Below, piece by piece: positions 1 to 64,000 of a stretch of DNA of 64,000 nucleotides. Position 1 is the stretch's first letter. Every line of letters begins with the position of its first letter. This DNA is from Mustelus asterias (Eukaryota): positions 98,580,001 through 98,644,000 of the forward strand of contig NC_135812.1 in NCBI RefSeq assembly GCF_964213995.1, written 5' to 3'. Under the pieces are notes generated by a model that was given only the letters and a program-made list of their open reading frames with translations, was not told the origin of the DNA and made no database searches. A program made the translations under genes and the position numbers.

Positions 1-365
1 CCAGCCTGAAACCTGAATATCCAGCCTGAAACCTGAATATCCAGCCTGAAACCTGTATATCCAGCCTGAAACCTGTATATCCAGCCTGAAACCTGAATAT
101 CCAGCCTGAAACCTGTATATCCAGCCTGAAACCTGTATATCCAGCCTGAAACCTGTATAACCAGCCTGAAACCTGTATATCCAGCCTGAAACCTGTATAA
201 CCAGCCTGAAACCTGTATAACCAGCCTGAAACCTGTATAACCAGCCTGAAACCTGTATAACCAGCCTGAAACCTGTATATCCAGCCTGAAACCTGTATAA
301 CCAGCCTGAAACCTGTATATCCAGCCTGAAACCTTTAGAACCAGGCTGAAACTTCTATATCCAGC
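1..365. repeat. 20-bp minisatellite (CCAGCCTGAAACCTGTATAT), ~17 copies plus degenerate end
   Basis: Direct tandem periodicity of 20 nt from the window start. Confidence 0.97.
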
Positions 366-441
366 TGCTTTCGTGCTCCTCCTTACGCAGGTTTCTGTTA
401 TCGCGATGTTATCACGTAGCCATGTGTTTATCTGTAGCGAT

Positions 442-797
442 GGTAGTCATGATGTGGAGATGCCAGAGTTGGACTGGGGTAAACACAGTAAGAAGTTTAA
501 CAACACCAGGTTAAAGTCCAACAGGTTTATTTGGTTGCAAAAGCCACAAGCTTTCGGAGCCTTAAGCTCCTTCTTCAGGTGAGTGGGAATTCTGTTCACA
601 AACAGGGCATATAAAGACACAAACTCAATTTCATTCCAACCATTATTCATGTTAATTGAGTTTGTGTCTTTATATGCCCTGTTTGTGAACAGAATTCCCA
701 CTCACCTGAAGAAGGAGCTTAAGGCTCCGAAAGCTTGTGGCTTTTGCTACCAAATAAACCTGTTGGACTTTAACCTGGTGTTGTTAGTCTTCTTACT
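442..797. mobile_element. Penelope-like element (PLE) fold-back insertion (inverted pLTR pair)
   Basis: Arms ~488-632 and ~650-797 are reverse complements; left arm carries the extra tail; TSD-like TTTATCTGTA at 427-436 and 797-806. Confidence 0.85.
703..739 (+). ncRNA. Minimal type I hammerhead ribozyme motif in PLE pLTR
   Basis: CAC-CTGAAGA-A-GGAGC(TTAAG)GCTCC-GAAA-GCT-T-GTG; stem I CAC/GTG. Confidence 0.75.
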
Positions 798-1755
798 TTA
801 TCTGTACCCTCAGCTCATCAGCTTTATTTACTATAATAAAATCAAAATACTGCATGCTGGAAATATGAAAGAAAAACAGAAAATGCTGGGAAATTTCAGC
901 AGGTCTGGCAGCATCTGCAGAGTGAGAAACAGAGCTGACTATGTATTTACTACGCTCCTTACATTTACACACATACCTTTTAACACTGTCAGATTCCTGT
1001 GCTGTACACTGTTTTACCTGTGCTGCCTCTGACTCTCAGAGCCACTCACTAATTCTCCATTTTCTGTTCCCTGCTCTGAACTTTCCTGTTGAGTGCAGTC
1101 ATCCTGTTTGCCTTGACTGTTAACGTCTTTACTTACCAACTCTTTTCAAACTCATGAATTTATTAAATGGGGAAAAAAAAGCTTGAAGCGGCTTAGTCCC
1201 AGGTGGCACTTGGCACCTTCTCTGACGTGATGTCTTGTTTTCACTGACATTCAGCGTACTGTGGGGTCAGAGTATGACCTTTCAGACCTGACATCTGGGC
1301 CCGAATATACATCCAACAAACAGGAGAAAGTAGGTTTCCAGTTCCTTGTCGTGGTAATGGTAATTGAGAAACATGAGCTGAAAACCGGCTAAACCGCACC
1401 TCCCGCTCCCCCTCCCCTTCACACTGCAGCATTACCACAATAGGGAATCCTGTAGAATTGAGCTGAATAAGAAGTCTCACAACACCAGGTTAAAGTCCAA
1501 CAGGTTTATTTGGTAGCAAATACCATAAGCTTTCGGAGCACTGCTCCTTCGTCAGATGGAGTGGATATCTGCTCTCAAACAGTGCAAACAGACACAAAAA
1601 TCAAATTACAGAATACTAATTAGAATGCAAATCTCTACAGCCAGCCAGGTCTTAAAGGTACAGACAATGTGGGTGGAGGGAGCATTCAACACAGGTTAAA
1701 GAGATGTGTATTGTCTCCAGACAGAACAGCCAGTTTAATAAATTCATAACACAGG

Positions 1756-1908
1756 CATTCAGCCTTGGATCTTCAGGTAAGCGTTCTCCAAGGCGGCCTT
1801 CACGACACACGACAGCGCAGAGTCACTGAGCAGAAACTGATAGCCAAGTTCCGCACACATGAGGACGGCCTAAACCGGGATGTTGGATTTATGTCACATT
1901 ATCAGTAA
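1756..1908 (+). pseudogene. C-terminal fragment of a PLE GIY-YIG endonuclease
   Basis: Translates HSALDLQVSVLQGGLHDTRQRRVTEQKLIAKFRTHEDGLNRDVGFMSHYQ*, with the R..EQ..I..F.T...GLN pattern of PLE GIY-YIG domains. Confidence 0.85.
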
Positions 1909-2116
1909 CCCCCACAGCTTTCCCCCTGATCTTGCAGAATCTCACTAGCTGTTCTGTCTGGAGACAATACACATCTCTTTAACCTGTGTTGAATGCTCCC
2001 TCCACCCACATTGTCTGTACCTTTAAGACCTGGCTGGCTGTAGAGATTTGCATTCTAATCAGTATTCTGTAACTTGATTTCTGTGTCTGTGCACTGTTTG
2101 AGAGCAGATATCCACT

Positions 2117-2153
2117 CCATCTGACGAAGGAGCAGTGCTCCGAAAGCTTATGG
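2117..2153 (+). ncRNA. Minimal type I hammerhead ribozyme motif (mirror copy on - at 1523-1559)
   Basis: CCAT-CTGACGA-A-GGAGC(AGT)GCTCC-GAAA-GCT-T-ATGG; stem I CCAT/ATGG. Confidence 0.8.
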
Positions 2154-2459
2154 TATTTGCTACCAAATAAACCTGTTGGACTTTAACCCGGTGTTGTGAG
2201 ACTTCTTACTGTGCTTACCCCAGTCCAACACCGGCATCTCCACATCAATTGAGCAGAAGACAGGGGCGCAATGTCAATCCTGCCAGTGGCAGCTATAATT
2301 TCCATGTTTCATTATGTCTCCCTCACTCTGCAGCCTGCCTACCGACTGCAGGACCTGGCACTCAGGGGCAATATCAATGTGAAAGTGGCAGCTCAATACC
2401 TCAGTGAGGCACCGTTGACTTGGAATTTGAACCCAACTTTCCCTGAGGACGATCTTTCT

Positions 2460-2857
2460 GTTTGATTTGATTTGATTTATTATTGTCACATGCATTAGTA
2501 TACAGTGAAAAGTATTGTTTCTTGCGCGCTATACAGACAAAGCATACCATTCATAGAGAAGGAAAGGAGAGAGTGCAGAATGTAGCGTTACAGTCATAGC
2601 TAGGGTGTAGAGAAAGATCAACTTAATGCAAGGTCGGTCCATTCAAAAGTCTGATGGCAACAGCGAAGAAGCTGTTCTTGAGTTGGCTGGTACGTGATCT
2701 CAGACTTCCGTATTTTTTTCCAGATGGAAGAAGGGGGAAGAGAGAATGTCCGCGGTGCGTGGGATCCTTAATTATGCTGTCTGCTTTGCCGAGGCAGCGG
2801 GAAGTGTAGACAGAGTCAATGCATGAGAGGCTGGTTTGCGTGATAGGCTGGGCTTCC
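2460..2857 (-). mobile_element. LINE 3' fragment with (TCAAA)n tail (Rex1/Babar-like); second copy at ~14845-14980
   Basis: TTTGA repeats at the left end followed by sequence repeated at 14845-14980; family assignment by resemblance only. Confidence 0.55.
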
Positions 2858-2895
2858 CTGAGCTTCGGAACTGACTGTGCTTGTGGAATGTGCAG

Positions 2896-3088
2896 GGTCT
2901 AGGAGCTCCAATCGGGTCTCTTATTGGCGGCCGAAAGGAATTTATCGAGCAGGCCCTCCGAGTGCGGAAAGTGCTTGGAGGGGGCATGAGGCAGGCTGGG
3001 GTGTTGGCAGCCGCAGGACTCATCTCCTTATCAGATATGGTCGAAAGGCTCCGAGATGACCACAGAAACGCCAGGAAGTTTGCTGAAG
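2896..3088 (+). CDS. THA1: L-threonine aldolase (low-specificity, PLP-dependent), penultimate coding exon
   Basis: [41 protein letters not shown] is the hallmark segment after the PLP lysine; acceptor tgcag at 2891-2895, donor gtacca at 3089 (phase 1). Confidence 0.95.
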
Positions 3089-3174
3089 GTACCAACTGTT
3101 TATAAATGTTTCACTGTTCACCTCCTTACCTCAAAATGAACCATCGCAGTTCTGTCCCATTTTCAATTGATTCA

Positions 3175-4256
3175 AAGAACAAAAGGTCCAGCACAGGAAC
3201 AGGCCCTTCAGCCCTCCAAGCCCATGCCGATCATGATGCCCTAACTAAAAAGAAAATTTTTGCCCTTACTTTGTCCGTACCCCTCGATTCCCTTCCTGTT
3301 CGTGTCCCATCCAGGTGCCTCATAAATGTTGTTAATGTGCCTGCTTTCATCACATCCTCTGGCAGTGCGTTCCAGGCACCCACCACTCTCTGTGTGAAAA
3401 ACTTCCCCCACACATCTCCCTTAAACTTTCCCCCTCTCCCCTTGAACCTGTGCCCCCTTGTAATTGACACTTCCACCCTTGGAAAAAGCCTCTGACTCTC
3501 CACCCTGTCTGTGCCTCTCATAATTTTGTAGACCTCTATCAGGTCTCCCCTCAACCTCTGACTTTCCAGTGAAAACAATCCTAGTTTATTCAACCTCTTC
3601 TCAGATCCAACACCCTCAAGACCGGATAACATCCTGCTGAACCTTCTTTGCACTCACTCCAAAGCTTCCACGTCTTTCTGATAATGTGGTGACCAGAACT
3701 ACATGCAATACTCCAAATGCGGCCTAACCAAGGTTTTATATAGCTGCAGCATGATTTCCCAACTCCTGTACTCAGTGCCCTGGCTGATGAAAGCAAGCGT
3801 GCCAAATGCCTTCTTAACCACCTTGGCCACCTGTGTTGCCACTTTTAGGGAACTGTGGACCTGCATGCCCAGATCCCTCTGTATGTTAATGTTCCTTAGG
3901 GTTCTGCCATTTAATTCATACTTAAATTTAATCTTTCAAAATGCATCACCTTGCATTTGTCCAGATTAAACTCCATCTGCCATTTCTGTGCCCAAGTCTC
4001 CAATCTATCAATATTCTGTTGGATCCTCTGACAATATCCGGCAGTATCAGCAACTCCGCCAATCTTCATGTCATCTGCAAACTTACTAATCAGACCACCA
4101 CATTTTCCTCCGGATCATTTATATATACCATAAACAAGAGAGGTCCCAGCACTGATCCCTGCAGAACACCACTAGCTACGGATCTCCATTCTGCAAAACA
4201 CCCTTCCATCGCTACCCACTGTCTTCTATAACCAAGCCAGTTCTGTATCCATCTGG
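3175..4256 (-). mobile_element. CR1/HER1 LINE 3' fragment(s)
   Basis: Minus ORFs with [40 protein letters not shown] motifs. Confidence 0.92.
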
Positions 4257-5267
4257 TCAACAGTGTTTATTTCCTTTATAAAGCAAGAAAATCCACACCG
4301 GTGAAGTGGCGCAAGGTGATAACTTGCTGATGGACAATTTGTTTCCTGTGCCCTGTCATTAGTTGTGTTGGAATATTCGGCCTGCAGTTGGTGCAGCGTG
4401 ATCCATGGGGTGGTCCACATGTTGACCAGACTGTATGCTGCTCTGTGTAACACAGCAAGCCAGCCTCAAAGCCCTCGCAGCTAAAATGGAGGCCCAAGGC
4501 ATTAAATGCTGACTTGAGATTACAAATGAGAGTCTGGTGCACCGAATTGAGGCCTCGGACGTACCCACAAGAGTGAGCCTACTTCAGACTGAGCCAGTCT
4601 GGGTCAGAGTCACTCCATCTGGCAGACCTCGGGGTGCTTATATTTGGAACAGCGTGTGGATCACATTCTGGCGTGGCTCAGATTGTGCTTACCTACAGGA
4701 AACTAATAAATGGAATAAATCTTTGTTCTGAATATTCAGCCCAAACAGGGCGGATTCTGTTTTTGGATCAGAAACTTGTCTCCGGCTTGCGAATGATTTT
4801 TCAGAGTCCTTTGTGCACACAGGTTTCCTGTCCACTTTGAGGCAGTGGTGACAGGAACAGAAATGGGTCAGATGAAGCATGGGACTGACTTAAACCCTTC
4901 CACCCCCCCCCCCCCCCCCCCCCCGCCCCCCCTGCCAACAGCACTGAGGCTGCTGGTTATCCTTGGGGAGAAGTCTGCAGATTTTACCAAGGCACTCTGC
5001 AGCACCAGAGGAACATTCAATGTTAACAGGAGGAACCGGGAGTCTGGCCCCCCTATTAGGGCATCGATGGACATCTGCATCTAATGTTGTAGTGAGTGGA
5101 GGGATGGTGCTGGGAGGAGCTCTCTGTGTTGTGTTAAATGAGTCATTGGGGTGTTGTTTTCCTGTTCCTGCCCAACTGGTTTCCTCTATTTGCATTCTAT
5201 AGATGATGATAGACATCGGGGGCTCCTTTCGTTTCCACCATAACAGGAAATGGGGTTTGACCAAAGA

Positions 5268-5428
5268 TGTGCGGGTTATGTTAATTGGCCATGCGATATT
5301 TCCCCTTGGTGTCAGGGGGACTAGATATGTGGGGTTACGGGAATAGGGCCTGGGTGGGATTATTGTCGGTGCAGGCTCGATGGGCTGAATGACCTCCTTC
5401 TGCACTGGAGGGATTCTATAATTCTATG
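5268..5428 (+). mobile_element. HE1 SINE 3' part
   Basis: HE1 body and tail ending ATTCTAT-type repeats. Confidence 0.75.
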
Positions 5429-5604
5429 ACCTTGACCGTAACCTGTATCATCCAAGGAACAAGGACAGCAGATGCACAGGAACACCCACCACCTGCAGGT
5501 TCCCCACCAAGCCACACCCCGTGACTTGGAGCTATATCACCATTCCTTCACTGTCCCTGGAACTCCCTTCTAAACCTCACTGCGGATATACCTACACCAC
5601 ATGG

Positions 5605-6040
5605 AAGTGGTGGGTTGTCACCTGAGGAAAGGCTGGAGAGACAAGGCTCGATCTTCTGGAGTTTAGAAGTGTAAGAGGCGACTCGATTGAAACATACAAG
5701 ATCCTGAGGGGACTTGACGGAGTGAATGTGGAGAGAATATTTCCTCAGGTGGAAGAATCTAGAACCTGGGGTCACTGTTTAAAAATGAAGGCTTGCCCAT
5801 TTAAGACAGAGATAAGGAGGACTTTTTCCTCTGGGGGTTGAGAGTCTTTGGAACTCTCTTCCTCAAAAGGTGGTGGAAGCAGAATCTTGGAATATTTTTA
5901 AGATAGATTCTTGATAAGGAGGTGAAACGTTACCGGGAGTAAGCAGGAATGTGAAGTTACAGTTAAAATCAGATCAACTGTGATCTTATTGAATGGTGGA
6001 AGAGGCTCGAGGGGCCAAGTGGCCTACTTTTGCCCTGAAT
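5605..6040 (+). mobile_element. CR1 LINE 3' fragment
   Basis: Degenerate RGDLIETYKIL / RTRGH / WNSLP sequence and CR1 3' UTR. Confidence 0.85.
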
Positions 6041-6060
6041 CTCTCTGAATCTGCTCTGAA

Positions 6061-6352
6061 GGGCGGCACAGTGGTTAGCGCTGCTGCCCCACAGCGCCAG
6101 GGACCCCTATTCGATTCCCAGCTTGGGTCACTGTGTGGGGTCTGCACGTTCTCCCCGAGCCTGTGTGGGTTTCCTCCGGGTGCTCCAATTTCCTCCCACA
6201 ATCGGAAAGATGTACTGGTTAGGTGCATTGGCCATGCTAAATTCTCCCTCAGTGTACCCAAACAGGTGCCAGAGTTTAGCGACTAGGGGATTTTCACAGT
6301 AACTTCATTGCAGTGTTAATGTAAGCCTATTTGTTACACTAATAAATATACT
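6061..6352 (+). mobile_element. tRNA-headed V-SINE (HE1 head/core) with alternative 3' tail
   Basis: Pol III A/B-box head and V-SINE core, then ...GTAACTTCATTGCAGTGTTAATGTAAGCC...AATAAA tail. Confidence 0.85.
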
Positions 6353-6469
6353 TAAGTAAGTATATTTTTATGTATTTATGTTCTCAGGGCCAATTAGGGA
6401 CGGGCAATAAATGCTGACCTAATCAACGAACATCCTGTGAAAGAAAAGGAAAAAATGTGAGATTGCGGT

Positions 6470-7105
6470 AAAGATACATGATAATTGTTGAATTTACTGA
6501 TGGCACAAAGATGGACAGGACAGTAAGTTGTGACGAGAACATAAGGAGTCTGCAAAGTGATATAGACAGATTAAATGAGTGGGTAAAAATCTGGCAAATG
6601 GGAAAATGTGAACTTGTACACTATTCCAGGAAGAATAGAAAATGTAAATGGAGAGAGATTACAGAACTCTGAGGTACAGAGGGATCTGGGTGTACTGGTT
6701 CATGAATCACAAAATGTTAGTGTTCAGGTAAAGCAAGTGATTAGGAAGGCAAATGGAATGTTGTCATTTTTGCAAGGGGAATGGAATATAAAAGTCAGGA
6801 AGTTTTGTTGCAGCTGTACAGAGTGTTGGTGAGGCCACATCAAGAGTACTGTGGAGTACTGTGTACAGTTTTGGTCTCCTCCTTTCAATAGGATATAATT
6901 GCATTTGAAACAGTTCAGAGAGGGTTCACGTGATTGATTCCTGGGATGAGGGGGTTATCCTGGGATGAGGGTGTGGTTGGACAGGCTGAGTCTGTAACTA
7001 CTGGAGGAGTTTTGAAGAATGAGGGGCAATCCTACTGAATTATATAAGATCCTGAGGGAGCTTGACAAGGTGGATGCTGAAAGAAAGTTTTCCCTTCTGG
7101 AAGAG
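6470..7105 (+). mobile_element. CR1 LINE RT-region fragment
   Basis: FTDGTK..LQSDIDRL..W..WQM and QRDLGVLV..S motifs. Confidence 0.88.
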
Positions 7106-7107
7106 AC

Positions 7108-7415
7108 TATCATAGAATCCCTACAGTGCAGAAGGAGGCCATTCGGCCCATCTGCAACCACCACAGAGCCCCCAGGCCCTATTCCTGTAACCTCACAACC
7201 TGCTAATCCCCTGACACTAGGGTCAATTTAGCCCAGCCAATCAACCTAACCCGCACATCTTTGGATTGTGGAGGAAACCGGAGCACCTGGAGGAAACCCA
7301 CGCAGACACAGGGAGAATGTGCAAACTCCACACAGACAATGACCCAAGCCGGGAATTGAACCCAGGTCCCTGGCGCTGTGAGGCAGTAGTGCTAACCACT
7401 GTGCCACCGTGTCGC
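7108..7415 (-). mobile_element. HE1 SINE
   Basis: Full head, core and tail on minus strand. Confidence 0.9.
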
Positions 7416-8349
7416 CCCGTGTCTTCAAAGGATTTGATTTATCCCCCAGGGTCCATCTATGCACTCTAACTTGGGGACACAATTTAAAAATAATGGAACT
7501 TCCATTTGTGACAGAGATCAGGAGATTTCCTTTCTCTGAGGGCCACGAGCCTGTGGAATTCAATTTCCAGAAGCCAATGGGGGCAAGTTCATTGTATCTT
7601 TAAGGCTGTTAAATAAATTCTTGACTCACAGAAGGTCAAAGGGTATAGGAGAGGCCACAAGCAAATCAACCATGGTCTCATCAAATGTTGGCACAGGCTC
7701 GAGGGGCCGAATGGCCTACTCCTGCTCCTAATTTGTATACTTACCTGGTCCAGAAACGAGGAACTTCAATTACTTAGGATGGATGTATTCAAAATCATGA
7801 GGTTTCTGAACAGAGTAAGTAGGGAAAAAACTGTTCCCATTGGTGGTGAACCAGAGGACACAGATTGAAGGTAATTGGCAAAAGAATCACTGGAGAAATG
7901 AGAGAAATCTTTTTACGCTGCGATTGTTACGATCTGGAATGCACTGCCTGAAAGTGTGGTGGAAGCAGGTTCATTCGAGGCGTGTGAGAGAGAATTGGAT
8001 TGTTATTTGAAAAGGAAGAATGTGCAGGGTTATGAGGAGAAGCCAGAGGAATGGCAATAGATGATTGATCGTTTAGAGAGAAGATGCAAACACGACTGGC
8101 TGAATGGCCTCCTGTGCTGTAACGATTCTGTGATTCTGTGGAAGATGTTACTCACCCGAGACTTGGTCCAGGCACTGGAGGGAAATCCTGAGAAGCCTAA
8201 TGACTTGCTCAATGCTTGTTCCACTGAGCAGGGGTGTTGCCTCTGTGCCTCTCTTCAGGGCTCCCATTTAGGAGTCAGTAACCATGTCTTCAAGGGATAC
8301 AATTTATCTCCTAGGGTCCATCCATATACTTTGGGGGCCAAAGGGAAGA

Positions 8350-8900
8350 TCTGAGGCAGCGTCGAAAGATTGAGAGTGAAGCAGTCATGGCAACTGCAGG
8401 AAAGTGTGCGCCCACATGAAAGAAGCGCTAGTTGTGCTCCCAGAACAGTTGAATGTTGTGTGAGTGCAAGCTCTCCTTGTTGATGAATCTCACTGACCAC
8501 TGGGTACTTTGGCTACATGGGTGCATTCGATGAGGTCCTGCATCAATGGATTCCAAAGCCTTGAGGTCCCGCCTGTTGTGAAGAGAATGTGCTGTCCAGC
8601 TCTGACAGAGAGGACATCAGTGATTAGTGAGGGTGGAGTGATGTGCAGCCATTAGTGAGATGCCACTGAAGTCCTCAGCTGATCCTTGGAAAGAACCAGA
8701 AAGTGAAGAGTTTCAAGGCTTCAGTGATTTTGACAGCCACGAAAAGGCATAGCGCCCAGTGCTGCAAGGTATGAGGTCTTTGACAATGAGGGCACGATCG
8801 CTGTGATATTTTGCCGAAGGTTTTGTGATCTCCTGCGGCACTGGTTCTCTTCAATGTTACATCCTATATTGAGGGTGGGGCCTCCGTGTTCATCCTGACC
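8350..8900 (-). pseudogene. Degenerate PIF/Harbinger (HARBI1-like) DDE transposase
   Basis: Minus-strand pieces PLMQDLIECTHVAK, RFINKESLHSHNIQLFWEH, HVGAHFP..CHDCFTL and SGSFQGSAEDFSGIS resemble Harbinger motifs GVIDCTHV, NRKGFHSLNVQLVCD, PGSCHD and SGSFQ. Confidence 0.8.
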
Positions 8901-9772
8901 TCCTGCCGCTTGGGACTCTGCCCTTCCTGTGGAGGATGTTGCCCCTCATTGCCCAAAATTTGCCTTCTGCTCTCTGAACCTGCCATCTCATGTTTCCAGT
9001 CTGGGTGCTGAGTATCTACTTCCTCTGCCACCTGTGCAGTACCAAGTGCCCAGTCCCTCTTTGCCCCCTTATAGTGCCAGGGTGATGCCCTGGGACAGCC
9101 ATGAGTGGCTCCCCCTCTCTGTAACTGTCTCACATCCACTGACCCGCAACTGGCAATCCCTTCAAACTCTCCCCTCTGACAAGTTTTTAACAAACCTTTT
9201 AAACGATTTAAATTTACTTTAGCAGTGGGATTACTGACCCACCCTTTCATTGTCTTGGTGAAGGATAGAGTATTGGGATCGGCACCCTGTAACTGATGGC
9301 TGAAGCCAGTATATTCAGCCCACTGCCATTCCCAATCTGGGAATGGGCCTGAAAACTCAGTCCGATTTTTAGTTAATGCAAAGATGTGCTCGAAGGCAAC
9401 CTGAAGACCCTGTTTTTATAAGCCTGCGGCTGCATTTAAGTAACTACTGTAGCCACATAAATGGGATGATTGGAGGTCATTGCAGGGTTGTTATTTACCA
9501 ATGTCCTATCACAGAGCGGCATTAAAATCAGGAGCCTCTGTGATGAAACTACGCGTGTTATCAAACTAAAAAACCACGTGGAAGCAACTGACCAAGATAG
9601 CTGTCTCCCTGATCATTCATTCCTCCTTCATCAGTTCTTGGGGAAGAAGCTTTCATTGGGGTGGTTTATACTTTTGTTTAAAGGAGTTTGAGAGGATCTG
9701 ACCATGTCCTGTTCAGCCCAAGATTTTCGTATGTTGAGTCTTTTCTCAGCCCCTGTGTTGACCTTTGTGGTG

Positions 9773-10061
9773 TACGGCTGGGTCAGTGTCCGCTACGGCT
9801 GGGTCAGTGTCCGCTACGGCTGGGTCAGTGTCCGCTACGGCTGGGTCAGTGTCCGCTACGGCTGGGTCAGTGTCCGCTACGGCTGGGTCAGTGTCCGCTA
9901 CGGCTGGGTCAGTGTCCGCTACGGCTGGGTCAGTGTCTGCTACGGCTGGGTCAGTGTCCGCTACGGCTGGGTCAGTGTCCGCTACGGCTGGGTCAGTGTC
10001 TGCTACGGCTGGGTCAGTGTCCGCTACGGCTGGGTCAGTGTCCGCTACGGCTGGGTCAGTG
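9773..10061. repeat. 21-bp minisatellite (TACGGCTGGGTCAGTGTCCGC), ~14 copies
   Basis: Near-perfect tandem units. Confidence 0.97.
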
Positions 10062-10134
10062 CTCGCTGCGTCACTGAAGGAACAAGCAGGTGAACTGAGC
10101 TAACAGGATTCACTGAGTGACAGTCCCCCTTATG

Positions 10135-10327
10135 AATCATAGAATCATAGAATCCTTACAGTACAGAAGGGGGCCATTTGGCCCATCGAGTCTGCACCGA
10201 CCACAATCCCACCAAGGCCCGAGCCCCATATATTTCCCCTGCTAATCCCCCTGATACTAGGGTCAATTTAGCATGGCCAATCCACCTAACCCACACATCT
10301 TTGGACTGTGGGAGGAAATCGGAGCAT
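10135..10327 (-). mobile_element. HE1 SINE 3' part
   Basis: (ATCATAGA)n end plus HE1 body. Confidence 0.85.
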
Positions 10328-10759
10328 TTTAAGATTTAAATTGGCTTGAAAGCGAATTGCCAGATGCAAAGTCCAAAGCATTTTTACCACGAATTAACGG
10401 GCTTCTGGTCGTAGGTAAGATGAGTGATATCAACATGTACAAAATACAAGGCCAAGTGATACAAATATCTCAGTGAGCACAGTATAACTTAATCTCAGAG
10501 TAAGCGGTCACCCATTTGTGGCAGAGATGAGGAATTTCTTCTCTCAGAGGGTAGGAATCTGTGGAATTCTTTACCATTGAGAGCTGGGTAGTTAAATATG
10601 TTCAAGGCTGAGATTGACACACTTTTGATGGATAAGGGAATTGAGAGTTACGGGGATAAAGTGGGAAATGCAATTGAGGATTATCATATAGATCAGTTAT
10701 TGAATGACAGAGAAGACTCAATGGGTTGAATGGCCTGCTTCTACTCCTAAGCCTTATGA

Positions 10760-10885
10760 GGGCGAATTTACCCAATTCACCCGCCATGGGAATCATAGCA
10801 GGCGGGGGGCGGATCATGGAAAGGTCTGTTGACCTCGGGCGGGATTTTCCGGTTTCAGGGCGAGCGTGGCTGGAAAATCCTGCCC
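10760..10885. mobile_element. Short MITE (probably Harbinger-type); related copy at ~55930-56053
   Basis: Imperfect TIRs GGGCGAATTT / AAAATCCTGCCC; body repeated near 55.9 kb. Confidence 0.6.
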
Positions 10886-11149
10886 ATGGTGTGTTTGTGT
10901 TGTGGTCCGGATTAACCAGCTGTTTATTGTGCTGTCTGTAACTATACTGGTGGTAGATGTCGCTATTCTCCTTTTCACTAGTCAAAAGATATTAACGGAT
11001 ATGGAGCCAAACCAGGTGGGTGGAATTAAAATACAGATACACCATCATCTCATCGTAAAATGGAATGGGCTGAAAGGGCTGAATGGCCAACCCCTGTCCC
11101 TATGACCAATCAATATTGTCTTACCACACTACTGCAATCTTGTTCACAG

Positions 11150-11469
11150 GCATTCAGACATTTGCCACCTCCGTTTGTAACGTCGATATCAACGCCGTAG
11201 AGACAAATATTCTAATGTTCACAATGACTGACCCAAGAATCTCACCCAAGGAATTCTGTGACAAGATGGCAGAGGTGACTGAGGAGGAAGTGAGTGTGAT
11301 GGGGTGTGGGGTGCGAGTGCTGCTACAGCAAGTCTACGAGTGCACAGTCCGAGCTGTTTGGCACCTGGACGTATCCGAGGAGGACACTGACCTGGCCTTA
11401 CAGAAATTGCAATACGTGATAAAGTCAATCAAAACTAGCAATGGATCCACCAAATCTTGCAATCCTTAA
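11150..11469 (+). CDS. THA1: L-threonine aldolase, last coding exon
   Basis: Acceptor ttcacag at 11143-11149, phase-compatible with previous exon (G|GC); VETNILMF and VRAVWHLDVSEED motifs; TAA at 11467-11469. Confidence 0.93.
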
Positions 11470-11754
11470 ACCTGGCTTGAAGAGAATGAAATATTCTCAG
11501 GTGAAGAATAAGTGTGTTGTTTTGGATTAATTGTCAGGTCTGATGACATTGTTCGCAACGGTTTGCAACGTTTGTTCGTGGGAATCATATTTCGCGAATT
11601 ATGTGCTTTGCTGTTAATTTTAAAATTCTCATCCTTGTTTCTCCACGGCCTTGGCACTCCCGATCTTGTAATCACCTCCAGTCTCACAAGCCTGGTGTAC
11701 TACCTGCCGAGTTACCATTGAGCAAGTGTAAAGTTCACTAAGAGGCTATTTTTC

Positions 11755-12085
11755 TTTTATATATTCATGGGATGTGGGTCAGGCTGGGCCAGCATTTATT
11801 GCCCATCCCTGAGGGCTCTGGAGTCACATGTAGACCAGACCAGGTAAGGACGGCAGATTTCCTTCCCTAAAGGACATTAGTGAACCAGATGGATTTTTAC
11901 AACAATCGGCAATGGTTTCACGGTCATCATTAGACTTTTAATTCCAGATTCTTATTGAATTCAATTTATTGAATTCAAATTTCACCATCTGCCACGGTGG
12001 GATTCAAACCCAGATCCCCAGAGCAATACCCTGGGTCTTCTGGAATAGTTGTCCAGTGACAATACCACTACGCTACCACCTCCCC
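11755..12085 (-). mobile_element. SacSINE1-like (Deu-domain) SINE
   Basis: Reverse complement of GGTTCACTAATGTCCTTTAGGGAAGGAAATCTGCC core and tRNA-like head. Confidence 0.75.
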
Positions 12086-12210
12086 ATTAGCTGTTCATGT
12101 AACAGTGCACAAAACCAGGCCTAATATTTTGCCTGTGACTGACTACTAGCCCAGTGACTGTCCAACTCCAGTGATCAGGCAAACATGAGATGGGGGCATT
12201 TACTGCAATT

Positions 12211-12523
12211 CATAGAATCCCTACAGCACAGAAGGAGGCCATTCGGCCCATTGAGTCTGTACCGACCACAATCCCACCCAGGCCCTATTCCCGTAACCCC
12301 CACACATTACTCTGCTAATACCCCTGACACTAGGGTCAATTTAGCACGGCCAATCAACCTGACCCGCACATCTTTGGACTGTGGGAGGAAACCGGAGCAC
12401 CCGGAGGAAACCGACACAGACACGGGGGAAAAAGTGCCAACTCCACCCAAATAGTGACCCGAGACTGGAATTGAATCTGGGTCCCTGGCACTATGAGGCA
12501 GCTGTGCTAACCACCGTGCTGCC
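12211..12523 (-). mobile_element. HE1 SINE
   Basis: Head, core and tail on minus strand. Confidence 0.9.
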
Positions 12524-13262
12524 CAATTGCCAAGAGAAAGCCGACCTAATAATGAAGAATTGTTGAGTGATTCAGAAAAGGGTGAAAATGAAGTGCTAAA
12601 AATATGATCTAAAATGTGCACGATGAAAATGATGTTCTAGTAATTAATTTCCAATTACCGGAATATATAATGTGACTCAGTGGAGTGGGATTTATACTGG
12701 TGGCTGAATCCAACTGAATAAGCTGTTTGTGTCAAAGTTTTTAGGTAGCGAGTTATTGTTTTTGATAAATGAAAGGAGCTGCTATTATACCTGTCATTTA
12801 CAGGGCTTGACAATGTTCTAGCATTTAATTATGTTTCCTTTGTGTTAAAACTGTTTAAAGTTTTGGAAATAAATTTGACAGAGAAGTTCAGCTTGCAGGA
12901 TGCTGTCATTTTAACGCTCCTACACTTCCTTAACAAGCAGCAAAAAAAAACATTTCCAAGTTGCAAAAGAAATATCTGCGGATGCCGATTGTGCACAAAC
13001 CAAACCAGGAAGATCCTCAGACCATCACCGAATGTTACCAGTTGAAGGTCATGTACAAGGTGAACGGACCGACAATGGACTTTACCAGGTAGTCTCCTGA
13101 AATACTGTGTGGCTTGCCTGTCTGCGTGTGAGGTGGCGAGGGGGTTTTTTAAATTCATTCGTGGGATGTGGGCATCGTTGACTGGGCCAATGTTTGCTGC
13201 CCATCCCTAATTGCCCCTGTAATAAGTCTTCGGAGGCAGAAATCCCTTCATCAAAATCCCTT

Positions 13263-13635
13263 TAGAACAAAGAACAATACAGCACAGGAACAGGCCCTTC
13301 GGCCCTCCAAGCCCGCGCCGCTCCCCGGTCCAGGATTGAATCCTGAATCCAGGATCCCCGCCCAATTTTCCAGCCTATCTACATACTAATATCCTATCCA
13401 CCGAGCTGTCCCTCACAGCTACGATGCTTTGTTCATCACAACCTATTAGCTCTCCCCCACCCCCCATTCCAGACCATGTGATCTCCAGGGAGAGGCGAAA
13501 ACCCAGAGTGAAAACCCCAGGGCCAATATGGGGAAAAAAATCTGGGAAATTCCTCTCCGACCCCCTGAGGCGATCGAAACGAGTCCAGGAGATCACACTG
13601 GCCCTGATCGGAAAATGCTTCCCAACCCTATTCAT
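13263..13635 (-). mobile_element. CR1-type LINE 3' UTR fragment with long structured tail
   Basis: AGAACAAAGAACAATACAGCACAGGAACAGGCCC end shared with other CR1 tails in the window. Confidence 0.6.
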
Positions 13636-15548
13636 TTATTTACAATTCCAACAGCAGTGTACAGAGTGCTATCAGTCAGCAGTCTACCTTCAGGAGTGCC
13701 AGAGGAACTGACACTCCAGGTTAAATACAAGGAAAAGACTCCCTGATTGGTCCATCAATTGAATCCTTAATCAGGGAGTTTATATTCCATAGGTCAACCT
13801 CAATGGCCTGATTGAAGGCATTGCAGCCCCTCGAACTGTTTTCAGAGGATCTGGAATCTCTTGGCAGCCGGGCTGGGTGAGGACGGCAGATTCCCTTCCA
13901 CATTAGTGAACCAGATGGGTTTTTACAACAATCGACAATGGTTTTGATTCCACTTTTTTTTAAATTCAAATTTCACCATCTGCTGTGGTGGGATTTGTAC
14001 CGGAGACCTGGGGCATTACCCTGGGTTTTTGAATTATTAGCCCGTGGCAGTACCACCACATCAACCCCACCCCACCATATGTGTTGCAGATCACCCACTG
14101 AGCCTGAGTTGCTGTGGCAACATCCACTCTTCCATGCCTGTTGTGGTTTGGGGCTATGGATGGTGATGCTATGAGGCTCCAATGTCCTTCGCCTCAAGCA
14201 TGGCTGACCAGGAATCTCTCCCGCTCTTACCACCTGCCATTGGCGTGATTTTGGAAGGATAACGCAGGTTGGTACTCAACCCACTTTGGCTACATTATGA
14301 ACACACCTTCCTTGGCCCTCACTTCTTGGGGGGGTAGGGGACACTTCAACCTTAAGCTTCTGGCTTGGAGGCAGGGATACTACCCACTGTGCCACACGTA
14401 CGTCTATGAGTGTCATGCTATGTGTGTGTGTGCCTGCTTCACCTGATTTTATGGGTGTGGATGAGTGAGTGTCATTAGCTCAGCGTTTGGGACTGACACC
14501 CCGGCTATCCCGTCTATGTGAGGATGCGGTAGATTGCTGAGTTTTCATGTCTCCTCTATGTCAGGAGAAGTGGCCAGAGAGCTGCCGGGGCCTGGCCAGC
14601 TTTACCCACCCTCGTCCCCTGCCAATAGGACTAAGCCCAGCAGCAATCCCTCCTCCAACCAAATAGTTACTGAAACAAAAACAGAAAATGCCAGATAAAC
14701 TCAGCAGGTCCGACAGCATCTGTGGAGACAGAAACAGTTGCTGTTTCGAGTCCATGTGACCCTTCTACAGAACTGAAGAGGGATAGAAATGTGATTAATT
14801 ATATAGTTGGCGATGGAGGGATGGGGCAGAATGGAAAGTGGATACTTTGATTTGATTTATTATTGTCATGTGGATTGGTATACAGTGAAAAGTATTGTTT
14901 CTTGCACGCTATACAGACAAAGCATACCATTCACAGAGAAGGAAAGGAGAGAGTGCAGAATGTAGCGTTACAGTCATAGCTGATACAGTCATAGTGATAG
15001 GTCGGAGCTAAGGAGAGATTGACAAAGATGTCACGGACATGAGACAAAGGAACTATTGAAGATGCCATTGGGAACTGAAGAGTGCTAATAGCGGCAAAGC
15101 TCAGATAGCAGAATGTTAATCGGAGAACAGAGGTCAGTGCTCAGTGGGAGGAAAACTGACCAACAAGGGACAGTGCCACGCAGAGGAGGTGTGGGATTGT
15201 GTTCAGACAAGCCAGGGGAAATGAATAACAGAACAACAAAAAGGGGGTGTTGTTATATATTTAAGTGGATGCATGATTACTGTTAGAGCAGGTCACATGA
15301 TTTGATGGTGATGTCACTGGGGTGACTGCTCCTGCCTTAGATTCATTTTCTACTCTGTACCGGCAACACTACCTCCGATAAATCTGTTGTCGTTATTTTG
15401 AAACTAGCTGTGAAAACCACATCTTTTCTTCTTCTGGTTTAAAACCCACAACCCAGTTAAGACATCACAGGAGCCAAGAATGAGGGGAAAGTTCACAGGC
15501 TGTTGTTATTGCGCAGCCTGAATGGGAAAAGTGTGAGAAGATTAGGTG

Positions 15549-15815
15549 GATTGGCCATGCTAAATTGCCCCTTAGTATCCAAAGATGTGTAGGTTAGGGG
15601 GATTGGCCATGCTAAATTGCCCCTTAGTATCCAAAGATGTGTAGGTTAGGGGGATTGGCCATGCTAAATTGCCCCTTAGTATCCAAAGATGTGTAGGTTA
15701 GGGGGATTGGCCATGCTAAATTGCCCCTTAGTGTCCAAAGATGTGTAGGTTAGGGGGATTGGCCATGCTAAATTGCCCCTGAGTGTCCAAAGATGTGTAG
15801 GTTAGGGGGATTGGC
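15549..15815. repeat. Five tandem copies of a 52-bp internal HE1 SINE segment, continuing into an HE1 tail (to ~15938)
   Basis: GATTGGCCATGCTAAATTGCCCCTTAGTATCCAAAGATGTGTAGGTTAGGGG x5. Confidence 0.92.
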
Positions 15816-16744
15816 AGGGTAAATATGTGGGGTTATGTGGATAGGGCAGGGACTGGGCCCTGGGCCGGATGCTCTGCTGGAGAGTCAGTGCAGATTCAAT
15901 GGGCCAAATGGCTTCTTTCTGCACTGTATGATTCTATGAAGATTCACTGCATAAAGAAAACTAGAAGTGCACATAAAGCCAACAATTTATTGGATATTGC
16001 CTGGATATGGAACTCACCTTGAAGAGAAAGTTTCTTCCTCAGATCTTTCTTTGCTGCAGTTAAGGCACAAAGGCACCTATTTGGTGAAACAGTGTGAACA
16101 GAGAGCTAATCAAATGTGACCCGCATTAGCTTGTTCTCAATCAGGAGCCTAATCAAAATCACTCAACTAGAAATCAATGCAGTGTTGCGTGTCTTTTCCT
16201 TGCAATGAGTCAGTGTGTCTCAGGGGAGTCATTGTGCTGAACAGAAAGGCACTGTCATTTCCTCTCTGCATGTCAGATCCTTGGTTTTAAAATCAGTTCT
16301 CCCATCTCCCCATCTAACAAGACACAAAGGTCCAAGTCAGCTTCTGCAATTTCACTGACAAAGACACTCACAACATTTCTCAAATACTTTGGATTAAACT
16401 AATTTAAAATATCCTGCTTTAAAACCTTCATTAAAATATTGAACAAAGGAATATCGTACAAATGCGTTACCACCTCAGCACAATTCAATCTTTCAGTGTT
16501 CAGTCTTACCTCTGGGTATTACACAGCACTTCATCATTTTGATCACCCCCTCTATGCCCTGTTAAAGGTCATCTATTGCTATTAGTGATAAAGTGCCATT
16601 CCTGATACGATTGTCCCATATTGTTATTATGTTGTATACCACCGACCAATCCATCTTGTATCAATAAAATGGCTATTGAAAGAGTTTAAGGTTTCTATAC
16701 AGAAAGAAAAACCAGGAGAGCTGTCATTGGGAGCTGCTTAGGCT

Positions 16745-17280
16745 GTGTACAGTTCTGGTCCCCTACTATAGAAAGGATATTGTTAAACTAGAAAGAATGC
16801 AGCAAAGATTTACTAGGATGCTACCGGGACTTGATGGTTTGAGGTAAAGGAGAGGCTGGATAGACTGGGACTTTTTTCTCTGGAGCGTAGGAGGCTGAGG
16901 AGTGATCTTATAGAGGTCTATAAAATAATGAGGGGCACAGATCAGCTAGATAGTCAATATCTTTTCCCAAAGGTAGGGGAGTCTAAAACTCATAGGCATA
17001 GGTTTAAGGTAAGAAGAGAGAGATACAATAGTGTCCAGAGGGGCAATGTTTTCACACAGAGGGTGGTGAGTGTCTGGAACAAGCTGCCAGAGGTAGTAGT
17101 AGAGGCGGATACAATTTTGTCTTTAAAAAAACATTTAGACAGTTACATGGGTAAGATGGATAGAGGGATATGGGCCAAATGCGGGCAATTGGGATTAGCT
17201 TAGTGGTTAAAAAAAAGGGACAGCATGGACAAGTTGGGCCGAAGAGCCTGTTTCCATGCTGTAAACCTCTATGACTCTAT
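16745..17280 (+). mobile_element. CR1 LINE 3' fragment, (CTCTATGA) tail
   Basis: ORF 16928-17203 has LFPKVGESKT..HRFKV and QRVVSVWNKLP. Confidence 0.92.
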
Positions 17281-17663
17281 TTCTTCACACTTGGTTCAGA
17301 GCAATATTTGCGAATCCTGAAACTCGGTTCTCTGCCTGCCTCCATCTTGATCATTCACATATTACTCCGGATGAATTAAGGTGATAATTCACACACACAA
17401 TACAGAAACCAGATCAACCTGAGCAGAGGTGTCACTATCCAGCTGCTACCGCTTTGTTTTGATGATCTGGTTCCTCATTCTAAACTTTATTCATTGGTTT
17501 TAACAATGAGAGAAAGAATGCACCCATTAACCCCAAAGCGGTGGGATGACGTGAATGTCGAAGTTAATCAGTGAGATGTCTCAATAATTTTACTGCTAAT
17601 AATATTTCCTAATTGTGCATTTGGATGTTTATGTCTATAATCAGAGCTGGTTGGATTCATTCA

Positions 17664-17835
17664 CAGTAAGAAGTCTCACAACACCAGGTTAAAGTCCAAC
17701 AGGTTTATTTGGTAGCAAATACCATATGGTATTACATATGGTATTTGCTACCAAATAAACCTGTTGGACTTTAACCTGGTGTTGTGAGACTTCTTACTGT
17801 GCTTACCCCAGTCCAACGCCGGCATCTCCACATCA
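17664..17835. mobile_element. Short PLE fold-back insertion lacking the ribozyme core
   Basis: Inverted arms; TSD TGGATTCATTCA at 17652-17663 and 17836-17847. Confidence 0.85.
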
Positions 17836-18449
17836 TGGATTCATTCAGACAGTTTATGTCCCAGAACGGACATTATGCACGTTTGTCTTGTGCTCTGGAA
17901 CTCAATCAGTGATTGAGTATCACTGGGCTCTTCACCCTTCACACCTCGGTTTCTGTTATGTCTGTGTCTGAAAGACGTGCTGGTTAGGTGCATTGGCCAC
18001 GCTAAATTCTCCCTCAGTCAGTGTACCCGAGCAAGCGCCAGAGTGTGGCAACTAGGGGGTTTTCACAGTAACTTCATTGCAGTGTTAATGTAAGCCTACT
18101 TGTGACACGAATAAATAAACTTTAAACTTCAAGTGGTTCATCTTCTGCAGCAAACTGTTGGTGTTTTGGGGCTGCTGCTGCTCTCTCTCTTCAGTAAGAT
18201 GATGAAAACGTGGATATGAGAAAAGACACGGCAGTGGAAAATATTAGTGGACAATTCATCATTGCTTCTCCGAGAATCTCACCTGACCCAAAGTGATTTC
18301 ACAAATATTTTTTGAGAGTTTGCGAAAAGACCTTTTGCAGTATCACAACGCTCTGAGACAATTGAAAAGGGTACATAGCACTTAACTTCAGGTCAAGCTT
18401 TCCAGGTATCTGATTCTCCAACAGGGGGCAGCAATGAGATGCACAGTAG

Positions 18450-19160
18450 GGGGAGATGGTGGTGCAGTGGCATTGTCCAGGCCCAGTAATCCAGAGGCCC
18501 GGGCTAATGCTCTCAGAATACAGGTTCAAATCCCACCACAGCAGCTGGTAGAATTTAAATTCAATTAATAAGATATGGAATTGAAAGCAAATCTCACTGA
18601 TGGTGACTATGAAACTATCATCGATTGTCATAAAAACCCATTTGGTTCACTAATGCCCTTTAGGGAAGGAAATCTGCTATCCTTAGCAGGTCTGGCCTAT
18701 GTGTGACTCCAGGGCCACACCAATGTGGTTGACTCTTAACTGCCTTCTGGAATGGCCTAGCAAGCTATTCAATTCAAGAGGAAATTAGGGATGGGCAGCA
18801 AATGCTGGCCTTGCCAAAGAATAATTTTAGGGAGGCAGTGGCCTACTTGTACTGTCATTGGACTAGTAATCCAGAAATCCAGGGTGCTGCTCTGAGGACT
18901 GGGTTCAAATTCCACTGGTAAGATTTGAATTCAATTTTTTTTCAAATCTGGGATTAAAAGTCTACAGATGACCATGAAACCACTGTCGATTGTTGCAAAA
19001 ATCCATCTGGTTCACTAATGTTCTTTCGGGAAGGAAATCTGCCATCCTTACCTGGTCTGGCCTACATGGGACTCCAGATCCAAAGCAATATGATTGATTC
19101 TTAACTGACTCTCAAGGGCAATTAGGGATGGGCAACAGCGATACCCACGTCCCACAAAAA
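18450..19160 (+). mobile_element. Two tandem SacSINE1-like SINEs
   Basis: Two tRNA-like heads with GGTTCAAAT B-box and Deu-like core. Confidence 0.75.
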
Positions 19161-19782
19161 AATTAAAAACTAATCCTATCAGGTGGGTTACTGCCAAAGA
19201 GTCAGCTACTGGGGAACGGTGAAGAACAGAATGATGGGCTTAGGTATGATGGACTGTGATATCAGTTCAAATAGACATGAAGGGGGACAGTCTCTCATTG
19301 ACATTGGTGGTAACAGTGACTACTGTCAACTGACCTTTATGCACAGGGTCTATCTCAACACTGCCGAGAGATACTTGGAGAAAGCTTCAACTTGATCTGG
19401 TGCTCACTTCTGAAGTTTATATGAATGGGTACATGATGAAGCAGAGTTTTAGTTAACTCCTTAATGGAATTGTGGATGTCAAAATGGCTGACTCTTGAGA
19501 TGTCCCCTGTCGACGCCAGAATGGACGCGACAGGACAGTTGAACCGTGATATTCACCGATAGTGTACGGAGGGTGAAAACCTTTCTTTGTAGTTCTGGAC
19601 TAAATGACGCACTTCAGTGAGACCTCCCCAGTGCCCAGGTAGTGCCTCCAATGCTGTTGCACACTCAGCCTATATTCTCCCCATCCTCCTGGGAATGCTT
19701 GCTGTGTCAGTGCCCTGGGAATGAAAACCCCCACCCTTCGCACAATGAACTTACAGACTGGTTGTGTGTTCAGAGCTCAATT

Positions 19783-19788
19783 TTTATT
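19783..19788 (-). promoter_or_regulatory. Candidate AATAAA poly(A) signal of TMEM235
   Basis: TTTATT on +, ~235 nt downstream of the stop codon. Confidence 0.35.
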
Positions 19789-20022
19789 CACCTCTCTTCC
19801 TGCCATTTAATTCTGTGTAAACATCTTGTAATTGGTCTTAAACAAGGCCTCTAGTTTTTCATTAAACATAACACCCAGAGACAAATATATCCCAAACGAG
19901 CAGACAGGCTTCACAGCTATCAGCGCTGGTTACAACACATCTCCCGGATTTAGCTTATTACAAAACTAGGCACAATACTAGACAATAACAGACTGCAACA
20001 TAGCTACACATGAACAGAGTGC

Positions 20023-20255
20023 TCATATTGTGGATGACTGTTCTAGATGCTGCGCAGCAGCAAGCTTGGCAGCCAGAAGGAATAAAGCCCCAGCAATGAC
20101 CTCTGACACACAAGAAAGGCAGGCCAAGCCCAAGGACCAACTGAAACCAATGTGAACGTCGTCAAACAACTTGTGTCCATACAAACGCATTGCAATGGCG
20201 AAGGCTGCTTTCGAATAAGCGATGTACACACAGATCCCAGCCAGGGTCAGTGCAC
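20023..20255 (-). CDS. TMEM235: Transmembrane protein 235 (PMP22/claudin family), last coding exon
   Basis: GALTLAGICVYIAYS...FDDVHIGFSWSLGLACLSCVSEVIAGALFLLAA...*; acceptor tttcag immediately upstream; TGA at 20025-20023. Confidence 0.9.
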
Positions 20256-20427
20256 CTGAAACACAGAGAACAAGTGATGTTAGAACCTCAATATATATAT
20301 CCACACCATTTCTATTTCTGTGTTTGTCACTCAAAAGGAGGTACCTGAGCACAAAATAAATTCACAAACTAGGGAAAGGAAAATTTTCCATCTCAGTGTC
20401 ATAGGAGCCAGGCTGAGCACAGTTCAT

Positions 20428-20990
20428 CAGATATAGGAACAGAATTAGGCCATTCGGCCCATCGAGTCTACTCCGCCATTCGATCATGGCTGATATCCTC
20501 CTCATTCCCATTTTCCTGCCTTCTCCCCATAACCAATTAAAAATCTGTAACTCCTCCTTAAATTTACTCACTGTCCCAGCATCCACCGCACTTTGGGGTA
20601 GTGAATTTCACAGATTCACAACCCTTCGGGGAAAGTAGTTTCTCCTCAGCTCTGTTTTCAATTTGCTACCCCTTATCCGAAGACCTCTCGGCCTAGAATG
20701 CCCCACAAGTGGAAGCATCCGCTCCACGGCTACTTTATCCATACCTTTTATCATCTTGTATACCTCAATTTGATCTCCCCTCATTCTTCTAAATTCCAGA
20801 GAGTATAGGCCTAAACTGTTCAATCGCTCTTCATACAACAAACCCTTCATTTCTGGAATCAATCCAGTGAACCTCCTCTGAACTGCCTCCGATGCCGCTA
20901 CATCTTTAGGGAAAAGGTACTCAGCAAACTATTGGGATTGAGGGCAGATAAGTCCCCCAGGCCTGATGGCCTACATTCTAGGGTATTAAA
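20428..20990 (-). mobile_element. CR1 LINE 3' fragment
   Basis: Minus ORF with YEERLNSLGLYSLEFRRMRGD.IEVYKM. Confidence 0.9.
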
Positions 20991-21591
20991 TACAAAAGAA
21001 GAACTCTTTATCATTTCTATGTACACCTGCGCTCAAATGGTCCTGCCCACGCAGTTAATGCCAGCTCCCCTTAGCAGCATCACTCAGGATACACCACAAA
21101 TGCTGGAGCTGTATTTTTATTCGTCACAGATGAACTGCTGGCTGGCTGCAGTGAGCCAGACACTTTCTCAGCGCAGACGTGGAGGAGAAAAGGAGCAGGC
21201 AGAGTGAGGGGTTGGGTATAATAGGGAACGAAGCTCAGAGGTACTGAGGGGCAGAGGATGACTGGATTTATTTCAGCAGTTAATGGCTCTACCCCCTTTT
21301 AGCATTAAATCAAACAAGTTCAGGAGCTCCGGCCATATTATTATGAGGTGAGTGAATAAATAAAATGCAAGTCAACAGTCGAATGAGGCCCTCTCCTAAC
21401 CTGTGTGCTGGCTTCACGTATGTTGGGTGCATTGTGCTCCATGGGTGTCTTGGAGGGTTTGAGTTACAGTTCCCAAATCTGTTCGTGTGACTGCCATCCT
21501 ATCAGTTTCTTTATTTGCTCAGAATAATTAAAAGCTCAACTAGAATATTTTGGGGTGAAAAACTCTGTGTAAAGTCTTCAGTGATTTTAAC

Positions 21592-21909
21592 CGGTGGCAC
21601 AGTGGTTAGCACTGCTGCCTCACAGCGCCAGGGACCCGGGTTCGATTCCCGGCTTGGGTCGTTGTCTGTGTGGAGTCTGCACATTCTCCCCGTGTCTGCG
21701 TGGGATTCCTCCAGGTGCTCCAGTTTCCTCCCACAGTCCGAAAGATGTGCGTGTTAGGGTGGATTGGCCATGCTAAATTGCCCCTTAGTGTCAGGGGCAC
21801 TAGTTAGGGTAAATACATGGGGTTATGAGAATAGGGCCTGGGCGGGATTGTGGTCGGTGCAGACTCGATGGGCCAGATAGTCGCCTTCTGCACTGTAGGA
21901 TTCTATGAT
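21592..21909 (+). mobile_element. HE1 SINE
   Basis: Full-length head, core and tail ending TTCTATGA. Confidence 0.92.
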
Positions 21910-23364
21910 TAAACGTTAATAAATGATAAACGCAGTGAAGGGACCATCACTCTCACTTTCTAATCAATGTAAAATATTTTTAAGTTCGCGTTAATTCCAA
22001 GGGTAAGTGTGTCATCGAGGAGGTAACCGAGCAGACTAAAGCCTTCTGGTCTGAGATATGCAGGAGATTATCTCACAAATTAGCAAAGATTATGAAGTAA
22101 CTTCAATTTAAATAACTTAAGATCATGTCGCTTCCCATCAGTCACACAATTAGTCCAGTAATCTCAGTTTCTCTTCTAATTGCCTCTGTGCTTTTATTAC
22201 ACAACAATTTAATCTCAGCCTATTTCACGTTGATTTAATTAGCCTTTCTCCTGGTTAGCATCTGTACTGATTTATCAACCTCATTTTTTCAGCTGTCCTT
22301 TTTACGTGTCAATTATTGCCCATTTATCCTCATTAACCAAACTTGCCGTCCTTCCGAACTATTTAAATTATGTCGAGTTTACACTGAGGTAACCTTCCTC
22401 TACACAGACCTTGAAGAAATTCTGTGCATGTTTCTAAAGATTAACAATGACATTTCCATCTTACATCCTTAAAAAAGACTCTGATGTTTCAGGCTATTGT
22501 GTGGTAAATAATGGGCAGTTTTGTGCTGTGGATCTGCACCAAATACTAAATGTGTTAACTGGGCGGGCATGTTGCATATAGAGGCTTGAAATACCCTACC
22601 GATTGCCTCCTTTGGCCTTCCCCAGTGGGCCAATTATCATGGCCACTGCCAGGCCTTCCATAAGATCAGGATCTCAGGGTGGCAGGTCCCACCTGCTGAG
22701 CACTGCCGGTCAACCCTTTGCTCAGCATCACCAACAGGAGGCAGTGGCTGCTGCAGGAACTATACCCACTGGAAGCCCAGGATCGTAAAGAGATCCAGGA
22801 CAGAGGTAAGTAATGGTGGGAGCAGGCCTAGGAGAGGAGAGGAAAGGAGACGGGGGCACCCAAGGTGCCAAACAAGGCCCTTGCCCAAGCAAATACTTTC
22901 TGTACCATACGATGATGAAAATGCCGAAAAACATTATTTAGGCATTAAGTTTGAGTGTTATTGACTCTTCAAGTGATGTTTTATATGAGCTGGGGCCTCC
23001 TGTTACCTAGCAGCAAGAAAAGGGAAGTATTCTGGGGGATGGAAATCTGGACTGGATTTCTAAATGCACTCTGAATTGCAGCATTGTGGTGGTACATTCA
23101 GGTGAAGCGGGAGACAGGGGGCTGAATTCATCTCCCGACAGTAATGCTTGCCAAGGCGGGGGGCACACGGAGTCATCCAACACACCCACCATATGATTTA
23201 CAATAGGTATTTGGACCCTGTATTGTATATGCTTCCAGATGCAAAATCCATAAATCACATTACAGGACTGCAATTATGCTCCGCTCTGAAATAACTTTGT
23301 CCTCAGTCAGTTACAAAACTTTTTTTGTGCCTTTCCACTCCCCACACTGGTCGATGGTTTCACA

Positions 23365-23688
23365 GATAGACTCCCTACAGTGCAGAAGGAGGCCATTCGG
23401 CTCATCGAGTCGGCACCAACCACAATCCCACCCAGATCCCATTCCTGTAACGCCACATATTTACCCTGCTAATAAATGCCCTGACACAAAGGGGCAATTT
23501 ACCATGGCCAATCAACCTAACCCGCACATCTTTGAAGCGTGGGAGGAAACCGGAGCACCCAGAGAAACCCAGGCGGACACGGGGAGAAGGTGCAAACTCC
23601 ACACAGACAGTGACCCGAGACCAAAATTGAACCCAGGTCCCTGGCGCTATGAGGCAGCAGTGCTAACCACTGTGCCACCGCGCTGCCC
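23365..23688 (-). mobile_element. HE1 SINE
   Basis: Full-length on minus strand. Confidence 0.92.
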
Positions 23689-24444
23689 CAAATGGTTTAT
23701 GTTTTATTAGTATTCCTATCTTGGGTGGCATTGGGATGGGAGAGATTCAGAAATCTGCTGGAAATTCTGATTTTATGCCTTGCTCTAACTTCTGCAAGTG
23801 CCACAAATGGGCAAGTGAACTTTCCACTGAGGCAGACACCAATGTGTAACAAAAGCACAAAAATCTGGCAGGACAATGGTCTGGGTGGTTTTGCAGTTTA
23901 AAGTTAAAGCATTAGGCTTTTGAATAACTTTTCTTTGTTCCTCTCACCTACGCACTCCCCCCAACCCGACACTAAGTTGACATTTTGCTTTAATGAGTTT
24001 TGTGCTATCTATTTATTTTACCTTGCACTTCCATTATTAATTTGTGAAATGCCATCTTATGAAAATCAACATTAGGAAGTAGGACTTGTCAGCTAGCTCA
24101 GTAGCTGAGTGCTTCAGCTCAGGAAAACCCCAGGTTCAATCCCCAAGGGCTATTGGCAACAAGTGTGCTGCTGCAATTGTCATTAAGTCATGTTTAGGGA
24201 GGAAGCTATCAGCAAGACTTCACTTTGGAAATTAGGCATTGGCAGATTATTCTACAAGGAATAATGAGAAAATAGCAATGGAGACATTTTCCAGCTCTGC
24301 CTGGCTGCTGATAGGTCGAGTCACAAACAATTTGCAGCTAATGAACAAAAAAAAATGCCTTCCTGCAATTTTGGAGTGTCAATTTGTTTAAGAATTATCA
24401 CGAGCTCTCTGTGAGGTCTTGCAGGTGGTGGTGTTTCTAAAGCT

Positions 24445-24825
24445 TAAAGTTTATTTATTAGTGTCACAAGTGGGCTTACGTTAACACTACAATGAAGTTA
24501 CTGTGAAAATCCCCTAGTCGCCACACTCCAGCGCCTGTTCGGGTCAATGCACCTAACCAGCACGTCTTTCAGAATGTGGGAGGAAACTGGAGCACCCGGA
24601 GGAAACCCACGCAGACACAGGGAGAAGTAGGCTTACATTAATACTGCAATGAAGTTGCTGTGAAAATCGCCCCGTCGCCACACTCCGGTGCCTGTCTGGG
24701 TACACTGAGGGAGAATTTAGCATGACCAATGCACCTAACCTGCACATCTTTCAGACTGTGGGAGGAAACCAGAGCACCCAGAGGAATTCCACGCAGACAT
24801 GGGGAGAACGTGTAGACTCCGCACA
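24445..24825 (-). mobile_element. Two truncated V-SINEs with alternative tail
   Basis: Repeated reverse complement of GTAACTTCATTGCAGTGTTAATGTAAGCC tail and core. Confidence 0.8.
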
Positions 24826-25405
24826 GCCAGTGCATGTGTTCCAATGTATCTGCTATCCTTTGCGCTCGAGGAGCCCATGGGTTTGGAATGTGCAGGTGAA
24901 GGAGGTTTGTTGCTAACTACCTGCCTTGACCCTTAGCAGAAGATTCCAGTCACCTACAACATTAAGAATGCCTGGATGGAGGCGGCCAATGAAGTAAATG
25001 TAATCTCAAGTGTTTGAGCAGTCACAAGGGCAGATTGCCACCAGGCTGTTGATTGCCCCTTCTTTGTAAAACGTTTTCCCCCATTGACACGGGACCCCCA
25101 CTCTGGGAGAAGGGGGCTTGTGCAGAGGAGCTTCCCCAAACTCCCGGGGCTGGGACAGGGTGGGTTTTCCCCGGGATGCCCAGGATGACTCTGATGCAGT
25201 TGGCAGTCCTATTCTGCTCCCTTGGTGACCTCTTGCAGCTGAGGAACTTGGGAGCAGCAAATATTTGCGGAGTCCATTGTCCCACTCATTGCTCATCAGC
25301 GTCAGGCTAATGGAGACCAGCACAAGTTCCAGCTATGTCACTGCTATTTTTTTTAGTTCTGTTGGGAGTTTTCTTTAGAAAAATGTTTTGATGCTGTTGT
25401 GGCAG

Positions 25406-25482
25406 CTCCGAAAGCTTGTGTGGCTTTTGCTACCAAATAAACCTATTGGACTTTAACCTGGTGTTGTTAAACTTCTTACTGT
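25406..25482 (+). mobile_element. PLE pLTR fragment
   Basis: CTCCGAAAGCTTGTG...CCAAATAAACC...CTTCTTACTGTG. Confidence 0.75.
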
Positions 25483-25906
25483 GGCAGTTAAAGGCATGGT
25501 CTTCCTGGAAGAAATGTGACGTGTTCACATTTTTCTTTGAACTGTCGAAAGGGGCCAGAAAGCAGGAGAAGCACATGGAGCCATGAATTATCTCCCAGGC
25601 CCTGGGTGGGAGGGATTTCACAAGAGGTTGCATGCGATACATATTCAGTGCTTCCTTAGACCCTGATTGTTTACACTGATTCTGCCCATGTGACACCAAG
25701 CTTACTCCAATGAGATTCACAGGAGATTGGAGTGGAACTTAGCGCTGGTAGGAATGGGAAGATTGCTTGCTCTGACTTTAGTGTTGCCTCTATGGAGGAG
25801 ATTCCAGGACAGTTGTGTGAAGGTGCCCAGATTGAAATCTAGTTCTCTCACGATACAACACATCATTCTGCGTATCCAGCTTCATTTCCCATAATTCCTG
25901 GAATAT

Positions 25907-26264
25907 CATAGAACCATAGATTTCCTACAGTGCAGAAGAGGCCATTTGACCCATCGAGTCTGCATCGACTCTCTGGCAGAGTACCGTACCCAGGCCCCCT
26001 GCCCACCTTATCCCCGTAACCCCACACATTTCCCAAGGCTAGTCCATCTAACCTAATCATCTTGGGACACCAACAGGCAATTTAGCCTGGCCAATTCACC
26101 TAGGCTGCACATCTTTGGATTGTGGGAGGAAACCGGAGCACCCGGAGGAAACCCATGCAGACACAAGGAGAAGGTGCCGACACCAGACAGACAGGCACCC
26201 AAGGCCAGAATTGAAACCGGGTCCCTGATGCTGTGAGGCAGCAGTGCTAACCACTGTGCTGCCC
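25907..26264 (-). mobile_element. HE1 SINE
   Basis: Full-length on minus strand. Confidence 0.9.
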
Positions 26265-26409
26265 AAGATTACAAGATTTACAAGATCCTGAAGTTCACAA
26301 ACATGGTGACATATGTCACCTACAACTTCTCCTACATTATAACAATGACACAACACTTGCAAAGTATTTCAGTGGCTGCAATGTGCTGTTAGATGTCATG
26401 AAAGGTGCT

Positions 26410-26500
26410 ATCCACCCGTCTATCCCTCCATCCACCCCTCCATCCATCCCTCCCTCCATCCGTCCATCCATCCCTCCCTCCATCCCTCCCTCCATCCATC
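26410..26500. repeat. (CCAT/CCCT)n microsatellite
   Basis: Direct inspection. Confidence 0.85.
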
Positions 26501-27362
26501 TGCTTTCTTCAGATGAGAGCGCAGGCGATCTTTCTGAGGGCATTTATAACATCAAATAAAAATCTCTGGATGGCTTCATAGATCAAAGCCCTTTGGACAG
26601 CAATGATCACCTCGAGTACTGTGCCTGAATTAGAGCATTAACTCCATTACATGTTCCATGACTGTCAGTGTTCCAAACTGCTTACCCGCACACATGCTCT
26701 TTTTTAACACAATACAAAGAAAAGATTAAATAAATAATCTAATCAAGGTTTTCACCCTCTGCTCAGATTTGTTCAATGAAATGACACTTGGTGAAAAATG
26801 TGCAAGACCCAGCCATGAAATAAATTGTATCTCCTCCCTGGGCTTAACAACCAATAGCAGAAAATTGTCTCACTTACTCACACAACACACTTGTTAAAAA
26901 ACACATTGCTTTGAGCCTGAAATGCCTGCCAATTCCTTTTTGTTCTTAACCAATGTTATCCAAGGACAGATTATTAAATAAATACAATGGATTGACAATT
27001 GATCTGAGAAATGGTTGTCTTTTGAAGGAAACCGTATCATATCACCTACTTTGGGGGAACAAATGAAATCCAGATAGCCAGCTGGCTCACAATTACCCCA
27101 GTGGAATCGCTAGTCTTGGGATGGAATACTCGTGAGAGCTACTGGGATCTTCCTGAGTGTGAACTTTGGCAGTTGATTGATTGCAACTCCTGCAACACTA
27201 GCATAACAAGCAGTGGGATTATGAGGACTATCCTCTCCCACTCGTCAATTCCAGTTGGGTTTGAAATTAAATCAGAATGGCAGATTCCCAGACTCCGAGG
27301 AGGAGAAACTCTCGCAGGGATCACTTACCAGGAAATCTCAGGTGTCTGATCTAGAAACATAG

Positions 27363-27683
27363 GATCATAAAATCCCTATAGTGCAGAAAGAGGCTATTCG
27401 GCCCATTGAGCCCGCACCGACCACAATCCCACCCAGGCCCTATCCCGGTAACCCCATGTATTTACCCTGTTAATCTTCCTGACACTAAGGGGCAATTTAG
27501 TATGACCAATCCACCTAATCTGCACATCTTTGGACTGTGAGAGGAAACCGGAGCACCCGGAGGAAACCCACGCAGACATGGGGAAAATGTGCAAACTCCA
27601 CACAGACAGTGACCCAAGGCCAAAATTGAACATGGGTCCCTGGAACTGTGAGGCAGCAGTGCTAACCACTGTGCCACGGTGCC
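27363..27683 (-). mobile_element. HE1 SINE
   Basis: Full-length on minus strand. Confidence 0.92.
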
Positions 27684-30600
27684 ATCTATTTAAATAAATG
27701 TAAGAAAAATAAGGTACCACTCACCAGTGACCTCCTGCCAACAGATCCCTGACAGCATCAGGAACACATGGAATCAGCCCAGGTTTGGTATCATAGAGTA
27801 TTACAGCACAGAAGGGGGCCATTTGGCCCATCAAACCCATGCTGGCCCTCTGCCATCCAGATGGGCCGACTCCCCCATCAATCATCCATGTTTCCATGAA
27901 TTAGATCTCAATACCAGCTGACCTTGCTGTACTTAACATTCATCAAGCAATGAGGCAACAGTGTAAACCCCGCCCTTCCTCGTCCTTTGAGCCTGCTCTG
28001 CCTTTCATTTTGATCACGACTGATCATCAAATTCAATGTCCTGACCCACCTTCCCCCCCCATATCCTCTGATAGAAACATAGGACTGGTGAAGCTGGTGA
28101 GAAGACTGCAGGAGCAAGAATAGGTTTCATCTACAACTGACACTGACATGCCTACACTGAATTAAGTGTAGTTGAATTAACTGCTGTACTGTGTGCAGGC
28201 TGAATGGTATTCCTTCATAGCCTCTGAATGAAGTCTGCACAAAGTGGACTGGTATACGTCTTATTATTACAAACTAGAGGAGCATTTGTAATTGGAATAC
28301 TGAAAACAAATTGTCGGCTGTCAAATTATGAATATACATCAATACAATAACATGTTCAATTAACATTTACAAGTGACATTTGAAGACATTGCGGATGCCT
28401 CTTGCAGATCCTGATATTTCAGCAGTGGGAAAAACTCAACTGCTGCTTCAGGACTGTTTTAATTTCACTGCCCAGAGAGGCAGTAATTTCATTTATCCAA
28501 CCTACTGAGTACTGGTAATGTAAAATAATCACCAGCTCATGTTGGATTTCAGAGTTACGCCCTCAAGTCCCCATTCTCTCAATAATCTGTGTATTCATCT
28601 CAGACTCTGGGCAGGATATCTTAAATGTTTTGAGAAAGCCCATATATTTCACTGTATGCCAAATGATTTAAGTGTTTATCACACTTCTATATGATTAGCT
28701 AGGCATTTATGTCCCAAAATGTTTGAAGAAAATTAAGTATTTTTAATAGATAATCACTGGTACAATGAAGGGCAACCATTCTGTGCACATTAAAGCCCCC
28801 CACCACCGCCTTCCGCCCCCCCCCCCCCCCCCCCACACATACTGCATGCACCATTAGAAAGAAATACAGGGCTTATTCTATCTTTGTTGATTTCTTTAAT
28901 AGGAATGTTTCAATCACTGTCCCTAAAGTCTTAGTGCACTTACCTTCCCCCCCATCCCCTATCAACTATTAGCATTTCTACTTATATGCAAAATTGTGAT
29001 TCCTTTAGCCATGGAAAAGAGGATGGAGGAAGCCATTTTTGAGATTAGGTTACAGGCTTCCCTATAAACCCATGAATATCACAAATAGACAACAGTTTTG
29101 AAGTTTTGTCTTGCGTGATTTGCACCCGTTTGGGAAAACACCTAGTCAGCAAAAGAGAGAAGCAGCCAGGCCCGCAGAAGCAATGCTGGCTCTATTATTC
29201 ACCATGCAAAACACAGGTGGGAACTCACACTCAGACTGAAGACTGAGTTTATGTGGATTTAAAGGAGGTTGGAGCCCCAACTTGGAGTTAGAAAAAGGAA
29301 CCTATAGCGTAACCATACAGTAAAAGGAAGTTTGGGGATTAGAAGTTTACCCAGCTGGGAAAGTAAAAAGGAAGCAAGCCATTGAGAAATGAGAATATTT
29401 TAGACTGATCCCTGAGGATGAAGTGTCAATTTAAGGGACAATATAGCATATGACTGTAATGGGGGATTTTGGTCATGCTGAAAGCTGAATGGGGAAATCT
29501 TTTTCCTGTAGTTTAAAGCATAAACTGCCATTGGAAAGAAAACAATGTTTAGTCAATAATGCTTTTTAATTCTTTGTTACAGTAAAACCTTTAAAAGACG
29601 AAATCTTGATGTGTAATTTTTTCAGCTGTTAACTGGATGTTTGAACTTCTCTTTAAAAGTTATCAGTGTCTATGTAGATTGTAACGACTCAAACGCTAAT
29701 TATTAGGAGGACGTTGGACTAAAGTAGGAATGGTGATTTCCACTTGAGTTCGATGTGCAGCATTTGGTCCTAACTGAAGTGGAATTAAGCCACACCGCCT
29801 CTCATCCTTCATATTTATTGGGTTGATGACTTCATATATATGTACTGTGAGTACAGTGTTCTCTTTGATCAATGGCATTATGCAGCAATGGAGATAGAAA
29901 AGGGAAGGGGAAGGTAATTCAAATGGAGGAAGATGTATTTTTAGTTTACATGGGGGTCTATAATCGTAGAAAGAATTATTTGGCTCTTATCTCAGCTGCT
30001 CCTGAAGCCAATGATTTGGATGTAGGCATAATAACTTCCAATCAGTGCCAACTGGTCCATTATTCAAGTTTGATCTTGCACGGCGATTGGCAGCAGACTG
30101 TGTAGATGGAGAAAGAACGACCACAACAATGATTTTAACTACAATAATAGCAATATTAGCTTTAAAAGCAATGGTGTAACTGAGAGTGAAGCATGCTGGG
30201 ATTTTTGGTCAAGATGTAATTAGAAACAGATGCAGGCAGCAGATTTACTGTGAGTCATGACCTGGTCTGGGAACTGTGATCTGAAGCTTCCTGTGTTGAC
30301 CAAATATGGGGAATTGTTTAGCTGGAGCTAGACACTATGGCACTGAGGTTTATGGGTTAACCCATAAAGGCTATTTGAGCTACATGCTATCTGAACCAAG
30401 CATTATAGAGTTGTTTGTGAGTAACTTCATTGGCCTGGTCGAGCAATGTGATCAGTTTCCAGTTGCACGGGTGCCAGAGAACCTTCTGCGAAGCTGAAAC
30501 ATTTTGTGGATAAAAGACATCTTCCAGTCCTTTGTCTCTAGTGATAACTTTAGAGATCAACCATCCCAAGAAGTGCTCTGAAGAACATCTTCACAGAAGA

Positions 30601-31249
30601 CCATGAGGATAGATTCAACATCTGGAATGGACCAGGCCACTTTGTTCTAAACCGGGTAGTATTTATTTTCAGTTAAAGAATTAGAGTTAATATTAAGCTG
30701 AAGAGTTGATGTTCAGTGAAGCGTTAAATTTCAATCAAGAGTTAAAGTTCAGTTAAGTGTTAAAATTTAGTAAAAGAGTTAAAGTGTTGCAAATGTTGTA
30801 AGTTTGAGTTTGATACCTAAAATGTTAAATAAAGGAAGATTGTTAAGAGAATTAAGAGTCGACTCCTCTCCTTGTTTGTCACATTAAACTGGAATGCTTG
30901 GAAAGGGTTTGAATTAGTAGCCGAATAACAGTTTGATTACTGGAGCCAACATACGGGCCACAAACTGCCCTAATCCAACATCCACATGTTCACTTTGCAG
31001 GAGGAGTCAATGAGCAGTAGTTGAAGTCCGGAACTCCAGCTGATTTTCTCCCAGGGATGTCGAGACTAAATGCAATATCACTGCCCTGACTAAGGTTGAC
31101 TAAATCAGTACTGAGCAGAGATCAGGGACCTCCATGGTCTTTGTGACTTAGTTAAAGAATCCACAAACTAAATACATCCTGATAATTTCTCTTGGTGAAA
31201 TAAATAACTATTAGGTATTATTTTAAGCATGTTTTTATTGAGAATTTTC

Positions 31250-33290
31250 AACTTTATATTCAGTACGAGACGCAACAAATTCCCAGGATTCAGCACAGTA
31301 CAGAACGATCATCGTTACACATATAGACTTGGAGAAGATCAGCAAAGATCAATGCAAATGATTCAAAGAATCAGACATCATCGTCCCTGCCGTTGTAGTC
31401 GGCACCTCCTTTTGTACGTATATTGAATGGATAACAGAAACAGAGTCTGGGGAATCAGGACAACAGGATAAGACCATGAAAGCATAGCATTATGGTGCAT
31501 CCTCTCTCACGGTGCAACTTTACAGAAAGACAGTCTCTCTGGACAAGGTGCACTGGAAGGCACCATCAAGACTGGGGAGACCCCTGAATGCAGCTCTCCC
31601 TCTATACAAAGGGCCCCCCCCCACCAAAAAGACACCCTCCCAAATAAGTAACCAGGCAGCTCTCAACTCTGCCCACCCAAAAAAGTAACCTCAGAAAACC
31701 AGTCCAAATATACTAGAAACTCAAAGACCTATCAACTGTGCTTGGACATGCATCCCCCTTCTCTACACTCCCACCAACCAGAAGAACCAATGGCAAGGAA
31801 AAGAAGCCCAGTAGACTCCAGGATATTTAATCTGTACTCATGATCGAATAAATGCAGGATTTCTTAGACCATGAGTAACTAACAAAAAACAAAGAAAACA
31901 CAACACCCATCGTTCTAATGGGTGCATTCCTCACCCAAAATGAGGATTCTGTACATCTATATGTCCATCCACCACCCTGCTGAGGTGCCATTCATCTTTT
32001 CTATAACTAAAACGAAGGCTACTGCAAAAGAATGTACTCCTTCTGATCAAATGCAAGGATTACAGCACATTACAAAACACAATTAAATATGTATCACACA
32101 ACCTTTAAGACATACAACCCACTCGGAGCGTTCTCCAACAAGAAAAATGAAAGAAGAGGGCCCCCTACAGAGAACGAAGGCCCCGTCCCATCACCAGAGC
32201 ACAATGGTGGAAGAGCCATCAGCAAGGATATAAAAGATAGTGATCCCAAATTTACAGGATAACAGGTAAGGGAAAAGAAAAAACTCCCAAGCTCCAGTGC
32301 TCAACATGCCCTTATCAGGATCAAAGACAACAACACATAATCAGGAGTAAAAGCACAAGGGAACAAAATTCAGGATTTACGACGAATTGCGAGATTATAA
32401 ACCATCCACGGAATTAGGGAAGGCCGAAGCCATGACCGATTGTCGAGGAACATCCAGGAATCATCCAGAATTTCACCAAAGTCTCCATCATGCTGTCACC
32501 CCAGAGTCCAGACAAGCAGGAGCCCAGGCCCAGCAGGTGGGGAATGTCCACCATGTCAGGCCATCTCCTATCCCTCTCGACAAACACTGAGGTCCAGACA
32601 ATGCAAGACCAGTGACTGGGGTCTTCAGCCAATCCCAGGCCTCAAAAACCGAATTAAATGTACTTCATCAAATTCAAAGCACCCAGCCCTCAAATCAAGA
32701 ACGCGAAAGCATGGCAGCCAATTCTCCAAAATCAGCCAGGAATCTCTTCCTCTTCCCGGGGGGGAGGGGGGGGGCTAGCTAACTGACAGTCCTCATCCAG
32801 CCATGTTCCCTTGGCTTAAATAGGATGCTCAATACGCCATGCAGCAGGATTTCCAAGGATTGAAGGTGAGCCTTCACTGAGGAAACCTCCTCCTCGACTG
32901 AAAGAATTATCATCTCCACATTGTTCATTCTCTGTGGGATATCTCGCAGTTCATCATGCTGAACACTCATAAGCTGTGCCAGGAAGCATAAAAACGGTCT
33001 TCATATTGGTGCCAATCGTGCCTCTGCTCACTAACAACGCCGCCCACTGTGAATCAGGCCCCAGCCAAACCAGCTCCCACCGCATCTCACAAACATGGAT
33101 TTCTTTGACTTAATTTGGCCCGCAGTCAAAAACGTTAACCAGAATTTTCCCAAAACATTGCACAGATTATATCTGTATCAAAATCAACTCATTACAGGTT
33201 ATGCATTAGGATAAAGGGAAGGTTTAAAAAGATGAACGGTGCCAGAGCTCAAGAAAACACAGTCACTCCCGCCCTCACACCACGTGACCC
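31250..33290 (-). mobile_element. Old, highly degraded L1-like element (5' UTR/ORF1 and possible ORF2 relics)
   Basis: Coiled-coil-like ELRDIPQRMNNVEMIILSVEEEVSSVKAHLQSLE (32970-32860) and FNSVFEAWDWLKT resembling the ORF1 end (~32660-32620); strong purine skew. Confidence 0.45.
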
Positions 33291-34152
33291 ACCACCCCCC
33301 CCCCCCTTCCCAGTAACTAGGTATTTTCAACAAAACGAGAGCAATTCTTGATTCGGGAGGAATGAAGAGATAAATGATTTTGCACTCGGAAAGAAATATT
33401 TAAATGCCTGTCTGGAACAGAATTTAAATGAGTAGGGCAACATATTTTATTCCCAGATCCTTATGCTTGTATGACACCCCTCTATTAAACTTTAATACCA
33501 AATGTAATCACTCAATTTTGAAATGCGATATAGTGGTGAGTTCCAGGGACTTGTTGCAATGCAATAATTCAATTTCTGTGCATGCTTATTCCAACTCTGT
33601 CCTGATGTTATTGTAAGGTAAAGAATAATATAGAATCATTGAATCCCTGCAGTGCAGAAGGAGGCCATTTGGCCCATCGAGTCTGCACTGACTCTCTGAC
33701 AGTGTTTCCTCCCCAGGTCCTCTCCCCATACAGCCCAATGTTGAGACCAATAAGCTACCAAGGATTTCCATAAGAGATTACATTTTCAAACAGGATCTGG
33801 AAATTATGAATTTTATGACAAGTTTAAATTTCTGTTGATAAATGGAAAGCATGATTTTATGCTTCTATCTACATATCAAATGCTGGGTAGTGTGACTGAT
33901 CAATCTAGGACAAACGGGCTCTTGATTTGAATCCCGAGAAGATTCGGCCTTCCGTCTTTCTTGTATTAGTTTGGTTCAATGTTGCATTCTCACCTCCGAT
34001 ACGTAACATCAAGCCCTGTAACCTAGACTGACACTTCAGTGCAGTGCTGAGAGAGTGCTACACTGTTGGACATGCTTCTTTCCAATAGAATCCCTACCGT
34101 GCAGAAGCAGGCCATTTGGTCCATCGAGTCTGTACCAACGCTGTGAAAGAGC

Positions 34153-34476
34153 TCACTTCTTGGCCTTTTGGCTAAGATCAGGTGTGGTCTGCTGATGCTG
34201 CACTTGGTAGTGGTCATTGGGTCGCATCATAAGCTTCATATGAAGCAATTTTTAAAAGTGGTATCTCGGCCTTTTGGCTAAGATGCAAATGAGATCAAGC
34301 CTTGGAGCAGGAATTCTCCGCCTGCTCCAATCAGCTTGGCTCATGTAGATCAGGCCCAAGACAGGGTAGAGGATTGCATGCCCTGTCTTGTCAGCCTGGA
34401 TCGGAAATGTCTCAACTTGTTGAGACTCTGAATTGGACTTGATTTGATTGAATTGGAAAAGTATAAAAACAAAAAA
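34153..34476 (+). mobile_element. U2 snRNA-headed, poly(A)-tailed structured retroposon (SINEU-like)
   Basis: 34153-34188 = U2 nt 2-37 (32/36 identical); 34264-34284 = U2 nt 7-27 (21/21); A-rich tail 34457-34479; TSD AAAGAGC at 34146-34152 and 34477-34483. Confidence 0.8.
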
Positions 34477-34489
34477 AAAGAGCACCTTA

Positions 34490-35019
34490 GTAAGAGTTTT
34501 AACAACACCAGGTTAAAGTCCAACAGGTTTATTTGGTAGCAAATACCATTAGCTTTCGGAGCGCTGCTCCTTCGTCAGATGGAGTGGAAATCTGCTCTCA
34601 AACAGGGCACGGAGACACAAAATCAAGTTACAGAATACTGATTAGAATGCGAATCCCTACAGCCAACCAGATCTTAAAGATACAGACAACGTGAGTGGAG
34701 GGAGCATTAAGCATAGGCTAAAGAGATGTGTATTGTCTCCAGACAGGACAGCCAGCAAGTCCAGGAGGCAAGCTGTGGGGGTTACTGATAATGTGACATA
34801 AATCCAACATCCCGGTTTAGGCCGTCCTCAAGTGTGCGGAATTTGATTTTGTGTCTCCGTGCCCTGTTTGAGAGCAGATTTCCACTCCATCTGACGAAGG
34901 AGCAGCGCTCCGAAAGCTAATGGTATTTGCTACCAAATAAACCTGCTGGACTTTAACCTGGTGTTGTTAAAACTCTTACTGTGTTCATCCCAGTCCAACG
35001 CCGGCATCTCCACATAATT
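34490..35019. mobile_element. PLE fold-back insertion with GIY-YIG 3' end on the minus arm and hammerhead motifs on both arms (+ copy 34887-34923)
   Basis: Inverted arms; ~34783-34842 matches the reverse complement of the GIY-YIG end at ~1849-1908; TSD AGCACCTTA at 34481-34489 and 35020-35028. Confidence 0.88.
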
Positions 35020-35561
35020 AGCACCTTACCCAGGTCCACCTCTCCACCCTATCCCCATAACCCCACACATTTACCACGGCTAATCCACCTAACCTATACA
35101 TCCTTGGATACTAAGGGGCAATTTAGCATGGTCAATCCACCTAACCTACACATCTTTGGACTGAGGGAGGAAACCCACACAGATCCAGGAAGAACATGGG
35201 CATCGCTGGGGGCCAGTATTTATTGCCCATCCCAAGTTGTACATGTTCAGAAGGCAGTTGAGAGTCAGCCACATTGCTGTGACTCTACTTCAGACTATGG
35301 AACTCAGGCAAGTATCTCTCTGAAACCACGTTCTTTGTGTTAATTAGTGTCTATCAGAAAAAAGAGACAGAACACCTTGTTGGGCTGAGTCTGGCAGCTC
35401 CTAATATTAATCACTAGATATAGACACCATAAACAGAAATATATTCAATACTGCTTCTCAAACATTTAATCATTTTTGAAGGAATCACTGTGAAATCATT
35501 TCTGTCTCACTCAAAGAAAATGAATGGGGCTCATCTGAACAAAGGCATTAAGAAATCTTAC

Positions 35562-35699
35562 CTCCAACCAGAAAGTAGGAACCAGTGAACAGTAACATGT
35601 AGAGACCATTCGCCAAAGAGCTGATCAGTCCACAGATACCTCCAAGAACAAGAAGAACCAGACTCAGAGGGAGCAAAATGACAAACACCTTCTGCATAA
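35562..35699 (-). CDS. TMEM235: TMEM235 internal exon (138 bp)
   Basis: ttttcag|TT ATG CAG... = MQKVFVILLPLSLVLLVLGGICGLISSLANGLYMLLFTGSYFLVG G|gtaag; phase matches both neighbouring exons. Confidence 0.93.
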
Positions 35700-36124
35700 C
35701 TGAAAAGAGAGAAATAGCTGTAAGGTGCTAGTTAGTTGCTCCGTTAGGAGAGGTTGGAAACTCAGGGAACTTGGGCCAAAGCATCGATTATCTAACAGAA
35801 CCGGTGGTATAAATACATCTTATAAATCTGACACAATAACGGGTAGAACATTAAGTCCACCTCCGATGGCAGCCAGTGCTCTCAGAGTCTGATTCTATTT
35901 TATTTCTGCACTGGGCTTTGTTCCTACACTTTTCCTAGCTGCTTTTCTTTATCATATGAGTTAGAATGGATCAAGATTGTCCCAAGCTATGAAAAGAAGG
36001 GATTGTAACCGAGGAACATGATTGAATTCAGTATTTTCAGTGTATGTGACAGAATGATTTGAAATGTTGTACAAATCAAGTTGTGAAAGACAAGATATTT
36101 ACCTTGGCACAATACAGGAAAAAA

Positions 36125-37336
36125 GTGGCAACACAGGTGGCCATGATAATTAAGAAAGCCGATGGCATGGTTGCCCTCATCAGCCGGGGCATTGAGTACA
36201 AGAGATGGGAAATTATATTGCAGCTATATACAACCTTGGTTAGGCCGCATTTGGAGTATTGCGTGCAGTTTTGGTCACCACACTATCAGAAGAATGTGGA
36301 AGCTTTGGAGAGAGTGCAAAGAAGCTTCACCAGGATGTTGTCTGGCCTCAAGGGTGTTGGCCAAGAGCAGAGTCATAGAGTCATAGAGGTTTACAGCATG
36401 GAAACAGGTCCTTCGGCCCAACTTGTCCATGCTGCCCTTTTTTTTAAACCCCTAAGCTAATCCCAATTGCCCACATTTGACCCATATCCCTCTTTACCCA
36501 TCTTACCCATGTAACTGTCTAAATGCTTTTTAAAAAACAAAATTGTATCTGCCTCTACTACTACCTCTGGCAGCTTGTTCCAAACACTCACCACCCTTTG
36601 TGTGAAAAAGTTCCCCCTCTGGACACTTTTGTATCTCTCCCCTCTCACCTTAAACCTATGCCCTCTAGTTTTAGACTCCCCTACCTTTGGGAAAAGATAT
36701 TGACTATTTAGTTGATCTGTGCCCCTCATTATTTTATAGACCTCTATAAGACCACCCCTCAGCCTTCTACGCTCCAGGGAAAAAAGTCCCAGTCTATCCA
36801 GCCTCTCCTTATAACTCAAACCATCAAATCCCGGTAGCATTCCAGTAAATCTTTTCTGCATTCTTTCTAGTTTAATAATATCCTTTCTATAACAGGGTGA
36901 CCAGAAGAGAGGTTGAATAAATTAGGATTGTTTTCACTGGAAAGACGGAGGCTGAGGGGAGACCTGATAGAGGTCTACAAGATTATGAGAGGTATAGACA
37001 GGGTGGCTAGTCAGAGGCTTTTCCAAGGGTGGAAGTGTCAATTACAAGGGGGCACAGGTTCAAGGTGAGAGGGGGAAAATTTAAGGGAGATGTACAGGGG
37101 AAACTTTTCATGCAGAGAGTGGTGGGTGCCTAAAACGCGCTGCCAGAGGAGATGGTGGAAGCAGGCACATTTGCAACATTTAAGAGGCACTTGGATGGTC
37201 CATGAATAGAGAGGAATAGAGGGATATAGACCGAGTAAGGACAGAAGGTTTTTTTTGTTTAGTTTAGTTAGGGCAGCATGATCGGCACAGGCTTGAAGGG
37301 CCAAAGGGCCTGTTCCTGTGCTTTTCTATGTTCTTT
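36125..37336 (+). mobile_element. CR1 LINE 3' fragment interrupted by an antisense CR1
   Basis: LYTTLVRPHLEYCVQFWSP motif; continues at ~36905 with [11 protein letters not shown]. Confidence 0.9.
36371..36904 (-). mobile_element. Nested CR1 3' fragment (same subfamily as 16745-17280)
   Basis: ORF 36457-36861 QKRFTGMLPG...WNKLPEVVVEA. Confidence 0.92.
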
Positions 37337-37519
37337 GAAACTGACTGTTGCCTTGTGATTTTCAAATAATACTTTTATGAGAAAATGCACTCTTGTTTCT
37401 AGTTTTCGACGCGAAGTATAGGAACAGCACAAAACAAGTTGCAGAAAAATAAAACATCATTCTAAAAGTCAAAATTGAGTTTTGTTTTGCACAGATATGC
37501 TACCCAATGAGAGGTGTGT

Positions 37520-38085
37520 ATGCACGGTGACACAGCGGTTAGCACTGCTGCCTCACAGCACCAGGGAACCTGGTTCAATTCTAGCCTTGGGTGACTGTCT
37601 GTCTGGAGTTTGCATGTTCTCCCCGTGCCTGCATGGGTTTCCTCCGGGTGCTCCGGTTTCCTTCCACAGTCCAAAGATATGCAGGTTAGATGGATTCATT
37701 GCCACGGAAGGTTGTGGAAGCCAGGTGATTGAGTGTATTTAAGACAGAGATGGATAGGTTCTTGATTGGTAAGGGGATCAAAGGTTCTGGGAAAAAGGTG
37801 GGAGAATGGGGTTGAGAAACCTATCAGCGATGATCGAACGGTGGAGCAAACTTGATGGGCCGAATGGCCTAATTCTGCTCCTATACCTTATATCTTATGG
37901 ATTGGTCAAGCGAAATTGCACCTTAATGTGTAAGGATGAGTAGGTTAGATGGATTAGCCTTGGGAAATGTGTGGGGTTACAGGGATAGGGTGGGGACAGG
38001 GCCTGGGCCTGGGTAAGATACTCTGTCAGAGAGTTAGTGCAGACTCCATGGGCTAAATATCATAGGGATACTATGATATTCTATG
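37520..38085 (+). mobile_element. HE1 SINE with a nested CR1 tail (~37697-37898)
   Basis: Head and core, CR1 3' UTR, then HE1 tail. Confidence 0.8.
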
Positions 38086-38427
38086 ATATATAATGTTGCT
38101 TACTGGTTCAGATTTGGCCTATTTCTCACAAAGTCGACAGTAATTTGTGGCACTCTTGCTGTAGGATATCAGAGTTACAACTTGCTGGATGTTAGGGACG
38201 TGCTCGGCGGGAAGTTGAACTCCCCACGTCTCTGGCCTGAACAATCTAAGCTAGGATGCTGCCTAGTGGAGACTAGACAATGAGAAGGGAGACTTGGAAA
38301 GAACATCATCCTGGCCAATATTAAATTAAACACGTTAATGATTGGACTAAAATGAGGATGAGAAGAATTTCATTCACAGACCCTAAGTGGCAATAGAGCT
38401 GGCCATAATGTCTGACCTCATCATTCT

Positions 38428-38639
38428 GTGGAGATGCCGGTGTTGGACTGGGGTGGGCACAGTAAGAAGTCTCGCAACACCAGGTTAAAGTCCAACAGGT
38501 TTATTTGGTAGCACAAGCTTTCGGAGCATTGCTCCTTCAAACAGCCCACTCACCTGATGAAGGAGCAGTGCTCTGAAAGCTCGCGCTACCAAATAAATCT
38601 GTTGGACTTTAACCTGATGTTGTGAGACTTCTTACTGTG
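38428..38639. mobile_element. PLE fold-back insertion
   Basis: TSD CTCATCATTCT at 38417-38427 and 38640-38650; hammerhead core at 38554-38582. Confidence 0.87.
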
Positions 38640-39350
38640 CTCATCATTCTAAAACAGAAAATGCTGGAAAGAGGAAAAATATTACATTTTAAGGAGTGAC
38701 ATTTCACCAGAGACATGGTTCTAAAGGCAGCTACAACTGATTGGGGAACTAATATTCTCACACTGATAACAAAGCAGATGGAAGCTCTCAATTTAATCCC
38801 TGGTCTGTGCAGGAACCAGATTGGTCTGCGTTTCATTATCACATTCTCAGAACATACAGGGAGGAAATTGAATTTTGGTAATGGCGAGATTTTCTGCATT
38901 CCAGCCTTCAGTTGTTGTTTAGAAACACTTTTTTCAACAATCACGGGGCAGGAATTGTACTCCTGATACAGTCCTCAGCGCTATATGTGTACGCAGCTTC
39001 TCCAGATGTTGTTTTTGATGGTTATTTAGTTATGTCCGGGGCCTCTCAATAGCCTCAGTAGAGCTAGGAAACTAACAAAATGAGATCCATTTTAGAACAT
39101 GATTCCGATCTTTCATCCGAGGCTGTCGTTATTCCAAGCTGAATATTTGACATGACTCTGGGAATTATTAAGGTGAGACTACATGAGTTACCTCTTGAGA
39201 AATGGATTCATAGAAGAAAGTCTGGGAAAATTGCTCAACACTAACATAGCAGAGATCGGAGCTTCTGACCTTTGATTTGATGCGTTCTTGGAACAGGAGA
39301 TGAAAAGGCAGAAAATTGCTACAGAAATTGCCAATGTTGTTTATATTCTA

Positions 39351-39597
39351 TGATGTGGAGATACCGGTGTTGGACTGGGGTAAACACAGTAAGAAGTCTC
39401 ACAACACCAGGTTAAAGTCCAACAGATTTATTTGGTAGCACAAGCCACAAGCTTTTGGAGCGCTGCCCCTTCATCAGGTGAGTGGGCGGGAAGTTAACCC
39501 GCTCACTTGATGAAGGAGCAGCGCTCCAAAAGCTTGTGGCTTGTGCTACCAAATAAACCTGTTGGACTTTAACCTGGTGTTGTGAGACTTCGTACTG
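39351..39597. mobile_element. PLE fold-back insertion
   Basis: TSD TGTTTA(T/C)ATTCTA at 39338-39350 and 39598-39610. Confidence 0.87.
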
Positions 39598-39766
39598 TGT
39601 TTACATTCTAGACATGGGTGGAATAACAGGGGTTAACAGGGCTTTAATAATTTTGCGGGTGAGTAAGGAACCTCTAATTTTGCCATTTAAGATTAAAGAA
39701 TAACAGTTGATTTAAATGTAAACATGTAAAGCCATTGCAAACCAATTGTTTTTACAAAATATAACA

Positions 39767-40070
39767 GGCACGGTGGCACAGTGGTTAGCACTGCTGCCTC
39801 ACAGCGCCAGGACCCGGGTTTGACTCCTGGCTTGGGTCACTGTGCGGAGTCTGCACATTCTCCCCGTGAATGTATGGGTTTCTTCCGGGTGCTCCAGTTT
39901 CCTCTCACAGTCCAAATATGTGTAGGTTAGGGGGATTAGCGGGGTAAATAAGTGGGGTTACGGGGATAGGCGGTTAATGGGTCTGGGTAAGATGCTCTGT
40001 CAGAGGGTCAGTGTAGACTCGATGGACTGAATGGCCTCTTTCTGCACTATAGGGATTCCACAATTCTATG
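39767..40070 (+). mobile_element. HE1 SINE
   Basis: Head, core and tail. Confidence 0.9.
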
Positions 40071-40573
40071 ATCATATTGCAGTGAAGTGTCAATGTCAAC
40101 TTACTGCCCCTATTTTAATTGACTGCCTACAACAGCTATGTTCGCAGTAACAACTTAATTTTGCTCCAATCCCTAGACTTTTCTCACAGGAACAAACAGT
40201 AACAATAATGCAGGATCAGCCTTCTTAAAATGTATATACGTTTTGAATTTAAATAGCATAGTATTTGATTTAATAGGCATCCATTGATAAGGCTCTGGAG
40301 TCTGCTGCAACAAGGTACAAAGGAATAATCTGTGCTGAGTTGTCCATTGATTTTGCATCCATCACGTCAGGTATTCAGTAATTGCTGTGCCACAAGGCTG
40401 CTTTGTCTAGTCAAATATCTTTAAACACATTCAAGAGTGTCTATGAACTAATATGAATCCTTGAACACAGGTATCCTGGATGGCATTTGTTCTGAGACTA
40501 ACCTGGGAATGAAAGTTTATTCAATATCAGCTCTTAGAAGTTCAACTGAACTTGGAATGCCATCAATTATTAA

Positions 40574-40744
40574 TGATGTGGAGATGCCAGCGTTGGACTG
40601 GGGTAAGCACAGTAAGAAGTCTCACAACACCAGGTTAAAGTCCAATAGGACTTCATCACCTGATGAAGGAGCAGCACTCCGAAAGCTTGTCATTCCAAAT
40701 ATACCTGTTAGATTTTAACCTGGTGTTGCAAGACTTCTTACTGT
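40574..40744. mobile_element. PLE fold-back insertion
   Basis: TSD ATCAATTATTAA at 40562-40573 and 40745-40756. Confidence 0.85.
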
Positions 40745-40873
40745 ATCAATTATTAAAGTTGGGGAAGAGATTGTCAAATTCATAGACAGGAATGTGACAA
40801 ATGATTGGTGAGAGTATGGTGGATTTATATACAAGTAATAACTGTCGATTTTGGGATAATATTATAGCAGCCT

Positions 40874-41100
40874 CATAGACTCATTGAATCCCTACAGTGC
40901 AGATGAGGCCATTCGGCCCATCGAGTCTGCACCAACTCTCTGACAGACTAACCTCCTGCCGTCCCCCCGGCCTTTCCTTGTAACCCCACACATTTACCAT
41001 GGTCAATCCACCTAACCTACACATCTTTGGAGTGTGGGAGGAAATCGGAGAACCCAGAGGAAACCCACACAGACACGGAGAGAACGTGCAAACTGTGCCA
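40874..41100 (-). mobile_element. HE1 SINE 3' part
   Basis: Tail and core on minus strand. Confidence 0.85.
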
Positions 41101-42194
41101 CATATTTGGTCTAAATAATTTAATTATTTATTCTTTTCTCCCAATTTGTTCCACACAATAAGAAATTAACATTAGAACAATCAGCTATTGTGATTTTAAT
41201 CCAATAAGAGAGATAAACAATGGAACATAGAGACAGGAGGAGGCCAGTCAGCCACTCAACAACCACTCGAGAAGATCATGATTGGTCTTCATCCCAACTC
41301 CATCCACCAGCCTTGGTTGCATGTCCCTTAACACCTTGGCTAGTAAAGAACTATCAATTCCTGATTCTAAATTATTTATCAAGCCACTACCTACTGCTTT
41401 GGTAGGATTATTTTCCACATTTCTCATACCCCTTGCATGGAGAAGACCTTTCCTAACTTCCCTCTTGAACACCCTGGCTCTGATTTGAAGGTGCTGTCTT
41501 CTGGTCCTAGACTCCTCCCCTAACAGGAAAATAGGAAATATTATCAATTTCCTTCAAACCCTAAAAAACCTCAATCAATTCATCCCTTAATCTTCTATAT
41601 TCCAGGGAATACAGGCCTTGTTTAAAGAATGAAATCACGGGAAAGTGTAATTGTTAATATTAATGGTAAGATGATCACCTCAGTCACACAACCTATTTTT
41701 GTTGGTCCCTGATGTCAATCTTGGTAAATTTGGCATATTCATAATAATTGGTGATCGTGGCACTGCCGATATTTAACTGTACATAATAAGTCTACTTTAG
41801 TTGGTTATAGTGATAAGGAAAGTGTGTTCACCTTTGGGTAGGAGCTTGCAGATAATGTACTTGTCATAAAGGAGGGCTTGTTAACTCTCTGGCAGCCAGT
41901 GAATCCTGCTGGCAGGGGATTCCAAATGTTTTGAAAAACAGCCCTTACTACAATGGCATTGCTACCTAACGAGTGGATGCCCCACAGCAGCTCGTCAGCG
42001 CAATGCCAGACAACCCAGAGGCCAACCTGGCCAGGGAGAAACTGGGACATGGCCATGGGGTGATTGTAGGGATGGTAGCCTGGATCGGCAACAACCCACA
42101 ATACTCTTGCTGTGCCCAAAGACGTGTGGTTCCCTTCCAACCCAGCAGGAATCACTTGCTTCACTATTTGGTTCAAAGAGGATAAACTTAATAT

Positions 42195-42545
42195 AGAACA
42201 TAGAACAGCACAGCACAGGAACAGGCCCTCCAGCCCATGATATCGTGCTGAACATGACACCAAATTAAATTAAACCCTTCTGCCTGCCCTTGGTCCATAT
42301 CCCTCTATTCCTTGTGTATTCATATGCTTATCTAAAAGCCCCTTTATCACCCCTATCCTATCTGCCTCCACCACCACCCCTGGCAGCGTGTTCCAGACAC
42401 CTACCACTCTCTGTGTAAAACCTTGCTCCTCACATCTCCTTTGAACTTTCCCCCTCTCACCTTAAGTGCATGCCCCGTAGTATTAGACATTTCAACTCTG
42501 GGAAAAGGATTCTGACTGTCAACCTTATCTGTGCTTCTCATAATA
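42195..42545 (-). mobile_element. CR1 LINE 3' end
   Basis: ATAGAACATAGAACAG tail and RGH/QRVV..WN region on minus strand. Confidence 0.85.
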
Positions 42546-42552
42546 CATGATA

Positions 42553-42719
42553 TGGAGATGCCGGCGTTGGACTGAAGTGGGCACAGTAAGAAGTCTCACA
42601 ACACCAGGTTAAACCAGGTGGGTTGACTCACCTGATGAAGGAGCAGCGCTCCGAAAACTCGTGATACCAAATAAACCTGTTGGATTTCAACCAGGTGTTA
42701 TGAGACCTGTTACTGTTTT
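42553..42719. mobile_element. PLE fold-back insertion
   Basis: TSD ATAATACATGATA at 42540-42552 and 42720-42732; hammerhead core with stem I TCAC/GTGA. Confidence 0.82.
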
Positions 42720-43357
42720 ATAATACATGATACATCATGAAATATAACAAACGTCATGTACTCTCCACCCTGCTGTCCATCAAACTTCTGTTGGGTCCTT
42801 TGTAGATCAGAGTGATATCTGAGCTTAAATTCATGATCTGTGGGGGCTGGACAACTTTCCCTGGACAGGCTCTCTGGAGTTTGTACACCACTGGATGGGA
42901 GGAAAACAAATCAGGATGGATTCGGAGAGGTTGGTGCACTTCTGGAAGAAAGAAATCCAAGGGAGTTCTGAAGCAGAGTGCCCCATGGATTTCTTCTTCT
43001 TTTCCTCTGTGAATTTGCTTTCAGTAGCATGGGAACAAAGTAACGACTCAGGGAAAGGTGATGTCAGATGGGATTCTGCCAACCTCTGTCTGCTGTCCTG
43101 TAACATGATTAGCTCTTTGTCACATGCCTGTGTGTAGATTCCATTTAATGTTAGTTGTTTATCTGATGAGGTTGTGAGGGCTTGAACTATTCACTTTGCA
43201 CAGGAATAAGGTGGCTTGACATCATCCTTTGGGCTGTCTCCATCTGTTGTGTCCTTGTCATTCTCTGAATTGTTCTGTATATGATCAGACATTATTTGGA
43301 GGTCAGAATAAAGTCCATGACTTATTCAGAAGCCAGAAGAATCGACAATTCTTGGGT

Positions 43358-44370
43358 TATTTATTCATTCATGGGACATGGGTATTGCTGGCTGGCCTGC
43401 ATTTATTGCTCATCCCTAATTGCCCTTGTTCAGAGGGCAGTTGCGAATCAACCACATTGCTGTGGCCCTGGAGTCACATGTAGACCAGACCAGGTAAGGA
43501 AGGCAGATTTCCTTCCCTAAAGGACATTAGTGAACCAAATGGGTTTTTTCGACAATCGGCAATGGTTTCATAGAACATAGAACAGTACAGCACAGAACAG
43601 ACCCTTCGGCCCACGATGTTGTGCCGAGCTTTATCTGAAACCAAGATCAAGCTATCCCACTCCCTATCATCCTGGTGTGCTCCATGTGCCTATCCAATAA
43701 CCGCTTAAATGTTCCTAAAATGTCTGACTCCACTATCACTGCAGGCAGTCCATTCCACACCCCAACCACTCTCTGCGTAATGAACCTACCTCTGATATCC
43801 TTCCTATATCTCCCACCACGAACCCTATAGTTATGCCCCCTTGTAATAGCTCCATCCACCCGAGGAAATAGTCTTTGAACGTTCACTCTATCTAACCCCT
43901 TCATCATTTTATAAACCTCTATTAAGTCTCCCCTCAGCCTCCTCCGCTCAAGAGAGAACAGCCCTAGCTCCCTCAACCTTTCCTCATAAGACCTACCCTC
44001 CAAACCAGGTAGCATCCTGGTAAATCTCCTCTGCACTCTTTCCAGCACTTCCACATCCTTCTTATAGTGAGGTGACCAGAACTGCACACAATATTCCAAA
44101 TGTGGTCTCACCAAGGTCCTGTACAGTTGCAGCATAACGGCTCTTAAACTCCAACCCCCTGTTAATAAAAGCTAACACACTATAGGCCTTCTTCACAGCT
44201 CTATCCACTTGAGTGGCAACCTTCATGGTCATCAGTAGATTCTTAATTCCGGATATTTTTTATTGAATTCAAATTACACCATCTGCGGGATTCAAACCCA
44301 GGTCCCCAGAACATAAGCTGAGTTTCTGGATGAATAGTCTAGCGATAATACCACTAGGCCATCGCCTCCC
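43358..44370 (-). mobile_element. SacSINE1-like SINE split by a CR1 insertion (43570-44223)
   Basis: SINE halves at 43358-43570 and 44224-44370; CR1 ORF 43647-44135 LYRTLVRPHLEYCVQFWSP...WNGLP is open. Confidence 0.88.
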
Positions 44371-45056
44371 TAGGGGCAGGAGTTTACTGTACTGATAGTT
44401 CCACTAGGAGAATGGAGGGAATTGACCAGATCAGCGACGTTAACTGGAATGTTTATCTTCAGAGGTGGAGGTTTGTGGTTGGCCTGCCTCCTGAAAACCA
44501 TCTTTGAAATATTTCTCCATCTCTTGTTCTGTCTCTTTCCACATTTCTTCACACTGCCCAAGAATCTGTCTCTCTCTCGGTCTTCATTTTCTTCCCATCT
44601 CTCTTTTCCACATCTCTATTTTTTTTTTGCACAAATGATTAACCTCACAATCTCCCTCTTTCCATATGGAACCAGAGATCCATTGAAAAGGAACGGTGCA
44701 GAAAGAGGCCATTCAGCCCATCGTGCCGGTGCCGGCTAAAATGGAGAAATAAAGGAAACTAGCTGCTCATTTTAATCCCGTATTCCAGCACTGTTACAGC
44801 TCCGGTTACGGATCTACGTACCTTTTCTTAGTTTCCTAGGGGAATTTCACAATAACTTCATTGCAGTGTTAATGTAAGTCTACTTGTGACTAATAAAAAA
44901 TAAATAAATACCTTTTCAATGAGTTCAGCGTTTGGAGACTCAACCACCAACTTAGGCAGTGAATTCCAGATGCCCACCCCCCCCGGGTGAAAACATGTCC
45001 CCTCTAATCCTTCCACCAATAACCTTAAATCTACTCACCTCTCACCCCTCTCTCCA

Positions 45057-45350
45057 ACACGATGACACAGTGGTTAGCAATATTGCCGCACAGTGCCAGG
45101 GACCTGGGTTCAATTCCGACCTCGGGTCACTGTCTGTGTGGAGTTTGCACCTTCTCCCCGTGTCCGCCTGGGTTTCCTCTGGGTGCTCCGGTTTCCTCCC
45201 ACAGTTCAAAAGACGTGCTGGTTAGGTGCATTGGCCATGCTAAATTCTCCCTCAATGTACCTGAACAGGTGCCGGAGTGTGGTGACTAGGGGATTTTCAC
45301 AGTAACTTCATTGCAGTGTTAATGTGAGCTTACTTGTGACCAATAAATAC
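45057..45350 (+). mobile_element. V-SINE (HE1 head) with alternative tail
   Basis: Same structure as 6061-6352. Confidence 0.85.
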
Positions 45351-45659
45351 ATTTTAAAAAACAAAAGGGGGAGGATATGACTAAATGGATTACTTCCAGG
45401 AAATGAGTGGTACAAATACAAATCTCTGCAACATAAATACACTGTAGTATTTTGGGCAGACCACAAGCAATCCCTTAAATATCTCATCATTTCTCTTACC
45501 CTGATTATGGAACTATCCATTTCCTAGTAGGACTTTATCCTGTCTAAAAATGTGCCTTGGGTTTTTGTTCCATCACATCTGCTGGCAATCTGCTGCACAA
45601 TTTCAATTCCATCATTCACGATGAAGATACTCAGACAAACACAGGAACTGCTGGCATTT

Positions 45660-45960
45660 ACAGAAAAAAATACCAGGACTCACACAGAATATACTATAAC
45701 TCACGCAGAAAATACTGGGACTCACACAGAAAATACAGGGACTCACACAGAATATACTATAACTCACGCAGAAAATACTGGGACTCACACAGAATATACT
45801 ATAACTCACGCAGAAAATACAGGGACTCACACAGAATATACTATAACTCATGCAGAAAATACAGGGACTCACACAGAATATACTATAACTCACACAGAAA
45901 ATACAGGGACTCACACAGAAAATACCGGGACTCGCACAGAATATACTATAACTTACACAG
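45660..45960. repeat. 21-bp-period minisatellite overlapping the TMEM235 donor site
   Basis: ACTCAC-type motif every 21 nt from 45678 to 45951 (14 units of two interspersed types). Confidence 0.95.
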
Positions 45961-46037
45961 TAAGTGACGCTGTGTTTCAGGTACGTTCTGACTCTCTTCC
46001 CCAAAGGGGTCTATTAAAGCAATGCAAGCATTTTTAC
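45957..46037 (-). CDS. TMEM235: TMEM235 internal exon (81 bp)
   Basis: ttatttccag|GT AAA AAT GCT TGC... = (G)KNACIALIDPFGEESQNVPETQRHLL T|gtaagt; resembles the C-I-x-L-x-D-P-F segment of TMEM235. Confidence 0.9.
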
Positions 46038-46532
46038 CTGGAAATAAAATAAAAATGAAACATCATATTTTATACATCTGACCCTAAATATTCTTTAAAT
46101 ATCGGTAGTAAAGAGTAGTGAATTTCAAACAACCTTCATATCGGTTTAATGTACATTAATAATTTCATGCTCCATTTTAACTTTTATATTTCAGATTTAT
46201 AATGTTTAAGCTATAAAATTAGGGGACTGATAATAAAAGGCCGGGGGGTGGGAATCGTGTGATTTACAGACATCCTGATTTAACACAGCTAAATCACAAG
46301 ATGCAGTGTCACAGTGCTGCAATTCTGCAACAAGCGGCTCACCTCCAGACTCCACAAAGTCTCTAAAATGTCTACAAGGCACGAGTCAGGATGGAATATT
46401 CTTCACTTGCCTGGTAGTGTGCAATGGCAACAACACTGTCCAGGACAAAGCAGTCTGCTTGATGAATATCCCATCAAGCTCCGTAAACTCTGTTATGAAT
46501 ATGAGGTTTTATATGATGGTTAAGTTTTCATA

Positions 46533-47090
46533 ATGTGGAGATACCGGTGTTGGATTGGGGGGGGCACAGTAGGAAGTCTCACAACACCAGGTTAAAGTCC
46601 CAACAGGTTTATTTGGAGGAGACAGTGGCGTAGTGGTATTGTCACTGGACTACTAGTCAAAGACTCAGGGTAATGTTTTGGGGACCCGGGTTCGAATCCC
46701 ACCATGGCAGCTGGCAAAATTTGAATTCAATAAAAAAATCTGGAATTAAAAGTCTAACGATGACCATGAAAGCATTGTTAATTGCTTTGGGTGGCACGGT
46801 GGCATGGTGGTTAGCACTGCTGCCTCACAGCGCCAGGGACCCGGGTTCGATTCCCGGCTTGGGTCACTGTCTGTGTGGAGTTTGCTCCCTGTGTCTGCGT
46901 GGGTTTCCTCCGGGTGCTCCGGTTTCCTCCCACAGTCCAAAGATGTGGGGTTAGGTTGATTGGCCATGTTAACGGGAGGTTACGGGAATAGGGCCTGGTT
47001 GGTGCAGACTCAATAGGCCAAATGGCCTCCTTCTGCTCTGTAGGGATTCTATGAGATTTGGAATCACAAGCTTTTGGAGCACTGCTCCGG
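46533..47090. mobile_element. PLE pLTR fragment (-) interrupted by a SacSINE1-like head (46618-46785) and an HE1 SINE (46789-47052)
   Basis: pLTR sequence stops at ATTTGG (~46615) and resumes at ~47056. Confidence 0.7.
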
Positions 47091-48398
47091 AGACTCCTGT
47101 CATCATAGTTTGTGAGGAATTATTTCCTTTCTTTCTGCTCCTTTTCATCATCTTCCTTTTTATCATCAGATCCTCCTTACTGTGATAGATCTGCAGGAAA
47201 CAATGGCGTAAGAGTGGGTGAGTTTACCATCCTCACATTCAAGGAGACAGAGACGAATTTAGAAATTCCTGGCTGCATGCTGCTTCACGGGGAAACCAGG
47301 GTGACTGCAGCTGTAAACCTGCAACCTCCCAACCAACTCTCCATGGGTAGAATGGAGTGACTTCTTAGCAAGTCTTTGGCCTACTTATCAAAGTGGGGGG
47401 CAGCTTTCCAATTCTCTGGTCCCCTGTCTTTCATGTGTATCATGGTCAGGTTTTGCCTGTACGATCAAAGGAATTAAGGGAGGGCCATCAATTGTGAGAG
47501 ATCTCCCACATCATATCAGGTGTATTAGATCCCATTAACATAAAGAATGGGCTAAGTTCTGTCGGAAACTAAGTGCCGTTAGGGGAACCTTTGACAAAGG
47601 GTCATCTGGACTTGAAGCGTCAGCTCTTTTCTCTCCTTACGGATGCTGCCAGACCTGCTGAGATTTTCCAGCATTTTCTCTTTTGGTTTCAGATTCCAGC
47701 ATCTGCAGTAATTTGCTTTTATGCCGTTAGGGGAAATAGTGTCACACCCCGCACGGACCCAAGTAAGTGACCCCTTAACCACAGCACAGTGTGACAGTTA
47801 ATCATTTTAACAGTGTGGAGGAAAGGGACAGCAGCCTGGGTGTTGCATTCTCTGACCTTGCCAGGTCACTGAACAAGTTATTGGATCAGATCCACTTCTC
47901 GCTACACGCTACATCAGATATTTTTTGTGTCATGGCACCAGGCAATCATTCTATTCTTTGCAGCATCACACGCAGGAACATCTGATCCTGGGTCTCGTTC
48001 AAATCACGTGTTTTCCCTCTCTGCCTCCTTGCAATGAAGTCCTTTTTTATGCTTGTTTCCAGCTCACCACTTGAAGACGTGGTTGAAAGGAATACAAGGA
48101 CACACAGGCTCCTTCACTGCAGCTACTGAACAGCAAAGCTAATCAACACTCTTGCATTTATTCACTGTTCCACCCAGTCTGTTGCGGCAGCCACTCTTGG
48201 CTTTAGTGAAGGCTGCAAAAGTACCCAATGGCAGGTCACTTCCATTTCACACGGGGCTTAATTGGTTGAATCGCCAGTAATTATTTAGATGAATTGACTC
48301 CAGAATCTATAGTGAGGCAGCTACAGTAACGGTATTAATAGATATGAAACAAAGGTGGGTAAATGGAGTCAAGGTACAAATCAGCCATGATCTAACTG

Positions 48399-48487
48399 TG
48401 ATGTGGAGATGTCGGCGTTGGACTGGCTGGGCACAGTAAGAAGTCTGATAACACCAGGTTTAACCTGGTGTTGTGAGACTTCTTACT
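48399..48487. mobile_element. Very short PLE fold-back insertion
   Basis: Palindromic centre ACACCAGGTTTAACCTGGTGT; TSD-like ATGATCTA at 48387-48394 and 48488-48495. Confidence 0.75.
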
Positions 48488-48996
48488 ATGATCTAGTCTT
48501 ATGACAGAACTGGCTCAAGGAATTGAGCAGTGCACTCCTGTTCCTATGGACTGCGTCAATGGATAGAAATCCAATCTCAAGGACAGACAGATCTTAAGGT
48601 TGTGAATATTTTAATGTTCTCTTCATTCTTCTGGCTATTTTATTCTCTCAGTCACCCTCAGCTAACTGTCTTCATCTGGCATCCAAGCCCATATACTTAA
48701 AGCAGGTTTAATGGATGCTGTTCACAAAGGGGATCCTGGTCAATTCTTTGTGCAACTGCTGAGACAAATCGGAATCTCTGTACTGCCTTCAGCCAAGACA
48801 AGGTCAGCTAATTGATCAGTCTGAACTCAGATCAAACTGGAATCCTTCTGAAATAACTCCTGAGAGGCCGGTGTCCCTTCATTTATTTACAACTCAACTC
48901 AATTCCACTCCCAAGAGTGTTTCAAGTATAAAGTCAGAATCCAGAGTGTCAGTAGCCTCAATATGTACACACAGGATTGGGCAGGCAATCATTACC

Positions 48997-49325
48997 AATT
49001 TTTGGCCAATCAAATCGACTAACTCAAATTAATGAGGGGATAAATTAAAAGGGGCAGCTCCCAAAAGGAAGGGAACCGCCTGAAATCAAAGACAAAGTAG
49101 AAAGGAAACTTAAAACATCCAATCAAAATGTGATTAAAGGAGTCAATAATGCGCCCCAGTCCCTGCGGTGCCCAACGGGCACAGAAGGCGTTAATGATGC
49201 CCTCAGACATTACACGGTCCCTCTCCAGGGTCACCTGGTCACGAATGTAGCTGCAGAAGAGGGGGAGACAGTCGGGTCAGACGACCCCCTCGGTCGCCCG
49301 CTGCCTGGACTTGTAGATGGCAAGC
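48997..49325 (-). mobile_element. 5'-truncated Tx1-clade non-LTR retrotransposon
   Basis: LAIYKSRQRATEGVV*PDCLPLFCSYIRDQVTLER...FCARWAPQG resembles the Tx1 ORF2 C-terminus; 16-bp TSD GCAGGCAATCATTACC at 48981-48996 and 49326-49341. Confidence 0.85.
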
Positions 49326-50514
49326 GCAGGCAATCATTACCTCAACCAGGGAGCTCATAATGCAAGAGATCCACCTCATGGGCCTCGTTGAGTTCATTAC
49401 ACCTTCCAATGTGCTTACTGCTTTAGCCAGTGGAGGGACTTGAGGGGGGGGGAGCAGGTGGAGCTGGATTAAAACGTCAATATTGAGATACTGGAATGAT
49501 ATCTGACCAACTACAATTATATCAAGTTACAACAAGGCAGATCAATGAGACAGTCACTGCAGTGTCATTGACTCAAGAAGAGGAAATAAATTCTGAGATA
49601 TCGTTAGTGTCTTATTATCAGCAGGAAATAATTTATGATGTCTGATTTAAGTTCATATTTTTTATCACTGCGGTTCCTACCACTGTGTCGGTGTTTGTAA
49701 CATATTTACGCTTTAAATGTTAGCTTATATTCCTCTGAAGGTTTGTGACTTACGATTGTCAGATAAATTACAAGTACAATGTTACCAATATATTCGATTA
49801 AGGTTAAATGCTGTCAGAATAAGCACCTTATCCAAAATTTGTTTGTGGTGTTCTGCCTCGTAGATCCCGGCAATAAAAGCAGTTTGCATGGTACCTTGAG
49901 GCGAACCTATCTCAGAAATAAATTAAGCCATAAAATATTTAATCATTTTTCACCTCAGTAAACCTCCAAGAAAGCTGGGTTTAATAAAATCTCACAGGAA
50001 ACAGAGATGACCTAACAGAAAAGGAAGTATGTGATCCACATTTAAAAATATTTTGTTTTTCACCTAGTGAAATTACAGGGATTATAAATGGTATCAATTA
50101 ATATATGTTTTTCTTTACTGATTTTCTCCCAGGAAGGCAATGACACCTGGCTGAGGTACTGTTCATGGAGGGTCCACTGTATAGTCTCTCAGTATCTCCA
50201 TATGTGAAATTAAATAGTGAGTGTAGAGGGGAAATCTGACTGGAGGGCGTCACCTCCAAGCCCAGGCCTGCTTTTTACATACACAAGTCCCGACTTTATT
50301 TTTATTTAAACAATTCATCCAACTACATTACAATCCAAATACATTATAGTTTCGCAATAATAAATTATTAAAACAACAAGCTGATATAATCACAATGTCA
50401 ACAGCAAACATACCCTCCTTAATACAACAGCAAACAGCCTCCCTTCCAATGCAAATGGAATCCATTCTAAGATAAGTTATCTGTCACCTTCCGGGGTTTC
50501 ACTTTCCACTGTTT

Positions 50515-51830
50515 AGCCTTCCAGGATCACACCTTCCAGGATCACACCTTCCAGGATCATAACTTCCAGGATCACACCTTCCAGGATCACACCTTCCAGG
50601 ATCACACCTTCCAGGATCATAACTTCCAGGATCACACCTTCCAGGATCATACCTTTCCAGGATCTCGCCTTCCAGGATCTCGCCTTCCAGGATCACACCT
50701 TCCAGGATCATAACTTCCAGGATCATACCTTTCCGGGATCTCGCCTTCCAGGATCATAACTTCCAGGATCATACCTTTCCAGGATCACGCCTTCCAGGAT
50801 CATAACTTCCAGGATCACACCTTCCAGGATCATACCTTTCCAGGATCTCGCCTTCCAGGATCTCGCCTTCCAGGATCACACCTTCCAGGATCATAACTTC
50901 CAGGATCATACCTTTCCGGGATCTCGCCTTCCAGGATCTCGCCTTCCCGGGTTTTGCCTTCTCGGGTTTCACCTTCCGGGATCACGCCTTCCAGGATCAT
51001 TCCAGGGGCGGCACGGTAGCACAGTGGTTAGCACTGCTGCTTCACAGCGCCAGGGACCTGGGTTCGATTCCCGGCTCGGGTCACTGTCTGTGTGGAGTTT
51101 GCACATTCTCCTCGTGTCTGCGTGGGTTTCCTCCGGGTGCTCCGGTTTCCTCCCACAGTCCAAAGATGTGCTGGTTAGGTTGATTGGCCATGCTAAAATT
51201 GCCCCTTAGTGTCCTGAGATGCGTAGATTAGAGGGACTAGCGGGTAAATATGTAGGGATAAGGGGATAGGGCCTGGGTGGGATTGTGGTCGGTGCAGACT
51301 CGAAGGGCCAGATGGCCTCTTTCTGCACTGTAGGGTTTCTATGATTCTATGATCACGTCTTCCCGGGATGACACCTTCTGGGGTTTCGCCTTCCCGGGTT
51401 TCACCTTCAGGGATTACAACTTCCTGGGTTTCGCCTTCCAGCGTTTCGCCTTCCAGGGTTTAGCTTTCCAGGATTACACCTTCTGGGATCTCACCGTCCA
51501 GGATCTCGCCTTCCAGGATCTCGCCTTCCAGGATCATGCCTTCCAAGATCTCACCTTCCAGGATCTCACCTTCCAGTGTTTAGCCTTCCAGGATCTCGCC
51601 TTCCAGTGTTTAGCCTTCCAGGATCACGCCTTCCAGGATCACGTCTTCCAAGTTCTCGTCTTCCAGGATCTCGCCTTCCAAGATCACGCTTTGCGGGTTT
51701 CACCTTCCAAGGTTTAGCTTTCCAGGATTACACCTTCTGGGATCTCACCGTCCAGGATCTCGCCTTCCAGGATCTCACCTTGCGGGTTTCGCCTTCCGGG
51801 GTTTCGCCTTCCAGGATTACGCCTTCTAGG
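50515..51830. repeat. 15-bp minisatellite (CCTTCCAGGATCACA variants) interrupted by an HE1 SINE
   Basis: Direct periodicity of 15 nt. Confidence 0.95.
51006..51351 (+). mobile_element. HE1 SINE (young, full length)
   Basis: GGGCGGCACGGTAGCACAGTGG...TTCTATGATTCTATG. Confidence 0.95.
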
Positions 51831-52296
51831 ACATACAAGTCCTAACCAGAAGAGTTTTCACACAAATCCCAACCAGGATAACATTTGTCATGAAAGTACC
51901 AACCGGGAGAATAGCTCCACACACCTTCGCTCCCAGCAAGAGTCTATTAACAGCGTGCAGAAGCAAGAAATCTAGCTGATCAAGGGCACTGATACCAATT
52001 AGCCTGAACCTTCCCAGCTAATTCACCACTAACTGGAAATCAGGAGCCTCACTGGTGTATACAAGTCAGCTGGATAAACATGGTGAGGTATGAGTACAGT
52101 AAGGCTGCATCTGGTTTCAGTGGTATTGAGAGAGGGATCTGGTCTCCAGAGGGTCACTGCTGGACTTTAACCGGTGATAGCCCACAGACAGTGAGTGCAA
52201 AGCGCTGCCAGCGCAGTACTGGATTAGAAAAGTCTGCCATAGACTATCGATTCGATTCCTAACTTCTGTCACCAGATCTGTTTTTCTGGAAGCACA

Positions 52297-52525
52297 GTAA
52301 GAAGTTTAACAACACCAGGTTAAAGTCCAACAGGTTTATTTGGTAGCAAAAGGCACACAAGCTTTTGGAGCTCCAAGCCCCTTCTTCAGGTGTGAAGAAG
52401 GGGCTTGGAGCTCCGAAAGCTTGTGTGGCTTTTGCTACCAAATAAACCTGTTGGACTTTAACCTGGTGTTGTTAAACTTCTTACTGTGTTTACCCCAGTC
52501 CAATGCCGGCATCTCTACATTATTC
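52297..52525. mobile_element. PLE fold-back insertion
   Basis: Inverted arms; TSD CTGGAAGCACA at 52286-52296 and 52526-52536. Confidence 0.87.
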
Positions 52526-52765
52526 CTGGAAGCACACAGACCTCGTAGAGACTTTGCTTGTTAGTCTTAATCTTGCAATTCCTGATGGCCGTATCAAAAT
52601 GTATTGGTTGAGGCCTAAGAACAGGATGCAGGCCCAGCCTCTTTGCTGGAATTGGCACGTGCTGCAGGAAAATTCAAGAAATATACAAATAAATATAAAA
52701 CACTCTAAAGAACGTTTTTTCACACTCAAAACAAGAATATAAGAGCAAAATATTCTTATAATACA

Positions 52766-53088
52766 TGGCGGCATGGTGGCACAGTGGTTAGCACTGCTGC
52801 CTCACAGCGCCAGGAACTCGGGTTCGATTCCCTGCTCGGGTCGCTGTCTGTATGGAGTTTGCACATTCTCCCCGTGTCTGCGTGGGTTTCGTCTGGGTGC
52901 CCCAGTTTCCTCCCACTGTCCAAAGATGTGCAGGTTAGGTGGATTGGCCCTGCTAAATTGCCCTTTAGTGTCAGGGAGACTAGCTAGGGTAAATGGGTGA
53001 GGTTATGGGGATAGGGCCTGGGTGGGATTGTGGTCGATGCAGACTTGATGGGCTGAATGGCCTCCTTCTGCACTGTATTCTATGATGA
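52766..53088 (+). mobile_element. HE1 SINE
   Basis: Full length. Confidence 0.92.
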
Positions 53089-55166
53089 TTTGGAATATGA
53101 GAATCTTTTGGGACAGGGAAATAACATTAAACTCAAACAAGCCCAAACATTCAATCCCTCAAAATGTCTTTGTGCCAGAAATGCAAAAATGATTTAAAAC
53201 TCTCCTTCTTGATGGTTTAATTTCTACCACCTTTCTTCTTGTAAGAAGCCAAAACTATGGTGAGCATTTCTTTTTTTGTTGGTTATGGATCCAGAATCAT
53301 TCGATCACGGAGTTGAACTCATCCATGCCTCATTCTCGAATTACTTTAAATTGAGTCATGTGACACTGGAAGGTCTGGTGATGCAGAGGGCAGTGCCTTT
53401 GAGAACAATCTTGTTACAATAGGATAGGAGAAATAAAGTCTGGCAGAGGCGGGTTCAAGTCCCACTTCAGGACTTGAGGGCCACAGGTCGTGTGTTCATC
53501 GTGTGATAAAAACAGGTTGATTATCCGCCTGTAAATCCTTCCGATATGTTGATGATTGCTGGTCAGCCACACTGCAGCAGACAACGGCAAATCACTGCAG
53601 TACTTTGCCAAGCATAATCATGGACCAATCCAATGGAAGTCCATGGTCACCAATACCCTCTTAGAGCACGGTCCCTGAAGGAGGAGGATGCTGGGAAAAT
53701 CCAGCACGTGCTTGGGCACAAACTCACAACTTCAAGTCGTCTACAAGTATACACTTTGACTGTCATTACTGGTTGTAATTTTTGAGACATTTGTATCTTG
53801 GTCAGACAGAAGTGTTATTAATTCCTAACAAAAATATTGCATTATGAAAACCCTCAGATTTCACCAGAAGCACAAAACCAGGCTTGTCAACTTTTGAGGT
53901 GGGTTAGTGCCTTTGAGAACAATATTGTTACAATGAGATAGAGGAAATAAAGTTTGGTAGAGCCAGGAGGAACCCCATTTACTTAAGTTCTGCTTGGGAA
54001 TGAATTTGAAATGGAATTAACTCTGTGTCAAAGCAATTCACTAGAATGTCATCGGAACGAAGTACAGCATTTCAGGTATGGGCCTTACACTGAGAATATT
54101 GTTGCACAGTAATACTGGTGACCCTCTGACCTGCAGAACAACAACTTGCATTTGTATAGCACCACTAACATAGTAAAATGCAGAGTGTTCACAGGAGTGT
54201 TATCAAACAAAATTTGATATGGAGCCACATGAGGGGATAAAGGATAAATGGCCAAAGAGATCGGTTTTAAGGAGTGTCTTAAAGGAGGAAAGGAGAAGTT
54301 GCAGCTGGCACTGGTGGAGTGATTAGACTCAGGGATGTACAATAGCCTAGGAGAGGGCAGGAATCTCAAAGGGTTGTAAAGCTGACGGATGTTACGGAAG
54401 TCGAGAGGGGGCAAGGTCATGGAGTGATTGAAAATGTACTGAAACAGCCCACAGAAGCACCATGGTAACCTGACAACACCATGTCACTGTGACTTCTGGG
54501 AACTTCGATGGATACATTCAAAGGTAAATGTGCAGTCAAGTCGCCATAGTCCCAGATGACCAAAGGCTGCTCTCCCCTTTGTGGGGGAGAGCTGACTGGT
54601 GCTGATTTAACCTGAGGATCACAATATAACAATCTGCTTTGGGGAACTTTCCGTGAAAAGCCTCATCAATTGGACTTGGAATGAAATTCTAAAACTGCCA
54701 AACCGCACAACCCTGGGGTCTGACCACACTGGTGAGGGGCAAGGTTGAGAAGGCAGGACCTTCATGAATAATCTCAGCCGATACAGGAATTGAACCCACG
54801 CTGTTGGCATCGCTCCACGTCCCAAAGCAGCCATCCAGCCAACAGAGCTAAACCGACCCCCAACTAAATACAGAAGTGTACAAACATTGCAAAGTTCACA
54901 CCTGGGCTGGAATTTTCCGTTCCCATTCATGTCAGCTGGGTTTGGAGAGCAGAGTGGAAACTATCACCAAAAATGCAAAGTTTATATGTTTACTTGATGT
55001 CAAGAAATACAGCTAAATCAGATGTCAATAAGTATAAGAAAATAAACTGTTAAAAGACAATGAAGAAATAATTATGCTTCACCAATAGAGCAGAAGTGCA
55101 CCAATAACTGAGTTCATACTGGCACATGGATGGTTAACCGTCCAAATTTTGGGTGACTTTGATTAG

Positions 55167-55485
55167 GAATCACAGGATCATAGAATCCCTGCGGTGGAGA
55201 AGAAGGCCATTTGGCCCATCGAGTCTGCACCAACTACAATACCACCCAGTCCCTATCCCCGTAACCCCGCATATTTACCCTGCTAATCCCCCTGACACTA
55301 AGGGGAAATTTAGCATGGCCAATCAACCTAACCCACACATCTTTGGACTGTGGGAGGAATCCCGAACGCCGGGAGGAAACCCACACAGACACGGGGTGAA
55401 TGAAAAACTCCACACAGGTAGTGATCCAAGCAGGGAATTGAACGCGGGTCCCTGGCACTGTGAGGCAGCAGTGCTAACCATGCTG
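55167..55485 (-). mobile_element. HE1 SINE
   Basis: Full length on minus strand. Confidence 0.9.
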
Positions 55486-57364
55486 TCTAAAAACTAACAA
55501 TGAATCCTTGTCCTTCATCATGAAGAGCTGTGTTTAGCTGAGCAATTTTTGACTAATAGCTAACTGAATAGGTACGGGAGTACTTTATTACTGGACTACA
55601 TTTTAAGGCAAACATGTATATTATTTTGCTGATGTTACGCTGTAATGTTGCTTGATACGGTCATCATCGTGCACATGATCATGTACAAATTTAATATGTA
55701 TTCTCACAGAACATGGTACCGCATGCTAACCTGCGAATGTGATTTGCAAACTGAAAGGTTGAATGCTTTTGGCTTCAGAACATTTGAGGTTTAGTACATT
55801 GTAATAAACACAATTAGTATGCTGGTGTTAAAAAAGAAATCGCCCAAAAAAGCATCAAAAAATTCTTTCGATGTCAATCAATTTTCCAAGGAACAGCCAG
55901 AGATTTAAATGAGGGATTACAATGTCGTTCGCTGGAATGTTACCGCCCCGCCCACCATGGGATTCGGAGCGAGCGAGGGGCAGACCTTGGAGTGGTCTGT
56001 TGACCTTGGATGGAATTTAACGGTTTTGGGACGAGCGAGGCCATAAAATCCCACATTTTTGTGCATGTCCTGGTATATCACATTTTGTTAATTTCTTCAT
56101 GCCACGAATCTGAAATTGCTTTGTTTCTTTTGATCAGAAATGGGGTATTTTGACATTCACAAATAAAAATGCTATTTACCTGCTGATCGGATGGGTGATT
56201 TGAAGTTGTGTATTTGCACAGACACAATTGCGATGTAGCATCTGTCTATGATATAACTGCAAGGTAACACTAAAATAATCTGTTTATCTTGACTTCAAAG
56301 AGGAATTGAAGGGTTAAACATAGGAGCTTGCTTTTGTTCAGTAGTTCCGGCCAATTGTGTCGTTTGAATAAATGGAAGGCATGTGTGTGTGGCTCCTTAC
56401 CTGGGCGATCCTGTTCATTTTGCCATAATACCGAGGGCAGCACAAGAAAATGTAATGATTGAATGAATCAATTTTGCTAGTAATCAAGATGTTATTGTTT
56501 TCAAATGGAGAGGATGATTGCATTTATTTAGAAAGGAGTGCTAACTAATGGTAATTGGATAATTGACCCAGTACAGACTTTCCTCGATATTTGTATTATT
56601 GTATTAATGTTCACCTAACTTCATGTTTCTATTTGACTATAAATAAATGTATTAGTTGTTTAGCCCTTGAAATCTGATCTGAATGTAATTTCAGGTATTC
56701 CTAAGGGAGTGGGATATTGCAGCATTTAACATTTAATTCAGTCTATAGATCACTCTAAGCTAAGTAAAGATAAATGTTAACCCATCAGCTCAAAGCACTG
56801 AGCAAGGGCATATTACATAAAAGTAACGCTTTTGAGACCATGGGGACAATGAGCAATTGTTGGAGCTATTGCAGAACCATTCAGAGAAAAAATAGTTCTG
56901 TGAAAACCTAAAATTGTAACACTTCAGAAATTAATCTGACCTATGGAGCTTTTTTGCAGCCTGTTCGACTTCATTCTCTCAATGTCTTAATTACAAATCC
57001 CATTCAAGCAAAGAGATTTTGAAATTACAAAATGTACCCTAATTCTTTTCAATACCAGTTATTGATCAGAGCTAAAATGGGTGAAAGTCATTTTATCTCT
57101 TTGAATCTTGTACATTTTGTCCCGGTGAAAATTGGTATTAACTGTGTGCATTTTGTCCGTGGTTAGTCGGTCACTTTTAGTAAGGGACTAATCCCACTTT
57201 TCCACATTCAGTTATTTGAGGAACAGGAACGAATGAAGTAGAAGAGAGCTAGGCCCCTCAAGCCTGCTCCACCATTCAATAAGATCATGGCTGATCATGG
57301 TTGAGGTAGTGGCGTCGTGGTATTACCATTGACTAGTAATCTGGAGACCCAGAGCAACAGTAGA

Positions 57365-58107
57365 ATCATAGAATCCCGACAGTTCAGAAGGAAGCTATTC
57401 AGCCCATCGAGCCTGCACCAACAACAATCCCATTCAAGATCTTATATATTTCAATCATGTCACCCCTCACTCTTCTAAATGCCAGTGGAAACAAGCCCAG
57501 TCTGTTCAACCTTTCCTCACAAGACAACCCACTCATTCCAGGTATCAATCTAGTAAACCTCCTCTGAACCACCTCCAATGTATTTACATCCTTCCTTAAA
57601 TATGGAGACCAAAACTGCACACAGTATTCAAGATGTGACCTTGTGTTACTGAAGAATAACATCCATACTTTTATGTTCAATTGCTCTCATTATCATAGAA
57701 TACCTAAATGCTGAAGAAGGCCATTCGACCCATCAAGACTGCACCAACCACAATCCCACCCAGACCTTATCCCCGTAATCCTATGTATTTACCCTGATAA
57801 TCCCCCTGACACTAAGAGGCAATTTAGCATGGCCAATCAACCTAACCTGCACATCTTTGAAGTGTGGGAGGAAACCTAGAGGAAACACGGGATAGCATCC
57901 TATTAAGCTTCTTGAATACTGGCTGTACCTGCATACCAATCTTTTATGACTTCTGCACTAGAACATTTGAAATTCTCCCTTGGGAATAATATTGGGCAAG
58001 AGTGAGGGGTGACATGATTGAAATATATAAGATCTTGAATGGGATTGTTGTTGGTGCAGGCTCGATGGGCTGAATAGCTTCCTTCTGAACTGTCGGGATT
58101 CTATGAT
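57365..58107. repeat. Perfect 110-bp inverted repeat (57365-57474 / 57998-58107)
   Basis: Arms are exact reverse complements by inspection; spacer holds CR1 and HE1 fragments. Confidence 0.9.
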
Positions 58108-59384
58108 CATGTAAAAGTCTGTTGAGCTCAGGCGGGAATTTCTGGTTTTGGAGCGCGCGCAGCCAGAGAATCCGGTCCCTAGATCCCACTGGACCTCGGG
58201 GCTTTGCAACCACAAATGTAACAACTCTGTTGCAATCCCAGACAAGCCCTGTTATTATCCTGGACCAGACCCCGACCCGCAACTTTTTGTTAAGACCCTG
58301 TTAGGAACCAATAATACTTTTTTTAAAAGTAGACAACATCTGAGATTCAAGACACTTGCGTGGTGAATAAAGCCACAAGATTCCACGGGTTTCAAACAAA
58401 TAGAATTAAACTTTACTCGACGAGGTCAGAAAGATGAAACAATCTATAATATCTATCTTGTACACTCACATTTAGGGTTGATATGAGGTACGTGTGAATT
58501 AACGGACAAATTGGTACATCACAGAGTCCACAGATTTTTCAGTAACCCATTCAGATGTCAGTAAACATTGTGAGTCAACTAATCTCATTGAATCTCTGTC
58601 TCCCTCATGAAGGATTCTCGTCTTCACCTTCAAAGATCTCACCTTAGAATTCTCTCCAAAAGTCGCTCTAACTCGGAAGGCCTCAAACAGCTGACAATAG
58701 CTGACCTCACAATGTTTCAATCTCATCTCCCAACACTTCAAAACCCTAGATTGTCGAATCTGCACTCAAATACTAACTCACAAACACAACTTCAGCTTTT
58801 TGGCCATGACTGCTCCATAGGGATACCTTCATCTCCCATTTGGAGTAACTAACTTTCTATAATCCCCAGGGATTCACCTGAGCCCTCGTCAATTTCCAAA
58901 GCCTCTGCTGAGCGCTCTTTGATTGCCAGGGTTTTTCCTGAACCCTTTGCCTTTTAAACGTCTGCCAACCATAGCCCTTTTCCTGTGTGGAGCCTCTTTT
59001 TTCACTCCATTTCCTTCTTGACTGGGACCTCCCCCTGTCCCCTCACCCCTTGGGACCTATGCCTGACCCCTCTCCTTGTCCGCTGCTTGGGACTCATTGG
59101 GGAGTCTCTCTGGGTCCCTTCTTCCCATTCCCTGCTCAGAACTCTTCTTTACTATGGTGGCCCACTCCTGGGTCAGGTGACCAGATCTTTGTGCCATTTC
59201 TTTTTGCACAGGTGTAATGGGCCCATCCTTGTCTCAAAAAATTATAAAACTGCCACATTGTACATGCACAAAACTCCCAAAGTCTGCCAGGATTTGGAGT
59301 TCCCAGCCTTTGTTCTGGAAGAGGTAGGTTTGAATTTCTTGGCAGTGCCTGGTTTTGTAACAATCCTGTTGGGGTCCATTAACA

Positions 59385-59710
59385 GGGCAGCACGGTAGCA
59401 CAGCGGTTAGCACTGCTGCTTCACAGCTCCAGGAACCTGGGTTCGATTCCTGGCTCGGGTCACTGTCTCTCCCCGTGTCTGCATGGGTTTCCTCCGGGTG
59501 CTCCGGTTTCCTCCCACAGTCCAAAGATGTGCGGGTTAGGTTGATTGGCCATGCTAAGTTGACCCTTAGTGTCCTGAGATGTTTGGGTTAGGGGGATTAG
59601 CGGGTAAAATATGTAGGGATTAGGGGTAGGGCCTGGGTGGGATGGTGGTCGGTGCAGATTTGATGGGCCAAATGGCCTCTTCCTGCACTGTAGGGTTTTA
59701 TGATTCTATG
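59385..59710 (+). mobile_element. HE1 SINE
   Basis: Head, core and tail. Confidence 0.9.
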
Positions 59711-59807
59711 AACGTTTAAAGAAGAAAACCAAACAACCAGAAATTAACCGACAGAATTATGCTGCAAGAGACTAGCTTTCAACTCCAGCTTCTTGTTATT
59801 AATTGAA

Positions 59808-60128
59808 ATCATAGAAGGAGACCATTCGGCCCATCGAGTCTGCACCGACAACAATCCCACCCAGACCCTATCCCCGTAACTCCACATATTTACCCTGCTA
59901 ATACCTCTAATCTACGCATCCTGGGACACTAAGGGGTGATTCAGCATGGCCAATGCACCTAACCCGCACATCTTTGGACCGTAGGAGAAAACCGGAGCAT
60001 CTGAAGAAAACCTACGCAGACACGGGGAGAACGTACAAACTCCACACAGACAGTGACCCAAGCCGGGAATCGAACCCAGATCCCTGGAGCTGTGAAGCAG
60101 CAGTGCTAACCACGGTGCCACCATGCCA
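59808..60128 (-). mobile_element. HE1 SINE (tail-to-tail with the previous copy)
   Basis: Full length on minus strand. Confidence 0.9.
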
Positions 60129-60181
60129 CTCTGGGACCTCTCCCTCAACCTTTGGGACCTCTGTCTGTCCCCTCTCCCTGT

Positions 60182-60519
60182 AAGAAGTTTAACAACACCA
60201 GGTTAAAGTCCAACAGGTTTATTTGGTAGCAAAAGCCACACAAGCTTTCGGAGCTCTAAGCCCCTTCTTCAGGTGAGTGGGAATTCTGTTCACAAACAGA
60301 GCTTATAAAGACACAGACTCAATTCATGTAAATTGAGTCTGTGTCTTTATAAGCTCTGTTTGTGAACAGAATTCCCACTCACCTGAAGAAGGGGCTTAGA
60401 GCTCCGAAAGCTTGTGTGGCTTTTGCTACCAAATAAACCTGTTGGACTTTAACCTGGTGTTGTTAAACTTCTTACTGTGTTTACCCCAGTCCAACGCCAG
60501 CATCTCCACATCATGACTA
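60182..60519. mobile_element. Young PLE fold-back insertion with hammerhead motifs on both strands
   Basis: ~140-bp essentially perfect inverted arms; TSD CCCTCTCCCTGT at 60170-60181 and 60520-60531. Confidence 0.9.
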
Positions 60520-61170
60520 CCCTCTCCCTGTCCCAAGTTAAATTCCACCAGCTGCTGTGGTGGGAGTTGAACCTGCGCCCCTAGAGTATTTTCCTGGGCT
60601 CTGGATTACGGGTCCAGTAACATTTTTTTAAAAAGCAGAGAAGGTAACTGCTCAGAAACCACTGGTTCTGTAAATTTCAGGTCAGATTTCTTTGTCCCCT
60701 GAATATTTCTTAGGTTTTTTAACCTTATCTCAGTCTTCCACTTAGCTGGGGCACAACACTGTATGGACAAGAGGATTTTAAGCAAAGCATATTTGGCCTG
60801 GGATTGGAAATTAAAAATGCACCCGGTCAGGCTTTGCTCTTCCAAGCACACTGAAAGAAAAATAAATGCAAATCTGTGCAAATGGATGGAACGTGTTGTT
60901 TGCTATTTTTCGCCATACTTACGAAGGGGTGAGTGATATTGAGTGCAATTTGCTTTGTCTTGAGTTTATGTTCACTTCCTATCTGTGAAATAAATCAGCT
61001 TGGCCATTCATGCCTAACTTGTCTCACAAAGTATTAGTTTGTTCTTGAAAAAATTGCAAAGATGCACATCAAGACATGTGCAGAAAGTCCACTTCTGATC
61101 ATGTGGTAGTCACACTCCAGTATTAGATATCAGGCGGTACAAGCACACTTTGAATACAAGAGCAACACGC

Positions 61171-61590
61171 TGGCACGGTGGTTAGCACTGCTGCCTCACA
61201 GCGCCAGGGACCTGGGTTCAATCCCGGACTTGGGTTACTGTGTGGCATTTGTGTAGGTGCTCCGGTTTCCTCCCACAGTCCAAAGATGTGCGGGTTAGGT
61301 GGATTGGCCATGCCAAATCGCCCATTAGTGTCCCAAGAACACTGAGGGCGGAAGGTGAGATTAGGATATTGAATTTGATGATCAGCTATGATCGTAATGG
61401 AGTAGGCTCAAAGGGTTGAATGGCCTGCTCCTGCTTCTATTTCCTACGTTTAAGATGTGTAGGTTAGATGGATTAGCCATGGAGTTACGGGGATAGTGCA
61501 GGGGAAAGGGCCTGGGTAAGGAAATCTGTCAGAAAGAGGGTGCAGGCTTGATGGGCCGAATGGCCTCCTTCTGCATTGTAGGATTTCTAT
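61171..61590 (+). mobile_element. HE1 SINE with a nested CR1 tail
   Basis: Head and core at 61171-61335, CR1 3' UTR, then HE1 tail. Confidence 0.8.
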
Positions 61591-62049
61591 AAGGTGATTA
61601 GACCACTAATGGCAGAGTCCAATATTACAGTGACCAAGAAAATATTTAAGGCAGGATCCTAAAGTTGTAACAATATGGTTACACAAAATAATTTTTAATC
61701 AAACAATATGTCGAAAGATATTGATGCCTTAAAAAAAAGAGGAATTCATGATCTAGACTCATAATTGACACTTTTCTTTCAATTAGAACCACTGTCTTTA
61801 ATGAGTCTGAGAGACAGCACTGACCCTCGGTTGCTCCCATGACAACTGGATCTGCTGTTTATTTATTGGATATCCTTCACACTTGTCAAGATTATCGTCT
61901 TCTCCCGCAGTGACTATAATTGATCAGATATTGTCAGTAAACCTGCCCATCCATCTTTTGATCTTTTCACTAATCATCATAATTTCTCACTTCAGAACTA
62001 AGAACAATACAGCACAGGAACAGGCCCTTCGGCCCTCCAAGCGAACTAT

Positions 62050-63140
62050 GGCCGCGATTCTCCCACCGAGACCTGCAACTTTTCTGGCAGGTCACGGTGG
62101 GAGAATCGTAATTGGAGTTTGCGCCGGGAATGCATACGCATCTCCCAGAGCTGGCGCACAGTCGCCGGTTAGACCACGCTGGAAACCGGCGGGAAGGCAG
62201 GTCAATCATTTGAATCTTTTTTAAATGTATTTTAAATATGTTCGAAATTTTATTATCGGGAACTTCCAGATCCCGATTGAATCTCCCACCCCGCCAAGAG
62301 TACTTCATTCCGGCGGGGTTTACTCTAGTTCCCCACGTTCAAGGAACTAGCGGAAGACCCCACCGCAATGAAGGGGGGACAATTGAGGCCCCCCAGGGTG
62401 TCGGGCAGTGGGGGGTGGTGTCCCCTGGGCATGGGCACCTTGGCAGTGCCAGCCTGCGCCTCTGGCACTGCCCAAGGGGCAAAGTGCCCATGCCCAGGGG
62501 GCACCTTGGCACTGCCCACTGGGCATCGGGCAGTACCAATGGGGGGTGGGGCCTATTGTGGGCGGGGCCTAGGGGCAATCGGTGAGAGTGGGGGGGTCCC
62601 GCTGCCACACTGCAGACAGGATCAGTCTGGGATGGAGGGAAGGCAGCGATTGGGGCGGGCTGGGGGAGGGAGTTGGTCTGCTGGGGGGGCTGCCTCTGGG
62701 AGGGTCTGGGGGGAGGTCTGCCGGCGTGAGGGGGATGGGGGGATCACCTCTGTTGGGGAGCGGGGGGTGGGCTGTGCATCGAGGTGCTCCGGGACGGGGG
62801 GGGGGATCAGGGCTGGCCCGGGAATTGCTGTGGGGGTCGCAATCAGGCCGGTGGGGGTGGGGGGGGGGCGGGGAGGCTGGAGGAGCAGCACTGGGGGGGT
62901 CCCGGGGTGGCCAGCGATCGGGGAGTCTGACAGATTGGGACCACTGTGCATGCGCAAAGTTCCAGAACTGTCAAACTCTGCCACGAATAGGCTCCGCCCC
63001 CTGGGTTATTAATGATATTCACGACTGGGACCCCTGCAGTGCACAGAGTGCGGAGATTCAGGTGAGAAACTGAACTGAGAAAACAGTCGGGATCTTGAAC
63101 AGTTTTCTGCCAATTCAGCGCTTTTGGGAGAATCGTGGTC
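62050..63140. mobile_element. Non-autonomous DNA transposon, Harbinger-like
   Basis: 16-bp TIRs GGCCGCGATTCTCCCA / TGGGAGAATCGTGGTC (2 mismatches); 3-bp TSD TAT at 62047-62049 and 63141-63143. Confidence 0.8.
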
Positions 63141-63926
63141 TATGTTTCTCACTGCTGTTTGTGATTAACAATTGCACTGGTGAAAAATGACTTAACAGTT
63201 TTCCAATAGGTGTGATTAAATTGTTTCTGTATGCTGCAATAAGATTAGCATATTAGGACTGAATGTTAGATCAGTGTGCCAGGGTAGATGGAAATCACAA
63301 TGGGTGGAATTCTCCATAGCTCCTGCCGGTGGATTCGATGGCGAATGACCATGGCGGGGAGAATATGGCCGGAGGCCCAGGAATTGGTTTCACGCCGGTG
63401 TGAATTTACAGCGGGACCTTCCGCTGGTGCCCGTCATGGCAGGCTAGAAAACACACCAAAAGCCGGCTCCCGCTTCTCTTACACGCCCCCCCCCCTCCCC
63501 CCCTCCCCAACGCCTCTGTGATGCCAGCAGGAAAATGCATCTAAAATAACATGCCTGGGGCTGCCCCCAGAGTTCAGGAGGCCACCAGCAATTCTGGACC
63601 ATGAAAAACCACAGATCTGGATGCGGGGGGAACATCTGCAGGTGGAACTTCCAGATTCAATGTTCTGGAGGGGTTCCATCTTCCAGGCTTAAAATGTTCC
63701 TGAAGATCCATCTTCGTTCTCGGGGGAGGGTCCATCTCCTGGTCTCAGAGTGCTCCCAGAATCCATCTTCATTTTCAAGATGTCCACCTTGTTTCTTCTG
63801 TAGTGGATCAGTGATGTTGGCACCTTTTCAGTTTGCTACCCAGACATGATGGCAGACTATACGCCATCCAAGCCAGCCCCAGCACTGAATTATGGAGCAA
63901 AACATCTGGGTGCATAATTAATGATT

Positions 63927-64000
63927 CATAGAATCATAGAGTCATAGAATCATACAGTGCAGACGAGGCCCTTCAGCCCATCGAGTTCACACCGACACAT
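63927..64000 (-). mobile_element. HE1/HER1 tail running off the window
   Basis: (TCATAGAA)n followed by TACAGTGCAGA..GGCC. Confidence 0.8.

Follow-up and report, generated by a model that had tools for sequence, protein, structure and literature searches.

The 64,000-nt stretch of Mustelus asterias DNA analysed here (the window) includes 13 insertions of one Penelope-like (PLE) retroelement family, the same number that an earlier sequence-only reading had estimated, and 14 hammerhead cores, all located in Table 1. Judged by their sequence, these motifs are genuine minimal type I hammerheads of the already known Penelope-like kind, and they lie within the pLTR, in the same orientation as the PLE ORF. 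The element is highly abundant, and the 5′ ends of its copies show an excess at the predicted cut site that is probably the trace of a minority of the germ-line templates having cut themselves.

Table 1. Insertions of the Penelope-like element in the window and their hammerheads (C3 and H17 are core positions)
Feature	Position	Strand	Details
Fold-back PLE insertion	442..797		long-tail arm -, short arm +; target duplication 427-438 / 797-808
Minimal hammerhead, intact	544..582	-	C3 578, H17 548
Minimal hammerhead, intact	702..740	+	C3 706, H17 736
Fold-back PLE insertion	1468..2245		ORF 3′ end, 3′ UTR, hammerheads, tail
Minimal hammerhead, intact	1523..1559	-	C3 1555, H17 1527
PLE endonuclease domain, C-terminal 50 aa and stop codon	1756..1908	+
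Minimal hammerhead, intact	2117..2153	+	C3 2121; cut predicted at 2149/2150
Fold-back insertion without hammerhead core	17664..17836		both arms start at predicted cut; left arm to 17725-17726, right arm from 17737-17738; target duplication 17653-17663 / 17837-17847 (sequence inspection)
Lone short arm	25405..25483	+	truncated within stem II
Fold-back insertion	34490..35018
Minimal hammerhead, intact	34546..34582	-	C3 34578
Minimal hammerhead, intact	34887..34923	+	C3 34891
Short fold-back insertion	38428..38638
Hammerhead, decayed	38550..38586	+	C3 38554; stem I broken
Short fold-back insertion	39351..39597		two decayed hammerheads, C3 39477 (-) and 39507 (+); G12 lost
Short fold-back insertion	40576..40744
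Hammerhead	40656..40692	+	C3 40660; stem I broken
Short fold-back insertion	42553..42717
Hammerhead	42628..42664	+	C3 42632; stem III palindrome mutated
Lone long-tail arm without hammerhead	46528..46616	-
Minimal fold-back stump without hammerhead	48399..48490
Short fold-back insertion	52297..52522		arm ends at hammerhead 5′ edge; one core decayed (-, C3 52389), other without C3 (+)
Fold-back insertion	60182..60517
Minimal hammerhead, intact	60238..60276	-	C3 60272
Minimal hammerhead, intact	60379..60417	+	C3 60383

All the motif sites given by the sequence-only reading were found in place. A loose hammerhead pattern matched the window 14 times against a shuffle mean of 5.2, none of 100 shuffles reaching as many, and a structure-based descriptor gave nine matches in the window and none in each of 20 shuffles. 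Nine of the 14 cores satisfy all hammerhead rules; the core at 42632 satisfies them, but ACT replaces GCT and the stem III palindrome is therefore lost. The catalytic core (CUGANGA / GAAA / UH) is found in the type I order and on the sense strand beside the ORF, as had been proposed for a minimal type I hammerhead of a PLE pLTR, although core conservation is not independent evidence because the search patterns themselves require the core. Among 262 arms the extra base between positions 9 and 10.1 is A in 260, G10.1 is present in 260, and C11.1 in 232, with T in the other 30 (CpG decay); there is no helix III, and the palindromic 15.2-16.2 has G15.2 in 253 arms and C16.2 in 257. The proposed rule that H17 is never G holds for the 14 window cores and fails in the wider set, where three of the 262 arms carry G. 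At the gathering score no Rfam hammerhead family matched the window. When two copies of nucleotides 2113-2156 were cofolded, the structure of lowest energy was not the double hammerhead, a result that was set aside because nearest-neighbour folding does not model the hammerhead core.

Pairing of the stems was assessed in an alignment of 23 related sequences chosen by the analyst, in which 99% of 207 cells are paired compared with 24-50% in slid controls. Two-sided changes occur at four of the nine stem pairs and are frequent only in stem I, so that the covariation claimed earlier is upheld there; stem II varies mostly by one-sided G-U wobble, with three two-sided cells in the 23 sequences. The excess conservation expected of the core holds in comparison with the UTR upstream, where 19 of 59 columns are invariant between subfamilies, but not in comparison with the downstream pLTR segment, where 40 of 47 are. 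This invariance of the downstream segment is what one would see if the motif were retained as a pLTR promoter or protein-binding sequence and resembled a hammerhead in appearance only, and the invariance of the 13-base core is by itself weak evidence against that idea because the subfamilies are closely related. We nevertheless find it very improbable: variation is seen at N7, in loop II, at H17 and at compensated stem positions, the motif has all four of the published hallmarks, and cleavage by a PLE hammerhead has been demonstrated with core-mutant controls (PMC11167929).

The element to which these hammerheads belong has a repeat unit of ~3.02 kb with the order hammerhead, ~65 nt, short end, ~37-nt tail, ATG, 892-aa ORF, ~210-nt UTR and next hammerhead. 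At two loci outside the window (L061 and L062) an intact 892-aa ORF is flanked by same-strand cores 3,021 bp apart. The protein encoded by this ORF (P0015) matches Pfam RVT_1 with 35.6 bits (cut-off 29.6), and a GIY-YIG match lies above the cut-off in the homologue P0004, slightly below it in P0001, and was not reported on P0015. The single ORF thus combines an RT with a GIY-YIG endonuclease at the C terminus, as in EN+ PLEs, and the partial tandems, inverted truncated copy, one-sided tail and target duplication of that group are all present. The P0015 linker, CHSNLCKTC, fits CX2-5CxxC upstream of GIY-YIG; by this linker, which is also found in Nematis and is absent in Poseidon, the element can be considered putatively Neptune-type. 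The closest named proteins come from sharks. The segment 1756-1908 had been taken as the mark of a PLE through its GIY-YIG C-terminus. The assignment to PLEs stands, by way of homologues and the full ORF, but the segment lies outside the GIY-YIG motif itself, and a Pfam search with the 50-aa window fragment alone gave no match.

The suggestion that this genome holds a very large ribozyme population was borne out, as exact core-plus-stem matches number 98,970 genome-wide (none in a reversed control) and another exact-match count of the same motif gave 91,336. In 754 kb of position-picked DNA, window included, 25 of 47 hammerhead-bearing arms have intact cores, about half being decayed. Of the 29 descriptor matches in these 754 kb, 28 belong to this PLE family and the remaining one is no more than shuffles yield (0-1 each), so that this search revealed no other hammerhead family above that level.

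Most insertions consist of two head-to-head arms of the same subfamily (64 of 66 typed pairs), one stopping at the short end and the other at the tail; 77 of 89 inverted pairs combine a long and a short arm, and the target duplication has a mode of 12-13 bp. Mirror arms are antisense to each other, and one transcript should therefore be unable to pair them as a dimer, which makes it unlikely that the two hammerheads of one insertion are dimer partners. The candidate dimer is the pair that lies on one strand in tandem full-length elements. There is little support for dimerisation of different RNAs within a single particle, the arm subfamilies differing in two of 66 and three of 74 typed pairs. 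Many fold-back units are 170-350 bp long, bear a core and lack an ORF, and animal retrozymes descend from PLE pLTRs (10.64898/2026.07.22.740005), so the short units could be thought of as a non-autonomous retrozyme-like family copying itself through its own hammerheads. This deserves hardly any credence given that junctions and lengths vary between copies and that the arms lie head-to-head rather than in tandem and grade into ORF-bearing copies. The window and the sampled copies show single or head-to-head arms and no short non-coding unit repeated directly in tandem with a hammerhead in each; the tandem units observed include the ORF.

The 5′ ends of copies accumulate at the 5′ edge of the hammerhead and form a sharper peak at the predicted cut. 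In a set of 255 arms selected without regard to their 5′ ends, positions -1/0 hold nine, as many as 17 neighbouring positions together, and the end rate per nucleotide is 1.86% at the cut versus 0.57% within the motif. In an enriched sample, for which the initial 45 Mb of a single contig were used, 27 of 56 ends are at the cut (null 19%, p 1e-6), 19 of 48 when the recurrent palindromic join is removed (p 9e-4), and 10 of 28 when only joins to non-local sequence are considered (p 0.03); these values are to be read with a null that ignores microhomology, paired arms that are not independent, pattern filters that interact with partner-derived sequence, and an idea that came from the data. The GTGTGG subfamily alone, mixed with GTGG types, gave a non-significant 11 of 47 (p 0.08). 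By eye, the -1 base matches the H17 of the subfamily in only about one fifth of the rows (first 100 rows of each set), which places the peak at 0, and a two-subfamily comparison locates it at the first base 3′ of the cut.

These ends could also arise at genuine PLE hammerheads through RT stalling at a folded or protein-bound core, or through microhomology end-joining. Recurrent homology-driven joins are common close to the cut site, the AT that follows the cut is self-complementary in one subfamily, and the count at +1/+2 is high: in the H17=A subfamily the corrected counts are ~720 at -1/0 and ~540 at +1/+2, and the peak exceeds the upstream pairs (327, 286) 2.2-2.5-fold and the downstream pair only 1.3-fold; roughly half of the ends in that downstream pair are joins via TGG(TA) homology with the partner arm. 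On the other hand, the peak is also present in GTGG-type copies and non-local joins, and the -1 base is mostly untemplated. Among ~63 listed short junctions, read by eye, both arms are at the cut in 23, and 10 are blunt or one-base-spacer double joins without homology. Features that should favour homology or stalling draw fewer ends, with four perfect joins at the longer AAGCTT palindrome against the 23 double-cut ones and no accumulation at the base of the stronger, GC-rich stem II (two ends at -8). Stalling or microhomology is accordingly a possible but distinctly less likely source of the peak, and the few percent of shortened copies that start at the predicted cut are likely a fossil trace of ribozyme action in vivo.

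Cleavage of part of the templates can be accommodated in a mechanism modelled on the anole element. The element protein would nick both target strands, and reverse transcription would start internally, at two positions 3′ of the hammerhead; each copy would then cross the hammerhead region first, which would explain the huge number of cores. Copying would halt at the RNA end. The frequent stop at the hammerhead 5′ edge likely corresponds to the transcript start, and the ~2-3% of arms that stop at the predicted cut would derive from cleaved RNA. Cleavage likely requires a dimer formed via the AGCT palindrome, with help of the element protein. Most insertions would derive from uncut or re-ligated RNA, making cleavage a side or regulatory step, and almost all of the dispersed copies were likely produced passively, as by-products.

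The motif and its host element are of kinds already published. The metazoan PLE minimal hammerheads of Cervera and De la Pena (2014, PMC4209133) share with those of the shark the type I topology, the absence of helix III, the palindromic 15.2-16.2, the extra base between 9 and 10.1, G10.1-C11.1, several covarying families, and the occurrence mostly as single truncated copies with some close opposite-strand pairs. Helix II has 5-6 bp in the shark element and 7-8 bp in the Schistosoma families. The dimers cleave weakly in vitro, and the portions of that paper available to us present neither in vivo evidence nor an analysis of copy ends like that made here. The Poseidon element PAc of Anolis carolinensis (Frangieh et al. 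2024, PMC11167929) also has a pLTR hammerhead and two 3′ ends with the tail between them, both strands being extended. It has two internal RT starts, and its cleavage is protein-assisted and dispensable for insertion; in the text available, no RNA-seq reads end at the cut. The PAc ORF starts inside the hammerhead, whereas the shark ATG follows immediately on the tail, ~100 nt 3′ of the cut, and the CX4CxxC linker of the shark ORF is not found in Poseidon. The order RT, CX2-5CxxC linker, GIY-YIG is common to the Neptune/Nematis-type C-terminal EN+ PLEs (Craig et al., 10.1101/2021.04.23.441226), where the function of PLE hammerheads is termed unclear. Partial tandems, an inverted 5′-truncated copy, a one-sided 30-40 bp tail and target duplications are shared with these and with Adineta Penelopes (PMC3846280), in which the duplications are 8-10 bp rather than 12-13 bp. 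Animal non-LTR retrozymes, which occur in one chondrichthyan, likewise have type I hammerheads related to PLE pLTRs, but they are tandem direct repeats with up to 14,255 copies, whereas the shark element is autonomous and its copies are truncated fold-back ends (10.64898/2026.07.22.740005).

We found no earlier report of shark hammerheads or of an end footprint, and "shark" is absent from the two of three PMC4209133 supplement files searched; subscription papers, supplements and Dfam/Repbase may list shark hammerheads or larger counts. The ~99,000 copies of Mustelus asterias compare with maxima of ~4,000 in coelacanth and ~9,000 in Xenopus in the available text of PMC4209133, about 10 times its highest count. 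It is fairly probable, on the evidence of copy ends, that this genome keeps thousands of insertions copied from hammerhead-cut RNA, a heritable record of in vivo cleavage. Cleavage of PLE hammerheads inside cells is an open question in PMC4209133, PMC11167929 and 10.1101/2021.04.23.441226 as far as their accessible text goes, and the genomic end footprint is a test applicable to any PLE-rich assembly; the intact tandem element of this genome is a ready system for biochemistry. If our reading is correct, the double-cut palindromic joins would mean that a single cut RNA served as template for the two arms of an insertion, and the size of the peak in each subfamily would be a natural read-out of germ-line ribozyme activity across ~99,000 intact cores of many variants.

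The window contains 14 matches to a loose hammerhead pattern (5.2 expected) and nine to a descriptor requiring stems I and II, which had no match in 20 shuffles. The motif was confirmed where the sequence-only reading had placed it, nine of the 14 listed cores satisfying all hammerhead rules, and the same count of about 13 insertions, all one repeat, was reached again. An Rfam search of the window detected no hammerheads. The motif has every feature open to checking of the minimal hammerhead ribozymes (min-HHRs) of metazoan Penelope-like retroelements (PLEs) and, as judged from its sequence, is a further member of this already known kind; retrozyme identity for the repeat was rejected in favour of a PLE min-HHR. 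The window also includes two frames that resemble reverse transcriptase C-termini and two minisatellite-like arrays yielding open frames (Table).

The PLE assignment, made from an endonuclease C-terminus, was upheld by a protein homology search: the frame agrees exactly with the C-terminus of a protein named for Mustelus asterias and shares 79-90% identity with the other 13 matches, the named ones being mostly from sharks, and its homologues contain RVT_1 and GIY-YIG. Eleven loci were retrieved for length to find complete elements, and two (L061 and L062) have an intact 892-aa ORF with a same-strand hammerhead on either side, at a spacing of 3,021 bp. The protein includes an RT domain, a DKG motif and, ahead of the endonuclease, a CX4CxxC linker whose sequence fits Neptune or Nematis, not Poseidon. 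The ATG follows the predicted cut at a distance of about 100 nt. Directly 3' of the hammerhead, a segment of about 40 nt is near-invariant across subfamilies in all arms and is a candidate protein-binding or promoter element. About 13 nt before the core base C3, a pyrimidine-rich tract ending in CAG resembles a splice acceptor; no splice joint for it was seen in the contigs. The Drosophila virilis Penelope intron is described as ending at helix I (PMC4209133).

Exact-pattern searches gave 91,336 genome matches with the first pattern and 98,970 with one combining the core, three allowed stem I pairs and a stem II pattern, while the reversed control of each gave 0, bearing out the predicted very large ribozyme population; a 2014 paper gives about 4,000 min-HHRs for coelacanth and 9,000 for Xenopus (PMC4209133). 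The window and other DNA chosen by position, 754 kb in all, hold 47 hammerhead-bearing arms, of which 25 are intact. Among 23 natural copies hand-chosen to span the subfamilies, 99% of 207 cells are paired, versus 24-50% in slid controls, and four of nine stem pairs show two-sided change. The proposed covariation of subfamilies held for stem I, which has most of the two-sided changes (T-A versus C-G at the core-proximal pair), but stem II variation is chiefly wobbles, one divergent subfamily having A-U in place of G-C. The clearest two-sided stem II change, GGAACA/TGTTCC, occurs at four sampled loci (L152, L176, L358 and L403). N7 and loop II are free to vary. The cleavage-site base H17, said never to be G, is G in 3 of 262 arms. 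Across 18 groups, 19 of 59 columns are invariant in the upstream UTR and 40 of 47 in the downstream segment; the core thus exceeds the former in conservation but not the latter, so that conservation alone fails to single it out.

One long-tail arm (ending at the tail) and one short arm make up 77 of 89 inverted pairs, both arms belong to the same subfamily in 64 of 66 typed pairs, and target duplications peak at 12-13 bp, a pattern matching that described for PLEs. The pairing also fits the biochemistry reported for the anole element, with two internal RT start sites and extension of both strands (PMC11167929). Both arms would be copied from a single RNA, with RT initiation 65-100 nt downstream of the cut, and the hammerhead would therefore be copied first. 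The hammerheads of mirror arms are mutually antisense and are unlikely dimer partners, because a read-through transcript has one sense copy, within a long hairpin. Rare insertions with arms of different subfamilies (L004, L229) can be read either as two RNAs sometimes serving one insertion or as neighbouring insertions. In four loci (L032, L043, L046 and L065) the ORF start is rejoined to the pLTR or the ORF end, generating short direct repeats in which two hammerheads lie on one strand, separated by a few hundred to 1,100 bp, and could dimerise in cis.

The 5' ends were mapped for 255 of 266 arms picked by position or downstream anchor, leaving out 11 truncated within the anchor. Taking position 0 as the first base after the predicted cut, 88 arms extend past -68, 78 end from 14 nt before to 2 nt after C3, and nine end at -1/0, versus nine across 17 neighbouring positions. 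Per nt and per arm reaching the position, the end rate is 2.73% at the 5' edge (possibly inflated, references being missing for old subfamilies), and 1.86% at the cut, compared with 0.57% within the motif and 0.65% upstream. The 5'-edge cluster, the largest, consists mainly of TCAC-type subfamilies ending 3-7 nt before C3, and is reasonably regarded as a putative transcript start; an initiator-like CCACTC is located at this position. For ends at -6 within this cluster, the preceding base is G in six of eight cases, some from the partner arm, and may be a remnant of a copied cap.

A one-base filter for arms ending near the cut gave 6,990 and 5,539 genome matches; the enriched sample comprises 147 rows, all within the first 45 Mb of contig C1. 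Without nine intact copies, ends from -8 to 0 number 2, 11, 2, 5, 5, 4, 6, 25 and 25, and those from +1 to +5 number 6, 4, 12, 19 and 12, under a typing that assigns some ambiguous rows to -1. With a stricter subfamily split, which leaves out 10 rows, 27 of 56 ATGG and GTGG types end at -1/0 (null 19%, p 1e-6), or 19 of 48 once a palindromic join that recurs is removed (p 9e-4), as do 11 of 47 in the GTGTGG class (p 0.08), which is mixed with GTGG types whose cut sits at its +2. Under the first typing, 10 of 28 joins to non-local sequence end there (p 0.03). In these tests the hypothesis arose from the same data, paired arms are non-independent and the null excludes microhomology. A previous count by eye over 100 rows agrees (27 at -2 to 0 versus about 11 expected).

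Genome counts of starts in the H17=A subfamily are 90 (-5/-4), 105 (-3/-2), 274 (-1/0) and 164 (+1/+2), or about 286, 327, 720 and 540 when corrected by hand for intact copies and for the efficiency of the filter. The 540 at +1/+2 count against a clean peak at the cut; about half of these rows join the partner arm through a short homology and could just as well be cut ends that were trimmed. A by-eye reading of the first 100 rows of each subfamily gives the base at -1 as A46 T11 C20 G13 for H17=A (10 intact left out) and A26 T29 C39 G4 for H17=T (2 left out). Only about one-fifth of -1 bases are templated, which leaves -1 close to background and places the peak at 0, the position expected from cleavage. 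RT stalling at the hammerhead core may also generate such ends, but the stronger stem II attracts few. Both arms end at the cut in 23 of about 63 short junctions (by eye, first 100 of 368 rows, the search pattern restricting their range), of which 13 overlap by AT, four are blunt and six have one spacer base, versus four in which the arms join perfectly at AAGCTT, a 6-bp palindrome.

Coordinates of features in the window and in other loci sampled from the same genome
Feature	Sequence	Position (strand)
Endonuclease C-terminal frame	window	1756-1908
Pyrimidine-rich tract, example	window	2085-2108
Near-invariant segment	window	2162-2200
Double-cut junction, example	window	17664-17836
Frames resembling CR1/L2-type LINE reverse transcriptase C-termini	window	36457-36921(-), 43647-44171(-)
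Arms ending in 5'-edge cluster	window	42626, 52392
Minisatellite-like arrays (~21-bp and ~15-bp units)	window	45531-46052, 51372-51845
Mixed-subfamily arms	L004	1531-, 2124+
Divergent stem II	L152	2593-2647(+)
Divergent stem II	L176	3088-3142(-)

Element anatomy, copy numbers, covariation and end distribution are direct observations. They suggest that a small share of germ-line element RNAs would be cut by the hammerhead, giving stubs that start at position 0, and that most copies would derive from uncut or re-ligated RNA. Published work describes weak min-HHR cleavage, as dimers (PMC4209133), and an anole hammerhead that depends on the protein of its element and that insertion in vitro can do without (PMC11167929). 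The cut may serve release from read-through transcripts, circularisation or damping. In the literature searched, with partial coverage, we found no report of shark min-HHRs or analysis of copy-end footprints. The motif itself is already known; the scale of the population is unusual, and the copy-end footprint offers a way to test whether PLE hammerheads cut in cells.
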